Shown here: positions 1 through 64,000 of the stretch, piece by piece
Layout: every line of letters starts with the position of its first letter
Position numbering within the stretch: position 1 is the first letter of the stretch
Assembly: GCA_905178155.1 (NCBI GenBank)
Contig: CAJINV010000001.1
Coordinates: 12,197,832-12,261,831, forward strand
Direction: 5' to 3'
Length of the DNA: 64,000 nucleotides
Source of the DNA: Amoebophrya sp. A120
Taxonomy: Eukaryota; Protista; Dinoflagellata
Notes under the pieces: model-generated
What the model was told of the DNA's origin: nothing
Databases searched by the model: none
Seen by the model: only the letters and a program-made list of their open reading frames with translations
Program-made: the position numbers and the translations under genes

Positions 1-632
1 ATTCTTCTGAAGATGCGGATGAGCAAAGCGAGGGAGCGGCAGGCAACAAGAAGCGAGTGACATTTGACGATGCCAGCGACGAGGATGATGATGACGACTC
101 TGAGAACGCAGGAGGTGACGAGGGAAAGACGCAAGCAACGCAGAAAAATACTGCTGCCCCAGCAACAGCAACCACGAAACCGAAAAAGAAACGAGGGCGG
201 CGCGCGGGGCAAGCTGCGAAGGAAAGGGAACTGCAGGAAATCGAGCAGCTGGCACTGAAGAACATCAACAAGGAAAGACAAAAGGCAAAGCATTTGAAAA
301 CAAGCAAGAAGGCGATGGACAAACTTTCACAGAAAAAAGTTGAGCACGAAAGACTCATCAAGAAGCAGGTGCAGCAAGCCGACAAGAAGCGACTTTTGGA
401 ACACAAGCAGAAGGAGCAGGAGAAGGCGAAGAAAAAGAAGGACGCCAAGGACGCGAGAAAAAAGGAAAGGGAAAAGAAAAAGGAGCAGCAGCAAGAGAAG
501 GAAAATCGGGCGAAGCTAGAGCAAAAGAGAAATGGCGACAGTGGCGCACCAGCTGGACCAAAGAAGAGCAAGGGCGGGAAAAAAGGCGGCGTGAAAAAAA
601 CGATGAAAAAAGGCAAGAAGCCGGGACGCTGA
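1..632 (+). CDS. 3' end of a Lys/Glu-rich low-complexity protein (partial, starts upstream of the window)
   Basis: Open frame from the window edge to TGA at 630-632. Acidic tract followed by KKE-rich coiled coil and basic tail. Confidence 0.7.
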   Translation, partial: SSEDADEQSEGAAGNKKRVTFDDASDEDDDDDSENAGGDEGKTQATQKNTAAPATATTKPKKKRGRRAGQAAKERELQEIEQLALKNINKERQKAKHLKTSKKAMDKLSQKKVEHERLIKKQVQQADKKRLLEHKQKEQEKAKKKKDAKDARKKEREKKKEQQQEKENRAKLEQKRNGDSGAPAGPKKSKGGKKGGVKKTMKKGKKPGR

Positions 633-1187
633 TACTGCATTCAATAGAGACGACTGCAAATGAAGTATAAGTAGTTCCATACTCTTCACGAGAAACGATT
701 GGGTTTTCTGTTTGCGCAAAGAACGAATGTGAGGAAAAAGCGTGTGCATCCGAACTACACAGTTGCCGCTGGTGTTCTGAATGATCACCTTTCATTGTTG
801 TGAAGTAGATGGCATCTGGTTCATATAGTTTGAGACTGAAATCTTCCAAGCGCGGGTTTGAGGGAAATGAGAGTCTCAAAATAGCGCATTTTTGGTAATA
901 AAGTTCTACTCGCACCCACGTTCTGCTCCCTGCGCTGGCCACCCAAAGTTAAGAGGATTGTTGCTGCGCTCTTCCACGTCTTTTTCGTACGCACGCTGCA
1001 GTGCAGCCTTACCTTTTCTTTTCATATGTTTGGCATCGGTATCTATACCATGCATCAAGCTGGTGTCTACTTCTTACTCTAGTTTTTGACTACTCGGCGA
1101 CGATTGCTATTTCGAAGTGTAGTCTCAAGCTGTTGCTTGCTTCATTTTCCTACTTGCCACGTCGATTTTGTTTGTCGTGCTCGAAGA

Positions 1188-3595
1188 ATGGCGGTCTCGT
1201 CAGGGGCCGACGTGAACGGGGACGAGGTGCAGCAGCTGAACACCGCCAGCCTGGACGAAGGTGCCGTGCCGTCCAAAGACCCTCCTGGCAATAAGAAGCG
1301 AGAATGGGTATTAACAACTTGTGATGGGCATGATCGGCAAAACAAGAAATCAAAATACAAAATCCTGCAGTGAAGACGTCGCCAAAGAAGAATCTTCAAG
1401 GCTTCTATCGGACGTAGTTTGTTGTAGTGAAAGAAACATGATGAATGTTGTTCGAAAATAAGTCTTCAACCACATCAAAGAAACTCAAAAGTGAAGTTAC
1501 TTCCTCAATGCGGTTTCTAGGTCGCTCAGTTGCACCAGTCGGAGAGCGAGATCCAGAAGGCGCAGCTGGAGAGCCACCGCAGTCTGATGCAGACCAAAGC
1601 CATGGCCTGGGAACACGTTTGCGACATCAGAAAGCAGACTGAAGAACAGGACGCAAACCGCGTCAAATGGCAACTCTCCGTGTACGATGGCATGCGCAGG
1701 TTGCGACAGAAAATCCTCACGCTTTCGGACCAAACCGGCGTCAGCGCTCTAGAACAGAACGGCGGCACAGCGGGGGCTGCGGTTAGCAGTGGTTCCTCGA
1801 GACCCCCCGCGAAACTGTTGTCAGGTGCGAAACTGGCGAAGACTGTGCAATCGCTGGAACACGAGCTCACCGTCTTCAAGGAGCGCCAGCGCCAGGACTA
1901 CGATGAGTTGACCCTCGTCGAGGCGACGACGTTTGAAACTCTGAAAGCGATGGAGGAACGCTTCACCGCCTGGCAGGAGCAAACGGCGAAGGAGCCGCTG
2001 GTCAGACCAAAATCCGCGCCCCCAAAGTCGACGTTGCTCCAAAAGGGCGGCAGCCGCCCGGCAAAGGATCCGAAGCAAGAGGAGCAGGAGATGAAAAACC
2101 CTTCGGTAAAACGAACCTACACCCTGAACACCGCAAACGCAGACCGGCAGGTGTCCGAGCTGCGCGACGCGCTGGACTCGTTGACCGCGGAAATTGAGCA
2201 CGACGGCGGCGCGACCGGTGGGTGGCTAAAGGACGACCACGAGGCGTTCATGCGCATGTACGCGAAGTGCAAGTCCATGGAGAGCCCGACCTTTTACGAG
2301 CAGGTGGCGCAACTGGTCCACTGCACGCACGAAGACATCGCGGAACATGTCGTGTGGTACAAAGAGTGGTGCAGGAAGACGGAACTGAAAAAGGACCTGC
2401 TGGCGAAGTGGAAAGATCGAAGACGACAGGCGCTTGAAGTACAATTGCGATCACATAGATCAAGATCTGTCAAATGCAAAACGGCGAGCGACCAGCCAAG
2501 TGGCTTTTTTTTTCTTGAAGTGGTCGTGGTGGATAGTTGTTTGCGCATAGATATGACTAGGAGTGCAAATTCAGAAGAGCAAGAAACACTCTAAAAATGT
2601 ACACAGGAAGCCCACCACCGCCTGGACGAGAACCGACAGGAGGATCTGCAAATTGAGGCGGAAGAGCGCAAACGTCGCGAGGAGCAGAAAAAGCAGGACG
2701 ACGCATTTACGAAGCAGCGCATCGGCGCCTGGAAAGAGGAGCGGGCGGCAAAACTTGCGCAGAAACAACGCGAAGTCGAAGACAAACTTGCCGAACAGAA
2801 ACTGAAGGACGCAAAGCGAATGGAGGAGCATTTACGACGGCGCGAAGCCATTGTCGCGTATTCGCAGAAAAAGCGGGAGCTGCAGGCCCGCACCAAAGCA
2901 GCTTCGGGGGAAAAGAAAGGGGGCGAGGTACTGGATTATCACTCAGATTTGTGGTGTGTGACGGTATGAGCATCATAAGCATATCAGTGTGAGAAACGCC
3001 TTGTTTGGAACTTGTTTATATATTTCATGGCAGCAGATCGTCTACTTACATTGCAATATATCGTTATCGATAACGATATTACAATCGCTGAAATTTTCCC
3101 AGGTCATATTAACCCGCGAGCAACGCGAACACCTCCGCGAGCGCAGCTTAGCGTACGAAAGAAAACGCGCCCAGCTGCTCGAGGAATGCCGCGAGAAGGA
3201 GCGGCAGCTTTCGAAGGGCGAAGAAGCCCCGCCTCCGAGCAAGTCTGGCAGCACCTACACACACATCTCGTCCAGGCTCCACGACCAAACAGAGGCACAA
3301 ATTCAAAAACTCAAAGCACGCGAAAAGGACTTGAAGGAGGCATCGGTGGCGGGGAGCGAGGGACAAAAGTACTTTCTTACTATCTGTAGCCGGCATTTGC
3401 AACTCTATGCGCATTAATTTTCCGCGTTCTTTTTTTCTCGAGAAGCAGAACTGAACAGGCCTCCACACGTCCAGGCAAAAATGCACACTTAAAACACTTA
3501 GGTATGGAGTTGTCCCGGGGAACTTTGCTGGGCAGATCGGGGTGCAATCCCGTGTGCAGGGTGTCCCGCAGTGGAGGCAGAAGATATACGGATGA
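1188..3595 (+). CDS. CCDC112: CCDC112-like coiled-coil protein (about 5 exons, GT-AG introns e.g. 1308-1520, 2439-2606)
   Basis: GGATGGWLKDDHEAFMRMY and HVVWYKEW...KKDLLAKWK resemble the CCDC112 core. The spliced last exon ends ...GVPQWRQKIYG*, like the CCDC112 C-terminal P.WR motif. Exon phases join in frame. Confidence 0.7.
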
Positions 3596-4411
3596 GGACC
3601 GTTCTGACGAGCATCCACAGTGTGCTTCCAAAAAGAAAAACAAAAAGCCTGCATGTACTACAAAAGATGACAATTACAGAAACGCCACCTTGTCAGGCAA
3701 ACGGCGCAAGTCGTGATCGAGCAGCGATCATTCGTGAGAAGGGACGCAGGGTTGTGATCCGTACCCACCGCAGTCTTCTTCACTCGTCTTGTCGCTTCCA
3801 TTGATATCATGAGGAAGTTTGTTCGAGCCCTTGCAATTGTATCATTTCAGAGAGAGTCTTGAACTTGATGAGCGTCGACGGAACGACGAATAACATCTTC
3901 GTGATCGCGAGAGCTTATGCATCGAATGCACGCGTTGTACCGAGAGGCGAGCAACTCAGATGAGAATACGACGTCATAGTGAAATCGATTTCGTTGCGAC
4001 TGCGCAGTTGTGCAACAAGAAAAACATCATGACAAACAATTCCAGCCTCAGAAGACCTCTCATCTCTTCATTCCCAATACTTCTAGCCCCGAACAGAAGT
4101 GGTGGTTTAAAAAGGAAGTCAAATAGCGACGGTTCGCTAAGCAATAGTCGTACGTCGAAGCCAAAAAATTATATTGCAAGTCCACTACCTGCGGTGGTCT
4201 TCGCGTCCTCGTTGAGTTGGTTCGCAGATCTTCACTTTCGAGCTCCTGTGTTGCTGGGGAGGAACAAAACCCCTTGGTTTTGCAATCATCTTCTCGTAGT
4301 TTGCAGTTCAACCGCAGCGTGGCGCGCGTCAACCGCTGCTCTGCTTCCAGGTGTGCCGCTTCGGTGAGTAGCCGTCTCGTTGCCATACTCCCGCGGTAGT
4401 CCTCGACCAAG

Positions 4412-5504
4412 ATGGGTAAAAAAGGGAAGAAGGACAAGAAGCCAAAGGCCCCCGGCCTCCCGCTGCAACCGGAAGAATTGAACCTGGATTTAACATGGCA
4501 GATCGAAACATTAGAACGAGACTTGCTGGTGAAGCAGAGGATAGAAGAGGTACATAGTACAAGCAAGGCAGTTGTGATTGATAAACGTTGTAAAAAAAGG
4601 GCACGCACCATATGTGATTGCGTGTCTCTCTGTTTAAACATTTACTTGGTGAGTCAGTGGTTGACTGAGAGGCTTATGCCGCGGGCGCATCTACCGAATT
4701 TGAAATCTAATTTATGTTCTTCACAGAACCTCCGAGCATCAACGATGAAGATGCGCGACAAGGTGGAGGAGATGCAGGACGACTTGAAGCAGGAAAAGAA
4801 GATCACATACGCAGTCACGTCAGATATGGCACGAAGGTACAAGTCTCTCCAGGAAGACTTGATTCACAAAATCAACACGCTGGAGACAACACTAACAGAG
4901 CAGAAGGAGGAGCTGGGTACTGCGATGATTTTCTTTTTGATTTTGAATGTATCACTTTCAACACAGCAATCCCAATCGCACTTACTGTAAGTTACATTAC
5001 AGTTTTTGAAGACTGAAAAGCGTAGTAAATGCTCCGTGGTCATCAATTGACACTCTTGACTTCCAAAACAGATATGACGAAGCACGAGCTATCAGAGCTA
5101 GTCGCGGACAAGGACGACATTATTGCGCACAAGGACCAGGTGATAGCAGAACTGAAAAACCGAACGGAAATTATGTGTGCGGAGTTCCATGAGATGCTCG
5201 GGAGCACTCTGAAACTCATGAAGGACCACATGGCGGCGAAGCTGATACAGGTAAGTACAACTACTTTTTGTGTTGTGAAACAAGGCAGCTTGTACGAGCT
5301 GCATAGTGCAAAGTCGACAACTATGCTAGAGCGTGTGGTCAGTCAATCATGTCAAAGTTTTGCCTTTGCGTAAAACGCGAACGCCATTTTCACCATCCAA
5401 AAATTTTCGTTCGACAGGACCCCGAAAACGGTGACCGAAACGGCAAGAGCAACCAGGAAGCCTATGCAGCCAAGTTGCAAGACCTCACCACAGTCGCGAG
5501 GTAG
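4412..5504 (+). CDS. CCDC153: Dynein regulatory complex subunit CCDC153/DRC12-like (4 exons)
   Basis: MGKKGKK start; EKKITYAVTSDMARRYKSLQEDL and KDQVIAELKNRTEIMCAEFHEMLGSTL resemble CCDC153. GT-AG introns join in frame to TAG at 5502-5504. Confidence 0.65.
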
Positions 5505-8022
5505 ACGAAGAAGAGAGGCGCATTCGTTTCATGACAAAGAAAAAGACATGTCTACCAAGTAGCTCCTGATGATTACAGCTTACCCTCACTCCCTGTTTTT
5601 CCGTTTCCCTCTGTACCGCTGCACAGCAAAAATAGAACTTTTGCTTTCTCTCTGAATCCTTCCTGAGGTGCTGTCCTCTCCTCGTACGCACAGACGCGCT
5701 ATGCTGCTGTTTGCCAACTACATCGCACAGAATTACCTCGAGGCCTTTCGCGGTGCAGCGCTAGTTGTGCCTTATTGTAGTGCCGCTCCTAGTACCAAGT
5801 ATTCCTCGTTCGCTCGAGCTACCCACCAAGAGTGAAGCAGAACTGCACTCGGCTGACTATGCATGGTCCTCCTCGTCATCTCAACTTTTGCGTTTCTGTT
5901 TTTCCCGAGCTGTGGATTGCAGCACTTACATACTGCGCATTCTGTCTGGAAACTGGAGCCCTAGTCGCATGAATGATCCAAGATCGCTTTTTCTAGCGTA
6001 TGATTGAGGAGCGGGAGCCACTGATGAAAACTCCCGAGGACGGAAAATATGTAAGACTGCATCTGTTGAAGCGAGGTCAGGATCGTATATAGTGTTGCTG
6101 ATCCTCGTGCGACACCAAAGCCCAAAGAACGCGCTCTGCCGACTGCAATCGACGTGGAGGCATCAAGGTGCCCAATCTATGTCGTCTTCATTGTGTTCTT
6201 GTTCATGAAAATCAGATGGATTTCTCGTGGCTACGGAGGGACGAAGAAACATGTTATCTTCGCCAACTCCAACGTCCGTGAGCGTCCAAGACGTCAAGAA
6301 GGGGTACTTCTGTATGAGTCTGAGAATGCCACCGACCGAGAGGCACTTCTTGTCCCTGACTGTTTTTTCTAAAAGAGCAAGAAGTACGCGACAGGAAGAG
6401 GCAGTATGTTGCATGGAGTTCTTTCACGCCGATTGAAACATACAAATAGTGGAACATACACGCTGCGTTGAATTTGCCATGGTTCGTTTTTCTGGTACTT
6501 AGCCCAGTGGTTACAACTTGTGTGTTTAATTAATGCAAGGGACAAGCTCAAGATGTCGGGGGCGCTACCATCTGCGCGCGTCGTTTCCTGGCCGGGGTTG
6601 TCCGCGTTGAAGCGAGGAATTCCTGAGGCGCGAAGAGTGCTGCAGCCGGCTCCATTTTAGTCGTGGGGGCGAATTGAAGGAAAAAAGGCGCGGCGCGGCC
6701 GAGAATCGGAGGAAAAACAGCAGTCGAGCGAAAAAGGCACGCGGATGGCGCGACCCCCCCTGGGAGCCGCGCGCCACGCCCGCGGTGTTGCGCGCCCGCT
6801 GTGGTTCTTCCGCTGCCCGCCTGCGCCCTGGTTTTTCTGGGTGTGGAGGTGATCATGGGCGCAGCTCGGTAGCGGCGATGGTTTTGTGGCGATGGCTTTG
6901 CGCTTCATGCTGTTTCGCCTCCGGGGCTTTTTGTTGGCCCTCCGTCCTCGGTGAAAGCTCCAAGGAGAACGCCAACGCCATCGAAACCGCGGCGAACGCA
7001 ACGGGCCAGCGAAGGCGCGGCCGCGATCCTGATTCGTGTGCCTGATTAGTCTGAGCGAACGCAAGCCGGGGAAGCGCCGACGGCCCGGGCGCGCCTGCAG
7101 CCTTGCCCGTTGATTGTTTTGAACGCCCCGCCGCGGCGGCGCCCGCCCGCGCACCGGGGCCGGTGAAAGCTCAGCCAAGGCGCCTGCGCTGCCGTTCCCG
7201 CCTACCGCGGTGGGGCCGGCCCGGCCTGCCCCTGTTGTGAGTATGCTCCGCCCGCGCCCGGGGTGCTCCACTCTCCTACTGTCCACAGTTGTGGCGCGGG
7301 TCGCGCTTTGATTGCGCCAAGCGCGCGCGTCGGAGATCGTGTTTTGCGTGGGGCATCTATTCCGCGCGCCGAGAAAAGGCAGTGAATACACACCAGCGCG
7401 GCCCGTAAAACGTCCGCGGTGCCGCAGCAGACGAGTTCTGGGCCCCCAGCAGTGAATGCCAATGTTTCGCGGGATTATCGCGTGCAGCTGTACGGATCGA
7501 CACATCGCAAAGCCGCGGGCCAGTTGGCCCGCTTCGCCGAGCGCAATAAATGCCATGCAGTAAATGTTCGTCTTCCTCTTCTACCATTCAACTGGCAGGT
7601 GCAGTCTCGGAGCGTGGAGCGCGTCAGCTTGCTCGGTGGATGAGCGAAGCGGTGTGAATTGTCGTAAACTAAGTTGAGTGATCGCTGCTGATTGTGACTG
7701 TGATTCGTTTTGTCCATCAGCCGACAAAATGCACGCTTGGCTCTCCGTACTCGCTCTGAGTTGCAAACATGGCGGTCGGTCATGGCTGCCGTCTTTCCAC
7801 CAACATGCGAGAAATCACTCTGAAACGACTGTCGAGTGCTGTGGCGAAGAATAGAACTCTGCACGCAGATGAATTAAATGAAAAAAAGCTCCTGTGTACG
7901 TAACCAGTAGAATGACAAGCATACTAGCGCGGAGAAATATGACAGCTAACGTCTGTCTAAGTTAATACTCGAACTTAGTTCGAGGTCGAGCCGCCACTCC
8001 TTTTCGGTGAAAACGCAACAAG

Positions 8023-8583
8023 ATGCCCTCTTCCAAGGAGCTTGCGAAGCAGCTGAAGGAGGCGGAGAAAAAAATCGAGAGCGTGCGCCGCAAGGAGAAC
8101 GAGAAAAACCGGGCGCGGCGGTTAAAGGAGAAGGCGGACGACGCTACGCGACTGGAGAAGGCCGACGAGAGGGCGGCCGCGTTGCGTCAGAAGATCGAAG
8201 CGGCCAAGGCTGAAGAGGCGGCGAAAGCACGCGCGCAGGTCGTGAAGACGCTTCGGAAGCATATCGGCGAGAAGCTGGGTGAGAAGGTCGCGGCCGGTCA
8301 GTTCCACGTGGTGAAGTTCCAGATCGATAATCGCAGAGATCTCCGAAGCGTATTCGAGATGGACCTCAATGATCCGGCCTTGGCGGGTGAATACTACAAA
8401 CGGGAGAAGATCGTCAAGAAGGTTTACGGATTCGAAAAATTGGGATTGGCGGCGATTTTCGGATCCTCCAAGGTGGAGTCAAACAAGTGGGGCAAGAAGA
8501 CGAAGGTGACGGGGGCAGAAATGAAATGGGAACAAGAATCCGGCTGGATGACGCTGCGGGTCTTTGAAATGTCGCATGCGTAG
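8023..8583 (+). CDS. Hypothetical protein, 186 aa (N-terminal K/E/A coiled coil plus small globular C-terminus), intronless
   Basis: Clean ORF with GC3-biased codons and protein-like composition. No family recognised. Confidence 0.6.
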   Translation: MPSSKELAKQLKEAEKKIESVRRKENEKNRARRLKEKADDATRLEKADERAAALRQKIEAAKAEEAAKARAQVVKTLRKHIGEKLGEKVAAGQFHVVKFQIDNRRDLRSVFEMDLNDPALAGEYYKREKIVKKVYGFEKLGLAAIFGSSKVESNKWGKKTKVTGAEMKWEQESGWMTLRVFEMSHA

Positions 8584-10059
8584 GGAAGAAGAAGCTGCAT
8601 GCTTTTTCTTCGAAAAATATGGAAACCATCTGAGTTCATGGACGACTAAGGTGGCCCGCAGTACACTAAAGTCGACAGGTTCGATGAAAGCGCCATGCCC
8701 GGCGCGATGCCGGGGAGGCCGCCCGAATGAAAAACTCTTTGCACGCGGCCGCCCGAGAAATGGTGATGGTCCCACCAGGTGAGTTCTTGGTCAAAAGGGT
8801 TACCACAGGAATTTTTTCGTAGGAAAAGTAAAAAGAAAAAGTCTTACGAGTTACTACTGATGTCAACGTGTTACTAGATCTGCAAAGGCGTGTTTTTTCG
8901 GAAAGTGAAGCGAGGTGGAGAACTTCGGGAGAGTTCCATCGGCCATAGTGAAGAAGTTCAACTCGGAGTCCTTGTTGTTGTTCGTCTTTACAGCTCGTGG
9001 CGGAGTGCCTCCTCCTTTTCGTCGATTGTCATGCGCACGAAGACCAAGAATATGAAAAAGAAACCACTTTGCCTTTCTTTGTTTTCTGTGGTGTACCACA
9101 TAGCTGAAAGCTCTGCTCCGGTTCTGTACTAGCAGCCACAAATTTTTTCAATAGACAAATAGAAATAGTTCATCTCCGGAACAAGAAGTTCGGAGTTGCA
9201 TAGTTAGCAGCGTCGGAACTTTCATACTTCTGGCGTCGTCCGTTTTCACTTTGTACAAACATTTGAAAAATAAACATTAACATCTACCTTTGTGGGTCAA
9301 CACAACATCTAATCTCCTTGAGTGCTGACTGGATTCCTTTTCCTTTTTGTCATATAAAAGAAATATGTTGTAAACTTCATCCACGGCTTTCAGGGTCCTG
9401 CTCATATTTCGTCCTCCCTGTGATCGTCGTCCTGTACCGACCAAAATTTTCCTGGGCCGCGAACAAGTGGCTGCTTTTCCGGTTTTGTATGATCTCCTCT
9501 TCTCGTCGTCGTTTTTGAACAAACAGAAGTAGATGTACCCGCGTAGTGCAGTGGTGTGTGCCCCTCCTTCCTTCAACTCTACGTGGTGCAGCGCTTGGTC
9601 CTTGATAGCAGACGGGACCTCTGTCGTCGCGACGAGTAACCATCACTAGACCGCTGGCGTGGATTCCTTCGAGTAAATAGAGCCATATCAGAATCAGAAC
9701 AGTGGCACAAATAAAAGCTGACGAGCAACATCTTCTTGAGCTAAGAACTCTTCGACAAAAAGTACAACGAAGCCCAGCTCATCTCCACGATGACAGCCGT
9801 GCAAGAGAACGTTGCCGGAGATAGCCCAGTCAAGGTTCGTCTTGTTGGAAATCATGTTTTGAACATGAAGATGAGCGCCTCCACACCGATTTCGTGCATG
9901 CACAGACTACATTGACGCACCAATCCAATCTGACAATCTGTTTCTTCTCACAGAAACAAGTACTAAGAGTTCGAGTCACATTTTAGAAAAAAAATCCTAT
10001 CACAGGGCTCGGACGAGATCAACATTTTGCAGTCGACGTCCACTGCACCGCCCGACGAG

Positions 10060-12048
10060 ATGGACGCGGCTACTTCCACCACTACGCGGACCAGCCGTAC
10101 AGCCTCCGACACGAGCGACCTGCTCCCAGAACAACATACTGGCACGAGCAAGTCGAGTTCCTCCTCCAGCACCTTATTCCGCAAGATGAAGGCGGACAAT
10201 CTCCAGAATGGCAAGCACAAACAGATGACGGCTTTGCTCGACGGCAGCATGGGACGGCAGTTGTGCGAGGAGTTCAAACTTCCCACGGACGACTTTTGGT
10301 TCCCAAAGATTTGGTCCGCGGCAGCTTTGGTCAAACCGGAATTTCACACTGCCGTCGTCGAGGCGCACAAAAGCTACATCGAAGCCGGTGCGACGCTGAT
10401 CACGACGAACAGCTTCGGCACGCAGCCGACGTTCTACCCAAGAGCGTTTGGGGAGGATGAGTGGGTATTGAGCTTTCTTGTTTTTCTCCACGTGCCTCAA
10501 GCTATCAAAGCCGGTGCAGTTTCTTCAAAACTACATGCAAAAATTCGAACGAACAAAAACACGACATCAATCAGGAATCTCGCATGCTTGCGGACGCTGA
10601 GCTGAGTTCCAAATTGGCGGTCCAAGCGCGGAATGAAGCCAACTCTACAAACGATGTGAAGATCATCGGCTCGTTGCCATCGCTCTTTGAGTCCCATCGA
10701 CCGGATATTTTTCTCAAAAATGTGGAGGAGAAAGGCGAGGAATTTGTTGTGCATTACTATCACAAGATTGCGGAAGCGCTGGTATTTGATCTGTTATTTT
10801 TTTGTCTGAAGGTGGCACGAGGACGAGCACGACAGTCGGTCGTATGCGTATCGTGGGGCCCACGAGAACATGACTCATATTGGAAAACTTGACTAAAAAC
10901 CGTATAAATAAACCCACCAACAGCTCCGCGGCGGCGCAGACGCGATTTTGTTCGAGACCATCAATTGTTGGGAGGAGGCAGCGCTCGGGCTGGAAGGCAT
11001 CAGCAGACTACCGCAAGAGATGCAGCCCGAGATCATAGTTGCACTAGAGGGCGCGTTCCGCAACCTGAATTTGAAACCGAATCCGCACCTGTCCGCGCAC
11101 GCGTTCCGCGCGCTGCTGCCCAGATTTGCGCTGTTCGACACCTTGCCAGAGCACCTCGCCACCGCGGTGTCGCTTTCCCCGGAGGAGCACGCGACGGCTT
11201 TTGAGGAAAAGAAGGGCAACTTGTTGGACCCGAAAACCGCGGTTATTTGTCACAAAGCGGAGCCTGCGAAATTGCAGGTGTCCTGTTTCGGGTTCAACTG
11301 CGCACCACCAGAGGAGATTTTGGACTCCTTGCGGGCAGTCCGGAACGACTCTGTCCTGCACGAGATTGTGACGGTACAAGATGTCAATGTTGTCAAATTC
11401 AACGACGAATGTTTTTACCTGGGTACTAGTAGAATGATGCGCATGTCGACCCGATTTTGACCCAGCCGTACACGCAACGGAACGTTTTCAAAAACAAAGC
11501 CAGAAACATTTTTTGGATCCGAATTTTTTTTAGGTTTCCGGTCTCGAGCTCTGCGCCTACGCGAACGTGAACGATCGGAAAGAGGCACATGACAACGGCT
11601 TCGAGGTGCGCAAGGACCGCGCTAGTGCGATCAAGAAGCGCACCGACCTGGCTCGCGAAATTTCTCCTGCAGAAAATGGCGCGGCGACAGATGACAAGGA
11701 GGTATGTTGCGGGTGGACGATTTTTGCATTGACCGACGTCGATATTCGTGCTGCGCTTGGTCATTAATTTCTTGAGATGCACTTGGACGCCTTGTCTCCA
11801 AGAGCAAGATGAAAATTGAATTTTGATGCTCTACTTACTAAGGGTGAGAATATCTGTCGACGACGACGCACTTCCTCGGATCAATACTGTATTCGTGAAA
11901 AAAACAGAATCCGCCGAAGAAGCATTATGCGTACGACGGTTACGTTGACCTGGTTTGCGAGATGGTGGACGCTGGCGCAACGATTGTTGGCGGTTGCTGC
12001 GGATGCGGCCCCGAAGGAATCCACGCCCTCGGGCATCGATTTTTTTAA
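10060..12048 (+). CDS. Homocysteine S-methyltransferase family protein (multi-exon)
   Basis: LLDGSMG, WSAAAL...AHKSYIEAGATLITTNS, GADAILFET, GFNC, YAN. The spliced last exon reads GATIVGGCCGCGPEGI (Zn-binding GGCC) with TAA at 12046-12048. Confidence 0.9.
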
Positions 12049-14486
12049 AGAGAAAAAATATCTCTCAGCCTGAAATTTGAATTTCAAATTTGGTATTTCC
12101 CCATCATGATCATGTCTTCTAGTACTACTACTCCCGTGCGCGATGCTTGTTCTGGGAATCGCGACTTGTAACCAAAAGTAAGAACAAATGCGTCAAAAAC
12201 AACTCACGTCAACGTCTAATATTTTCATACGAACTTGAACAAGCAAAGCGGTGTCGTATGTGGTTGTCCCATGCACTGCTTTGCGAGTCATATACTGACA
12301 CCAATTCTAGATATTTTTGACAAAGATGAAGGATGAGTCTGAGCTCACCCCTCAGACTTTGCCGATGAAAAGTAATAAATGGTCACTAAGTATTAACTCG
12401 TCCAGGAACTTCCTGTTCTGGCCGAGAGCGAGATAAACCTCCACCCAGTACCAAAAATTTTCTCCCCCACGAAGAACAAAACAGCACGTTGCTCTCAGCC
12501 GGTGGACAGGACCGCTTGCAGTACTTTCTAGCCCGACCAGCTGCGAATGACTTCGCCGAACTACAACCCTCATGGCCTATCATAGACTACTTCTCATGAT
12601 CTTCCTTGGAATGTCAATGTAGTAGAAAAACTGGTGAGTCCCTTCCGCGGAGGAACAACGTCCATCTGGGGCGGGACAGATATTTTTTGTCGAACAAGAA
12701 GCCTCATGCCTTCTGCAAAAGAATATTTTCATTTTGTGCTTGCAGAAGTTGAAGGGGCTGGGGCTACCACCTATAACGTGTTAAGATAGAAGTTTGACGG
12801 CTGGAATATCGTACGTTTTCCGCACAGCACCTGATTCATACTGCTGATTTTTGCACATATTGGCAGAGGGGGTCTTCTTCAGTTGTTGCCTGACCAGCAG
12901 GAGTGAAAAGGTGGAGGCGGAGTACCAGAAGCTACTGCTATTGAATAACCTGCTCGACAAATAATTCAAATTCCGATTCGTGGCAAGTAAACCTAGCGAA
13001 ATTTTGGTGCAAGCGGCAAAAAGTAAAGCCGACGTTTTGTTTCTTCATGACAGCGTGTGTACAACTTAGGTGGTGGAGCGGGCGACGTCATCGATGTCAC
13101 TACCGCCTCATTGCAACATCCGAAGAACAAGACCAAATGAGGAGGTTTGCTGCGCTAGAGTTTACTTCTTCTGAAGCTTGCGTAAGATGATTGTTAGTCC
13201 TGAATATGGCGATAGCGGCTCTACTCTAGTACTGGTGCTACACTAACGAGTGCCGTGTATCGTTCACAATGTAAAACCCTTTGCCTTTCGTTGCGGGATA
13301 ACTCACTGTGTGCAACTACAGGTAGTACGATTGCGGCTGTTCAATCGGCAGCTGCACAAAATAAAATGAAAAACTGACATCGCGAGCAAGAGTTTAGATT
13401 TTGGCCCCCGCCTCACATTAGAGCCTCGAACAATTTCACAACATACCCATACCGATAAGAAACCCAGATGATTTGTGGTTGCCCTTGACTGCGCGTATTG
13501 AAGGATAGCACAGCCCTAAAATGAAAAATGATGAGAAGAAGTTTCAGACTACCAAATCAACACCCGGCCAAAATGAGGAAGTTCAATGTTTTAGAAGGAG
13601 CAACCGAGTACATTTTACTAGAGAAATGCAGGTACTTAAAACTCTTTTTTCTATGGAGCTGCCGTGAGAAGCTCTTTGTTTTTCAAAGTGTTCGTAGAAG
13701 GATATTAAGGTACAGGGCACGTTGTAACTGTGGAGGCTATCAGTATCACAATAAGAATACTTCAGAAGCAGCAAGTTGTTGGATTCCAAGTCAGTTCGGG
13801 CACAATCGGTTTATTTTTTCTGGTGCGACAAATACAAAAGCAAAAGCAAAACTTGACTGTGCTTTTTCTTATGCTTAACCTCAAGCCTACCCTGCTGCTG
13901 AAGATCTGGTAAGAAACGTGGACAAAAAGGAAAATGGGGTCTGCAGCTAGTCGCTATGCTCGGTCATTCTTCTAAACATTTTTCAGGACTGATGTGATCT
14001 TTTCCCCGGCCCCGATTTTACCCAATAACGCAAGAAAAGTCCTCTTGTGGTGAAGTGGTCGGTCATCTTAGTCACACAAGAAATTCACGGAAAGTAAGAA
14101 ATCAAAATTAATATCGTACAACTACAAAGCCCTCTTCTTCGTGCCAATGTTTTTCACCCCCTCAAGTTTCAAGATAAAGGTTTTCACATCGGTTTAGTTC
14201 GAAAAATATCAAGCACAGCATCAAGCAAGGAAAAACGCATCAACTTTGGAAGCGAAAAGTCTCTAATTCTTGCGTACTCCATGATCTAGGTATCTCTCTG
14301 CTATCTTAATCTAGTGTTTCTTGTTCTTGCTACTTTTTTAGTGGAATAGACCTTACTACGTACCCCTGATCCTGAAGCTACTAGACCCACGGACCACCCA
14401 TTGCCGTCACCATCATGCTAAATATCTTGCTACCCTGCCCTGGCACGACAGTCCACGTTGAACAAGAAAGGTAGGAATCAGGAAAG

Positions 14487-17400
14487 ATGGGCGTGGTCGC
14501 AGAGCAGCTGGCTACCCTGCTGTACAAGGATCTGATCCTCCGGCGGCGGGCGCCTTTCGAGACATTTTGTCTGTGTCTTTGCCCGTGTTTGACGATTATT
14601 CTCGCCTGCAGTTCCTTCATCTTCATCGAAGACTTGCCCCATGTTGTGCCGTTCACAACAGAGGAGAACGCGTATCGTTACTTTTTGCTTACAGGGCACT
14701 GCTCATGTTGTTCAAGAAGAGGCAACTTTACATACAACGACATCATCAAAGTTTGATAATCGAGAAACTTTAACTTACATTTTTTTACAGTGCCCAAGCT
14801 CCGGTCGGCCCTTCCTCGACGTTCCTCTTCGACCCCTTCCCCCTCGATTGCGTTGCGGTCGACGCTATCAAATGCAAATATGTCTGGGTCTGGAACGATG
14901 CAAGGTTTGTCATGCACATTTTGCATGACTCCTGATGTCTGTGATGCATGCCGTAGCATCACAGATTTTGTGAGGCCTTCCTGATGCCTATATCGCATGA
15001 GAAATGCCCTCTCGCCCTGGCAAAAACTGGCCTTCTTTTGCTGTTCATGCAATACAAGTTTTTGTAGAATTCAGACGCAGCATCACAAGTTGCATCCTTC
15101 CAGTTCCAGACATATTTGCAATGCATAGACGCCGTCTCGCTGCTCGCACGCGGAGACATTGACACGGAGGGCAACGGCGGCGGCCCGATTCAGGAGGTCT
15201 CGATTGGGTTGAAGTACACGACCAATTTTGACTGCTTTCTCGGGGCGATCGCGAGCTACATTCCGCTCTGGAACATCATGGTCCGCCAGTTGCGCGAACG
15301 CCCCTCCTGGGTGCCGACGCCGCGGACGTTCGCTGTTATAGATGAGACGCCGGTGCCGCATGGCGGCACTGTGACACGGGGCACCAGCTTCGCGAACTAC
15401 ATGGAGAAACGGTACAACCAGAACATAGCCTTGGTCATGGTTTTCTACAACCTCACCGATTCCTGTTTCCGGAACGAGCAATTGCACTACGTGGACAAAA
15501 ATTTGAGCCCCTACGACGTCGTCCCTGTGTTTGGCTCGTCTGCTTCGGGGTCCAGCTCCACGTCGCCATTCGCCTCGCTGTTCGCCGCGAATGCGACGAG
15601 GAGGCAGTTGACTGTGAGCGAGAGTGGTGACCAGTTTGGGACGAGGGGGGAAGAACAAATGGGAACAGAATCTTCCTTGAACTACTTTGAGCGGCGCGAC
15701 GACATCCGAGAGCTCGCTGTGCCCCCGGGATCCACAGTGGACGTTTCGTCATTCTCCGGCCATGTCACGGACTTTCCGGTGAGCAATATCTACCAAGACT
15801 GTATCACCAACCGCCCGATGGAGTGCTTCAACGCCTGTTTTTTCCAGGACAACAGTTTCCGCACCAACGCGATTGCTGAGATCCAGCAGGCCATGTCCGG
15901 AAGCTCGGTGGTCGCGTCGACGTCCTCTTCGAGGCGGAATCTGGTGGCCGGTGAAGAAGATGTTAGCGAGGATGTGGTGGATTTCATGAAAAACATCGAA
16001 AGTGAATACCGGAAAAATCAACAGACCATGGCATTGGAAAAGAAGCAGAAAGAGGAGGAAAAAAGGCACGAGCTTCTTCAACAAATAGACGGCAATCAGT
16101 GCGCAGACCATGATCAACTATGGTTTCCGCGCAAGAACCCCTTTGACCTGGAAGCGCTGGCAGAGTTTCTCGAACAAACAGCGAAAGCTGTGGTCGACGA
16201 GGCACCAGAAGACGCGGGCTTCTTCTTCCAAGGACGGCTCAAACAAGGTACTGAAACAAGCAGAGTTGTCTCCAACAAGCGCACGCTGCAGAGTAGTTCC
16301 ACTACTTCGTCCGGCAACAGCGGCAACACCGAGCAAGTGGATTGCCGGTCGCTGACCTCCCCGTGCGAATGTGCGCGCCACCGCACCAGTCACGGCTGCC
16401 AGTGGCGGCAGGAGTCCCGACTCCTGCACGGCATGGGGCGGTGCCGCGCGGGCAACAGCCGGCGCAGCGACACGTCGTGCGCGGAGTGCTCCAACCAGGA
16501 GGGGTGTTTAGCCGTTGACTTGTGGGAGCGGCTTGGCGCCAGCCTGCCGCGCTTGTCTCCCGCCGTGCGGCAGTTTGGCGCGGAGTCGGACTTGGAGGAT
16601 TTTATCGCGAAAGTCAATTATCCGGGGGAGCGGACGGAGCAGTGGACCAACGGGGTGAACGGGCTCCTTGAGGATGTCATCGTTTCGGACAGTATCTGTG
16701 CCGCGGTCGTTTTTGCGGACAACGGCAACCGGGCGGTCATCCGGCCCAACGCGACAAGCTCCGCAGGGGTGCAATACGGGCTAGATACGTATCGCTCCGT
16801 GTCGCTCCGCTCCCGCCCAGGCAGCATGCAGGCCTATCAGCTCTCCGGTTTTATCGGCTCACAAGCGGTGCTGAACGACTTCTTGCAGTGCCGTAACGCA
16901 GTCGACATCAGCGACTGCTTGCCCGCCTCGAGGCAAATCGCGCAGCAAGTGCAGCAGCAACAGATGAGTGTAGGTACAACAGTGACGGCGCAACCAGAGC
17001 CGACGAAGAACTACGCCAGTCAAAACGTCTCTCTGATCTCCATGGGAAGCCCCGCGCACCAGCGCAACCCGGTGTTGCAGTACAGTGGTTGGCGTTTGTG
17101 GTCGCAGATGTGGATCTCGTTCTGCTTCCCGGTTTTAACCGTTGCGGGGAAGATTCTGCGCGAAAAGGAGTCGAAGATCCGGGACGGTATGCGGATGATG
17201 GGTCTCCGCGACGCGGCCTTCTACTTGGAAGATTTCGTGTTCAACGCGATGCTGGCGTTTCCGATCGCCCTGTGTGCAGTGATCGCGTTGAGCAACATGC
17301 CGCACATTGTGATCTACAGCGACCCGTTCTTCCTGTTCCTCGTGTTCTTCTTCTGCCTGTGGCACACGCTCTCCTTCGCGGTCTTCCTCACGTCCTTCTT

Positions 17401-20400
17401 CAGCAGCTCCTTGTTCGGGAAAATCGTTTGTTTTGGCATGGTGTTCATGAGCCGGTTGTTTCTGGAGTTGACCGACGGGGGCTGGACCACGAGCCAGATC
17501 CGGGCGCTGGGGCTGTTCTTTCCCAGTTGTGCGTTCAAATACGAGATGATCACTTGGTACAATTTGGAGATCAAGACCGACGGGCTGACCGCGGCAACCA
17601 TCACCTGGCGCAACGACAATTTTTCCGCGCAAGACGGTTTGATCGTGCACATAATCGGCATCTTCATGTACACACTGTTTTTCGCCTATTTCGACCAGGT
17701 GATCCCTACCGAGTTCGGCGTTCCGCAGCCCTGGTACTTTCCTCTCTCAAAAGTCTGGTGGCAGCAAACAGTGTTTGCGACTTTCAAAGGATCAAATACG
17801 AAAGAAGAGCAGACGTCGGCTGCGGGGGAAGTAGAAGAAGAGGAACTGGCAGATGCCACGACTATGGACCGGGATCCGACGTGTTTTGAGAAAAAAACGG
17901 AACAGCAACGCGACGCGGAGCGGCGCGGGGAGTGCGTGCAAGTGAAGAAGTTGCGGAAGGAATTTTTCGTCGACGGGCAAAAGATCGTCGCGGTCGACAA
18001 TTTTTCCACCACGGTCTACAAAAACGAGATCTACGTGCTGCTCGGGCACAACGGCGCGGGGAAAACCACGACGTTCTCGATGCTCACCGGATTGATCCCC
18101 ACCACCGGCGGGACGAGCAGCTTTTTCGGCAATTCCATGCAGTACCACTTGACGAACTGCCGGTCCAAAGTCGGGATGTGCCCGCAATTTTCCGTGCTTT
18201 GGCCGCAGGTGACTATCAACTGCAAAAGTGTATGGGTCTGGAAGAGTGCCAGACTTGTCATGCAGGTTTTCCATGACCGAAGAGGTCTGGTATGTAGGAC
18301 ATAGCATGACAGATTCTGTGAGCGTTCTATCATGTTCATGCCTATCCTGGATGAGAAACTGCCTCTCGATTAGGTCAAAAGTGGGCAGCTTTTGGCAATC
18401 ATGCAACACAGATTTTTTACATGATGCAGATTTAGCATGAGATGTTGCTTTGTTCCAGACCCAGACACTTTTACATTTGATAGTGACCGCGTTGGAACAC
18501 TTGGTCTTGTTCGCCATGTGGAAGGGCGTTTCCAGGGCGGACGCGTACCGCGAGGCCGAGGAACTTCTCCGGGAGCAAAACATGGATCACAAGAAGGACG
18601 CGCTCGCCCGCACGCTGTCGGGCGGGATGCGGCGGAAGCTCTCGCTCGCGATCGCCTTCACGGGGAATCCGGAACTGGTTTTCCTGGACGAGCCTTCGTC
18701 CGGGTTGGACAGCAGTGCGCGGCGGGAGATCTGGAACCTGCTGCGGACGCGGAAGGACAACCGGGTCATCATCCTCACCACCCACTACATGGACGAAGCG
18801 GACGCTTTGGGCGACCGGATCGCGATCATGTCGCAGGGCCGGATCAAATGCTGCGGCTCGCCGAACTTTCTGAAGAACGTGTACGGCTGCGGCTACAACT
18901 TGAGCTTCACACTGACCGAATCCGCCGTGGTCCGAAACAGCGGTGCGAGCCTGTTTTTCTTCCTGCAGGAGGTGCTGAAGCCGTTCCATGTGAAACTGCT
19001 CTCGGTTGCGGGGAAGGATTTACTGTTTCTAGTGCCCTTCGAGGCGTCCGCCTGCTTCGAAAAAGCGTTCGACCGAGTTGAGAAGTACCAGCAGGCGTTG
19101 AAGATTAAGTCGTGGAATTTGTACGTATGCAACCTGGAGGAGGTGTTTTTGAAAATCGCGTCGGACGAGGAGGTATTGCGCGCAAAAACTGCTTCCACGG
19201 TCAATCCCTCCATTCTGGACATGGGAACTAACAACACCGCACGCACCGCGCCTTTCGACGACGACGACGAGCACGCAAGGCTGACGGAGAAAACCGCGAT
19301 AAGCGAAGATGTTGAGGGTACTAGGCATCAAACCGCAGTGAATGAGCACTTCGACCTGCACCTTTCCGCGGGTGCGCACGCCGCAGACCACCACTTGGCG
19401 TCTGTCGTCAAAGGGTCGTCTGAAGTCGCGTCGCGCCAGAACAGCAAGGAAACCATTGAGAAGATTGTGAACGGCACCATGCTGGGCGGAGCCGGCGGAC
19501 GCGACAGCTTCGGTACTGTCGCGTCGCAAGAGCGGTACAGCGAGATCGTAAAGGCACTGGAGGAAGGAGGTGCTTCGTCGGGCGAAGAGCAGAACTTCGC
19601 CGGAACAAGAAGTGGTGCTGGCGTAGTTGTGACGCCTGTTGGTGTTGATGATCCATCCGCTGTTCATACTTCAACTTCCGACGGTGTAGTTTCTGCTTGC
19701 CAAGCGGAAGACCTGGCCGACCACGAGCGGGTTCCGACCCCGCCGGAGAAAAAATCTCCGTTCACTTCCGATCAGGTTCTACCCGAAGTGCTTGGCGTAC
19801 CGACGTCAGGTGGAGGTGGTAAGGACAAATTTTCGGCTGCAACGGGCGGAATGAAACACGGTACACTTACACACGGTGGTGACAGCATGCTCCAGTACAC
19901 GAATGCCGGGTTCTCAAGGCAGATGCAAGCCCTCCTTTGGAAGCGGTACTTGAACTCCAAGCGGGACTTCTGGACGACCTTGGTCCAGCAAACCTGTCCG
20001 GTGTTGCTGACATCGTTGTCGATCATTTTCCTCATCCTGAACCTGAAGGATTTACCCTACCGGCAGCTGACCTACGAAAATGACTACAACACGGACATGG
20101 AAGCTCCGGCGAACCGCTACATTGTGCCGGTCTCGTTTTCCTCAGACGACGTCGAGCAAAACGACTATCAGAGCGGCATTCCTCCCAAGGTGTACACGAC
20201 GCAAAAACCCGCTTTGGCATTGTGGCCGGAGAACCAGCCGTGCAGCACGAAAGGCGGGTGCCAACAAATCAGCAGCGGGCTGAGCACCTCCGCATTGCTG
20301 TCCGCGACGGATAACAGCGTCTCCCAGTCCGAGAACACGGCGTTCGTTATCGCCGGGAGTCAGTGCCCGACCACGCAGCAGGGGGTGTACAGTGGGGTGT

Positions 20401-23400
20401 TGGATTTCGTGTTCTCCGCCTTTCAGAACCAAGTGAACCCGCTGTTGGGTGGCGGCTTCGGCGGCGCCGCCGTGACTGCGGATGCAACGGCAACAACGAT
20501 GTTGAATACGACAGCCACGGTCACCGCCGCGCCGCTGGTTTTCGCGACTACGTCGGGTTCCTTCAGTACCAGCTCACTGGCGACGTCGCGGATCCCAACG
20601 GCGGAGCAGAAGAACAGCTCGATACGGTTTGTCTACGCACTGGAAGATCAGATCCAGTACCGCAAGCCAGATGAGTCGGCGTACGGGGGAGTGCTCCTTG
20701 CCGACAACCGGAATGTCTTACTACACGTGAACCACACGGGCTACCACGCCGCGCCGATCATGCTGCAATACTTCTACAACTACGTCGCGTCCACCGTGTA
20801 TGTCAAAGACCCAGCGACTGGCGTGGAGCAAACACTGCACCACGGCATGACTGACCTCGGGGTCCACCCGCTCCCCCAGACCGCGGACGAGAAGGACTTC
20901 CGCCTGCGGTTCCAAAGCTTCGCCATCGCGTTTAACGTCATGATCTCCTTCGCGTTTGTGTCCTGCTTCTCACTCGTTTTCGTCGTGATGGAAAAGGAGT
21001 CCGAGATCAAGGCGCAGCAGTTTATCAACGGCGTGGACATCCCCACCTACTGGCTCGCGCAGTACGTCTACGACTTTTGCACGTTTTTGTTCCCCATCAT
21101 GTCGCTGCTCATCGTCCTGCCCTTTCTGGAGGTCTGGTCCCTCGTCGGGGCGGACACGCTGCCCGTGTTCCTCATGCTCATGCTGCTGTTCGCGTTGGCG
21201 ATCCCGAGCTTCTTCTACATCTGCGCGCACGGGTTATGCATTGCAAAAGTATCGTACTCGTATAAATGCATTACAAATTTCCTCAGCATGAGAAAGAAAA
21301 TGCGGATTTGCCTTCAGAAAAAAGTTTGTGATGCAAGACTTGCATTTATTATACGAGTACGATACTTTTGCACAGGATACGGGTTCCGCACGGCCAATTC
21401 GGCCATGACCACGGCCTTGGTGATGAACCTGCTCGTCGCGACGGTTCTGTTCATCGTCACCTTCGTGTTCGAATTGATGCCGTTCGTGATCACGCGGAAG
21501 GTCGGCTACTACATGTCCGCGCTGTCCCGCATCTGGCCGGTTTTCACGTTCGGCGAGGGCGTGCGCCGGATGGCCATGGTCAGTTTCATTTGGACCCAAA
21601 ACCCGCCGGACACGATGACGGACTCCTACTACAGCGACTGCGAGGAAAAATACGACAGATTCGAGATCGGCGCGCACTGGTGCTCGCAGAGCATGTGGGA
21701 CAAGTTTGCCGCCGGGCAGGCGTTGACGATTTTAGGCCTGCAAGCGGTCTTCTACATCACGATCGCCATCATCATCGATTTGCTGCAAGAGGACGTGCGG
21801 TTTCGCCAGATTTTCTTCGAGCCCAAATTTGATCCGAGCGTGAACAAAACGGCAGAAATCCGAGCGCTGCGCGACCAGGACGTGGTAGACGAGGAGAACC
21901 GCGTGCACGGCATGCTGGCGCAGGGGCAGGGGGGACACATGATGACGCCGATGACCAGTACGGGAGGTGACCCTGAACAAGATCGAGATCATCCTGGGCA
22001 TCGACAACAAGTCGATCACGACCAGACCGCGGACGATCCAACCACGCGGACCACATCGAGCCACAACCATCGACCTGGTCAAGTCGCGTCGCTGCCGCAG
22101 ATAATTGACCCGGAACAAAAAGTGTCGATCTTCTTCAAGAACGTGAGCAAGCTGTTCAAAGTGAGCACGAAATCCACCGTGATGGGTGCCCCGGTGGTGG
22201 CAAGCGAGACCGGTAGCGGACAGGGGGTCACCCTGACCGGGGCGCCGGAGTTCAAAGACACCAGTTTCACCACCTTCGTGAAGGAAAGGTGCTGCTGTTG
22301 CTGCCCGTGTTTTCGGAAGAAGACCGAGGTCCGCGACGTGCACGCAGTGCGGGACTGCAGTTTCGCACTGCACAAGGGCGACGTTTTCGGGTTGCTTGGA
22401 GCCAACGGTGCGGGGAAAACCACGACGTTCCGGATGATGTGCGGCGTTACGGTGCCCGCGAAAGACCCCGACACGGACATCCGCATTCTCGGCAAGGACA
22501 TTTTCACCCAGCGCGCAGAGTGCCGCCAGCTGATCGGGTACACGGCCCAAGCCAACCCGCTGTGGATGGGCATGACGGTCCGGGAGCACCTGGAGTTTTA
22601 CGCGATGATCAAGGGCATTCCCCCGCACGAGCTGGCTCTCGTTGTGGAGAAGCAGATGCAGGACCTGGACCTGCTTTCCTACGTCACCAAGCGGGCAACC
22701 AACCTCTCCGGCGGGAACAAACGCAAACTCGTGATCGCCATGTCGCTCATCGGGGCGCCGCCCGTCTTGTTTTTGGACGAGCCGTCCGCTGGGATGGACC
22801 CGGCGGCGCGACGGAAGATGTGGAGCATACTCCACTACATCGCGACGAAGCGAAAGCGCAGCACGGTGATTCTCACCTCGCACAGTATGGACGAGGTGGA
22901 GGCGCTGTGTTCCAAGCTGTGCATCATGACCAACGGCGTGTTCCGCTGCATGGGGTCGCTCTCCCGCATAAAGGAACTGTACGGCAAGGGGTTCGACCTG
23001 TACGCCAAATTCGAGGAGCCGGAAGACGTGCGAATTAAGGCCGTCGTGCGCGAACATTTGATGACGACTGCCATGATAAACAGCACCGTTTCTACAGCAA
23101 CTTTGGACGACCAGCAGCTCGCGACCAAGACCGTTTCGTTGGAAGAAGCGCAGCAAATCCTTCTGGCAGTAGAGGACGTCCTCAAGCTGACTACATCAAC
23201 AGAGGCTGGTGATGCAATGAAACAAGAGCACACAACTTCAACTTCTTACGTCACAAGCGTAAAACAGCAGTTGCAGCAGATGCTAGTGGAAAAGAACTCG
23301 CCGTTTCCCCACGCGTCCCGCCTGTGGAGTAAGGAGGTGAAATCGAAGGACGACCTGAAGCGCATAAAGGAGGACCGGGTGCGGCTCCTCGCGCTTGGGG

Positions 23401-23852
23401 AATGGTTTTTGTTTGCGTGTTGGCGCATCCGCTTCGCCAGTTTCGTCCAAGAGCGTTTTGCCCACGCCCAGATATTGGAACAGAGGCAAAACGTGTTGCT
23501 GTTCCGGATCGACGCCACGGATTCCAGACGCGTGTTAGACAGTACCAAGAAAGAGGACGACATCGGCGATCACGGTAGTGGCGTGCCGCCGGTGGATGAA
23601 AATGCAACTACCACTGCCATTCCCCATGTGGCGGTAGACGACCACGAAGATGCCGCGTCGCGCATAACAAATCCCGATGAAGCCAGAGGTGCTAGTACGA
23701 GCGGAACGAGTTTCCTAGGTCCGCTGTTTGGACTTTTGGAGAAGCACAAATCCGAATTCCATATCATGGAATACGCAGTGACCCCAACGACACTCGAGCA
23801 AATCTTCAACCAGTTCACGTTGGCGCAAGTCGGAGAGGATGACACACTGTAG
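14487..23852 (+). CDS. Full-size ABCA-subfamily transporter (TMD-NBD x2), interrupted by one GC-AG intron (14696-14790) and three TIR/TSD elements
   Basis: Two NBDs: GHNGAGKTT/LSGGMRRKL/LDEPSSGLD and GANGAGKTT/LSGGNKRKL/LDEPSAGMD. ABCA hallmarks EKESKIRDGMRMMGL and TTLEQIF. Frame is continuous after element removal (e.g. WPQV-TALEHL). Confidence 0.95.
14866..15127 (-). mobile_element. TIR/TSD intron-like element E1, family A (262 bp)
   Basis: TATCAAATGCAAATATGTCTGGGTCTGGAA ... TTCCAGTTCCAGACATATTTGCAATGCATA. TSD GACGC at 14861-65 and 15128-32. Removal gives CVAVD-AVSLL. Interior is the reverse complement homologue of E9. Confidence 0.9.
18214..18482 (-). mobile_element. TIR/TSD intron-like element E2, family A (269 bp), in NBD1 of ABCA
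   Basis: TATCAACTGCAAAAGTGTATGGGTCTGGAA ... TTCCAGACCCAGACACTTTTACATTTGATA. TSD GTGAC at 18209-13 and 18483-87. Removal restores LWPQVTALEHL. Confidence 0.92.
21235..21379 (+). mobile_element. TIR/TSD intron-like element E3, family B (145 bp), in-frame and stop-free
   Basis: TATGCATTGCAAAAGTATCGTACTCGTATAA ... TTATACGAGTACGATACTTTTGCACAGGATA. TSD CGGGT at 21230-34 and 21380-84. Removal gives YICAHGFRTANSA. Confidence 0.9.
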
Positions 23853-25053
23853 GCGGGCTTGACAAAGATCTACGTAGTACGCGCATCAAAGTCGAGCACG
23901 TTGTTTGCAATTATGCATGTGGTCACAGACGAAATGCTCCCGACAGCTGTACGACTCGACGCGTTAGTTCTTGCTCAAGAAACAGAAAGAAAGCAAAGGT
24001 AACTTCACGCGTCGCGGAATGTTGTAAGATTTCCCTTGGTCCTACTAGTTTGTTTCTGTTTCGCTCTTTTTGTTTTTTTGGATTTGTCGGTTACGATTTT
24101 GAAGCGATGGATCACGAATTCACGATCTGCGTCAGCACTATTTTCGATCGACATGCCGAACAGGTTGTGATCGACGAAAGAAAGTAAGAGGAAAGAACCA
24201 CTGGAAGTTCAAATTGGCAAGAACGCGCAACACAGCGCGCGCTGCAACGGCACACTAGTAAGTGCTACTGGAGATGTTCAGCTTCAGCAATGATAGCATG
24301 ACGCAAGCGCGCCTACTTGCAGTCTGATCAAAATGAAAGCTCAGTTGACCGACGAGGTTTTTGCTCGCATCCGAAAAATCAAAAAAGATCTCCGCCACAA
24401 CCCCGATCCTCGCCTGCCGCTTGTATGCAAACAGCATCGGCGAACTGCAGGCGGCACACAAGAGTTGCGGGAGGAAACTGCGTTTTTCTTTCTATCTCTT
24501 GTTTCTTCCGATGCATGCCATTGGCGGGAACAATAACAAGAGATAGAAATGAAAATTATCGTCTAGCAACAAGTTCAAGTGTAGCTGTAGGTGTGAACAA
24601 GCGATCGCTCTCTAAACTTGCTCAAGAGGTAAGATCCTTGTGATGACGATCAATGTCTCGTTATTCCATTTTTCACTAAAGTTAGTTGTAATCTGGCTGT
24701 GCAAATGGCTCCCTTCTATGTATCTATGTATTTAATGTCAGCATAGCATCGTTTGTGCCTGCCGTAATATGAAGTTTCTTTGATATCAATCAACTAACTT
24801 ACAGCGTAAAACTAATACCGAACGTAACGTCAGAGCAGCTTCGTTGCAGCTCTAACGGCAACTAGAAAAATCCAGAATTTCGAACCCTGAAAACTTTTCA
24901 ACATCCAAATCTGTACACATTGACTGTTGTATGATTTTCACGTAGTACATTCTCGTTTTTACACACGACCCGTGTAAATTTCTACTAGCTAGACTTGATT
25001 TATTTACTTTCGCTTTCTTCCGAACCTCGACAACAGAAAACCGAGATCAAAAG

Positions 25054-26082
25054 ATGGTGCGCGCATCACGGGTATTGCTGTTGGCGCTTGGCGTCAGCAG
25101 CGCAGTAGCAGTCAAAATGGATTTTGGCAAGTTCCTCCAAAATTGTGGGAATGCGGGCTGCCGGGCCATCGAGGAAATCCGCAACGTTCCCAATGTTGGA
25201 GATGCTGAGCACTGGGGACAAGCGTTTCAGCGAATCGCGGAGTCTCAGGAGGCCCAGGATGTTCGCGAGGAGGCCGAGCGTGTTCGCCAGGCCTGGGAAG
25301 AACAGCAGCGCCAGGCAAAGGAGACCGCGGAGCGTTTGTCTACGGAGGCCGCCGCTGTCTGGAACACTTGTGAAAACGACGCGAAGATGTTACTGGGCAA
25401 TTTCCAGCAGGTTTTATCCGATGCTCATCAGTCCCCCGCGGTACAGAAAGTAGTTCTCGACCTGAAAGACCTGGCGCAGGAAGCGGAACTACTCATTGAG
25501 CGAAAAGGCAATGACATTGCGGAACGGGTGCGCGAGGTGGCGCAGCATGCTGGGGAGACAGAGGCGGGACGAAAAGTGCGGGAAGCCGCCAAGCACATCT
25601 CGGAACATGCTACAAAGGCTGCGCGTGAGCTGGAAAAGCAGATGCACCGCGCCGGCGAGCAAGCGCGTCGGCTGTCGGAGTCCTTGGCGAAGGAGGCAGA
25701 CCGGCTGAAGCGGGACATCGAGGCCAAGGCAGCGGAAGCAGTACGCCACGCGGGCGCTGTTGCCGAACGGATCAAGGAGGAAGCGCCGGAGGTTGCGCGC
25801 GACCTGAAGGAGCAAGCCGAGAGCCAGGCTCGACAGATGGAAGGGGAGTTACGCAACATGCGGAAGGCGTTGGAGCATTTGGAGCACCAACTTCGGGATC
25901 GGCGAGCGGCGGAAAAGCTGCTTGAGTCGGCGAAGAAAACTGTCAAAGAAGCCCGGGAGAAGGCCAGTGCAGCGACAGAGAAGGAGCTGCAGAAACTGCT
26001 GACGGAAATCCACCGCATCACTACGGAAAGCGATTTGATTGACCAAATCAAGGCGATATTGCCGAACTCGAACCACCCGTAA
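25054..26082 (+). CDS. Putative secreted alpha-helical (LEA/apolipoprotein-like) protein, 342 aa, intronless
   Basis: Signal peptide MVRASRVLLLALGVSSAVA followed by an A/E/K/R-rich amphipathic helical body. Confidence 0.8.
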   Translation: MVRASRVLLLALGVSSAVAVKMDFGKFLQNCGNAGCRAIEEIRNVPNVGDAEHWGQAFQRIAESQEAQDVREEAERVRQAWEEQQRQAKETAERLSTEAAAVWNTCENDAKMLLGNFQQVLSDAHQSPAVQKVVLDLKDLAQEAELLIERKGNDIAERVREVAQHAGETEAGRKVREAAKHISEHATKAARELEKQMHRAGEQARRLSESLAKEADRLKRDIEAKAAEAVRHAGAVAERIKEEAPEVARDLKEQAESQARQMEGELRNMRKALEHLEHQLRDRRAAEKLLESAKKTVKEAREKASAATEKELQKLLTEIHRITTESDLIDQIKAILPNSNHP

Positions 26083-27453
26083 GATATGTGAGGAGGAAAG
26101 GCTCGTCGTCGTGCGGCGGACTCATTGACGACTTGGTCGCAATAAGCAATGTACGAGGGCGAGACTAAGTCTAAGTATAAGAGCAGTCCTCCTATCCTCG
26201 TCGGAAGGTGGAACAACAAACAAAGGTCACACCTGATTGAAGGTTTTGTGGTCCTTCTATGAATAAGCATTCGAGTGAAGCAAAAATTTGCCCCCTTATT
26301 GACATCATAGATGATGTTGTTGCCCGCTAAGCAACAGTTTTGATTCCTCAGGGGACCGCCGCCCACAAGAAAATCGTCTTCGCGGGGTACTTCAATAAAA
26401 AGAAGTAAAGGTTTTTTTACAACAGCCACGAATTTGGTGTGCTACTTTGATGGAACAATTCTCACACCGTGGATGATTTTTGAGATGGCGTACAGAAGCA
26501 GTAGGTGTGGCTCCGTCGCAGGGGCATGTATACCAACAAAAACTAAATAAACCAAATGGGAACTTGTAGCCGCATGCGCACTAGCGCTGAGGAATATTCC
26601 GAAAAACAAAGCTCGGCTCCGTGCGAGCAGAATTATTTCCCTCACAACCTTTGACTCATCTCCTAAAAACCATAAAAAATTGTTTTCGTGTCACAACGTC
26701 ATCGTCCCACTTCTCTCGGAAGCTGCACCGTTCAGGGTAGCGGTTGCACGAATCTATCATGCGCCTCTACTCATCTACCGTTTCTCTCCATCTTCGCCTA
26801 CGCTCTGGAATAAACTGCATTTACGCAATGTCACCGCTCGGGATGTTAAGAAGTGCGGTTCCTGAAAAAATTGCGTTTCTATGTGTGCACTTAAATACCA
26901 ATGCTGGATTCAAGGCAGCTGGTCCACTTTATTGCAAGTACTAGAGTCGGGACAAAGCACAAGCAGTCAAAGACCACGAAAAAATTCGACGGCTCCGTCG
27001 CGAATAAATCTGCGTAAATCAAATACAAGTTCACACAAAAACGAAGATGAGGATCTGTGGTCCGGTTTTCGTTCCCACAACATTGATCATGCCCAACCCC
27101 AAGTTCTTTTTTTGAAAGTCCGATGGATCAGTCAAAATTGGTTCAATTGGTGCATCTCGCCATACATTTATGAGATCAATCGCGTCATCAAGGAAACTTC
27201 TTTAATCTTCGTCCAAATAACGGAAGCCCTGACGACTCTAATTTAGCAACTTCTCAGTTCCACTTGTCGGGAAGGTCCACCAACTCGTTGTAAACTTGTA
27301 GCAACTACCGATATTAGCGTTAGCGGTACCGGTATCAATCCAACAGCAACTTCTAGTTCTACTTAGGTAACTCCACAGATCAGTCAGAATTACATTAACA
27401 TCGCTTTACACAGCAAAACCTACCACGCCCAGAGGATACCACCAATCATCAAA

Positions 27454-29208
27454 ATGGCGGGATCCATCCGTAAGAAGTTGACCAGCGTGGCGCTGGTGGC
27501 GGCGGGCCTCAGCAATTTCAACGTCGTCAGTGGACGCAAGTTCCTTTCTGCAGCAAATGCAAATAATGGAGCAGCAGCAGAAGTAGAGCACGGGCAGCTG
27601 CAACCGGGGGGAGGGGCAGAAGTCATCAGCGCGGCTGTCGCGACTTCTCAAGAACCCGAACCCGTCGTCGAGCGGCATGCTCGTTATGACGCTTCTGTCG
27701 CTTCTTCGAGTATGAGTCGTGAACAAGCAGAACAAGATGTTGAGATGATGCCCGAGGAGGACGCGGAGCACCAGGACGCTCCTGTTTCATCTTCCCCTGC
27801 TGTCATCGAGGAGGATCAGTGGAACCAGCAAGGGTTCTTCGCCGAGCCCGTCGATGCGCAGGCCGACGAGCAGCTCGCTCCTACTGCCGTCATGTCGACT
27901 GACGGTCAGGAAGCTCGTGCTCTTGATGACATCGAAGCAGAGCGTCAACATGCTCAGAGAGAAGCCGAAGAGATGATGGAAACAGCTCCTTTGCTACCCG
28001 CACAGGCAGTCTCTGAGGAAGAACCCGCTCAGGCTGCTGCGCCAGCATCTGATTCTTTTGTTGAAGACGCAGGACAGGAAGTAGATCCGTTGAAGCCCGA
28101 GTCGGCAGAACCGGAGTCCGCTGAGACGATGGAAGGCTCGGAGTCGCAGACTGTGAGTGAAGAACCCGTCGTCGAGCTGCATGCTCATGATGCTGCTCCT
28201 GTCGACGCTCCTCTTTCTCAGGTGGAGCCGCCGCTTACGAGTGAAGGCGAAGATGTTGAGATGACGTCCGAGCAGGGCAACGCGGAGCACAAGGACGTTC
28301 CTGTAGTTTCTTCCCCGGTCGTCGACGAAGAGCAGCAACGGGAGCCGCAATGGTTCGCCGGCGCGCCCATGGTCCATGCGCAGGCTGAAGAGGAAGCTCC
28401 TACGGGCGCCATGTCGACTGACGGTCAGGAAGGAGATGGCGAAGTCGATGCTCAACTTGTTGAACGAAAGGAGGAAGACGAAGAGATGGAAACAGCTGCT
28501 CCTTCGCTACCCGTACAGGGGGCAGTCTCTGAGGAAAATAAACCTGCTGAGGCTGCTACGGCATCATCTTCTGGTCCTGTTCAAGACGCAGGAGAGCAGG
28601 CTTCGTTGACCGAGCCGAAGCCGGCGGAGCAGAAACAATCCGCTGAGCCGATCATGGAAGGCTCTTCAGGGTCGCAGACTGGTGACGAAGCTGTTACGAT
28701 CACGAGCCGTGGGGCCGTTTTGATGGAAAGCGGACGCGCCCAGGCCCTGCACATGTGTGAGCAGGCACAACGCGGCACCAAACGCGCTTTCCTTGCTGTA
28801 CAGTCAGAATGCCGGTCGAAGGTTCGAGCGCTATCGGAACGGGCGCGGGGTCGCGCTGCCGAGGCACACGCAGCTGCGAGAGAGTTTCACGAAAACAAAA
28901 CTCGCCCGTTCCTCGCGAGCGCCGCGCAGCTGAGCTCCAACGCGGGTACCAAAGCCTCTGAAGGGGCTGCGGCGCTTCGGGAAAGCGTCGCGCAGCTGAG
29001 CTCCAACGCGGGTACCAAAGCCTCTGAAGGGGCTGCGGCGCTTCGTGGACACGCCGTGCAGGCAAGGGGAGCCCTCAACCGAGCCTGCGACCGTCGTCGT
29101 CGGTCCCGCTCTCCTCGCGGAAGGGCTCGTGCTGCTGATGAAGGTGTTATGACGGCCGAGGCGGATGAGCGTGCGCAGGAAGAGGAACAACCTGCAGCTG
29201 AACCGTAA
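27454..29208 (+). CDS. Putative secreted acidic repeat protein, 584 aa, intronless
   Basis: Hydrophobic N-terminus (LTSVALVAAGL), long E/A/P-rich body, internal duplication and 22-aa repeat. Confidence 0.8.
   Translation: MAGSIRKKLTSVALVAAGLSNFNVVSGRKFLSAANANNGAAAEVEHGQLQPGGGAEVISAAVATSQEPEPVVERHARYDASVASSSMSREQAEQDVEMMPEEDAEHQDAPVSSSPAVIEEDQWNQQGFFAEPVDAQADEQLAPTAVMSTDGQEARALDDIEAERQHAQREAEEMMETAPLLPAQAVSEEEPAQAAAPASDSFVEDAGQEVDPLKPESAEPESAETMEGSESQTVSEEPVVELHAHDAAPVDAPLSQVEPPLTSEGEDVEMTSEQGNAEHKDVPVVSSPVVDEEQQREPQWFAGAPMVHAQAEEEAPTGAMSTDGQEGDGEVDAQLVERKEEDEEMETAAPSLPVQGAVSEENKPAEAATASSSGPVQDAGEQASLTEPKPAEQKQSAEPIMEGSSGSQTGDEAVTITSRGAVLMESGRAQALHMCEQAQRGTKRAFLAVQSECRSKVRALSERARGRAAEAHAAAREFHENKTRPFLASAAQLSSNAGTKASEGAAALRESVAQLSSNAGTKASEGAAALRGHAVQARGALNRACDRRRRSRSPRGRARAADEGVMTAEADERAQEEEQPAAEP
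27658..28690 (+). repeat. Diverged intragenic tandem duplication (copies start 504 bp / 168 aa apart)
   Basis: GAACCCGTCGTCGAGC at 27658 and 28162. Collinear shared motifs DVEM, MSTDGQE, METAP/METAA, AVSEE, EDAG/QDAG, MEGS. Confidence 0.8.
28923..29045 (+). repeat. 66-bp-period tandem repeat (57 identical bp x2) encoding AQLSSNAGTKASEGAAALR
   Basis: Identical segments at 28923-28979 and 28989-29045. Confidence 0.9.
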
Positions 29209-30506
29209 CTAAATTTTGATACTCCAAGTAGCGCCAGGCTTACTTTCGCCTGCGGGTGGTCCACAAGTGTGCATTTGTAGCGCCGGGCGACTGGTGTTGT
29301 AGTTGCGCACTGAGTATGAGTTTGTAATCTGCAGCTACAAAACAAAGCTCAAGAAAAAAGACATAGACCGCAAGCTGAGCGGCCGCAAGGTACACAAACT
29401 CTACTTTCCGACGTGTGGGCTTGAGTGCGTATCTTCCGCGTTTTTGTAAGTCACATAATAAAACTGCGATGAGCAGACAATGAAGACGAAGATGTATGAT
29501 AAATGAGGATGTATGATGAATGCTCTACGTCGCATGGTGGACATGACCTTCGATTTTCGAGTCATGCAGTAGAGGCAAATATTATGATGTATAATTCCCG
29601 ATTTTTTTGTTGTAGTTGGTGTAGAATTTATTTAGCATCTTTTACCCTTCACCGTTATCTCCCATATCGGACCGAGTCTAGCGATCCCGATCCTTCGTGG
29701 CGATTGCGCTTCTCAGAAGTACTTTAGGACAATCATGCAGAATAAAAACTACTGCCTTATTCGTATTCCTATGCACGCGAGCACGGAGTAGGGCATCGCT
29801 GTTGGCTTACTCTCCGCCTAGTCATTCTTTTTCTGTCATATTGAACTAACACGGCCCAACCTTCCTATTCTAAAAACCTGGAAACCATCATCGGAAGACT
29901 GTTTTCCATTTTGTATGACAACTGTATGATGAAATGATAATGATGATGAAGGTAGCAATGACCCCGACCACATCAATTCTCCTAAGACGAAAAAACTCGA
30001 CTCCTGCGCCGGATGAATGTTCTTCGTGCCACATCCCACTTCTGAAAGTGCGTTCTGTGTGAGAAATGATCAAGATCATGGTTCTTGCAAACGATGATCA
30101 AATTTACTCTGACACAAGTGACAAGTTCGACACAAGGAAGTGGCAAGTTCGACGAAGCGATCAGCATGTTTATTTAACATCGCGATATTTTTCGGTTCAA
30201 CAGGCGCTGCTGAAATACCATTGATCGGTTGCAATATCTTCACGACAAACAAAGCAAGCGCTGGGGTTGAAGGCACAGAAAAGTATTTGCGAATTTTTAG
30301 CATCCGGTCGTGATCTGGTAACGTAACCAAAGCGCTTCATTTTTGCAGATGAACCAGTTGGATGTTAAAATACTGTAATTCAGTAGTTCTGGAGCAACTA
30401 CACTAGTGAGCTACTTTTGTGCGTAAAGAGAAAGACTAGTAGCTTCTGGTTCACCGTGGGGTGAAGAAAGCGATACTCGAAGTCGTAGCAGCGACAAGGC
30501 GGAACT

Positions 30507-31545
30507 ATGTCGATTCCACCGGAAGATGGTGGCTCGAAGCCAATCCTGATTTCGCTTCCCACGAACAATTGTGCGCGCATCCTGCTTTTCCTGCGGCTTT
30601 CCGGTCTCGAGGACCAGGTGGAAATAAAGACGCCAAAAGATTTCGGCGGCCTGAACTCTCCGGAGTACCGGAAGATCAATCCGCAGGGCAAGTTTCCAGC
30701 GCTGATCATTCCCCGGTCGGAAGCCAGCGTCGAAAGTTTTTGGTTCGAGGCCCAGGTGGTCCTGGACTTGCTGAAGAACAAGCTTCTGGCAGGAAACCCG
30801 GACAAGATAGCGTCTTGGAATGGCGGGGCTGCCGGCAGCGCGGAACAGCAAGCGAAGGTGCGCCTCCTGATACAAGTGCACGACTTGTACCTGGCTTCGC
30901 CAAACAGCACGCAGCCAGGGTAAGAATAGTGTTCCTACTTACTTGGATTGACCACATTTTTTATGGTTTATTTCGTAGGTGCGCTTCTTTAGGAACTGAA
31001 ATTTTATTGAGAAGCGAGAAAGTAAATGTCCCAGGACTTTTCCGCGCTCCTCTTTCGAAGTCGAAAATGCACTGCAGGACTACTTCTACACTTGACTATA
31101 TCGAAACAGAATTTTCCTACTGCTCAACAGGAGCATCGCGACTCAGGGGTGCCTCTACAAGGGCGACGTGCCACTGAAGGAGCGCAGCTCGCGAGCAGTG
31201 GAGCTGAATAAGCAGCTCAGCGTTTTGGAGTCCTTACTGGACGAGAGCGGCCCTTACTGCTGTGGGGCAGAAATCACGCTGGCGGATCTGGTGATCTACC
31301 CCACTTTCCTCTTCCTCGCTCCGCTCACCGAAGCAGCCCTCGGCTGGCCCGCCGGAAAAGTCTGGGATGGCAGGCCGAAGCTCCAAAAATGGTTTGGAAA
31401 CTTTGAGAAAGCGAATCCCGAGGTCGAAGGCATTTGCAACGACGTGCGTGGCTTCGTGCAGAATTCCTTCCTTGGGAGTGGTCGGATCGCGAAAATCCGT
31501 GAAGCTGTCGAGTCAGAAGAAGGAAAGGCACTGCCTTGGATGTAG
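30507..31545 (+). CDS. Glutathione S-transferase family protein (intron 30920-31130)
   Basis: N-domain SPEYRKINPQGKFPAL...EAQVV; C-domain GPYCCGAEITLADLVIYP. The GT-AG intron joins as QPG-SIATQGCLYK. Confidence 0.88.
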
Positions 31546-32160
31546 AAGTTGTAATTGAAAAAACTAAAACATTTCGTAATGTCCATCGGACGGATTTACA
31601 CAACTGCAGCGCTTTCGATTCATCTAGCAGATTTCTGTGCTTTCGTGCGGCTGAAAAGCATCAATCTCCATTGACTGTTCCACATGGCAGGAAGGAAGAA
31701 GTTTCAATGCTGAAGATGCTCTTTTCTACATGCGTGCGCATCGTCCTCGTCATACTCGACGAACACGAATTTTCTTTAAATTCGTTGCAGCAACAGCGCC
31801 TCTGCATCAGCGTCGGCAGTGGTATGCGTCAGCGTAGCACGGCGCGTTTGAGAAGAGCTGTAGAAAAAAAACTCTGACGGAGTTTTTCTATCGCACTAGC
31901 GATCCTTCGGGCGCTGAATGTTTTTCGAAACAGTTAGTTCTTTCTTTCTCTGGCGAAGGAAGAGAAGATTTGTAGCATCTGCAGCGTGCGTGTCCAGCAA
32001 CCCGTGTTAGCATTGAGCCAGATATTAAATCTTACGTGTTTATTCAGAAGATCGACTTGGTTGCTTTTCAGTTTCAACAAGGCATTCTGAAGAACTACAG
32101 GTGGCCGCATGAACTGACATTATAGACGCTGACTGTACCAGAACCAGGGGCGCATCTGCG

Positions 32161-34443
32161 ATGATGATCATGCTCGTCTTTTTGTGTCTCGTCCTGGCGT
32201 GTTGCTTCCGCTCTGCGGACGCGGCGCTGCCACAGAGGATACCCAAATTTGAATCTCGACCGGATCCAGACTCCCCAGTTGCGGTTCCTCTCAAGGCATA
32301 TACCCTGCGAGCCGACCAGGAGCAAGCCTTGATTGACCATTACAACGGCCTAGAATTGGAAGACGCGCCGGGCGGCTGTAGTGACGTGGACGTCCCCTCT
32401 CCTGCAATCACAGCAGCATCGTCGACCACATCTTGTTGCTCCAACTCGCGGCGCGACGCGCATCAAGATGCCAAGGGTGTAAGCGCCAGATCGACCTCTT
32501 TATTGAGAGCTAGGAATTCTCACCGAGATAGGCGCTTATCCACCGTGGCGTGCAATCGCAAGCATCTCGAGGCTGATGAAAAATTCGATAGCATTAGCAG
32601 TAGCAGAACGAGCGAGCAGGGAGATAAGGAGGAGGAGGAGCAGCTACACCATGACGAGCGGATGAGTCAAGGCACTCTTTGTCTTTCCGCCTCAGGAGTG
32701 TCTCAAGAAGGCGAGCACGATGAACAGTGTGGCTCCAGTGATGAGGATGGCGATAGCGTTTTTAGCGATAGCAGCTCAGAAAGCGACGAAGCGACTGACG
32801 AGGACGATGGAAATTCTACCACTGATGCAGAAACTTCCGAGGATGATGAGAATTCTACATGCAGTGATGTTGAACGACGAGGCTCCGAGGCCGACAGCAC
32901 CACGTTGCTTTCCGCCCTTTGCCTGGCGAGTTTGCAAACGCCCTACAAGCACATGAAAACTTTGCCGATGATGCTGGGGAACTGGGAGAGCCTGGACGGG
33001 TGCCGGTCCGACGCGATGCTGGTTGCGAAGGTTCTGCGGGACCGGAAACACTTCCAGAAGACCAAAGTGTTAACCGGGTACGCCCAGTCAAAGGAGATGC
33101 GCGGGCGGGTGGCAAGTCGCCCGTTGTTGCGGAAAAAGGACGCGGTGAAACACTTGAAAGAGCTGTTTGCAGAGGGAAACCACTACGAACGGGCGCTCTT
33201 CGTTGTCTACTACAGTGGTCACGGGCACTGTGCGCACGGGGAAGACGACAAATACAAGGGGGCGTGCGTGTTCGCGGCGGACAGGAACCCGCTCGGTACC
33301 ATGTACCTCGGATTCAAAGACTTTCTCAGCATCTGGCAGGACGCGCGAAAACATTTTCCGAATTCCGGACAGGGGCACAAACTGCTGCTCATCGTGGACG
33401 CTTGCTATAGCGGAAAGCTCGTGATGAAGCTGCGGCAGCACGTCGCCAGCGTGAGGCGCGAGAAGATGCTCAGCGAAGATGCTTTCTCGGAGTCTACCGA
33501 AGCTTGCGGGCAGGATAATACTGAGGCCGGAGCGAGTTGCTGTACTTCTACACAGGGACGAATCGTAAAGTGTGGAAAAACAGATCCACGAAAGGTGCAA
33601 ACGCTGTTCAATACCGCGATGCGCCGTAGATTCGGAAAATACGTTCGCTGCTCGCCGCGTGTCCGAAGAGGCATACTGAAGAAATACGCGGTGATGCATT
33701 CGCCATCACGGTATAAAAATGCGCCTTTGTCTGTAGAAAAATCACCGACAGCAAAGGTCGATCACATGAAGGTAGCTCCAGTGCGTTCACGCGAGAAGAA
33801 GGAAGATAAGATGCTACAGGACGATGAGGACAGCTGTCTTGGTCAACCAGTGAAGATGTGCAAGACCAGGATGGTCCGCAAGGGTAGTCTGCGAAGCGAT
33901 AGTGTCAGCTGCTGCAGCACCGAACTCAGCGCCGGTGATGGAAGCTCCTGTGCGGCTCCATCTGGAGTCTCACTTTCTGAGGTTGAGCATGGTTACTGGG
34001 ATGAACCTACTTCTACGCCCTATCGCGAAAGTAGCAGCAGCTGCAGCGGCTCGCGGTCAGTAGGATCACTAGGACCGTCCTCGATGGAGCACTGTGAATT
34101 CTTCGATCCCGTGGGCATTGCAATTCAATCCGCGGGGGATTCAAGGCAGTCTGTCTGGGAGCGGGAAGCCACGCATGCCGGTAGTTTCTACTACAACGGG
34201 GAACTGACAAGCTGGTTTGTGGCACGCAACAAGGCCGCTCCCGCGGAAACGGCCTTCACACCCGTAGTTCCGGGTGTCCGGTGGAGTTCTGCGAAAAATT
34301 GCGCACAGTATCCGGACTATTTTGCAAGTTGGATGTCTCCTGCCACTGCCCTGCAAACAGGCCCTATCACAGATTTGGACGATTACGTGCCGGGAGGAAT
34401 GGTCTTCATGCGGAGAAGAAGGCCAAAAAATTCGGCTGTCTGA
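32161..34443 (+). CDS. Caspase/metacaspase-like C14 peptidase with N-terminal signal sequence, intronless
   Basis: Catalytic dyad motifs VYYSGHG and LLIVDACYSG; p10-like SAGDSRQSVWE...NGELTSWF; hydrophobic N-terminus MMIMLVFLCLVLACCFRSADA. Confidence 0.75.
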   Translation: MMIMLVFLCLVLACCFRSADAALPQRIPKFESRPDPDSPVAVPLKAYTLRADQEQALIDHYNGLELEDAPGGCSDVDVPSPAITAASSTTSCCSNSRRDAHQDAKGVSARSTSLLRARNSHRDRRLSTVACNRKHLEADEKFDSISSSRTSEQGDKEEEEQLHHDERMSQGTLCLSASGVSQEGEHDEQCGSSDEDGDSVFSDSSSESDEATDEDDGNSTTDAETSEDDENSTCSDVERRGSEADSTTLLSALCLASLQTPYKHMKTLPMMLGNWESLDGCRSDAMLVAKVLRDRKHFQKTKVLTGYAQSKEMRGRVASRPLLRKKDAVKHLKELFAEGNHYERALFVVYYSGHGHCAHGEDDKYKGACVFAADRNPLGTMYLGFKDFLSIWQDARKHFPNSGQGHKLLLIVDACYSGKLVMKLRQHVASVRREKMLSEDAFSESTEACGQDNTEAGASCCTSTQGRIVKCGKTDPRKVQTLFNTAMRRRFGKYVRCSPRVRRGILKKYAVMHSPSRYKNAPLSVEKSPTAKVDHMKVAPVRSREKKEDKMLQDDEDSCLGQPVKMCKTRMVRKGSLRSDSVSCCSTELSAGDGSSCAAPSGVSLSEVEHGYWDEPTSTPYRESSSSCSGSRSVGSLGPSSMEHCEFFDPVGIAIQSAGDSRQSVWEREATHAGSFYYNGELTSWFVARNKAAPAETAFTPVVPGVRWSSAKNCAQYPDYFASWMSPATALQTGPITDLDDYVPGGMVFMRRRRPKNSAV

Positions 34444-35354
34444 CTTTTTGGAAAAATATACATACGCGTGGATACTTACAGAGAATGACAAATCCTGCAT
34501 GAATACACATCCTCATTTTTCTCTTTCTGTCTCTGTTCCCACTTGGGTGCAGCGCGACAATGCTGCACTCACGATTTTTAGCCGCTGAATGAAAGTGGAT
34601 CGCACAGGTACTTATCAATCTATGTATGAGAACACAGACGCGAAATCGAGATCGAGCTATTCAACAATCCTGGGACTTTTTGACTTTGCACATTGACAAG
34701 ATGAAAGAAATCCAAATTAGGCGCAAGAATTTTCGTACAACCACCGCTGGCGCTGTCGTCAAGGTGGGGTTGGATTATTGCCCTGGTGCTACTGTGCATA
34801 TCAGACGATTTTCGAGCACAGGAATCTACTTTCTTAGTAAGGTCGTGATGTATCTTCGCTCGACTTCGATCACGATCTCGATGTAAAGAACAAATGGAGA
34901 AGCAACTAGAGGTATACAGTAACTACAGGACGACGATCATTAGAAGATCCCAACTTTTCTGTATGTGCTGCTAGATCCGTGACGATCATGCTCTTGTAGT
35001 TCTCAAAACTGCCCTTATTCATCATTATCACGCCATCTGAAAAGATCTATGTCCCATGAAGATCACCGATCATGTACGGAAGTTGCGCGACCGGGCGTAC
35101 CATCTCAAACTAAAAAAACGTGCATGGCGATACATATATCGACCTCTTCCAGATAAAATTTGATCACTATGAGGTATCGATGTCGAGACCAAATTTACAT
35201 GATCCATTGATTTCCAGCTTTCAGGACGAGCGGACCAGCTCGCTTGTGCCGTGGGGTGGGCACCTAAGTATCATACTTAAAGAAAGTAAGTAACGAATTG
35301 GTTTCCAAACGTGGAAGCCTTGTATTACCTTCGAGAAGCAACGTTTTTATCACC

Positions 35355-37697
35355 ATGAGCAATCTCCAGAAGATGGGAGATCATCAGGCGGAAGCGGCCG
35401 CCGTTTCTCCGGAGCAAATTGAGATGTACAAGGAGGTGTTGCAGCTCGGCTCGGACAACAGTCCCAACCCCCAGTTCCAGAAAGCCGTCGCGGAAACCTA
35501 TCTCGAGCTGGCCGAGGACCGTGCCTTTCTCGATTACGTGATCAACCAAGGCTGCCGGAATATGGATGTGTCAGGATCGAAATCGACAAAATCGAAAAAC
35601 TTGTGATGCATAAAATGTAGAGCACTGAAGGCCTGTATTGGGGCGCATGCATATGAGGCCGATTGTAAGCCTGTTTAGGGGTATGCAATGCGCTGCCAGA
35701 GTAGCATGACAGGAGCAGTTTTCTTTCCCAAAACAGCATGACAGACTGGATTTTGGTGCTCCCGAAATTTGTCATGCGCCAATTGAAAACTGAGGCTCTA
35801 ACTGACATCGATTTTGTGCATCACAAGTTTTTCGATTTTGTCAATTTCGATTCTGACACTCCCATACGGAAACTCTGCCGCCCGCTGCTGCGTATGGTCG
35901 AGCGCGACGCGGCGGATGTGTGGGCCTCGGTGCTGGACATATCAAGTGTAAAAATGTCTGGGTCTGGAAACTTGTAATGCTGTGCTGGGAATAGTGAATG
36001 CTCTGTAATGCACAGCCCAGCATGAGAAATATCTGCAGCGCTTTGTGTTGCGTTTTTCGCATGAGAAACTGCGTTTTTGCACGATAGGCAACAGGGTCTC
36101 TTCTTGGACACGCATCACAAACTTTTTAGCCATGCCAGACAAGCATGACAAATCTCGCAATCTTCCAGACCCAGACATTTTTACATTTGATAGGACAAGG
36201 TCGAGTCCAACAACAATGGCCACGGATTCGCGTCAGAAACGAAGAAGCAGAAGGAGCGATCGAGCGTGTACCAGCTGACCCGGGAGTCCTGCAACGCGGC
36301 ACTGCAGGCCATGATCAATTTAGCCGCCACGCGCGCGATGGCAGTGTGTTTCTTGGAACTGAATGCCCAGGTGCGAATTGCGGACTTCATCACCAGGCAG
36401 GCAAAAACCTTGCAAACCGAGGCTGCTGCCGATAAGAACAACACGACTGAAGACGAAGCAGAAAAAAAAGAGTACTACGTTTGGTTCTGTGCGAAAATCA
36501 AAATAGAATGTGAGTGCTGTGTTGCTAGGACTTATTAATATAAGTAAAATTTGACAAATTACGAGCCCCTTGTCAGGAGACAGATGATGCTGGTTAGTCA
36601 AATTTCAAGCGAGATTCTGGCACTAGTATATCGACGAAATGAAAAGGGAGACCAAAACATACAAATGCACAACATATTTATACAGGAGCCAGCGCCTGCT
36701 TCAGGAGAGCATCCAGCTGTCCGTGATGTTGCTCGGAAACCTCACCGGACTGGTGTGCCAGGCCGCGCAAGACGCCGAGCAGGACAGTTCCAAAGATGCA
36801 AACGTGCAGAAACTGCTGAATTCCGTGGTCCCAACCCTCCTGAACTTCTACCTGCAGCCCCCAATTTGCGAGAAGGACCTCTTCGTGCCCGTGGCCACCA
36901 CGCTGATTTCCGTCTGCGAACTGAAGGAAGGCCGAGCCCTGCTCGCCCAGCCCATGATTCTCGCCATCCTTGGACAGCAGCTGCTTGCGAGACAAAGGAG
37001 AAAAGACGTGCTGAAGCTGTACTGCAAGCTCGCCGCCGGCGCCGACGAGGAAGTGCACCAAATGTTATCCAGTGCGCAATTCCTCCCCCGCGTCTGCTGC
37101 TACTTCTTCGAGAAAGCGGACGTCGCCGCAGCGAAAAAACAGTCGGAGATGTTGACCGCAGCGTGCAGCGACAAGACGATGACAGCGGAACAAATTCTGG
37201 AAGAAGAGTTCCACCCGCTAGTCCTGCAGGAGGCCCAGGGCATCTCGCAGGATAGCGATATGAAGCAGTTTGGGATCGACCTGTTCTACCAGTTCACAAA
37301 AACCGAAAACGGAAGGGCCGCCCTGCGCGAGCAGCGGGTTCTGCCGGTGCTGCGCATGTGGCGAAAGAGTGAAAGGGACGCCGAGGTTCGGGGCAAGCTT
37401 CAAGTGGTTATTTCCACCGCGTCAGTTTTGCAAAAGGACGGGGACGCGGTATTGGAGACGCCGCTGCTGATCACCTGCGACAAAGACGGAAACATCCAGA
37501 GCTTACGCGCGGAAGAAGGCTCCACGCCGACGAACTGCAGCTCAGGATCTTCGCCCGCGGGCTCGTGTGGTGGAGATGCTGTTTCGTCACCTGCTGCAGA
37601 AAGAGATGCGTGGGAACAAGTGGAATCCTCGCCAGCGACATTGTTAGAAGAGGAGGAAGCTGAAGAAACCGTGGAAGAGATTGTGCCCTTGTTCTGA
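35355..37697 (+). CDS. HGH1: HGH1/FAM203-like armadillo protein, interrupted by two TIR/TSD elements and one GT-AG intron (about 36484-36685)
   Basis: SPNPQFQKAVAE, ALQAMINLA, SVMLLGNLT and GRAALREQRVLPVLR resemble HGH1 motifs. Frame is continuous after element removal (GCRK-LCRPLL; VLDK-VES). Confidence 0.65.
35561..35866. mobile_element. TIR/TSD intron-like element E4, family D (306 bp)
   Basis: TATGGATGTGTCAGGATCGAAATCGACAAAATCGAAAAACTTGTGATGCA ... TGCATCACAAGTTTTTCGATTTTGTCAATTTCGATTCTGACACTCCCATA (about 50-bp TIR). TSD CGGAA at 35556-60 and 35867-71. Confidence 0.92.
35940..36192 (+). mobile_element. TIR/TSD intron-like element E5, family A (253 bp)
   Basis: TATCAAGTGTAAAAATGTCTGGGTCTGGAA ... 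TTCCAGACCCAGACATTTTTACATTTGATA. TSD GGACA at 35935-39 and 36193-97. Confidence 0.92.
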
Positions 37698-38466
37698 CCA
37701 CGACGAGAACGATTTTGCTTTTGCTGTTGGATATGGATCTCGCCGAGGAATAATTTCAAAACTTGGCACAAACAAGTAGGACCCTGCTTGCAATTGTGGT
37801 GTGCGAAAGCATCCAAAGAAGCGCATAACGAGTCTCGAAACGATCTTGACGCGATTTTACGGTGGCCTTGTTTCTCGATTGTGATCGAGGTTTACACCTA
37901 CATTGTTTTGTTCTGCCTGAACGTGCGGGATCTTTCTCAACGTAACCACTCACTCTCACACAATAAAGCAGAAACTCAAAGCCAGCGGGCACTCCTGCTT
38001 ACGATGCCTCGAATTTGAATCACCACGGCTAGACCTAAGATCTGAGAATGTAGTGGATCTTGTTCATGTTTGCATATGATTGATTTATGCAGCTGGAAAT
38101 TTTCCTCAGAGTAAACGTAATGGAAAGTTCCTCGTCATCAGATGTCGAGAAGCGAAAGCGATCTGGATGTGGTGTGTAGCAAGCACCGAATCAATAAAGT
38201 TCCGTTCCGTTGATTGTAGTGATCTTCGCTCGGCGCCAATCTCGATACGATACCAACAGCATTGCGCCAACTTCATTCAATCTCTTTTTCAACACAGGAT
38301 AGCTTGAGGCCGCAGCTACGTTCATCTAGTTTCACATTTAGTTCTATATGATATCGCAAGTGCTCCATTTTCAATTCAGGAGCGGCACAGCATCGCCTTA
38401 GCTCGCCTGGTTGCTATAGAGCTAGAGTCGATAACGACTTGAAAAGTACTTAGAAATTGCCTCAAG

Positions 38467-41400
38467 ATGAGCGACCCAGCACCGACAGTCGTGCCCAAGC
38501 AGGGAACCATGACTACACCAATGAATCCTCCAGCAATTATTGGCGGAAGGAAAAGCGCGACAGGGTCGTCGAGCACAGCGGCGGCACCCACAGGCGGCGA
38601 CGATGTTGACGGTATACGGATCAATGCGGTCGTGGGAGCGAACCCGACCACTTCCGCGCCAAAAGCTCCACCAATACCACAAGGACAGACGCCTGCATGG
38701 GCCGTCCTCCTTCCGCAAATGAAGCGCCCCGTTCCGCCCCCACAAACGGGAAAGGGCGCCAGCAGCAGCAGCAGCGCGTCCTTTCAGGCAGCACCGACGT
38801 CTACTGCAGGCACCGTCGTGCAGGGTAGTTTCCAGGAGACCGAGAAACCGATTGCTGTGTTTCAGGATGGTACCGACCACATTGTTCCGGCAAGCCCACT
38901 GAAGCCCGAGCAACCGCTGATGAGCGATGATGGCGCGCTGGCCTCGCACGTGAACATAAAACCGGCGCCACTGCCCCGCTCGTCAAATCCGAAAATGTCA
39001 GCCCTTGCCCCCTTCAAAAGACCGCCGGCGCCGAAATTGCCCGGAACGCAGGCACTGATGATGACCAGCTACCTCCACGCGTCCGCCGCGGTGCCCCAGA
39101 CCAATAGCTCGTTAATCGCGGCGCATAGCTCTTTATCCAGCTCCGCCGCCGTGCTAAACGACCCCGACAACTTCCCGGAAGCCGACCGGGACGCGCAATT
39201 AGCGCAGGTGTTTCTGCAAGTCTATGGCGACGCCGCGAAAGGGAACGGCGCGGAGGGCATACAGAAGATTCTGAACCTCCCCCAGACCGCGGCGCTGCTC
39301 GGCCCGGCCTTTTTCGCTGCTGTGGCCGGGCCGCAGCTGAAGTTCCGGAACAACCGCTGGGAGCTGGTACGACTCCCGCCGACAAGAAGACCCAACTTCG
39401 GCGGCGAGGACGATGAGGAAGTCGAAAAGTACGAAAAACACACGACCAACCCTGACGGGGAAGACGGTTTCGATTTCTATCGAAACGCGAAAACCCGAGA
39501 GTGCGTCTGGGTCATACCCACCCCGGATCCGCTGGAAACAAGTAATAGGCCGCAAACTGGTGGTGGGAGTTCCTCCAGTAGCAGCAGCAGTTCTTTTCAT
39601 CAGCCCAACAACGCGATGTTCTTTCCCGGCGCGCAGCTCCCAGGTGCTGGTGGAATGATGATGCCCCCACCCCCCGGCGGCGGATTCTATCAGCAGCAAA
39701 CGCACAAGCAAGTTGTGATCGAAGACAAGCGGCCGAAGATCGGCAAGCCGGTGAACTGGCCGGCCATTGGCAGCACCGGGTGGTTTAAAGTGACCACGGA
39801 TACCGGACTGGTGTTTTACCACGAGAAGAAGTCGAAGAAGTCGTTCTGGGAATGTCCCGAGTACATCAAGACCGCACTGGAGGAAATGGAGGAAGCCGAG
39901 GCAGAAATGGACGAATTCATCATCCCCGACGACGATGCGGAGATGAGCGACGAAGTCGTGCCGCAACGGTACAACGAGGGTGAAGACGATGATCAGCAGT
40001 ACGGCGAAGATGAAGACCACGATGACATCGACTACGACGCTGGGCAATATGAAGAGGAGGTCGGCGGAGCACAGCAGGAGGGCGATGAGAACAACGAAGA
40101 AGAGGACTACAGTGACAGTGACGACGAGGAGGCGGCGAACCCTGGGCTGGACGCCTACATGAATTTCAAGCAGATGATCATAGACTTAGAACTGCTCGAG
40201 GACGAGTTCGCGACCGCGTTGCCGAAAATGCTCCACGAGGACCGGTTCAAGCAAATCGCGGCGAAGGAACGACCCGCGCTGTTCGACGTGATGAAGAAGA
40301 AAATCGTGCAGGAAAAGCACGAGAAGGAACTGAAGGAGAAGCAGGACAAGATCGACAACTTTAAAAGCCTGCTGGAGAAGAACACACGCGTTCAAGACAC
40401 TCTACGGATGTTCAAGAACCAAACCAGGCCAAACTTCAATCTCCTTTGGCGCGGTGTGGAACGCCATGTGGAGCGTGACCCCGCCTGGAAAGCGCTGGAG
40501 CGAAAGGAGCGGGAAAGGCTCATCAAGGAAGCCCTAGAGGCCGTGCAGAAGAAAACCGTAGAAGGGACCGCGGAAGCGAAGAAGGAGTTCATGGAGCAAG
40601 TGGATCTCTTTCTGCAAGTACCGATTTTTCGCTATGTTTCCTTTTTGTGATTTGATACAATGGTCACGTCTTAAGCTTTCATCTTCCTGGTGAAATGTTT
40701 TTCTTCTGAAAAAAAAATCAGAATAACTGGAACTGCGCCAGCGTCGAATTCCACCTCAAGAATTAGAATTTGAATTGTTATAAATACCATAATTACGCGT
40801 TTTTTCCCACACACTCAGGGCTTCGCCGCGCAAGCGAAGCGGGCGGAGGTCGAGGAGCGGCGGCTGCAGGAGATTTCATCCAACAAGCGGCCCAACGAGG
40901 AAAACAACAAGTACGAGCAGTTGAAGGCGAAACTGGACAACTCCACCGCGGACGTGGTGTTCCCGCAGTACGGACAACTCGCCGCGAAACTCACCCACAA
41001 GGGGCTGACCGGCGCGGAGTGCGAACACATCTACGACGAGGTGGTGCGCAAACACTTCCAGGCGAACCGGTTTGTCACCGCGAAGCGGCGGCGGGAGGAG
41101 CAGATCGAACGGAACGCGTTGGAGTTGATGGACCTGAAGAAGAAGCGACTCCAGAACGAAATCTACACCGTGGTTTCCGCGGCGATCTCCGAAAAACTGA
41201 AGGAAAAAGCCTGGACCTACGAAACAGGTCGGGAAGTCATGGAAAACAGCATTGGAGAAAAGAGATTCATGGAGAAATTCGAAACGCAACTCAGGGTATT
41301 GAATTGATAAGTTGATGGAGTTGCATTTTTTTCTTTGCAATTGCACGAGCACGAGGCAAACCGTTTAATGTTTTTTGTTTCTGATAAAGAAAAAGATGTA

Positions 41401-42090
41401 CATGCTACTCATTGAGTCGGATAATTACCTAGGATTCAGTTCGTCAAATTGGAATGCAGAAGATACCTATGTGCCTCAACAAACGTATCAAAACAGGAAG
41501 CCTTCATCAACGACGAGAGTCTCAATGTGGAACTCGACAACGTCTTCAACCGGTGGAAGGTTGAGTTCCTGGAGGAGCGGAAGAAGCTGCTTTTCAACCA
41601 GCTGCGGCTTTCTTTTGGCTCCGTGGATTCCGTCGACGAAGACTCTGTGCAACAGTTCATCCAAACGACCCCGGGTCTGCACGGCCTGGCGCAACTGTCT
41701 TTCCGCGACACAATAGTGCCGTGGTTGGAGGAGTGGCGCGGCACGGTGCAGGAGAACCTGAGCAGCAGCTTCCAGAAGTACCTGATGCAGTGCCAGTACT
41801 TTGGCGAGCTCGACGTTCACAAGTACCTCACCAACGCGGACGACTTCGCCCGGCTCGAGGCCCGGCTGGCGCAGAGCAGCCCCTTGTACGCGAAACTCGG
41901 TTTCGCGGCGGACGTCCGAACCAAACTGATCCGCGACCACATCGAAACGATTGTACGGAAAAAGCTCCAAGCCGATGAGGATGCCACCAAAGCGGACGCG
42001 TTTAGCTCCATGCCCTCGTTTTTAACGACCGAAGAAATTCAAGCGCGACAAAAAACCCACAAAACCGACAAAATTCGAGGCGGCAAGTGA
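38467..42090 (+). CDS. TCERG1/PRP40C-like WW and FF domain pre-mRNA processing protein (3 exons, GT-AG introns)
   Basis: WW domains FDFYRNAKTRECVWVIP and GWFKVTTDTGLVFYHEKKSKKSFWECP; FF repeats FKQMI...LPKMLHEDRFKQI...ERPALFD and FKSLL...DPAWKALERKERERL. Confidence 0.8.
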
Positions 42091-42642
42091 TTTTTCTGCT
42101 GGTCCTTGATGTGTAGTGAACAGGACAAGAGATGAATCGACGTCGTCAAAGCCACAACTAAGATTTTCATGAAGCGAGTGATAGATTTTTTCACATACTC
42201 AGCAAAAAGTAGGCACAACGATGCCAAACAAAGCGAATCAACTCGAAGTAGAAGCAAGTTGCTACTCTAGAAGTAGGTGCGACGAAGCGACTTGTTGAAT
42301 GTTGTTCGGTCCCCCATCGAAGTAAGGGAGGGAAATCTTTGTTTTGTAGAGAGAGCATAGAGCAAATGCTCATTAGGAAGATCATGATCGTAACGGAGCG
42401 TGCAGGTCGTCCGGAAGAGAGAGCTCGTTTTCACCACGGACGAGGTGAATCTTGTTTGTCGCTAGCATTCATTCGGAATCGTGAACGTGCACGCCCAAAT
42501 TACAAGCTGACAGTGATGGATGAAGAAACAGTGTATGTAGAAGAAGAACAACAACTAAAATATCACGAGGGGTGCGCACGTTTAAATCATGACTGCATCA
42601 GAATCACCAAGTTCTGCTCAGAGACGTCCTCGACGTCTCGTC

Positions 42643-45600
42643 ATGGCGCGGCCACTCTCCAGGACGACCCTGTGGCGCATTTTCTTCGTGACATCACTAG
42701 TCTTCACCCCGACCGCCACTAGGCGGCGCATGTTGCGGCGGGAGAAGAGGCCCCAGGAAATCGAGCAAGAGCAAGACCAGGAGCACTTAGAGCATGAGCT
42801 ACCTGCATCCCCGGTTGGTGCGGCTCCTGCGACGGAGCCGCCATCGAGTCCTTTCCACTCGGCGACCGCCGCGGTCATGTCGTTTCTTCAGACCACGCTG
42901 TCTTCAATTACCCACAGCGCAGTAGCAGACGACGAAAAGGAAGACGGACAGCACAGCGAAACGTCTGGACAGACCACCACGAAAGGGGATGTGGACGAGG
43001 ACTCAGTGCAACCAGTACAAAACACAGGGGCTGTCAACCTGGACGAGGAAGAGGATGAGTCATTCAACAACGCTGCTGCTTCTACATCTTCGAAGACAGC
43101 ACACGACGAGCCTGCGACGTCTTCAGGGCGAGAAGCTAATCCGCAGAAGGAATTGTCTCAAGCAAGCGAGGGGACCGAGTCTTCATCAAGCACAGATAAA
43201 GCTGCCTCCACGGACGACAACAAGGTGCAAGATTCACGAGTAATACCCAACGAAGAAAGTGGAAAGGTATCGAAGGAAAAAAACAATGGATTCTCGCCGA
43301 CTGACGGCAAGAAAGCCAGTGCCAGCAGCAGCAGCGAAGATAGTTGGAACACTCACGAAACAGCAACAGTAGATTCTGATAAAAAGACGCACGGAGCTCC
43401 AACTCAGCAACAGCAGGGAAGCAAAGACGAGGTGTCATCATCTACGAGAAGAGAAGACACTCAACCACACGAAGAAAGGAACAGCCCAAGCAGCACTACC
43501 GCGACAGCCACTACCACCGAGGATCCGGCACCACATGAGTACACGCCGGAGGAGCTCGGGGAAGCCGATATGCACTACGAGGACCCGGAAACATTTTACT
43601 ATTCGCGGTATGGCTATGGGAGTGTCAGGATTGAAATCGTCAGAGTTGAAATAGTTTGTCATGCATAAAATCTATACCACTTGGACCCCCAGTTTCCAAT
43701 CGGCGCATGGCAAATTTTCCTGGCCTCTGAAGCAAGTCTGTCATGCTGTTTAGGGCAAGAGGGTTCCCCCCTGTGATGCTAGCCAGCAACCCAATTTATG
43801 ACTCTTGCCAACCCTATAATCTGCTTCCTTTGCGTCCTGTGCAATAGAGTCAGTCTTTGTGTCGCATTTTATGCATGACAAATTATTTCAACTTTGCCGA
43901 TTTCAAACCTGGCACATTCATAATGGCAACGGGTATACGGAGGACGACGACGACGGGTGGGTTGACGAGCTCGAGGCGCAGTCCGATATCGACAGCACGG
44001 GCTCCTTTTTGGAACGAAAGAAAGTCACCGAGGAACGCAAAGAACATCAAGGCACCGCGGCAAATGCTGCAGCCCCCGTTACAACGGTGGATGCGGCGAA
44101 AAAGCCGAAGAGCCTGAAGAAACTGAACCAGGAGGCTGCGGACCTTGCTCGGGAGGCCTCCAGCATCATCCGTCTCAGAGAGCAGATGCACATGGGGAAC
44201 AACCTCGCCCTGTACGCGCGATCCGACCCGGCACTGTGGAAGCGCAGAGTCCCGGAGAGCGAGTCGATCCGTTCCCTGCTTTACGAGATGGGGTTCCCCA
44301 TTCGGGACGTGTCCGCCCTCACGCAGAATTTGAGCTGCAACCGGGACCTGAGCAAGAAGCGGCAACGGCTGGTGTTTGCGACGAAGCTGATCGGCCGGGA
44401 AGCGGTTGACCAGGGCAAAACCACGGCGGCCGTGGCAACTTTGGAAAACAACGTGGAACGGTTGCAAACCGAAGTGCGCCCGAATTACAAGATTGCGGAC
44501 GAAGAAGACAACGACCTGCGCCAGTGGCCGCAGAAGATGATGTTCGACAGCTTCACGGACTGGCTGAACAAAGCCGAGAAACCGGTGGTAGAGTTCAAAA
44601 AAGCGATGAAGGTGAACGCGGAGAAAATCCTCTCTTCCCGGCTGCAGGCGAAGTGCTACGGCTACACGCTGCTGAAGCACCCAAACAAGATGTATTGCCT
44701 CATGTTCACGCCCGACAACTTCGTCCACTTCACGCGGCGGAGCAACAAGTTCAAAACGGCGAATTTGCAACAGCTCGAGCACTACCGCCAGATGGCGTCC
44801 GCGCAGTACGACTGCGACAAAAAGGTGCTGGGGCTCGCGCACGACATTTTCCAGGACCAGGTCCGCACCTTGCAGAAGATCCGCAACAACATCGACAAAT
44901 ACCAGCGACTCCACGAAATCAGCGGACGGAAGTTCATCAACCTGATGAACGCCGTGCGCAGCAGGGACGATTCGTCCACCGGCGCGGTGAGTTTGCGGGA
45001 CGGGGAGCAGGTGAACCTGGCGGAAAACGCGGCCCAACTGGTCGGTTTGTCCGAAAACATCCGCGACGACGGAGTTACCAACATGGTGGAGGACCACGTG
45101 CAGCACGAGGGCGCGCGGTTGCAGGCCATGTTCTCCGGTGACACGCACCGCGTGTACGCCTGCAACAAAATCGACTGCGAGCCGGTTGCCATCCCGGGTT
45201 CGAACGGCAAGAAGCTGAAGATGTCGGACGTGAAGCGGTACGCCGCGCTGTGGACCGGCATCAAAACGCCCGTGGTCGAGCTGGGGTTGACGAAGGTGGT
45301 CCGGGACCCGGCGACGGGGAAGTTGCAGTACACGCCCAGTTATGAACTGCAAAAGTATCGTACTCGTATAAATGCATTACAAATTTCCTCAACATGAAAA
45401 ATTTGTAGTGCGGATTGACCTGCTTAAGAAAAGGATTTGCAATGCATGATTGCGATACTTTTGCATAGGATACCAGTCCGGACGACGTTGACGAGGAGGG
45501 GGTGCCGGTGGACCTCGACACGCCGAACGTCATGCTGATCGTGTACCCGCGGAAAACCATGAAGACCGGGCAGGCGTGGAATGTCTTGCAAAATTGGTGG

Positions 45601-47478
45601 AAAAAACGCTCCCCGCTGGAAACGGACTTCGAAGGCAGTCCCGGGGGCGAAGAGTCATTTGTGGAAGTCGTGGGGGAGCAGGAGAAAGGAGAGGAAAAGG
45701 AGCAGATGAATCCTGCTTCGTTTCCGTTAGCAATTACGTCACCCGACCCAACCACAGATGGTAGTGGCGACACCGATCCTGATGAAGGAGAAGCTGCGGA
45801 AGACGAAGAAGATGATGGCTCGGCTGGTCGGAAAGTCAGCACCGGTGGCTTCGCGTGGGATAATGTCGATCTGCGGGCAAGTCATGATCATGCAGACGAC
45901 CAATCTTCTTCATCTTCAACCACACATCCGTCATCCATGCTGGAAACCGCGGTGAAGCAGTCAAGCAGCAATAGTGACCTTGAGAAACTGCTTCGCGAAT
46001 TCGAATCAGAAATGCAGGCGGCTGCGAAGGAAACTGGAGCGAAGGAATCTTCTTCCAAGAAGCAGAAAGCTACAAGAGCGAAATCTGGTTCATCCCAATC
46101 GCCAAACGAGTCTGCAGATCCTACGAAGAACGCAGCGGGAGATGCAAACAGGGAGGCCGGCGGTGATGCTCGTCCGGCAGGCGGCATGAAAGCTGCAAGC
46201 AAATCTCCTGCTGATAAATCTTCTGAACCTGATGAAGGTTCCCCTGCGGAGATTGGCGGTGACGCAGACAACTCGGCTGAACAAGACCAAGACGGAGAGC
46301 TGCCAGATGGCTTTGGCACCGATGAAGACGACGCCGGCGAAGATGCAGTCGAGACCGACGCTATGGTGGACGAAGACTCCAGCATCGAGCCCACGGGCCA
46401 GCCGCAGACCAGTCAAAAGGACTGGACTGTCGAACTGCACACGACGTCAAGAACGCGCAAAAGCAAAGGAACGGGTGGAACATCATTTCTCGAGGAAAGC
46501 AAAAGCAAAACCGACCGTGCTCGTCCCTCCAGTGCAGACCACGTCGCAAAAGATGGACCTGAGTCGCGACCACAAGAGAGGAGAGCGGAGGAGCATAGAA
46601 GTCGCTCCTTGAACGAATCTCCACAAAGCCTACCTACTCCCGGACTTGCAGATCTGATCGACGACGACGTTTTTGACTACACCGCGATTTTTTCTCCCGA
46701 GGGTGTCCGCGTGTTGAAACCCGTGGTGACACATGTACGCAATAGCATGGAAGTCGAAAAAAAGAAAATGAAAGATGAGACTTCTGCGCCGATGTTGCAA
46801 GAAGAAGAAGTACTAGAGAGGAGCAGTTTAGCTTCGTCAACTTCTTTTCTGCAAGAAGGCAATAAGGACGCTGCGACGCCTCCGGCAAGTGATGAAGATG
46901 CATCTTCAACTTCTACTACTGCCACTAGCAAAGAATCGTCTGAGACGCAGCACCATGCAGAGGAAGCAGCAGCATCTCAACAGCGCATTGCTCCTCGCTG
47001 GTTCGCGCATGTCGACAACGAGTTGCGCACAGGAAGAGATCTCGTTGGCGGAGCACAAAGCGAACAAGCACCTGGTAGCAATACCAGGAAAAAAGTAGAG
47101 GAGAAATTTGACCAGCTTGGGGACGAGGCGGTGAAGTTGAAAGAGGAACACGAGAAAACCTTACGAGGTTCGACGCAGGACGGTGCTGTGGCAGCACTGC
47201 TGGATCTCGGGAGCGCGTTCGAGCAAGAGGAGGGGGCGGCAGGTGAACTACTGCAAGCCGACCAATATCAAAACCCAGCGGACAACAATGAACCTCATAT
47301 TGATAAAGCACTTCCTGTGAATTCAAATTCACACTCCAAGCACAGCGGAAATAGCGACGATGGAGCGGCGACTGCTCTCACGCCCACAACTTCTAGCGAC
47401 GATGTAGTTGACGGACAAAAAGAAGAGAACGACCACGCAAAAAAAACTGCTGATCCCGATGAGAGCTCAACTTTTTGA
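42643..47478 (+). CDS. Large putative secreted protein (low-complexity ends, globular core) interrupted by two TIR/TSD elements
   Basis: Three ORFs (42589-, 43859-, 45502-) fuse in frame after removing E6 (SRYG-NGYTED) and E7 (YTPS-PDDVDE). Hydrophobic N-terminus LWRIFFVTSLVF. Confidence 0.8.
43615..43922. mobile_element. TIR/TSD intron-like element E6, family D (308 bp)
   Basis: TATGGGAGTGTCAGGATTGAAATCGTCAGAGTTGAAATAGTTTGTCATGCATAAAAT ... ATTTTATGCATGACAAATTATTTCAACTTTGCCGATTTCAAACCTGGCACATTCATA. TSD ATGGC at 43610-14 and 43923-27. Confidence 0.9.
45341..45472 (+). mobile_element. TIR/TSD intron-like element E7, family B (132 bp)
   Basis: TATGAACTGCAAAAGTATCG ... CGATACTTTTGCATAGGATA. TSD CCAGT at 45336-40 and 45473-77. 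Interior is similar to E3. Confidence 0.9.
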
Positions 47479-48048
47479 AATGCACCCATTTTGATTTGTA
47501 GAAATGCAATCTGTCTCAAAGAATCCATTGTTTCTTGTACGAACCTATTGTTTCAACGACCCAATGAACAAGTGATTTGAAGTACAAACGAAAATTGATG
47601 AGGACGCGAAAGAGTTTTATTTCATCACACCTCCTGAACTCTTAAACAAGATCCTGTTTCTTGATCTCTTGTCTCATTCAAGTTGTTTTCTGCCGGAGAT
47701 GAATACCGATACAGATTTGTGTGTCTTCAGCACATCGGGATATTAAGACTTGCAATTTGTATCCTACCGTCACCCTCACGGGACGGCTTCCGTGTACTTG
47801 ATGAGGTTTCCATGTTCTGTGACACAAGTAAAGAAACATGCAGCTATTCTTGTGGCAAGACCAACAGATGAAGAAGGACCTGGTGATCAATTTTATTCTC
47901 TTGTCGTTTGAGGATCAGCGTGTGGGAACAAGATCCAGATGAGATTGATGGTGGTCAGATGGCAATGCGCGAGCGTTTTTCCTCCTGTCACTCAAAGTTG
48001 AGAATAAGTTTCTGTTTCATGTTCAAGTAGAAGTAACAGTAGCATTAT

Positions 48049-48067
48049 GCACGCACGCACGCACGCC

Positions 48068-48143
<76 letters not shown>

Positions 48144-48144
48144 C
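48049..48144. repeat. (GCAC)24 microsatellite
   Basis: Tetranucleotide array with one GCCC variant; intergenic. Confidence 0.97.
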
Positions 48145-49033
48145 ACACGGTCGCCCTTCTGTTTCTTTTCTTAGCATGCAGCGTTTTGCTTTTGGCTTTC
48201 TATTTCCCTCTTCATTCTTTTCTTCAGGAGCAAGACCAAAAACGAGAAAGCACAGAACGGAGCCACGCATCCCGATTCTGGTTGGAAAACGCAACTCGAA
48301 AGCAAAAGCGAATTCTATGTACCTTGGTAAATTCTAATTCTCTATGAAAATTCTAATTCTCTATGACGAGTGGTTAAGGAAAGGCGTAGGAAAGGACTAT
48401 TCGGAGATTTCGGCAAAAGCAAAATATTTGAAAAGTGAAGACGTTTTATATCCATATCATTTTTTTCCTTGCTCGGGTTGATTCCACTTGGCGACTGAAT
48501 AGATACAAAAATTCGAAGTGCCTCCAAACTGCGAGTTTGAGCTGAAGGCATTCTCTTCATTTATCTCTCTTTCTCAACCATCTCTTGTACAATATGTTTT
48601 TAAATTTTATATAAAGGAAGGAGTACCTGACGGCAGGCCTCCGAGTTGCTTCATCTTACCATCTTGGGAGGCAGAAATAAGTTGATCGCAACCGCGAGGG
48701 TCCTTACCTCACTTTCCGGGCTTGATTTTTAGTAAACTGAAAAACGATCATGAACTATTTCTACCTATGTCACAATAGATTTATTTATCATCTCGAACAC
48801 TCCACTTCATTTCATTTGTCACGCTAATGAAGAACGAGAAACGTAGTAATACTTCGGAATTCTAACATTTCTCAACGAAGATTTTAGATTCAATATACCG
48901 CTCGTCCCGGCGCAGTCTCAGATTTCATAAATTTTAAAAGGTATAGGTTTTAAAGCAAGGCCCAAAGCGCCAGATTGCGATGCAAGCCTCAATAAGAGCA
49001 AGCGTCGTTTGTCGTCAACGGCGGCACTACAAG

Positions 49034-52000
49034 ATGGCGTGGCTGATTTTTTTCGGACTGCACGCTGGCATTTTGTGTGCACGAGCCGCAACATTTTCTT
49101 TTCCGGCGCCGCCCGACGAACTTGAAGCACTTTCTGTTGCTGGCGGTGGAACAAGCCGAGAGAATCAACAACTTCAGCGCGAGGCTGACCTGCGACATGA
49201 TTTTTCGCCGGCCAAATCTAGTACTTTACGACCCGCACTTGAAACGTTCGTCTCCTTTCTGTCCTCTGCCTCCGCAGCAGTCGGCCGACGTTGGCTGTTC
49301 TACGACTCTCCGCCTTGCGGTCGTAGTACGAAGCCGGACCATGTTGTGCATGTTGATCAAAGGCAGCCGACTTTGTTCTCAGCGAGTGGTCAGGACGACG
49401 AAGATGCTGCGCCTGCGGAGAGCGTTCTCACAAAATCCGATCTGCCTGAGGACGATAAACTTCTGGCGAACGCGCAGATGAATAAGAAGCCAGGTAGTCA
49501 TGATGCGATTTCGTGGATCAAGCAGCCACGCCTGAGCAGCGGACTGCACAACTTTTTCGAAAGTGAGGCTGGCAGCCCGACCGCGAGTTCCTCTTTTGGT
49601 GCCTCCGCGTCGACCTCTTCTTCGGGAGGACTCCGGCAAGAACACGACTTCCAGAACCCACGAAGCGGCATGATGTATTTCGGAGATAGTGACGGAAGTC
49701 CCTTTCCATCCCCCTCGGGGGACTCAGACATGATGTACTACCACGAGGAGCACGCGGACACAGCATCAGCTACCACCACTGGTACACGGGAACAACAAAA
49801 CGGCACTGCGCCCTGGGCGTTGGAGCCGTCCGCAAACTACACGATGTTGCGGCAGCCACAATTACACCTCCGATTGCCGACCGCTTGCAAAGGTGCGCCT
49901 GGAAAGAAGACTTGTGCAGATGAAGGCGTGCGGAGTTGTAGTAAGCAGATGAAAACCACCAGAGATCATGAGGTCATGAAACAAGACATTGAAATTGAAA
50001 TGGATGGTGGGGTGAGGATCAGCGGAAAACGCAAAGCCAGTAGTCTTTGCTGCAGCTCCAGAAATGAAACCGGCAGCTCGTCAGCAGTGGCAGACGGTTG
50101 TTCTTGGGCGTCCCCCGCACTCCTGCCGCAAAAGTTCGAAAAGCTGGACATCCAAAGGGAGGAGAATCATCTAGAAGTCCTTTCTTCGACCGAAAGCTCT
50201 GCCAAAAAGAATCCTTCAAAAAAGAAAACAAAAAACACGAAAGATGTCCTGCCTCCTCGAGTCAAGCATGAAAAGAACGCGACGGTCTTTGATGAAACCA
50301 GTTCTGCTTCCTCAAGGCCCCCTGCTGGTTTTCTCGCTGCGCGCATCGGGTTTACGAAGGAGGTTCTGTCGGCCGTCTTACAGAAGGAGACGGAACAAAG
50401 GCACAGAAAATCCAGGCGCGCCGGGGGCGGTGGACCTCTGGCGGCATCCGTGTGGAGCAGGGAAATTGGCGGGCCCCCACCTTGTCGCTGCCACAGACCC
50501 GCCGATTTTGCAGAAGACAAGCATTTTCGGCCCATGAGTTCGCCAAGAACTACACCGACTGCGGCGAGCCCCGACGAGGACGACATCTTCGATGATGATG
50601 ATGATCTGCCTGTTGAATCCTTTTGGACCAGGGCAATGGGCGATTGCCCACCCCCCGAGCGCTGCTTCAGCCCCGCGGATTTCCTAGAAGTGGAAGAGTC
50701 TCGGTTGAGTTCGCCAGCCCCAGCAGCGAGTCCAGTGTCGGCGCGGTCGCCGGTCGCACGCAATTCTACTGGGATGGACGGTAGCCAGCTTCACTTTGAG
50801 CTTGTGGAGGAAGAGATTTATCCGACCCCGAGCTGCTCGAGGGGGAATTATTCAGATGTTGCAGCTGAACCGAAGCACGGTCCTTGTTATTCGACGGAGC
50901 TGCAACCGCAGATGAATTTTGTTGAAGATGGCCTTAGATGTACGTCTCCCACGAATACCAAACTTAGATTTCTTTCTCCCACGAAAGGAAAAGGTAAGAA
51001 TGGCACGAATGACGCGAAACATGTTGGTCCGTTGTGGCCGTCGAGGGAAGAAGATCTATTTTCCCAGTTTCTTTGCAGTGGCTCCCACATCAGTGCGTCT
51101 GGCCCTGTTGGTGTCGCCGACGATGTGAAGAAAAGTACGTCTTGGCCTGCCGGAAAACGCGAAAATCCAGACGTGGTCCTTGAATCAAGTTATGACTTCG
51201 TTGCCGTCGGGAACGAAAGCTGTCGCTCCGGATGCAGAAGCTTCGGAGCTTCTTCCATGAAACCAAAACAAAAACCGCAGCCGGACCCAACACGGGCGGA
51301 ATCTGCAATCGACTACGGTTGCTCGACGGACGAAAGCGAGGTCTTGGAGGAAGCCGAGGACGCAGACGACTCGGAGGATGCAGCTGAGGGCAAGAAGAGA
51401 AAGGGGAAACAGCTCCCTCCTCTGAAAGCCAGAACACAGAAGACCAGACGAGGTCACCTCGAGGAGGAACTCGCTGGTCAAACTCAAGAAGAACATGCCG
51501 ACGACTCTTTTCGTTCGCATTCGCTTCCAAGTAGCAAACAGCCGAATAAACTCGTTCTGCCGATAGAATCGCGTCGGCATGCTGTTGGGAACAAAAGCAG
51601 CAGAGCTACTCATGTCGGTACTCCCCAGACCCAGAATCGTCCAGATCACGAACGGTGCGCAGCAGCTGCAATCGAGCGCGGCTCCACGACGACATCAGCT
51701 ACGCCTATAGAAGTAGACTCACGCAAGAACGCTGCTTTCTCGGCCAGCACGACTCACGATTTCAGTCACCACGGTCAAGCGGTTTATACGCGTAGTTCAT
51801 CTTCTTCCCGACCCCGGGCACAGCTCAGTCTGCTCGGAGATTTGAAGAATCCGCCCTTTGCTGAGCTGACAGGCAGACACGACCCGCTGGGATGCATGCT
51901 GCCTCCGTCACTGCACGAGTTCGAACAGCTTCGGAACTACCAGGAGCGCCTCAGAGCAGGCGAGGGCGAAGGGAGTCAGGAACGAGCCCCTCCGACAACG

Positions 52001-52177
52001 GTGGACGACGTTTTGTATGCCCCAGGGGGGCGGGGCTGGTTTCTCTCGTCGGACACGAGCGCTGCGACTGCTCGCAGTCGCACTATGAAGCGGCAAAAGA
52101 CTTCCACTATCGAGGATTCTTCTCGACGAGCTCGTCCAGCTCCAGCGAGCGTACAGCAGGGGGAAGAAAGGAAGTAG
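49034..52177 (+). CDS. Hypothetical Ser-rich, largely disordered protein with putative signal peptide (about 1047 aa), intronless
   Basis: 3.1-kb ORF. The second Met begins the hydrophobic MAWLIFFGLHAGILCARA. No domain recognised. Confidence 0.7.
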   Translation: MAWLIFFGLHAGILCARAATFSFPAPPDELEALSVAGGGTSRENQQLQREADLRHDFSPAKSSTLRPALETFVSFLSSASAAVGRRWLFYDSPPCGRSTKPDHVVHVDQRQPTLFSASGQDDEDAAPAESVLTKSDLPEDDKLLANAQMNKKPGSHDAISWIKQPRLSSGLHNFFESEAGSPTASSSFGASASTSSSGGLRQEHDFQNPRSGMMYFGDSDGSPFPSPSGDSDMMYYHEEHADTASATTTGTREQQNGTAPWALEPSANYTMLRQPQLHLRLPTACKGAPGKKTCADEGVRSCSKQMKTTRDHEVMKQDIEIEMDGGVRISGKRKASSLCCSSRNETGSSSAVADGCSWASPALLPQKFEKLDIQREENHLEVLSSTESSAKKNPSKKKTKNTKDVLPPRVKHEKNATVFDETSSASSRPPAGFLAARIGFTKEVLSAVLQKETEQRHRKSRRAGGGGPLAASVWSREIGGPPPCRCHRPADFAEDKHFRPMSSPRTTPTAASPDEDDIFDDDDDLPVESFWTRAMGDCPPPERCFSPADFLEVEESRLSSPAPAASPVSARSPVARNSTGMDGSQLHFELVEEEIYPTPSCSRGNYSDVAAEPKHGPCYSTELQPQMNFVEDGLRCTSPTNTKLRFLSPTKGKGKNGTNDAKHVGPLWPSREEDLFSQFLCSGSHISASGPVGVADDVKKSTSWPAGKRENPDVVLESSYDFVAVGNESCRSGCRSFGASSMKPKQKPQPDPTRAESAIDYGCSTDESEVLEEAEDADDSEDAAEGKKRKGKQLPPLKARTQKTRRGHLEEELAGQTQEEHADDSFRSHSLPSSKQPNKLVLPIESRRHAVGNKSSRATHVGTPQTQNRPDHERCAAAAIERGSTTTSATPIEVDSRKNAAFSASTTHDFSHHGQAVYTRSSSSSRPRAQLSLLGDLKNPPFAELTGRHDPLGCMLPPSLHEFEQLRNYQERLRAGEGEGSQERAPPTTVDDVLYAPGGRGWFLSSDTSAATARSRTMKRQKTSTIEDSSRRARPAPASVQQGEERK

Positions 52178-52798
52178 GCCTGGATATTGAAGGTGGTGGT
52201 GGTCGCTCAGAGGAAGAAGTTTAGGAAGGCACAAGCTCAAGCAGGCCTAGGTAGTATGTATAGAATATCAATGTGTTGTGTTCCTGTACAACTAGATAGT
52301 ATGTATCGATCTCTATATTTGTCAAGATCCGCAGCTGACCGTGGCAAGAACTAGGACAACGAGAAAGTACTTTATACCTTATTTAAGCATTCTGTTTCAA
52401 TGGCGTCATCATGGTCATATTATCGTGAACGGTTATCGTCATGCTCCTCGCGAAGTAGATCAGCCCGCATTTAGAACTACTTTGATAGATAAAATAGTAA
52501 TAGGAGCACAAAAATACTATTTCTAGCTATAGCGATTCAAGTCTCGTCTTCTTTCTTTTGTGAACGCGTGATTTTGTGCTGACTTCTGCTCTTCACCAAA
52601 ACAAAATATAGACTAGAGAACAACGGCCGCTGTCGGCGTACAGTCAGACGGTTTTGCGGTCATAGTTTCTCTTTCATATATGTAAAGCCTTCAACTTGCC
52701 GAAGACTGAGGTGCACCAACACGAAATTTCGTAAATCACGAAGAAGCTCTCGGTTCTAAAGAAAAAGAACGCTGTAGGTATACATTGCAGGTGTGTGA

Positions 52799-52850
52799 AG
52801 ATTTTAGCGCTAAAGAAGAACGCTAGATTTTAGCGCTAAAGAAGAACGCT
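52799..52850. repeat. 26-bp perfect tandem duplication containing the palindrome TTTAGCGCTAAA
   Basis: AGATTTTAGCGCTAAAGAAGAACGCT x2. Confidence 0.85.
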
Positions 52851-53462
52851 CTGGAGGCTATCAAAAGAAAAAATGAATGAAGTATTCCATGCATTTTTGT
52901 CTAACAATTTCTCTGAAAAACAAAAAATAAAAAGATGGGATGCAATACTTTTCTGCAAGAATATCATCGTTTCGGACTGTTATCATCGTCCTGTGCAGAT
53001 ACTACAACCCCAGAACCAAAACGCACTTATGAATGAACTGACATCCGCGCGGCGACACATCGACGCTGCTTCTTTTTCCGAAGAACTTTTCGACGCATTT
53101 GTTGTGTTTACAAACCACTGCCTTTTTTCATGAGTGTAAGTTCCGCTTCGTTGCCAACGCTGGGCGATTTCAACCGTCCTCTCGGTGGATGGACGAGTAC
53201 AAATTCTTGACAGTAAGACCTCCCGTTTTTCACTGAAACAAAAGTCGTGTTGGCACTCATTTATGCATTCGCTTTGTCTTCGATTTTTCAGAATCGTCTT
53301 CGATTTTCAAACTGTTCGCGGATCTCACATAACAGTGGCTTCTTCTGGTTTTGCAGTGTTATTCGCCGGTTGTCAAACACGTAAACCACGGGGACGAACG
53401 AAGACAATCAGCAATTCGATATTTAACTATCTTCACAGTCATCACGTTCACGACACCAGCAC

Positions 53463-56400
53463 ATGCAGGTCCTCGACCCCGATGGTGACAGCGACCCCGG
53501 GGACGATTCGGACTTCAGACCCACCGGTTTTCCGGCCGCCCGCGAGCGCAGCAGCGGAGCAGACGGCGACGAGAATTTGTATCATGTGAAACTAAAAATT
53601 TTTCACACAGGAGGTGGTGGTACAACAACATTTTCCGGTTCCTATGCGGTGCAACCGAAACCACCCGGACAGCAGCTCGTCCAGCAGGACCAAGAGCCGT
53701 TGTTCCAGCGCATCGAGATTTTGGAGGTCGCCGTGAGTAGCTACGAGGACCTGGCGGAGTTTGTGCGGACGCACCTGCAGGACTGGCACTGCGAGTGGCA
53801 GATGCTGTCGGGCGCCAACGTTCCCTTCACCGAGGACCTGCTGTACTCCCGGCTCTCCAGCCGCCGGCTTCCCGTCTTGGTGTTCGTGCGCAAGGTATCC
53901 TGTGCAAAAGTATCGTACTCGTACTGATTGCAAATATGCATGACAAATCTCCTTCCTAGTAAGGTAAAACAGCATTACAAATTCCACTTTTCTTCTTGCC
54001 AAAATTTGTGATGCAAGTTATACTAGTACGATACTTTTGCAATGCATACGAGGCCGCGAGCCTGTACCAGCGGGAATTGCAGGAGGTGGTGGCGCGCGCG
54101 GAAACCAAGCTGCTGGAAAAGCTGCAGGACGACCAGGAGGGGCGGGAATTTTACCTGAAAACCATGGAGGCGCGGGTGCAGGAGGCCGAGAGGGGCGTGG
54201 CGGACCTGAGCGACCTGTTCACGCTCCCGCCGCGGTCGCCGTCCGCGAAAAGTGTGTGGTTCGTGGTGTCCGCGGAGCTATTGATTCTGCTGGTGTTTGC
54301 GGTCTGGGTGGTGAAACTGTCCGTCGCGCGCCTGGACAAGGACGAGATGAGCGTGCGCCACTGGGTATCAAATGCAAAAATGTCTGGGTCTGGAAGGATG
54401 CGAACTTGTGATGCGTGTTGCGGATCATACAGAAATCTGTGTTGCATGACTTGCAAAAGCAGGTCCCCATTTCTAGCCATGCCGAGGGGGCATTTTTCAT
54501 GCAGAATAGGCATCACCAAGGGGCTGCAGAACCTGTGATGCTAGGCCCTGCATTCGAGACTTGGCGGAGCTTGGAAAAACTGCATGACAAATCTCAGAAT
54601 CTTCCAGACCCAGACATTTTTGCATTTGATACTGGGGGCAGCGGCTGAACCGGTCGCTGAACGAGCTGGAGGTACTACGGATTGCAAATATGTCTGGGTC
54701 TGGAAGAATACAAACCTGTGATGCGCATTTCAGAACACAGAAAAATCTCTCATGCATAGGTAGCAAAAGCTGCCCAAATTCTGTCACCAAAATGGGGGAT
54801 TTGTCATGCGGATTCGGCATTGCGGAAGCTTCTCGAAGCCTGTGATGCTAGAGCTTCCATGCCAGACTTTCTGTGTCATGCAAAAACAGCATGACTCTTC
54901 CAGACCCAGACATTTTTGCAATCCATAGGTGCAGAGTGCGAACAACTTCACCCTGGCTTTTGGCTTGCTCGAAACGGACAACCGAACCCTCTCGCGCACG
55001 GTGAACACGCTGAACGTGACGACGACTGCGTTGAACATCTCGGAGACGCAGGTCGCGCAGTTGGGGACCGCGCTGAACACGAGCCACGCGAACGCAACCC
55101 GTCTTGCCGTCGCGGAAAGGTTTTGGAAGCAGGATAGTCTGGCAGCGCGAACGGAATTGAATGCAACAAGTGCCGAGGTGTCCTCGCTGCAGATCCGGCT
55201 TCGGGCGTCGGAGGCCGAGATTCTGCGGCTGCAAAGCGCCCTGCAAACCGCGCAGGCGGGGGAAAGCGCGCTGGGAAGCAGGCTGAATGTCTCCTACAGT
55301 GAGCTGAACAACACCCGAGCGGCCCGGTCCGATTTGCAGCGTGCGCTCGCGGACTCGCAGGGCTTGATCGCGCAGCTGCGGGGGAAGGAGGGCCAGGAGC
55401 AAGCTAAAGTTGCAAATTTGACACAGGAACTGCAGCGACGGGAGACGGCGGATGAAGGCATCCGCAGCAAGCTGGCAGCGACGGAGAAGGCGTTGCAGGA
55501 CACAACAGGCAAGTTGGGCAATATGACACATCTGAAGGACGTCCTGCAGTACCAGCTGAGTTTGCTGACAAGAGACCTCCGAGACACGAAGTCGCAGCTA
55601 GGGAAGGAGGTCGCAAGAGACCGTACCTTGGAAGGGCAGGTCGCGACGCTACAGAGCGAACTCGATGCAAGTCGGAGCCAAAATGCCGATTTGATTGCGG
55701 AAGTTGCGGCCGAAAACCGAACGCTGCAAGGCGAAGAAGCTGTGTTGCGGCAAAGAAATACGTCGATCGCAACGACGGAGAAAGAACTGCAATCCGCACA
55801 GCAAGCGAACGCCGGCCTTAGGCGCAGTCTGAATGTCAAAAAGCAACAGCTCGCAAACGCAACCGAAAAAGTCGCGCAGGAAAGGGCTGACGCGGAAGAG
55901 TCCGAGAACTCACTGGAATTGTCTCGAACCAAGCTGGGTCTGGCGGAGAACGAAATTAGCACTTTGCAAGCCACTCTGCTATCGTCGCAGAAGAACGCGA
56001 CTCGTTTGCAAACCGCAGTCAACGCCGAGGAGGTCCAGGACCGCAAACACCTGAATGCGTTGAGCACTACGCAAGCCTCACTTGCCTCCTCTCGCGCAGA
56101 AATTTCCAGCCTAAACGGCGCATTGGCCTCCGCAAACGGGAACGCGACCGCGGTAGCGAGGGAAGAGCAGGCTGATCAGACGACAATCAGCGATCTCCGG
56201 GCCAGACTCTCCGCCGACGTCGGGAATGCGGCCGCATTGCGGACGCAGTTACACGACAGTCGAACCCGGTCGCAACAGCAGATCCAAGCCTTGCAGGCCA
56301 AACTTGCGCAGTGTGAGAAGCAGAAATCCTCGACAATTATTCCGCCGACGCCTTTGACTAGTACGTCTTCAACGACGACGAGCACAACAACACTACCATT

Positions 56401-56674
56401 CCCGCTCCTCGGTCTTCCGCCAAAAGAAAAGATTCCCTCAGCCGAACAAATAAATGGGCTCTCGAAAAGTAGAACAGCATCCGTAGTCGAGGAAATGCTC
56501 GAGCTCTTTCGCTCGCCCACTGTCTTCTTGGGTCCCGAAGCTAGATGGAGCAGCATATTGCGCGGCCAAAGTGGAGGAGATGCCTATGACGACCGCGTTA
56601 GCAAAACAAGAGGCAGCTGGATTGGCGGAGATGAACCAGATGCCCATGGCCAACAGCTTGCTCCGTTGAAGTAG
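53463..56674 (+). CDS. Single-TM long coiled-coil protein interrupted by three TIR/TSD elements
   Basis: ORF pieces fuse in frame after removing E8 (VRK-AASLY), E9 (RHWG-QRLNRS) and E10 (ELE-VQSAN). TM segment VWFVVSAELLILLVFAVWVV; heptad-rich C-terminal region with many N-x-S/T sites. Confidence 0.8.
53896..54048 (-). mobile_element. TIR/TSD intron-like element E8, family B (153 bp), inverted relative to E3
   Basis: TATCCTGTGCAAAAGTATCGTACTCGTA ... TACTAGTACGATACTTTTGCAATGCATA. TSD CAAGG/CGAGG (1 mismatch). Can be read as a GT-AG intron 53895-54052. Confidence 0.9.
54366..54631 (+). mobile_element. TIR/TSD intron-like element E9, family A (266 bp)
   Basis: TATCAAATGCAAAAATGTCTGGGTCTGGAAG ... 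CTTCCAGACCCAGACATTTTTGCATTTGATA (perfect 31-bp TIR). TSD CTGGG at 54361-65 and 54632-36. Confidence 0.95.
54676..54927 (+). mobile_element. TIR/TSD intron-like element E10, family A (252 bp)
   Basis: TACGGATTGCAAATATGTCTGGGTCTGGAAGA ... TCTTCCAGACCCAGACATTTTTGCAATCCATA. TSD GGTAC/GGTGC. Can be read as a GT-AG intron 54672-54928. Very similar to E12. Confidence 0.92.
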
Positions 56675-57177
56675 TTAGTGCTCCTGCTGATGAAGAACTT
56701 CCACTAACAACTCTGACATGACACAGTTCCATGTTCCAGCCAAACCACTTACTCTCACTGAAAGTGAAAGTTACAATAATCTTTTGATGTTGTAATTGTT
56801 GCGCATGCTGCTCACTAGGACTCCTAGACATTCGTGCCTCTTTTATGCTCTTGCGCGGCAAACGCGCCAACTTAGACCGTCCAATCCGCAACTACTTGCG
56901 TCAGTGGGATCACGATGCAACGAGCATGATGCTTTGATGTACCGGCACCTGTCGAGTGTTATGTTCTACTTGCAGTTACGATCGTCTTGGTCTTTGGTAT
57001 GCGATGATTCCTGCTGCCGCTCCTGTTTTTCGATCTTCATCTTTCGACCGATAGGCCCACAAATATTCATAAATCAAAATCGCATGATTCAGGTATAGTT
57101 TTTTGGCATGAAATCCGGTAGAAACGCGTAGTACGTACCTTTCCACCTTCTTCCTCAAAAATTAGCACCGCCGCAAG

Positions 57178-58338
57178 ATGGTCGTGAGTAAGGGTGGCGT
57201 GGCAAAGTGGCGGAAAATGCAGGCATTGTTGGAGAACATTCAGCTCCCTGCACATTGGTCGGTGAAACAGTCTTGTTTGTTTTTGCTATCTCCCGAGCAA
57301 CAAGCACAGCAGGATGAGCACCAAGACAAACCCCGTGTGGTTGAATCGGCCTGTACTTCATCCGTGCCGCTGACACACTTTCCAAAAAGGATTAGGAACT
57401 ACACGGAGGACGACAAGAGGCTCTTCAAGGGAGAAAGGCTTTATTCCAGCAACTCGACGACTGATGGGGATGCAGCAGATTTTTTCTGCAACGAGGATCA
57501 AGCAGCTTTTTCCTCGGGTGGTCGTGGTTGCGGGCGGCCGCACATCGAGCAGGCGTCCTCGAGACTACAACACCCTGAAAGATGTTGCCCCACCTCAAGC
57601 GAAAAAGCAACGTCATCTCCATCGAGACCAAAAATTCCGATCGCCGCTTTTGACTTCGACAATACGTTGCTGCGCACGCAAAGCCGCCAGGAGGCGCTTT
57701 GTGAGAAGCTGCTTGTACAGCAGAAGTGCTGGCTCGACGACAACGTTGCGAGACTATTCCACGCGCTCCACAGCAGAGGTCACCGGCTTGTCGTCTTCAG
57801 CAACCAAAACGTTCTGCGCAGAGTAAACGACCTGGACCAGTGCCGGGACGCTGTGGAAAATTGCATTCGCAGGTTCACAACCTTCCAAAACGCTCTGCAG
57901 AAAGTGATTTTTTCGAGGGACGAAGCCGGCACCTCAAGAACAGGCGCAACTGAAAATAACGCTCCGTCGTCAACAACTTTTCCAGTCGATTTTTTCTTGG
58001 CGCTAGGGCGTGGAGACACAGGAGATTGGTACCGCAAACCAAATCCGGGGATGTGGCACCTTTTTCGGGACGAGCTGCGGGCGCAAAGTTGTGCAAACGA
58101 CCCAAAGGATATCGACTACTCGGCAAGTTTCTACGTGGGCAATTCGGCTGGACGTCCGCTTGACGCGACCGATTTCGACCGCCGATTTGCTGACAATATC
58201 GGCGTCAAGTTCTTTACGGAAGAAATCTTCCAACGGTTCGCAACAGGCGAAGATGGTCTTTTAAGTGTGAACGAGGAAACGCATAATTTCCCAGTGCCAT
58301 CCTACGAAAATCAAGTTCTTTTGTCTTCAAGGATCTAG
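57178..58338 (+). CDS. HAD-family DNA 3'-phosphatase (PNKP phosphatase domain / Tpp1-like), no kinase domain
   Basis: IAAFDFDNTL (motif I), VVFSNQ (II), YRKPNPGMW (III), SFYVGNSAGR...DRRFADNIGVKF (IV). Confidence 0.85.
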   Translation: MVVSKGGVAKWRKMQALLENIQLPAHWSVKQSCLFLLSPEQQAQQDEHQDKPRVVESACTSSVPLTHFPKRIRNYTEDDKRLFKGERLYSSNSTTDGDAADFFCNEDQAAFSSGGRGCGRPHIEQASSRLQHPERCCPTSSEKATSSPSRPKIPIAAFDFDNTLLRTQSRQEALCEKLLVQQKCWLDDNVARLFHALHSRGHRLVVFSNQNVLRRVNDLDQCRDAVENCIRRFTTFQNALQKVIFSRDEAGTSRTGATENNAPSSTTFPVDFFLALGRGDTGDWYRKPNPGMWHLFRDELRAQSCANDPKDIDYSASFYVGNSAGRPLDATDFDRRFADNIGVKFFTEEIFQRFATGEDGLLSVNEETHNFPVPSYENQVLLSSRI

Positions 58339-59543
58339 CGTTATCAGGAGAAATTTCCCTGTCTGCTCCTGAAGGACCACGAGTACTCTATATCTAGTGA
58401 TGTTGTAGTTGATGAGTCTTTGTCTATCGTTCATCTTCATGTTCTCCTGCCACCTAAAGAATAAAAATTCAAAAGGAAAGTCATAATCGCATGTCTCTGT
58501 CTGTGAGTCGTGTTTGTGATGTGCTCAATTTCACTCCAAGTTGTAGTCGATATGGGACAGGCCTGCGGCTGATTGTAACCACAATCACTTCTATTTCCGC
58601 GTTGTTCTACGTCATTAGCAGGAGCTCTCTTACTTTGCAGCAACACCACGCAAAAACAGTGGCTCATTGAATATTCGGTACACTGAGTTATGGTGTTACG
58701 CTCGGTCCATTTTCTTTTGACTTGTGAAGAGGGAAAACCCGAAATTATCTCTATCCTGGCCAAAGCAGGCTACATGAAGCGGCACGTACTAATGTCCTTC
58801 GCCAACTGTATTTAAGGTTGACCGAAAAAAGAAAAAGAAAGAACAGCTATTTGTCGTCGTGAACAAAATCTTCACAAACTTGCTTTCGATTTGTCGGTTT
58901 TGAGCGAGCAGAGCGACATGCGTCGACATTTGTGTCTGTGGACAATCCAGCGATTCAACATTGGCGCAGTCAATAGAGTTGCATTCACGTTGCTACTTGC
59001 CTTTCATTTGATCCTCATTGCGCAGTGTCGTGGACGGAGTGTCTTACCCCAGTAAATAAAGTCTTACCCTTTACTGTTGTGTAGAACGAGCTACGTTCGC
59101 GATTTCTTTCAACATCTCCTGCTTCAATTTTCGAACGGTCTGTCTGTCAACTATCCTCCTTTTATAAAATCGCCGACAAGGTATTCCTCGCTTTGACTAT
59201 AAGCCTTGTTGCTGTTTTTACTTTGTTTGCGCGAGTAGTTATTCGTGCCTACAAACTCCCATAAGTATCGTTTACTGCTATTTCCCCACTTTGTTTCTAA
59301 TCCGAAGAGGTAGACACTACGGGTACAACCTACGCAGTTCGAAGAGCGGTAAGCCCAAATACACCTCCGTTACTGTGTGAGGATCGATGACTAAAAGCAT
59401 TTTCATCTGAACAAACCGATCGCACACCAACATTCATTTCAAAAATCGTGTTGAGAAGTAGCAGGTTCTACTTTTAATAAGGTAGTAGTAGAGCTGCTGG
59501 CCGATCGGTTATTTTTCATCTGTCTTCTAGAAACAAGACGAGG

Positions 59544-62500
59544 ATGTTGACCCGGCTGCAATTGGTGGTCGGGTCCGCGGTGGTACCGCTCGCGGGGGCT
59601 ACCACGGGGGCCACGACGCCCACGGTGCTGGCGAAGGCGGAGGTGATGCCTTCGTCCGTGACGGAAAAGTCCATGGAGTGGACGAAGGACTCGGACCAAC
59701 CGACGCCCCAGTTCATGGCCATGCAGTTCGACGTGATGAACGTGAAGAATCCCAGCGGGGACATTTACGTGAACATGCCCGGCTGCCCCGCGGGCAAGGA
59801 AATGGTGAAGAAGATCAGCATCTCGTACGAGGGCACGTTTCAACAGAGCGACAAAGACAGCAACGGCAAGATCAACGTGGTGGACAAGTGCTACCAAAAC
59901 TTCTACCTGGACACCGCCACGAAGCCGGCTGCCGGCTACACGGAGTCCCAGTGGGGCGGTTTCATGATGGACGAGAACGGCAACCAGCTCAAGGGGTGCA
60001 AGGGCATGATGATGATCGACGAACTGCCGTCCATGTGCTGTACGCCGCCCACGCTGGCGGCCGGCCAGACCTGTACCCCCGGCGAGGAAACGTACGCCGT
60101 CGAGCTATTGTGAGGAAGAATCCCCCCTCCCCATATCGAAAAGGAAATTTGTGATGCTGATTGGTGGCCACAAATCCGCTCTGTCTTGCATATGGGGCAA
60201 TTGGGAGCCGTTTGGCGCATTCCACAGCCAATCTGTGATGCGCTTTTGCATACTGCAAAGGTGTCTGCCATGCCTAACTGCTAGCCTGCTGCATACCCAA
60301 TCAGCCTGAGGAAGTGCCTCCAAGCGCTTTCTGCAATACAGTGGTGAATTGTGTACAGAAATCCAGCAACAGAAATTTCCTTTCTTCTATGGGGTAGGGG
60401 CTTTTTTCACTTTGATACGAGCACATGACCTTCATGGGCGACACCTCGGTCGCCAAGTGCGTGACGGGAAACTACAAGAAGTACCAAATGTAAAAATGTC
60501 TGGGTCTGGAAGAATGCAACTTGTAATGCGTATTTCAGCACACAGAAAGGTCTCTCATGCATACGTAGCAAAAGCTCCCACTTTTTGCCAGCAAAATAGG
60601 GGACTTGTCATGCGGATTCGGCATTGCGGAAGGTTCTCGAAACCTGTGATGCTAGAGCTTCCATGCCAGACCTTCTGTGTCATGCAAAAACAGCATGACT
60701 CTTCCAGACCCAGACATTTTTACATTTGATAAGAAGGGGGGCATGACCATCGGCGACGCCGCCACGGAACTGGACTTCACCTCGGGCAACCCGACGAAAT
60801 TCAAGGACTTGTGGGGCACCTTCGGGAAGGAAACCAGCGGCATCGCGCAGATGTTGGGCGTGGGCATGGAGATCGAGGACTGCGGCTGCGTCAAGCCGCC
60901 CACCGCGCAAGCATCGCAGGGCAGTGGGAGCACCACCGTCACCTGCAAGAGCGGAAGCAGCAGCGGCGGCCAGGGGCAAGGAAATACCCAGCAAAGTGGT
61001 ACACAAACGTCCAGCGGAATGCCCTCGACGGGGACGCGTGCATTAGAAGCTGCTGCTCCGAAAATCATGGCCAAACACGATCTCCAAAAAGCGACGGGTG
61101 CGGCTGCTGGAGCGGCCGCGGCCCCGGCACCACGACACGTGCGCCGCGCAAAGGTCGCAAACATGTGGCAGCAACGTAAATTGGCCCGCGAGCGAATGGT
61201 GCGGAACCGCAAGGAACGGATCGAGGCCCAACACGCGCACAAGTACTATCGGGAGAACCCGATCATGTGGCTTGCGGACGGTCTGCAGCTGCGCCGCCAA
61301 CTGCGCGAAGCGAGGAAGTTCCCGAACGTTTTTCGTGCCCGCGCACTGACGGCCAGTGCTTCAGGGGGGCAGGCGGTGGACGTGGGCGAGACCATCATCA
61401 CCCGCGAGGAGTGCAAAAAGCAGAAAAAGGAGGCCATGCGGGGCGGTGGCGGTCACGGCGGACCGCCCGGTGGCATGCCCGGTGGGCCCGGACAAATGGG
61501 TCAGTCGCATCGCCGGCGTCTCGCAGAGCGGCACTTGACGCGCAAGGAGAAGGAGGCCCTCACGGCCGCGGCGCACCGCCTCGTCCGGCGAAACCTGCAA
61601 CGCCAGGGTCGCAAGGGCAAGAGCTTCGTCTACAAGAAGCAGTCTGTGCGCGCTGGCATTGTGCCGGCGTCGACCGGTGTCCACCGTCGTCAACTGACGT
61701 CCTCGTCGTTCGGAGGTACCATGCAGCCAGGCATGGATCCCAATGCGATGGGAGGCATGGATCCTAACGCGATGGGAGGCATGGATCCTAACGCGATGGG
61801 AGGCATGGATCCCAACGCGATGGGAGGCATGGATCCCAACGCGATGGGTGGCATGGATCCCAACGCGATGGGAGGCATGGACCCCAATGCAATGGGAGGA
61901 CAAGGGCCGAACATGGGCCCCAACGGGATGGGTGGAGGCATGGATCCTAACGCGATGGGAGGCATGGATCCCAACGCGATGGGAGGCCCACCTGGTGGGG
62001 GCCCCCCGGACATGGCAAACATGGACTTTGACGAAATGGACCCCGACGAAATGATGGCGTTGGAGTTTGACTCCACAAACGTGCAGAGCGCTGGCTTCAA
62101 GCCTCCGCCGGGAATGGAGAACGAAGTGGATGGGGCTAGCTTTAACATGAACGCGGAAGGCGAGATGGTGATGACCACGGCGTCCGGCGTATCAAAATGA
62201 AAAATCCCCCCTCCCCATATCAAAACGAAGTTTGTGATGCTGGATTTGCGTACACAAATGAGATTTGTTTTGCTGGAGAGGAATGCAGGCCTATATCAAG
62301 CCTGAGTAGAGAGGTTTTGGCCTAGTCGCTTAGCATGAGAAACGTCTGCGCTGTAGGCCTACTAGCGACACAAACTGCCTGCATCATGCGGCGGAGCCTG
62401 TGGAATTGCCTTCTTGCATGACAGAGATGATTTGTGGTCGCAAATCAGCATTGCAAATTTTCTGCGGCGTACCTTTTCGATATGGGGAGGGGGGATTTTT

Positions 62501-64000
62501 CACTCTGATACGGCGAAGAGGTGATCATGGATGCGCCCATGGGCCCCTCCGAGGCGGCTATCGCCGTGGCGCCCTTCGTATGCATTGCAAAAGTTGTAAC
62601 TCGTACGACTACTAGTACTAATTGCATTCATGCCTGACAGATCTGGTTGCCCCTTACCCAATTCAGCATTACTGTTCCTTCGAAATAAAAACTTGTAAAT
62701 CTAAATGCGATTTATAAATTATAAATCGCATTTAGATTTACAAGTTTTTATTTCGAAGGAACAGTAAAATACTAGTTGTGCGATACAAGTTTTGCAATGC
62801 ATAGTTCGCGAGCGACGGGGTGGCCAACTTCTTCAAGTTTTTCAACCCGACCACCTCCGGTCGGTACCCGTTCGGGGAGAACGAGGATCCGACCACCAAG
62901 TACACGATTTTCGTGGACGCGGAATCCCGGTCCGTCAACGACACCACTACCGGCTTCGTCCCGAAATGCAAGTATGGCAGCGAGTTCTGGGTGAAACTGG
63001 GCCCCGGGGACCGGACGGGCGGCGCCGGATGGACCGCGGGAACCAGGACCCCGCATTTGGGGGGCAATGATTTTGTCAAGCTTGTGCGTGTGGACGGGGT
63101 GGACTGGAGCTGCATTTCCAGCTACACCGACGCAGTTCCAGAAGAAGTTCTCGCGCTCGACATCGTCATGGCCCTGGAGGCGACCTCGGGAGCGGTGCCT
63201 CCGGTGACCACCGGGAGCAAGGTGCAGGTGGAAGTGATCAACAAGTCTGGCTCCACGGAAATTCACGAGATCATCATCGGCGGCAACCAGGGCGTGAAAA
63301 ACTACAACCAGTTGCGCATGGTCATCGAGAAGAAGCAAGAGATGGTGTGGGACGGCCTGATGGGTGACATGATGGAGGACATGTTTATGTCTGACCTCGG
63401 CATCGATCCGATGGCCATGGGAGCAGACCCAATGATGGCAGCAGACCCGGGCATGTATGCACTGCAAAAGTATCGTACTAGTACAAATCGCAATACAAAT
63501 TGGTTCAGCATTACAAATTAAATTTGTAATGCGGATTTACCTAACCAACTAGATTTGTAATGCATAACTGCGATTACTACGAGTACGATACTTTTGCACA
63601 GGATAGCATGGCATCGGCGGCGATGTATGGGGCCGCCGGTGCTGATCCTTCGGCCAAGTCCACCCCCAAGAAGGCGAAGTCCTGCTTTCGCGGCTCGGTG
63701 ATGGCGCAGGTGGTGAAGCCCAAGTGCTTCCCGACCTGCGCGCGCACCGGCGTGACGCGCGCAGCCAACACCGAGGAGGCCACCGCAATCGCGGCCCTGA
63801 AGGGGGACGAGATTCCGTTTGTGTTGCTGAAGAAGCGATACAATCTGAAGACGCTGAAGGAGGACAGCTCCTTCGCGGCCTCGCTGCCGGCGGCGTTCAA
63901 GGAGGGAACGTGCACGGCGCGCGTGGGCGGGCTCGTGGACGCCAACGGCGGAGCCATCTTCCGCGAGAAGGTCTCCGTGCCCTTCAAACCGCCGTCCTGC
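59544..64000 (+). CDS. Met/Gly-rich putative secreted protein, interrupted by five TIR/TSD elements; runs off the window
   Basis: Frame is continuous after removing E11-E15 (AVEH-MTFM, NYKK-GGMT, ASGE-EVIM, APFA-SDGV, DPGM-ASAAM). Hydrophobic N-terminus, Cys-containing globular parts. Confidence 0.8.
60106..60417. mobile_element. TIR/TSD intron-like element E11, family C (312 bp)
   Basis: TATTGTGAGGAAGAATCCCCCCTCCCCATATCGAAAAGGAAATTT ... AAATTTCCTTTCTTCTATGGGGTAGGGGCTTTTTTCACTTTGATA. TSD CGAGC at 60101-05 and 60418-22. Confidence 0.88.
60482..60731 (+). mobile_element. TIR/TSD intron-like element E12, family A (250 bp)
   Basis: TACCAAATGTAAAAATGTCTGGGTCTGGAAGA ... TCTTCCAGACCCAGACATTTTTACATTTGATA. 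TSD AGAAG at 60477-81 and 60732-36. Confidence 0.93.
61730..61984 (+). repeat. Coding 24-bp tandem repeat, (GMDPNAMG)x7 + x2
   Basis: GGCATGGATCCYAAYGCGATGGGA units at 61730-61897 and 61937-61984. Confidence 0.95.
62190..62510. mobile_element. TIR/TSD intron-like element E13, family C (321 bp)
   Basis: TATCAAAATGAAAAATCCCCCCTCCCCATATC ... GATATGGGGAGGGGGGATTTTTCACTCTGATA. TSD CGGCG at 62185-89 and 62511-15. Confidence 0.93.
62579..62803. mobile_element. TIR/TSD intron-like element E14, family B-like (225 bp), with an internal perfect palindrome
   Basis: TATGCATTGCAAAAGTTGTA ... TACAAGTTTTGCAATGCATA. TSD CTTCG/GTTCG (1 mismatch). Confidence 0.88.
62669..62767. repeat. Perfect inverted repeat, 49-bp arms with a 1-nt spacer
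   Basis: TTACTGTTCCTTCGAAATAAAAACTTGTAAATCTAAATGCGATTTATAA-A-TTATAAATCGCATTTAGATTTACAAGTTTTTATTTCGAAGGAACAGTAA. Confidence 0.95.
63456..63605 (+). mobile_element. TIR/TSD intron-like element E15, family B (150 bp)
   Basis: TATGCACTGCAAAAGTATCGTACTAGTA ... TACGAGTACGATACTTTTGCACAGGATA. TSD GCATG at 63451-55 and 63606-10. Confidence 0.93.

Follow-up and report, generated by a model that had tools for sequence, protein, structure and literature searches.

Exonic introner elements of Amoebophrya sp. A120 are missing from transcript contigs as element plus 5 nt, in both orientations and without a splice dinucleotide rule

In a window of 64,000 nucleotides of the Amoebophrya sp. A120 genome (contig CAJINV010000001.1, forward strand, positions 12,197,832 to 12,261,831), five open genes were interrupted by 15 elements of the form TAY...ATA with terminal inverted repeats (TIRs) and a 5-bp flanking duplication. 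Transcript-type contigs skipped exactly the element plus 5 nt at all nine elements that they covered, and precise removal from RNA is very probable. The elements are almost certainly the published introner elements of this organism, a class that is already known. The reading as a whole, namely that these A120 introner elements are likely transposons and are likely removed by a relaxed spliceosome guided by their hairpins, is held with moderate confidence. Added here is that removal takes element plus 5 nt in both orientations, without a dinucleotide rule.

All 15 elements of the original prediction were found in the five genes at the predicted sizes of 132 to 321 bp (Table 1). The left end was TAT in 13 elements and TAC in two, and the right end was ATA in every case. 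The 5-bp direct repeat, predicted for all, was perfect in 12 of the 15 and had one mismatch each in E8, E10 and E14. A scan for inverted repeats recovered 14 elements, and E11, which has a weaker outer repeat, was read directly from the sequence. Sites combining a perfect 5-bp repeat with at least 13 of 20 terminal matches numbered 11 in the real window, as against 1, 0, 1, 0 and 2 in five block-shuffled windows. Four families (A-D) were distinguished, and the predicted hairpins had energies of -44 to -155 kcal/mol including flanks.

Table 1. Elements and host genes in the window.
Feature	Coordinates	Strand	Description
E1	14866..15127		262 bp, family A, ABCA gene; element plus 5 = 267 nt
E2	18214..18482		269 bp, family A, inside NBD1 of ABCA gene; element plus 5 = 274 nt
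E3	21235..21379		145 bp, family B, ABCA gene; element plus 5 = 150 nt
E4	35561..35866		306 bp, family C, orientation opposite to E6; 311 nt removed
E5	35940..36192		253 bp, family A-like; 258 nt removed
E6	43615..43922		308 bp, family C; 313 nt removed
E7	45341..45472		132 bp, family B; 137 nt removed
E8	53896..54048		153 bp, family B reversed; repeat CAAGG/CGAGG; GT-AG possible one base left
E9	54366..54631		266 bp, family A; element plus 5 = 271 nt
E10	54676..54927		252 bp, family A, 90% like E12; repeat GGTAC/GGTGC; GT-AG possible four bases left
E11	60106..60417		312 bp, family D; 317 nt removed
E12	60482..60731		250 bp, family A; 255 nt removed
E13	62190..62510		321 bp, family D; 326 nt removed
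E14	62579..62803		225 bp, family-B-like ends, inner 99-nt palindrome; repeat CTTCG/GTTCG; 230 nt removed
E15	63456..63605		150 bp, family B; 155 nt removed
Host gene 1	14488..23852	+	ABCA transporter (P0001, 2851 aa); GT-AG intron 14672-14790; E1-E3
Host gene 2	35355..37697	+	519-aa protein, weak DUF384 match; GT-AG intron 36472-36685; E4, E5
Host gene 3	42589..47478	+	1480-codon frame; E6, E7
Host gene 4	53463..56674	+	841-aa protein P0121; E8-E10
Host gene 5	59544..64000	+	frame runs past window end; E11-E15

Deletion of each element with one repeat copy had been expected to restore the reading frame, and it opened all five host genes, giving frames of 2795, 1480, 853 and 1079 codons and also opening the gene with E4 and E5. 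The reading frame alone cannot distinguish +5 from +2 or +8, but the transcript contigs do. Retained elements would stop or shift 14 of the 15 frames outright; only E3 offers one stop-free frame. The window products minus element plus 5 were identical to two proteins annotated for Amoebophrya sp. A120, P0121 (841 of 841 residues, including the E9 junction) and P0001 (2789 residues, zero mismatches), and the latter contains the corresponding junctions of E1, E2 and E3. The element predicted to lie in the conserved NBD1 of the transporter, E2, falls at about residue 1113 of P0001, within the Pfam ABC_tran stretch 1042-1184, and its junction aligned without gaps to six ABCA homologues. When compared at the protein level, homologues were uninterrupted at the positions of E2 and E8. 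Two exons of host gene 3 were scanned and gave no Pfam match.

The predicted loss of exactly element plus 5 nt was matched at all nine junctions covered by transcript contigs. These joints belong to E4-E7 and E11-E15; the RNA comparison covered E4-E15, and no contig bridging E8-E10 was shown in the eight runs compared. X8 is on record as an RNA run from another study, while X3, X4 and X6 were taken as RNA by guess and from their patchy depth. The RNA evidence consists throughout of cDNA-derived contigs, which are strandless and drop rare forms. Neither a lariat nor a circle was seen, and lariats are beyond what contigs can reveal. X6 contigs joined 35555 to 35867 at E4 and 35934 to 36193 at E5, and contigs of X6 and X4 joined 43609 to 43923 at E6. 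At E7, X3, X6 and X4 contigs joined 45335 to 45473. Record 11 of X3 was short by 572 nt across E11 and E12, equal to 317 plus 255 by the coordinates of its pieces, and record 17 of X8 joined 60475 to 60731 at E12. X3 contigs joined 62184 to 62511 at E13 and 63450 to 63606 at E15, and contigs of both X3 and X8 joined 62574 to 62805 at E14, keeping the left repeat base. A single X6 contig lacked both E4 and E5 as well as one ordinary GT-AG intron, and its depth was 9.71 at all three joints. The skipped form dominates, because contigs ran unbroken across junctions for up to 4759 nt. Raw reads of run X13 gave no cover of the unique DNA of the window.

Sliding the junctions through the repeats reproduced the original prediction of GT-AG for E8 and E10 only and GA-AG for E5 only; E5 additionally offered AT-AC in a different register, and GC-AG occurred nowhere. 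None of the nine elements with an RNA joint has GT-AG in any register. Among 114 oriented elements of related loci, GT-AG was available in any register in 7, against 7.0 expected, and neither G before the element nor AG at the matching acceptor was enriched. The 5-bp duplication carries no splice signal. An acceptor rule seen in the window only (base after the element never T; A-G/C/A ends) was gone in the 114 oriented elements, where T occurred in 22.

The mismatched repeats of E8, E10 and E14 can serve as rulers for the position of the cut. At E8, P0121 and its homologue P0122 keep the left base (Lys), which agrees with cutting 0-3 bases to the left of the element, and the joint in the contigs at E14 agrees with cutting 0-4 bases to the left. 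The cut lies no more than 3-4 bases to the left of the element. Ordinary donors were GTAY in 4 of 4 verified cases and in 6 of 8 picked by eye, the two sets on which the donor consensus was built, compared with 9.7% of the window's GT sites. Ordinary introns sought ab initio for this consensus were set aside, as the search misplaced introns known from RNA. The TAY end is the local donor GTAY without its G, and most elements are predicted to have it base-paired. A U-rich stretch lies about 10-15 nt upstream of most right ends.

E4 and E6 resembled each other (70%) only when one was reverse-complemented (interior score 162, versus 53 forward and a shuffle maximum of 61), and both were removed from genes on the + strand; family C is thus removed in both orientations. 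The 62 family-assigned elements in related loci divided into 34 in reference and 28 in opposite orientation. Of the 15 elements in the window, 12 had the motif TAY-N7-AAA at the left end and 13 at the right; when related loci were included, it was present at 111 of 129 at each end. End positions 1-3 and 11-13 were best conserved (96-100% paired, with T,A,T and A,A,A dominating), and unrelated families still showed close to 90% pairing as far as position 27. The two ends are mirror images, so orientation-independent removal fits recognition of a hairpin and of a symmetric motif equally. The related-locus scans demanded TA ends, and one end pattern led to 136 related loci, which may come from another strain because they share no unique DNA with the window. 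The median nearest-neighbour identity among the sampled copies was 87%, in a sample too small for dating. Two end patterns had no match in viral contigs, and Rfam gave no family in the window.

Exact adjacent repeats among 450 candidate pairs were 5 nt long in 200, 4 nt in 2 and 6 nt in none. The two copies differed by one base in 29 of 229 cases, a proportion not clearly below neutral decay. With three different settings, 11 of 14, 11 of 14 and 11 of 17 mismatches were silent no matter which copy was kept, where at most 0.43-0.46 would be expected with one copy unconstrained (p 0.013, 0.011 and 0.058, post hoc). The excess did not depend on position within the repeat. That the mismatches are mostly silent (11 of 14) is regarded as a lead.

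The elements were predicted to be non-autonomous DNA transposons, and their anatomy makes this likely: they are short, non-coding and of high copy number and have TIRs and a target duplication of constant length, all features of MITEs. No transposase was found, and of the 231 pairs identified in 364 kb none contained an element with a long frame. In the four longer elements that proved genuine, no frame exceeded 118 codons; pairs 498 and 2618 bp long resulted from wrongly joining adjacent elements. A further candidate is the hAT group, whose duplications are 5 bp long. IS3EU/GingerRoot transposons have TA..TA termini in common with the elements, but in the available text of PMC10045372 their duplication is usually 6 bp, whereas here it is strictly 5, with zero exact repeats at 6 nt.

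In the favoured mechanism, insertion would leave a 5-bp target duplication of any sequence; the anatomy is as seen, and transposition would account for it. The gene would be transcribed through the element, and the ends would pair, as folding predicts. Two cuts, together 5 nt outside the element, would release it and leave one copy of the duplication, a product seen for nine elements and assigned with strong reason to the RNA level. The coding sequence would be restored whatever the orientation or length of the element. The register thought most likely places the cut one base to the left of the element; there N-TAY may imitate the local donor G-TAY, and the acceptor may be set by distance from the base of the hairpin, not by AG. 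The spliceosome as the cutter is an evenly balanced proposition. It is favoured because E4, E5 and a GT-AG intron were lost in one contig and because ordinary donors are GTAY, and also because of the U-rich stretch, the fit of the cuts at E8 and E14, the spliceosome of A120, which according to the literature is near-complete without U1, and the precedent of Fritillaria borealis. On the other hand, no splice dinucleotide signal exists in any register of the 114 oriented elements, a base-paired TAY end could be hidden, and TAY may be just the transposon end.

A single fixed cut does not predict mismatches that are silent whichever copy is kept. The silent excess would fit a homology-directed, non-spliceosomal joining, in which the hairpin aligns the 5-nt copies, a crossover occurs anywhere in the duplication and either copy reaches the mRNA; the agent could be a nuclease-ligase, recombination of the RNA or an RNA polymerase that jumps. 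The missing dinucleotide signal, removal in both orientations and the repeat length fixed at 5 also suit this route, as does the availability of GT-AG in 3 of 16 mismatched versus 6 of 113 perfect repeats (p 0.083). It is nevertheless somewhat unlikely: E14 was removed precisely with a 4/5 repeat, in one joint form among those listed in two runs, the mismatch frequency and the position-independent silent excess do not speak for it, and a candidate enzyme is lacking. Of the original prediction that excision reads the hairpin and direct repeat rather than GT-AG, the lack of a GT-AG rule stood; that the repeat is read, in view of the precise removal of E14, and that the route lies outside the spliceosome are no more than possibilities. 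More doubtful still is the wider claim that Amoebophrya clears tens of thousands of exonic transposons by such a spliceosome-independent join, with both copies under coding selection. A spliceosome could instead recognise a sequence motif that the mirror-image ends provide, namely TAY on the 5' side and a U-tract with ATA on the 3' side, with base pairing incidental. The conserved end positions agree with this, and symmetry would give orientation independence without a hairpin, but a transposase site would show the same conservation, the pairing extends to position 27 across unrelated families, and E4 and E6 are removed although family C lacks AAA at 11-13. We consider such motif reading improbable.

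Two further explanations would move the joints away from RNA processing. Reverse transcriptase switches templates at hairpins between short repeats, a known artefact, although a literature search found no paper on it; the stable hairpins and short repeats are the expected substrate, and the data are all cDNA. That the joints arose in this way and the true mRNAs differ is very improbable, given the long unbroken contigs with a dominant skipped form, the 14 of 15 frames that retention would break and the gap-free alignment of NBD1 across E2. Excision from DNA in the expressing stage, as with ciliate internal eliminated sequences, would suit the TA ends and exonic location and has an equally slight chance. 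In the DNA-like run X1 the depth was even, at about 45 in genes and spacers alike. Its contigs crossed exon-element borders at single-copy depth, entering the elements by 22-36 bases, and none of three listed skip joints was present; the elements are kept in this run. A total of 30,385 X1 records matched the window, heaped on the elements. Moreover, a ciliate sequence leaves one TA, whereas here a 5-nt copy is left and no TA.

A spliceosome acting as the cutter would be one that accepts whatever first base and whatever acceptor it meets. Any other cutter would represent a new route of intron removal from mRNA that makes transposon insertions harmless, and with homology-directed joining any insertion in any orientation would be silent at once.

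The elements have been published, and the papers found do not establish the route of their removal. The identity with A120 introner elements rests on P0001 and P0121, because they equal the element plus 5 products, and on TAY-N7-AAA, which is the A120 motif. As the original prediction held, introner introns of Amoebophrya had been described by Farhat et al. 2021 (PMC7789003), and the window belongs to the same A120 genome. The available text of that paper gives inverted repeats, direct repeats of 3-5 nt with a 5-bp example, the end motif TAT-N7-AAA, non-canonical borders termed 'variable/unknown', RNA support, a length of about 240 nt, 29,850 repeated introns and the absence of an internal transposase. 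The window elements are no different in kind and shared all features tested; orientation, a fixed element plus 5 rule and mismatched repeats for placing the cut are not treated in that text. In the accessible part of Gozashti et al. 2025 (PMC12130899), A120 introners are partly ascribed to TIR DNA transposons, one family having TIRs and an integrase-like frame; no frame-bearing element was found here.

Beyond Amoebophrya, Fritillaria borealis has MITE-derived introns that are likewise TIR/TSD-bounded and without GT-AG, and these are assigned to an adapted spliceosome in the portions available of PMC11282704 and PMC13326754. They prefer AG-AC and AG-AT ends, whereas the window elements prefer no dinucleotide in any register. 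The nonconventional introns of euglenids, so far as the accessible text of PMC12501133 goes, share hairpin-closed ends, border repeats and GT-AG introns alongside, but require a CDG/CHG signature whose spacing is fixed, and a purine must follow the intron. By description, the window elements differ from them in having long ends like those of transposons and a duplication that is always 5 bp. The introners of Micromonas, Aureococcus and Symbiodinium (PMC9860276, available part) are also non-autonomous TIR/TSD elements that create introns and leave the mRNA unchanged; they carry or co-opt ordinary splice sites, whereas the window elements do neither (GT-AG in 2 of 15).

All 15 TAY...ATA elements (E1 to E15) were recovered at the predicted places and sizes. 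The right end was ATA in every case and the left end TAT in 13 and TAC in two, and the terminal inverted repeats, expected to span roughly 20-55 bp, measured about 20-56 bp. The 5-bp direct repeat claimed for all 15 did flank every element, but it was perfect in only 12; E8, E10 and E14 had one mismatch each. At equal stringency, five block-shuffled windows yielded 0-2 sites per window versus 11 in the real window. As in the original prediction, deletion of each element plus one repeat copy (element+5) opened five plus strand genes, and splice pairs could be drawn solely for E8 and E10 (GT-AG) and E5 (GA-AG). Interior likeness gave at least four families (A: E1, E2, E5, E9, E10, E12; B: E3, E7, E8, E15; C: E4, E6; D: E11, E13), and the ends of E14 were B-like. 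The elements occupied 5.6% of the window and had a GC content of 33-48%, lower than the 52% of the whole window. When queried with 225 related elements, the window showed no copies beyond these 15. To judge by sequence, their anatomy is that of a MITE.

The transcript comparison covered two 20-kb stretches (35300-55299 and 44001-64000) including 12 of the elements. Nine (E4-E7, E11-E15) were bridged by contigs, each lacking exactly the predicted element+5 length (see table); for E8-E10 no bridging contig was present among the matches listed. Run X8 is an on-record RNA run from another study, while the RNA status of runs X3, X4 and X6 was guessed, backed by depth following the genes and, for X6, by the removal of three ordinary GT-AG introns. 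The depth of the DNA-like run X1 was even, about 45, over genes and spacers alike; its contigs extended 22-36 bases inside elements, unbroken at the border, and, in a joint count that was not exhaustive, the run had none of the three skip joints listed. Because the transcript contigs skip the elements and X1 retains them, removal takes place after or during transcription, as far as contig data can tell, which represent cDNA only, without strand or rare forms. At the level of transcript contigs, the observation is confirmed as genuine. E14 was precisely removed despite an internal perfect palindrome. Raw RNA reads of run X13 left the unique DNA of the window uncovered; about 110 reads carried a family A end (window 60485-60529 and 60700-60731) with one identical foreign flank, and the element is apparently retained in RNA at this one other locus.

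A related set of 136 public loci (363,674 bases), retrieved with the family A end, contained 231 TA..TA pairs whose flanks agreed at 4/5 positions or better, perfectly so in 200; a partner of this kind existed for 92 of the 102 family A ends. Among 450 candidates, exact adjacent repeats were most frequent at a length of 5 nt, with 200 cases, compared with two of 4 nt and none of 6 nt, and the composition of the duplication equalled background. Sufficient flank was available for 191 elements, of which a coding model that was correct for 14 of the 15 window elements oriented 114. The 62 family-assigned elements among these comprised 34 in reference and 28 in opposite orientation, and E4 and E6, of a single family, lie in opposite orientations and are each removed from a plus strand gene. 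Removal is independent of element orientation. GT-AG could be drawn in 7 of the 114, versus 7.0 by chance. Four longer elements contained added, apparently unrelated interior DNA, possibly captured sequence, in which no frame exceeded 118 codons. Two family-type elements had longer flanking repeats, and two intact family A elements with unrecognisable duplications are perhaps at non-coding sites with a decayed repeat.

Table. Positions and transcript losses of features in the window and in related loci (L numbers)
Feature	Position	Size or loss	Remarks
E4		311 nt absent	X6 contig
E5		258 nt absent	X6 contig
E6		313 nt absent	X4, X6 contigs
E7		137 nt absent	X3, X4, X6 contigs
E11+E12		572 nt absent (317+255)	X3, piece coordinates
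E12		255 nt absent	X8
E13		326 nt absent	X3 contig
E14		230 nt absent	X3; again X8
E15		155 nt absent	X3 contig
Palindrome in E14	62669-62767	49-bp arms	perfect
GT-AG intron	14672-14790		starts GTAY
GT-AG intron	36472-36685		starts GTAY
GT-AG intron	40618-40818		starts GTAY
GT-AG intron	41296-41496		starts GTAY
Intron candidates	1-5500 and 30920		GT-AG, by eye
Long coding frame	48947-52177		no element
Long coding frame	32113-34443		no element; caspase/metacaspase domain (Pfam)
Long coding frame	27367-29208		no element
Polynucleotide kinase 3'-phosphatase	57166-58338		Pfam
WW domain	38443-40650		Pfam, weak
Coding repeat, E11-E15 gene	~61720-61990	~10 copies	tandem, eight-residue Met/Gly-rich unit
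Longer elements	L015 2814-3270; L026 571-1051; L027 2815-3445; L043 2501-3472	457-972 bp	ordinary family ends, perfect 5-bp repeats
Family-type element	L039 2829-3108		8-bp repeats rather than 5
Family-type element	L092 76-330		7-bp repeats rather than 5
Family A element	L084 301-552		repeat identity 2/5
Family A element	L107 301-570		repeat identity 0/5

The removal of E14 with a mismatched repeat means that a perfect repeat is unnecessary. Its transcripts retained the left base at repeat position 1, which sets the cut 0-4 bases before the left end of E14. For E8, the left-base residue in the annotated protein and one homologue places the cut 0-3 bases to the left, by annotation rather than reads. 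E8, E10 and E14 are natural rulers of the cut position, which make the mode of removal directly testable.

The favoured mechanism, at about even odds, is hairpin-guided removal by a relaxed spliceosome. Ordinary introns and elements were lost from one transcript, parts of the A120 genome report (PMC7789003) describe nearly all spliceosomal components with U1 undetected, and a passage of a review (PMC11282704) gives Fritillaria as a precedent for spliceosomal removal. The local donor is GTAY (4/4 verified donors, of mutually unrelated introns, and 6/8 picked by eye; background 9.7%). As the element start TAY equals this donor minus its G, a cut one base left of the element, compatible with E8 and E14, would yield N-TAY. 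No acceptor signal was detected at this or any other register, nor selection for G at the base before the element, and TAY may be just the transposon end and not a donor mimic. Spliceosomal recognition of the motif only was considered improbable.

The main rival, a homology-directed join, was judged possible though clearly less probable than the relaxed spliceosome. In-frame repeat mismatches were silent whichever copy was kept in 11/14, 11/14 and 11/17 cases under three settings, where at most 0.43-0.46 would be expected with one copy free to mutate (p = 0.013, 0.011 and 0.058, post hoc); those in the window were silent in 2/3. This excess hints that either repeat copy may end up in the mRNA, although it comes from a small sample without a trend along the repeat positions. 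Reverse-transcriptase switching is a recognised artefact, for which a literature search found no matching paper, and it was considered very unlikely here, as was excision of the elements from DNA, given their retention in X1. Literature searches found no solved removal mechanism.

Insertions look clustered among genes: five genes carry two to five elements each, and three long coding frames carry none. Every gene examined in the window lies on the plus strand, matching the co-oriented blocks reported for Amoebophrya.

The TA..TA termini are common to E1-E15 and IS3EU/GingerRoot, whose duplication, according to part of PMC10045372, is usually 6 bp whereas here it is 5 bp; membership therefore fails on that feature. 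An A120 family with terminal inverted repeats and an integrase-like frame, described in a section of Gozashti et al. 2025 (PMC12130899), is a plausible kind of mobiliser for such elements, and none of the 136 related loci had a frame-bearing element. The central ABCA exon, used as query, retrieved P0001, annotated as Amoebophrya sp. A120, with 100% identity. P0001 is the element+5 product across all three junctions, differing only at its N-terminal start, encoded before an ordinary intron, and the annotated protein P0121 matches the element+5 product of the E8-E10 gene (841/841 residues). These matches place the window in the same genome from which introner elements were described by Farhat et al. 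2021 (PMC7789003). For A120, that report counts 29,850 repeated introns and gives an example with a 5-bp direct repeat. Its end motif consists of TAT followed by seven variable bases and then three or more A, and fits 12/15 left and 13/15 right ends in the window. The border logos of the report (Fig. 3 and S19-S25) may already contain part of the removal constraints given here. Sharing genome, end motif and 5-bp direct repeat with those introners, E1-E15 are the already described system in the organism of its original description, to which the present analysis adds a set of constraints on removal.

Follow-up and report, generated by a model that had tools for sequence, protein, structure and literature searches.

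The window, the 64,000-nt stretch of DNA from Amoebophrya sp. A120 that was analyzed, contains 15 elements of 132 to 321 nt, all located within genes on the + strand. The host genes of E1 to E3 and E8 to E10 and the elements themselves, which fall into four families (A to D) except for E14, are as follows.

14487..23852, + strand, host gene, ABCA-type transporter, carries E1 to E3
53463..56674, + strand, host gene, 841-aa protein without a Pfam match, carries E8 to E10
E1, 14866..15127, family A, interior inverse to E9, direct repeat GACGC
E2, 18214..18482, family A, orientation of E1, direct repeat GTGAC, within the first ABC ATPase domain
E3, 21235..21379, family B, direct repeat CGGGT
E4, 35561..35866, family C, inverse to E6, direct repeat CGGAA
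E5, 35940..36192, family A, orientation of E1, direct repeat GGACA
E6, 43615..43922, family C, direct repeat ATGGC
E7, 45341..45472, family B, orientation of E3, direct repeat CCAGT
E8, 53896..54048, family B, inverse to E3, E7, and E15, direct repeat CAAGG/CGAGG (mismatch at base 2)
E9, 54366..54631, family A, reference orientation, 32-bp perfect arms, direct repeat CTGGG
E10, 54676..54927, family A, orientation of E9, TAC start, direct repeat GGTAC/GGTGC
E11, 60106..60417, family D, inverse to E13, arms pairing at 19/30 positions in register, direct repeat CGAGC
E12, 60482..60731, family A, orientation of E9, TAC start, direct repeat AGAAG
E13, 62190..62510, family D, direct repeat CGGCG
E14, 62579..62803, outside the four families, internal perfect palindrome, direct repeat CTTCG/GTTCG (mismatch at base 1)
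E15, 63456..63605, family B, orientation of E3, direct repeat GCATG

Elements and host genes

The elements possess TA(T/C)...ATA inverted ends and are flanked by 5-nt direct repeats. They start with TAT in 13/15 cases and with TAC in 2/15, and all 15 end with ATA. The inverted ends span 30 to 55 nt and offer identical 5′ and 3′ sequence whichever way an element lies. The direct repeat is identical at 5/5 positions in 12 elements and at 4/5 in three, and a run of A is present in families A, B, and D and in E14 and absent from family C. The motif TGTnATGC/GCATnACA, located 33 to 47 nt from the ends with a peak at 41 to 43 nt across families, occurs 43 times in the 3604 element bases versus twice in the 60396 other bases; it is reversed in family B and missing near both ends of E14. 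The elements are likely non-autonomous DNA transposons seated in exons between 5-nt duplications. A transposase-coding partner was not found in the window, and related loci with unpaired arms contain inserts whose stop-free stretches reach at most ~200 codons. Rfam models at gathering scores yielded no match to self-splicing or other intron families over the whole window, the end patterns of families A and B yielded none in viral contigs, and that of family B yielded none in prokaryote genomes.

The elements are those that Farhat et al. 2021 published as the introner elements of A120. The passages of that paper used here describe inverted repeats with a TAT start, seven variable bases, and a run of A; direct repeats of 3 to 5 nt (5 bp in the legend of Fig. 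S19); a length of ~240 nt; noncanonical junctions; and a hairpin proposed to join the exon ends (PMC7789003). All of the published traits (A120 genome, TIRs, direct repeat, families, and noncanonical removal) are present here, with no difference in kind.

An earlier note on this DNA placed all host genes on the + strand, and this assignment holds: once each element and 5 nt are removed, an open + frame runs across 15/15 junctions. The + frame upstream of E1 is short because a GT-AG intron is located there. The + strand product agrees at every residue with annotated A120 proteins across E1 to E3 (2789/2789 residues) and across E8 to E10 (841/841 residues). Removal of E1 agrees with annotated protein P0001 and its ungapped orthologue P0003, removal of E9 and E10 agrees with annotated protein P0121, and positions 2-73 and 81-136 of PF00005 flank E2. 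Because the RNA-type contigs described below are unstranded, the transcribed strand rests on frames and proteins.

Orientation and removal of the elements

Interiors were aligned after trimming 35 nt from each end, with z calculated against 60 shuffles. Against E9 read as its reverse complement, the interior of E1 is identical at 138/191 aligned positions (score 149.5, z 23), versus a score of 2.5 in the forward orientation, and the interior of E2 at 134/192, confirming the earlier observation that both are reverse-complement homologues of E9. The two peptides cited for that observation, at 15012 (− strand, E1) and 54485 (+ strand, E9), are noncoding and reflect DNA homology only. E8, with first bases TATCCTGTGC and last bases AATGCATA, had likewise been described as the inverse of E3 and E15, which the alignments bear out (53/72 and 57/80); it is also the inverse of E7 (45/62). 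Two further inverse pairs, absent from the earlier note, are E4/E6 (125/184) and E11/E13 (154/238), the latter a weaker call because family D is strongly self-complementary. In orientation, E5 groups with E1 and E2, and E10 and E12 group with E9. In total, each of the four families is found in both orientations within the window.

Tabulating element orientation against the host strand, as the earlier note had suggested, revealed no bias in family A: it stood at 51:52 in a related assembly (n = 103), the ratio over three strand-call margins being 51:52, 42:45, and 36:35. The sample comprised 150 of ~500 related stretches, in which 320 raw calls were filtered to 241 distinct copies, 64 of them lacking a strand call; family tallies include only copies with an alignment score of ≥30 and an orientation gap of ≥25. 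Strand calls, which agreed within 38/43 loci, were made by a codon model; because the window served for its training, the 15/15 obtained there is not independent.

RNA-type contigs skip exactly the element plus 5 nt at at least 10 of the 13 elements compared (E1 and E15 lay outside the comparison), and the skipped elements cover both orientations in three families. The contig sets concerned, X1, X3, and X4, come from one study, their RNA origin is guessed, and contigs give no expression levels. The skips measure 274 nt for E2 and 150 nt for E3 (X1, X3, and X4), 311 nt for E4 and 258 nt for E5 (one X4 contig each), 326 nt for E13, and 230 nt for E14 (both X1 and X4), where the left C is kept and the right G is lost. 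Contig pieces join 43609 to 43923 across E6 (X1) and 45335 to 45473 across E7 (X1 and X4), and the skips of E11 and E12 are inferred from coordinates of the same X1 and X4 contigs. Among the joints listed, E8 to E10 have no RNA joint, which is uninformative either way. X5 covers exon pieces only, and the raw-read run X12 yielded 13 partial reads.

Because both orientations are removed and neither is favored, the asymmetric interior holds no required directional signal, and the search for required signals narrows to the ends. The earlier claim that a directional signal carried by the element cannot be required is therefore sound for the interior; it is not supported for the element as a whole, because inverted ends show any directional signal identically both ways.

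Junctions and cut register

The duplication has no fixed sequence. GT-AG ends in any register are possible for only 9/138 related copies, and in the window only for E8 and E10 of the 15 elements; hidden canonical GT-AG ends were rejected on this basis, and the elements differ in this respect from U2 spliceosomal introns, which have GT/GC-AG ends. Target base 5 is not enriched in G (43/138). No window element has T as the first duplicated base (0/15), but a rule to this effect was also discarded, T being present there in 31/175 related copies.

The cut has at least base 1 of the duplication upstream of it, because the RNA contigs of E14 keep the left base, and the RNA fixes the register no further than this. 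It probably falls after at least base 2, given that annotated protein P0121 and orthologue P0122 carry the residue encoded by the left copy at E8, where the annotation may have favored the available GT-AG reading. In Table S4 of Farhat et al., 9/9 of the commonest noncanonical motifs of A120 start with NT and 8/9 also end with AN, and 9/9 of those of A25 start with TT, with repeats that begin TTA (PMC7789003). The AN ends fit a cut after base 1; all of these motifs are aligner choices within an ambiguous repeat.

Among 175 related copies with a perfect duplication, TA was lost at the transcribed 5′ end in 0/175 and at the 3′ end in 7/175 (p 0.016, exploratory). When one mismatch was allowed, TA was changed in 1 (5′) versus 10 (3′) of 200 copies; at a stricter strand margin, the counts were 0 (5′) versus 4 (3′) of 126 (p 0.125, nonsignificant). 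A general sense-strand A>G excess that could cause the asymmetry was not found, and the asymmetry hints at a directional donor signal. None of 50 per-position tests of end symmetry survives correction; a bias at position 4 (5′ TATC versus 3′ CATA, 39 versus 19; Bowker p 0.049), lost over the 50 tests, is a lead only.

Sixteen host GT-AG candidates were collected by eye, of which seven start with GTAC, four with GTAT, and two with GTAA. Pyrimidine tracts are weak in the window GT-AG candidates (0.57, versus 0.56 in element 3′ arms), so a missing tract in the elements is not distinctive. A branch site was looked for and not found: the motif YTRAY is placed inconsistently in the 15 elements (3 nt from the end in 6/15, at 11 or 55 nt in 2/15, and absent in 7/15), and terminal TGAT was rejected as a branch site, occurring in only 6/15. 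In the sections of Farhat et al. used here, A120 is reported to have almost the full set of spliceosomal proteins along with U2, U4, U5, and U6, whereas U1 was not found (PMC7789003).

Recognition of the ends

Tentatively, and with nearly as much confidence as doubt, we favor short inverted-repeat introners whose inverted ends carry the same signals whichever way round they lie, to be read by a relaxed spliceosome, with an N-UAY donor and a stem-ruled acceptor. A cut after base 4 of the duplication would make the intron begin with N-UAY, which may be a copy of the host GUAY donor in which the first base is free; the intron would end with the four target bases beyond the terminal AUA. The acceptor, having no fixed sequence, would then be positioned by how far it lies from the paired arms. 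The stem would serve as ruler and bridge and as one signal among others. Both window elements that do not start with TAT start with TAC, as GUAY allows, and the GTAC and GTAT starts of host candidates and the NT and TT starts in Table S4 also favor this reading. The published account, in the passages used here, gives no clear junction signature, whereas an N-UAY donor is proposed here (PMC7789003). It is possible, if rather doubtful, that a U1-less machine needs only UA at +2/+3 and locates the 3′ site by distance from the paired transposon ends alone, requiring neither AG nor a conventional branch motif, A25 following the same N-T-A rule. If so, any TA-ended inverted-repeat element would form a perfect intron wherever it inserted and whichever way it faced.

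It is unlikely that the paired arms alone are recognized, with a spliceosome-independent endonuclease and ligase acting at fixed offsets, as proposed for euglenid introns. Folding predicts a stem in both orientations, as the earlier note anticipated, and the predicted stems are strong for most elements (sense z of −1.8 to −18, 12 shuffles each). Pairing is kept (Watson-Crick at 4218/4890 arm positions) although arm sequences differ between families; the free junction sequence, the absence of U1 from the A120 report (PMC7789003), and the circular release of euglenid introns (PMC11282704) point the same way. Changes common to both arms exceed those with shuffled partners (66 versus 39 ± 5.6; 0/1000), but subfamily descent and the requirements of the transposase would be expected to produce them, and 25/66 fall at one position. 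A mismatch bias of the kind that RNA pairing would leave was not found: G-U mismatches are not in excess over A-C (147 versus 160; 54 versus 59 per element), a null result at three margins from a test that has low power if the mismatches are inherited family differences. Furthermore, the terminal three pairs are predicted to be mostly open in E7, E11, and E12 (mean probability 0.0, 0.17, and 0.15), yet all three are skipped exactly, E11 despite a slipped stem, and the 5′ TA constraint appears directional. The missing pairing bias and the removal of E11 also weigh against the stem-ruled reading favored above. The earlier conclusion that the TIR stem is therefore the likely recognition feature is unsupported. 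Nor does it follow from orientation, because the introners of Polarella and Aureococcus occur in either orientation with ordinary-type splice sites (bioRxiv 10.1101/2020.10.14.339549). Euglenid nonconventional introns, as described in the portions of the sources used here, share with the A120 elements paired ends (predicted for A120) that would join the junctions, duplication-like repeats, the lack of GT-AG, and a likely MITE origin; they differ in their short stems, CAG/CTG at fixed offsets, and purine/pyrimidine junction rules, and circular products are reported for them (PMC11282704; PMC11170887).

A further alternative, in which proteins or snRNAs bind end motifs (terminal TAT/ATA, the A or T run, and TGTnATGC/GCATnACA) and pairing is a transposon by-product, appears quite unlikely. 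The concentration of TGTnATGC in the elements favors it, but the motif runs the opposite way in family B, E14 lacks it near both ends, and a motif at a fixed distance resembles a transposase binding site. An RNA-pairing signature is absent among arm mismatches, as this alternative would have it, and fungal symmetric introns undergo U2 splicing without need of symmetry, according to the part of the source used here (PMC8469720). Family C lacks the A run, however, and some copies have a changed 3′ ATA. Finally, although a hairpin with a short direct repeat is a known setting of template-switch artifacts, the RNA status of X1, X3, and X4 is a guess from a single study, and X12 adds only 13 reads, it is highly improbable that reverse-transcriptase template switching at hairpins with short repeats, or DNA deletion, accounts for the skips: the insertions are frameshifting in 11/15 cases and bring stops in all three + frames in 14/15, orthologues are ungapped across E1 to E3, the ABC domain spans E2, X4 skips a GT-AG intron as well, and X9 contigs extend from the flanks into elements.

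The elements are already published, and the creation of introns in either orientation is a known property of inverted-repeat introners. Those of Polarella glacialis and Aureococcus anophagefferens likewise have target duplications and make introns in either orientation, with splice sites drawn from the duplication. Their donors are GT/GC/GA and their acceptors AG, whereas no target sequence is needed by the A120 copies; their classes 6, 8, and 10 are biased to one orientation, whereas A120 family A is unbiased (10.1101/2020.10.14.339549, in the parts used here). This preprint, by Roy et al., cites Huff et al. 2016 on such introners. The noncanonical introns of Fritillaria borealis are MITE-derived, carry inverted repeats, and are handled by an adapted U2 spliceosome, but their AG-AC/AG-AT ends are fixed, whereas those of A120 are free (PMC11282704; PMC13326754, in part). 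In the text and supplement passages of Farhat et al., element orientation relative to the host gene was not found, the 4 + 3 matches to "orientation" all concerning gene order (PMC7789003). A search of mostly freely available literature found no paper on Amoebophrya element orientation or a NUA donor.

These observations bear on the means by which tens of thousands of introns of this kind are removed in Amoebophrya, where GT-AG is lacking and U1 has not been detected. Existing RNA-seq at copies with mismatched duplications can settle the cut register, and comparing how well TA is conserved at the 5′ and 3′ ends discriminates between a directional donor and a symmetric stem. If an N-UAY donor and a ruler are indeed used, the acceptor would be chosen without sequence, which would explain the free insertion of these transposons in exons.

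Introner elements and their host genes

A local inverted-repeat scan with a boundary fit delimited 15 elements in the window (E1 to E15, numbered left to right within plus-strand genes), which span positions 14866 to 63605, are 132 to 321 nt long, and have a GC content of 33 to 48%, against 52% window-wide. Thirteen begin with TAT and two with TAC, and all 15 end in ATA. Direct repeats of 5 nt border every element; the two copies are identical at 12 elements and agree at 4/5 positions at E8, E10, and E14. They are the introner elements of Amoebophrya sp. A120 (Farhat et al. 2021, PMC7789003), an already known system; the accessible text of that paper gives the same TAT ends, A run, 3- to 5-nt repeats, and hairpin model. 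In their available parts, Gozashti et al. 2025 place A120 introners in several transposon classes, and the Gozashti et al. 2022 pipeline permits opposite-orientation copies. The openly available text of the literature searched yielded no statement on element orientation or an NUA donor in Amoebophrya.

Once the element and one repeat are taken out, an open plus-strand frame crosses all 15 junctions, and retention would shift the frame in 11/15. The first host gene exon matched an A120 protein at 100% identity in a protein search, the in-silico product of that gene equals the A120 protein over 2789/2789 residues, and the E1, E2, and E3 junctions are spanned by a gap-free alignment to an orthologue from another Amoebophrya. 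The host gene of E8 to E10 gave an 841/841 match to another A120 protein; for that of E11 to E15, a Pfam scan of three exons gave no match.

Neighboring features of the window
48049-48144: (GCAC)n microsatellite between genes
57178-58335, plus strand: intronless frame matching polynucleotide kinase 3′-phosphatase (PF08645, E 1e-24)
61729-62007: within the host gene of E11 to E15, tandem repeat with a 24-nt unit that encodes MDPNAMGG

Exons of ∼40 to 65 nt lie between adjacent elements (54632-54675, 60418-60481, and 62511-62578). Some neighbors flanking very short exons belong to one family, and their arms (the inverted ends) could pair across the exon, e.g., the right arm of E9 with the left arm of E10. 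The E14 interior holds a perfect palindrome of 49 bp around a 1-nt loop (62669-62767), which may derive from a nested insertion or from fold-back duplication.

Orientation relative to transcription

The earlier note had described homologous elements in both orientations relative to transcription. Comparison of interiors with the arms trimmed off bore this out and extended it to four families, each with members both ways round (E14 lies outside the four); reversed E9 and E1, for example, share 138/191 identities (z 23).

Opposite orientations within families, from trimmed interiors
Family A: E1, E2, E5 versus E9, E10, E12
Family B: E3, E7, E15 versus E8
Family C: E4 versus E6
Family D: E11 versus E13

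Scanning a metagenome collection with a family A end returned at least 150 loci. Their contigs all share one assembly prefix, and the best-matching elements are 75 to 91% identical to those of the window. Element calling that took no account of the host strand identified 241 distinct elements in these loci, and strands were assigned for 177/241 by applying a codon model to the flanking sequence; the assignments agreed within 38/43 loci. Tabulated against host strand, as the note had proposed, family A stood at 51:52 (42:45 and 36:35 at stricter margins), and families B, C, and D at 6:11, 3:5, and 5:1. Family A elements at L006:1494 onward, L043:571-1051, and L071:1494-2465 carry an unrelated insert of ∼200 to 1000 nt between the arms. 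Inverted-repeat elements with the ends TTT...AAA, CAT...ATG, and TAA...TTA (L023:2383-2680, L025:934-1374, and L063:1831-2092; repeats 4/5) represent other families or chance.

Removal of both orientations

Removal was read from contigs of public sequencing runs X1, X3, and X4 (one study, RNA type only guessed) over two 20-kb stretches containing 13 elements, with E1 and E15 lying outside. Among the joints listed, the skipped length is 274 nt at E2, 150 nt at E3, 311 nt at E4, 258 nt at E5, 326 nt at E13, and 230 nt at E14, in each case the element plus 5 nt; E14 is thus skipped exactly despite its palindrome. Contig pieces of X1 and X4 are joined across E6 (X1) and E7, and at E11/E12 the contig coordinates leave space for the 59-nt exon alone. 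The short exon is retained in the skips at E11/E12 and at E13/E14. Skipping was seen for at least 10/13 elements, E8 to E10 not being among the joints listed. RNA-type contigs skip both orientations in families A (E2 and E5 versus E12), C, and D, and the annotated protein supports removal of the inverse family B copy, E8. A 66-nt tandem duplication in coding frame (28918-29049) is single copy in one low-depth X4 contig, possibly through assembly collapse.

The note's observation is confirmed, and its inference was partly wrong. That no directional signal is required holds for the asymmetric interior, both orientations being removed, and does not follow for the inverted ends: either way round, the transcript opens with an arm and closes with its complement. 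Because the ends are the same in both cases, orientation independence excludes required signals in the interior only, and a symmetric stem as the recognition feature does not follow from it. According to the available part of a Polarella preprint (10.1101/2020.10.14.339549), several introner classes, and Aureococcus introners as well, give rise to introns whichever way round they lie, and these introns use splice sites of ordinary type.

Stem, element ends, and proposed donor

RNA folding predicts a stem for both strands, and 4218/4890 arm positions are complementary in related copies. Arm mismatches in the transcribed strand comprise 147 of G-U type and 160 of A-C type, and so give no sign of selection for RNA pairing. 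Changes common to both arms exceed chance (66 versus 39 ± 5.6, 25 of the 66 at one position) and are equally explained by descent within subfamilies. Pairing is lowest at positions 4, 5, and 7 (97, 103, and 70 of 163), and the terminal pairs of E7, E11, and E12 are predicted mostly open, yet these elements are skipped exactly. A spliceosome-independent route relying on the stem alone, as proposed for euglenids, appears somewhat unlikely.

Recognition purely by sequence motifs present at both ends is also unlikely, and a little more so. TGTnATGC or its complement lies 33 to 47 nt from the ends across families, with 43 occurrences in 3604 element bases and 2 in the 60396 outside; it sits 41 to 45 nt from the ends in A, C, and D (e.g., 54407-54414 in E9 and 35602-35609 in E4) and is reversed in B, at ∼34 to 47 nt. 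Its fixed distance in families with unrelated arms points to one shared, putative binding protein, and the role of the motif could lie in transposase binding or in splicing. A YTRAY search assigned no branch site in the window elements, which says little because the window's ordinary candidate GT-AG introns have weak tracts and YTRAY in 6/16. That the skips are an artefact is scarcely credible: a GT-AG intron is likewise skipped in X4 contigs, and contigs of run X9 extend from flanking sequence into elements.

We tentatively favor a model in which a relaxed, U1-less spliceosome would use an N-UAY donor from the element end and an acceptor set by distance. A DNA transposase would insert the element in either direction with a 5-nt duplication; the element end would provide a donor differing from the host GUAY in its first base alone; the acceptor, lying four target bases beyond AUA, would have no fixed sequence and be positioned by distance from the paired arms; and the spliceosome would perform the chemistry. 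The accessible text of Farhat et al. 2021 (PMC7789003) reports an A120 spliceosome for which U1 was not found.

In the 175 related copies whose duplication is perfect, TA is absent from 0 transcribed 5′ ends and 7 3′ ends (p 0.016); the counts are 1 and 10 of 200 with one mismatch allowed (p 0.012) and 0 and 4 of 126 at a stricter strand margin (p 0.125). This directional hint is a lead only, because the comparison was post hoc, after the tables had been viewed, and the opposite direction had been expected. It fits the candidate GT-AG introns picked by eye (13 of 16 start GTA, 11 GTAC or GTAT; one checked in RNA), the TAC that replaces TAT at the 5′ end of two window elements, and Table S4 of Farhat et al. 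2021 (PMC7789003), where, in the part available, the nine commonest non-canonical motifs of A120 all begin NT and the nine of A25, whose repeats start TTA, all begin TT. Related copies whose ends are unlike more often carry TATC at the transcribed 5′ end and CATA at the 3′ end (39 versus 19), a position 4 difference that does not survive correction.

If the cut followed base 4 of the duplication, every such intron would begin N-UAY. The RNA-type contigs keep left base 1 at E14, and at E8 the annotation and orthologue carry the residue of left base 2; both allow this register. Against it, 8/9 A120 motifs in the same table also end AN, the position that annotation picks within a repeat is arbitrary, and G is not enriched at base 5. 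Across the related copies, no base of the duplication is fixed, and 9/138 could be read as GT-AG. The orientation result narrows the search for the removal mechanism to the element ends.
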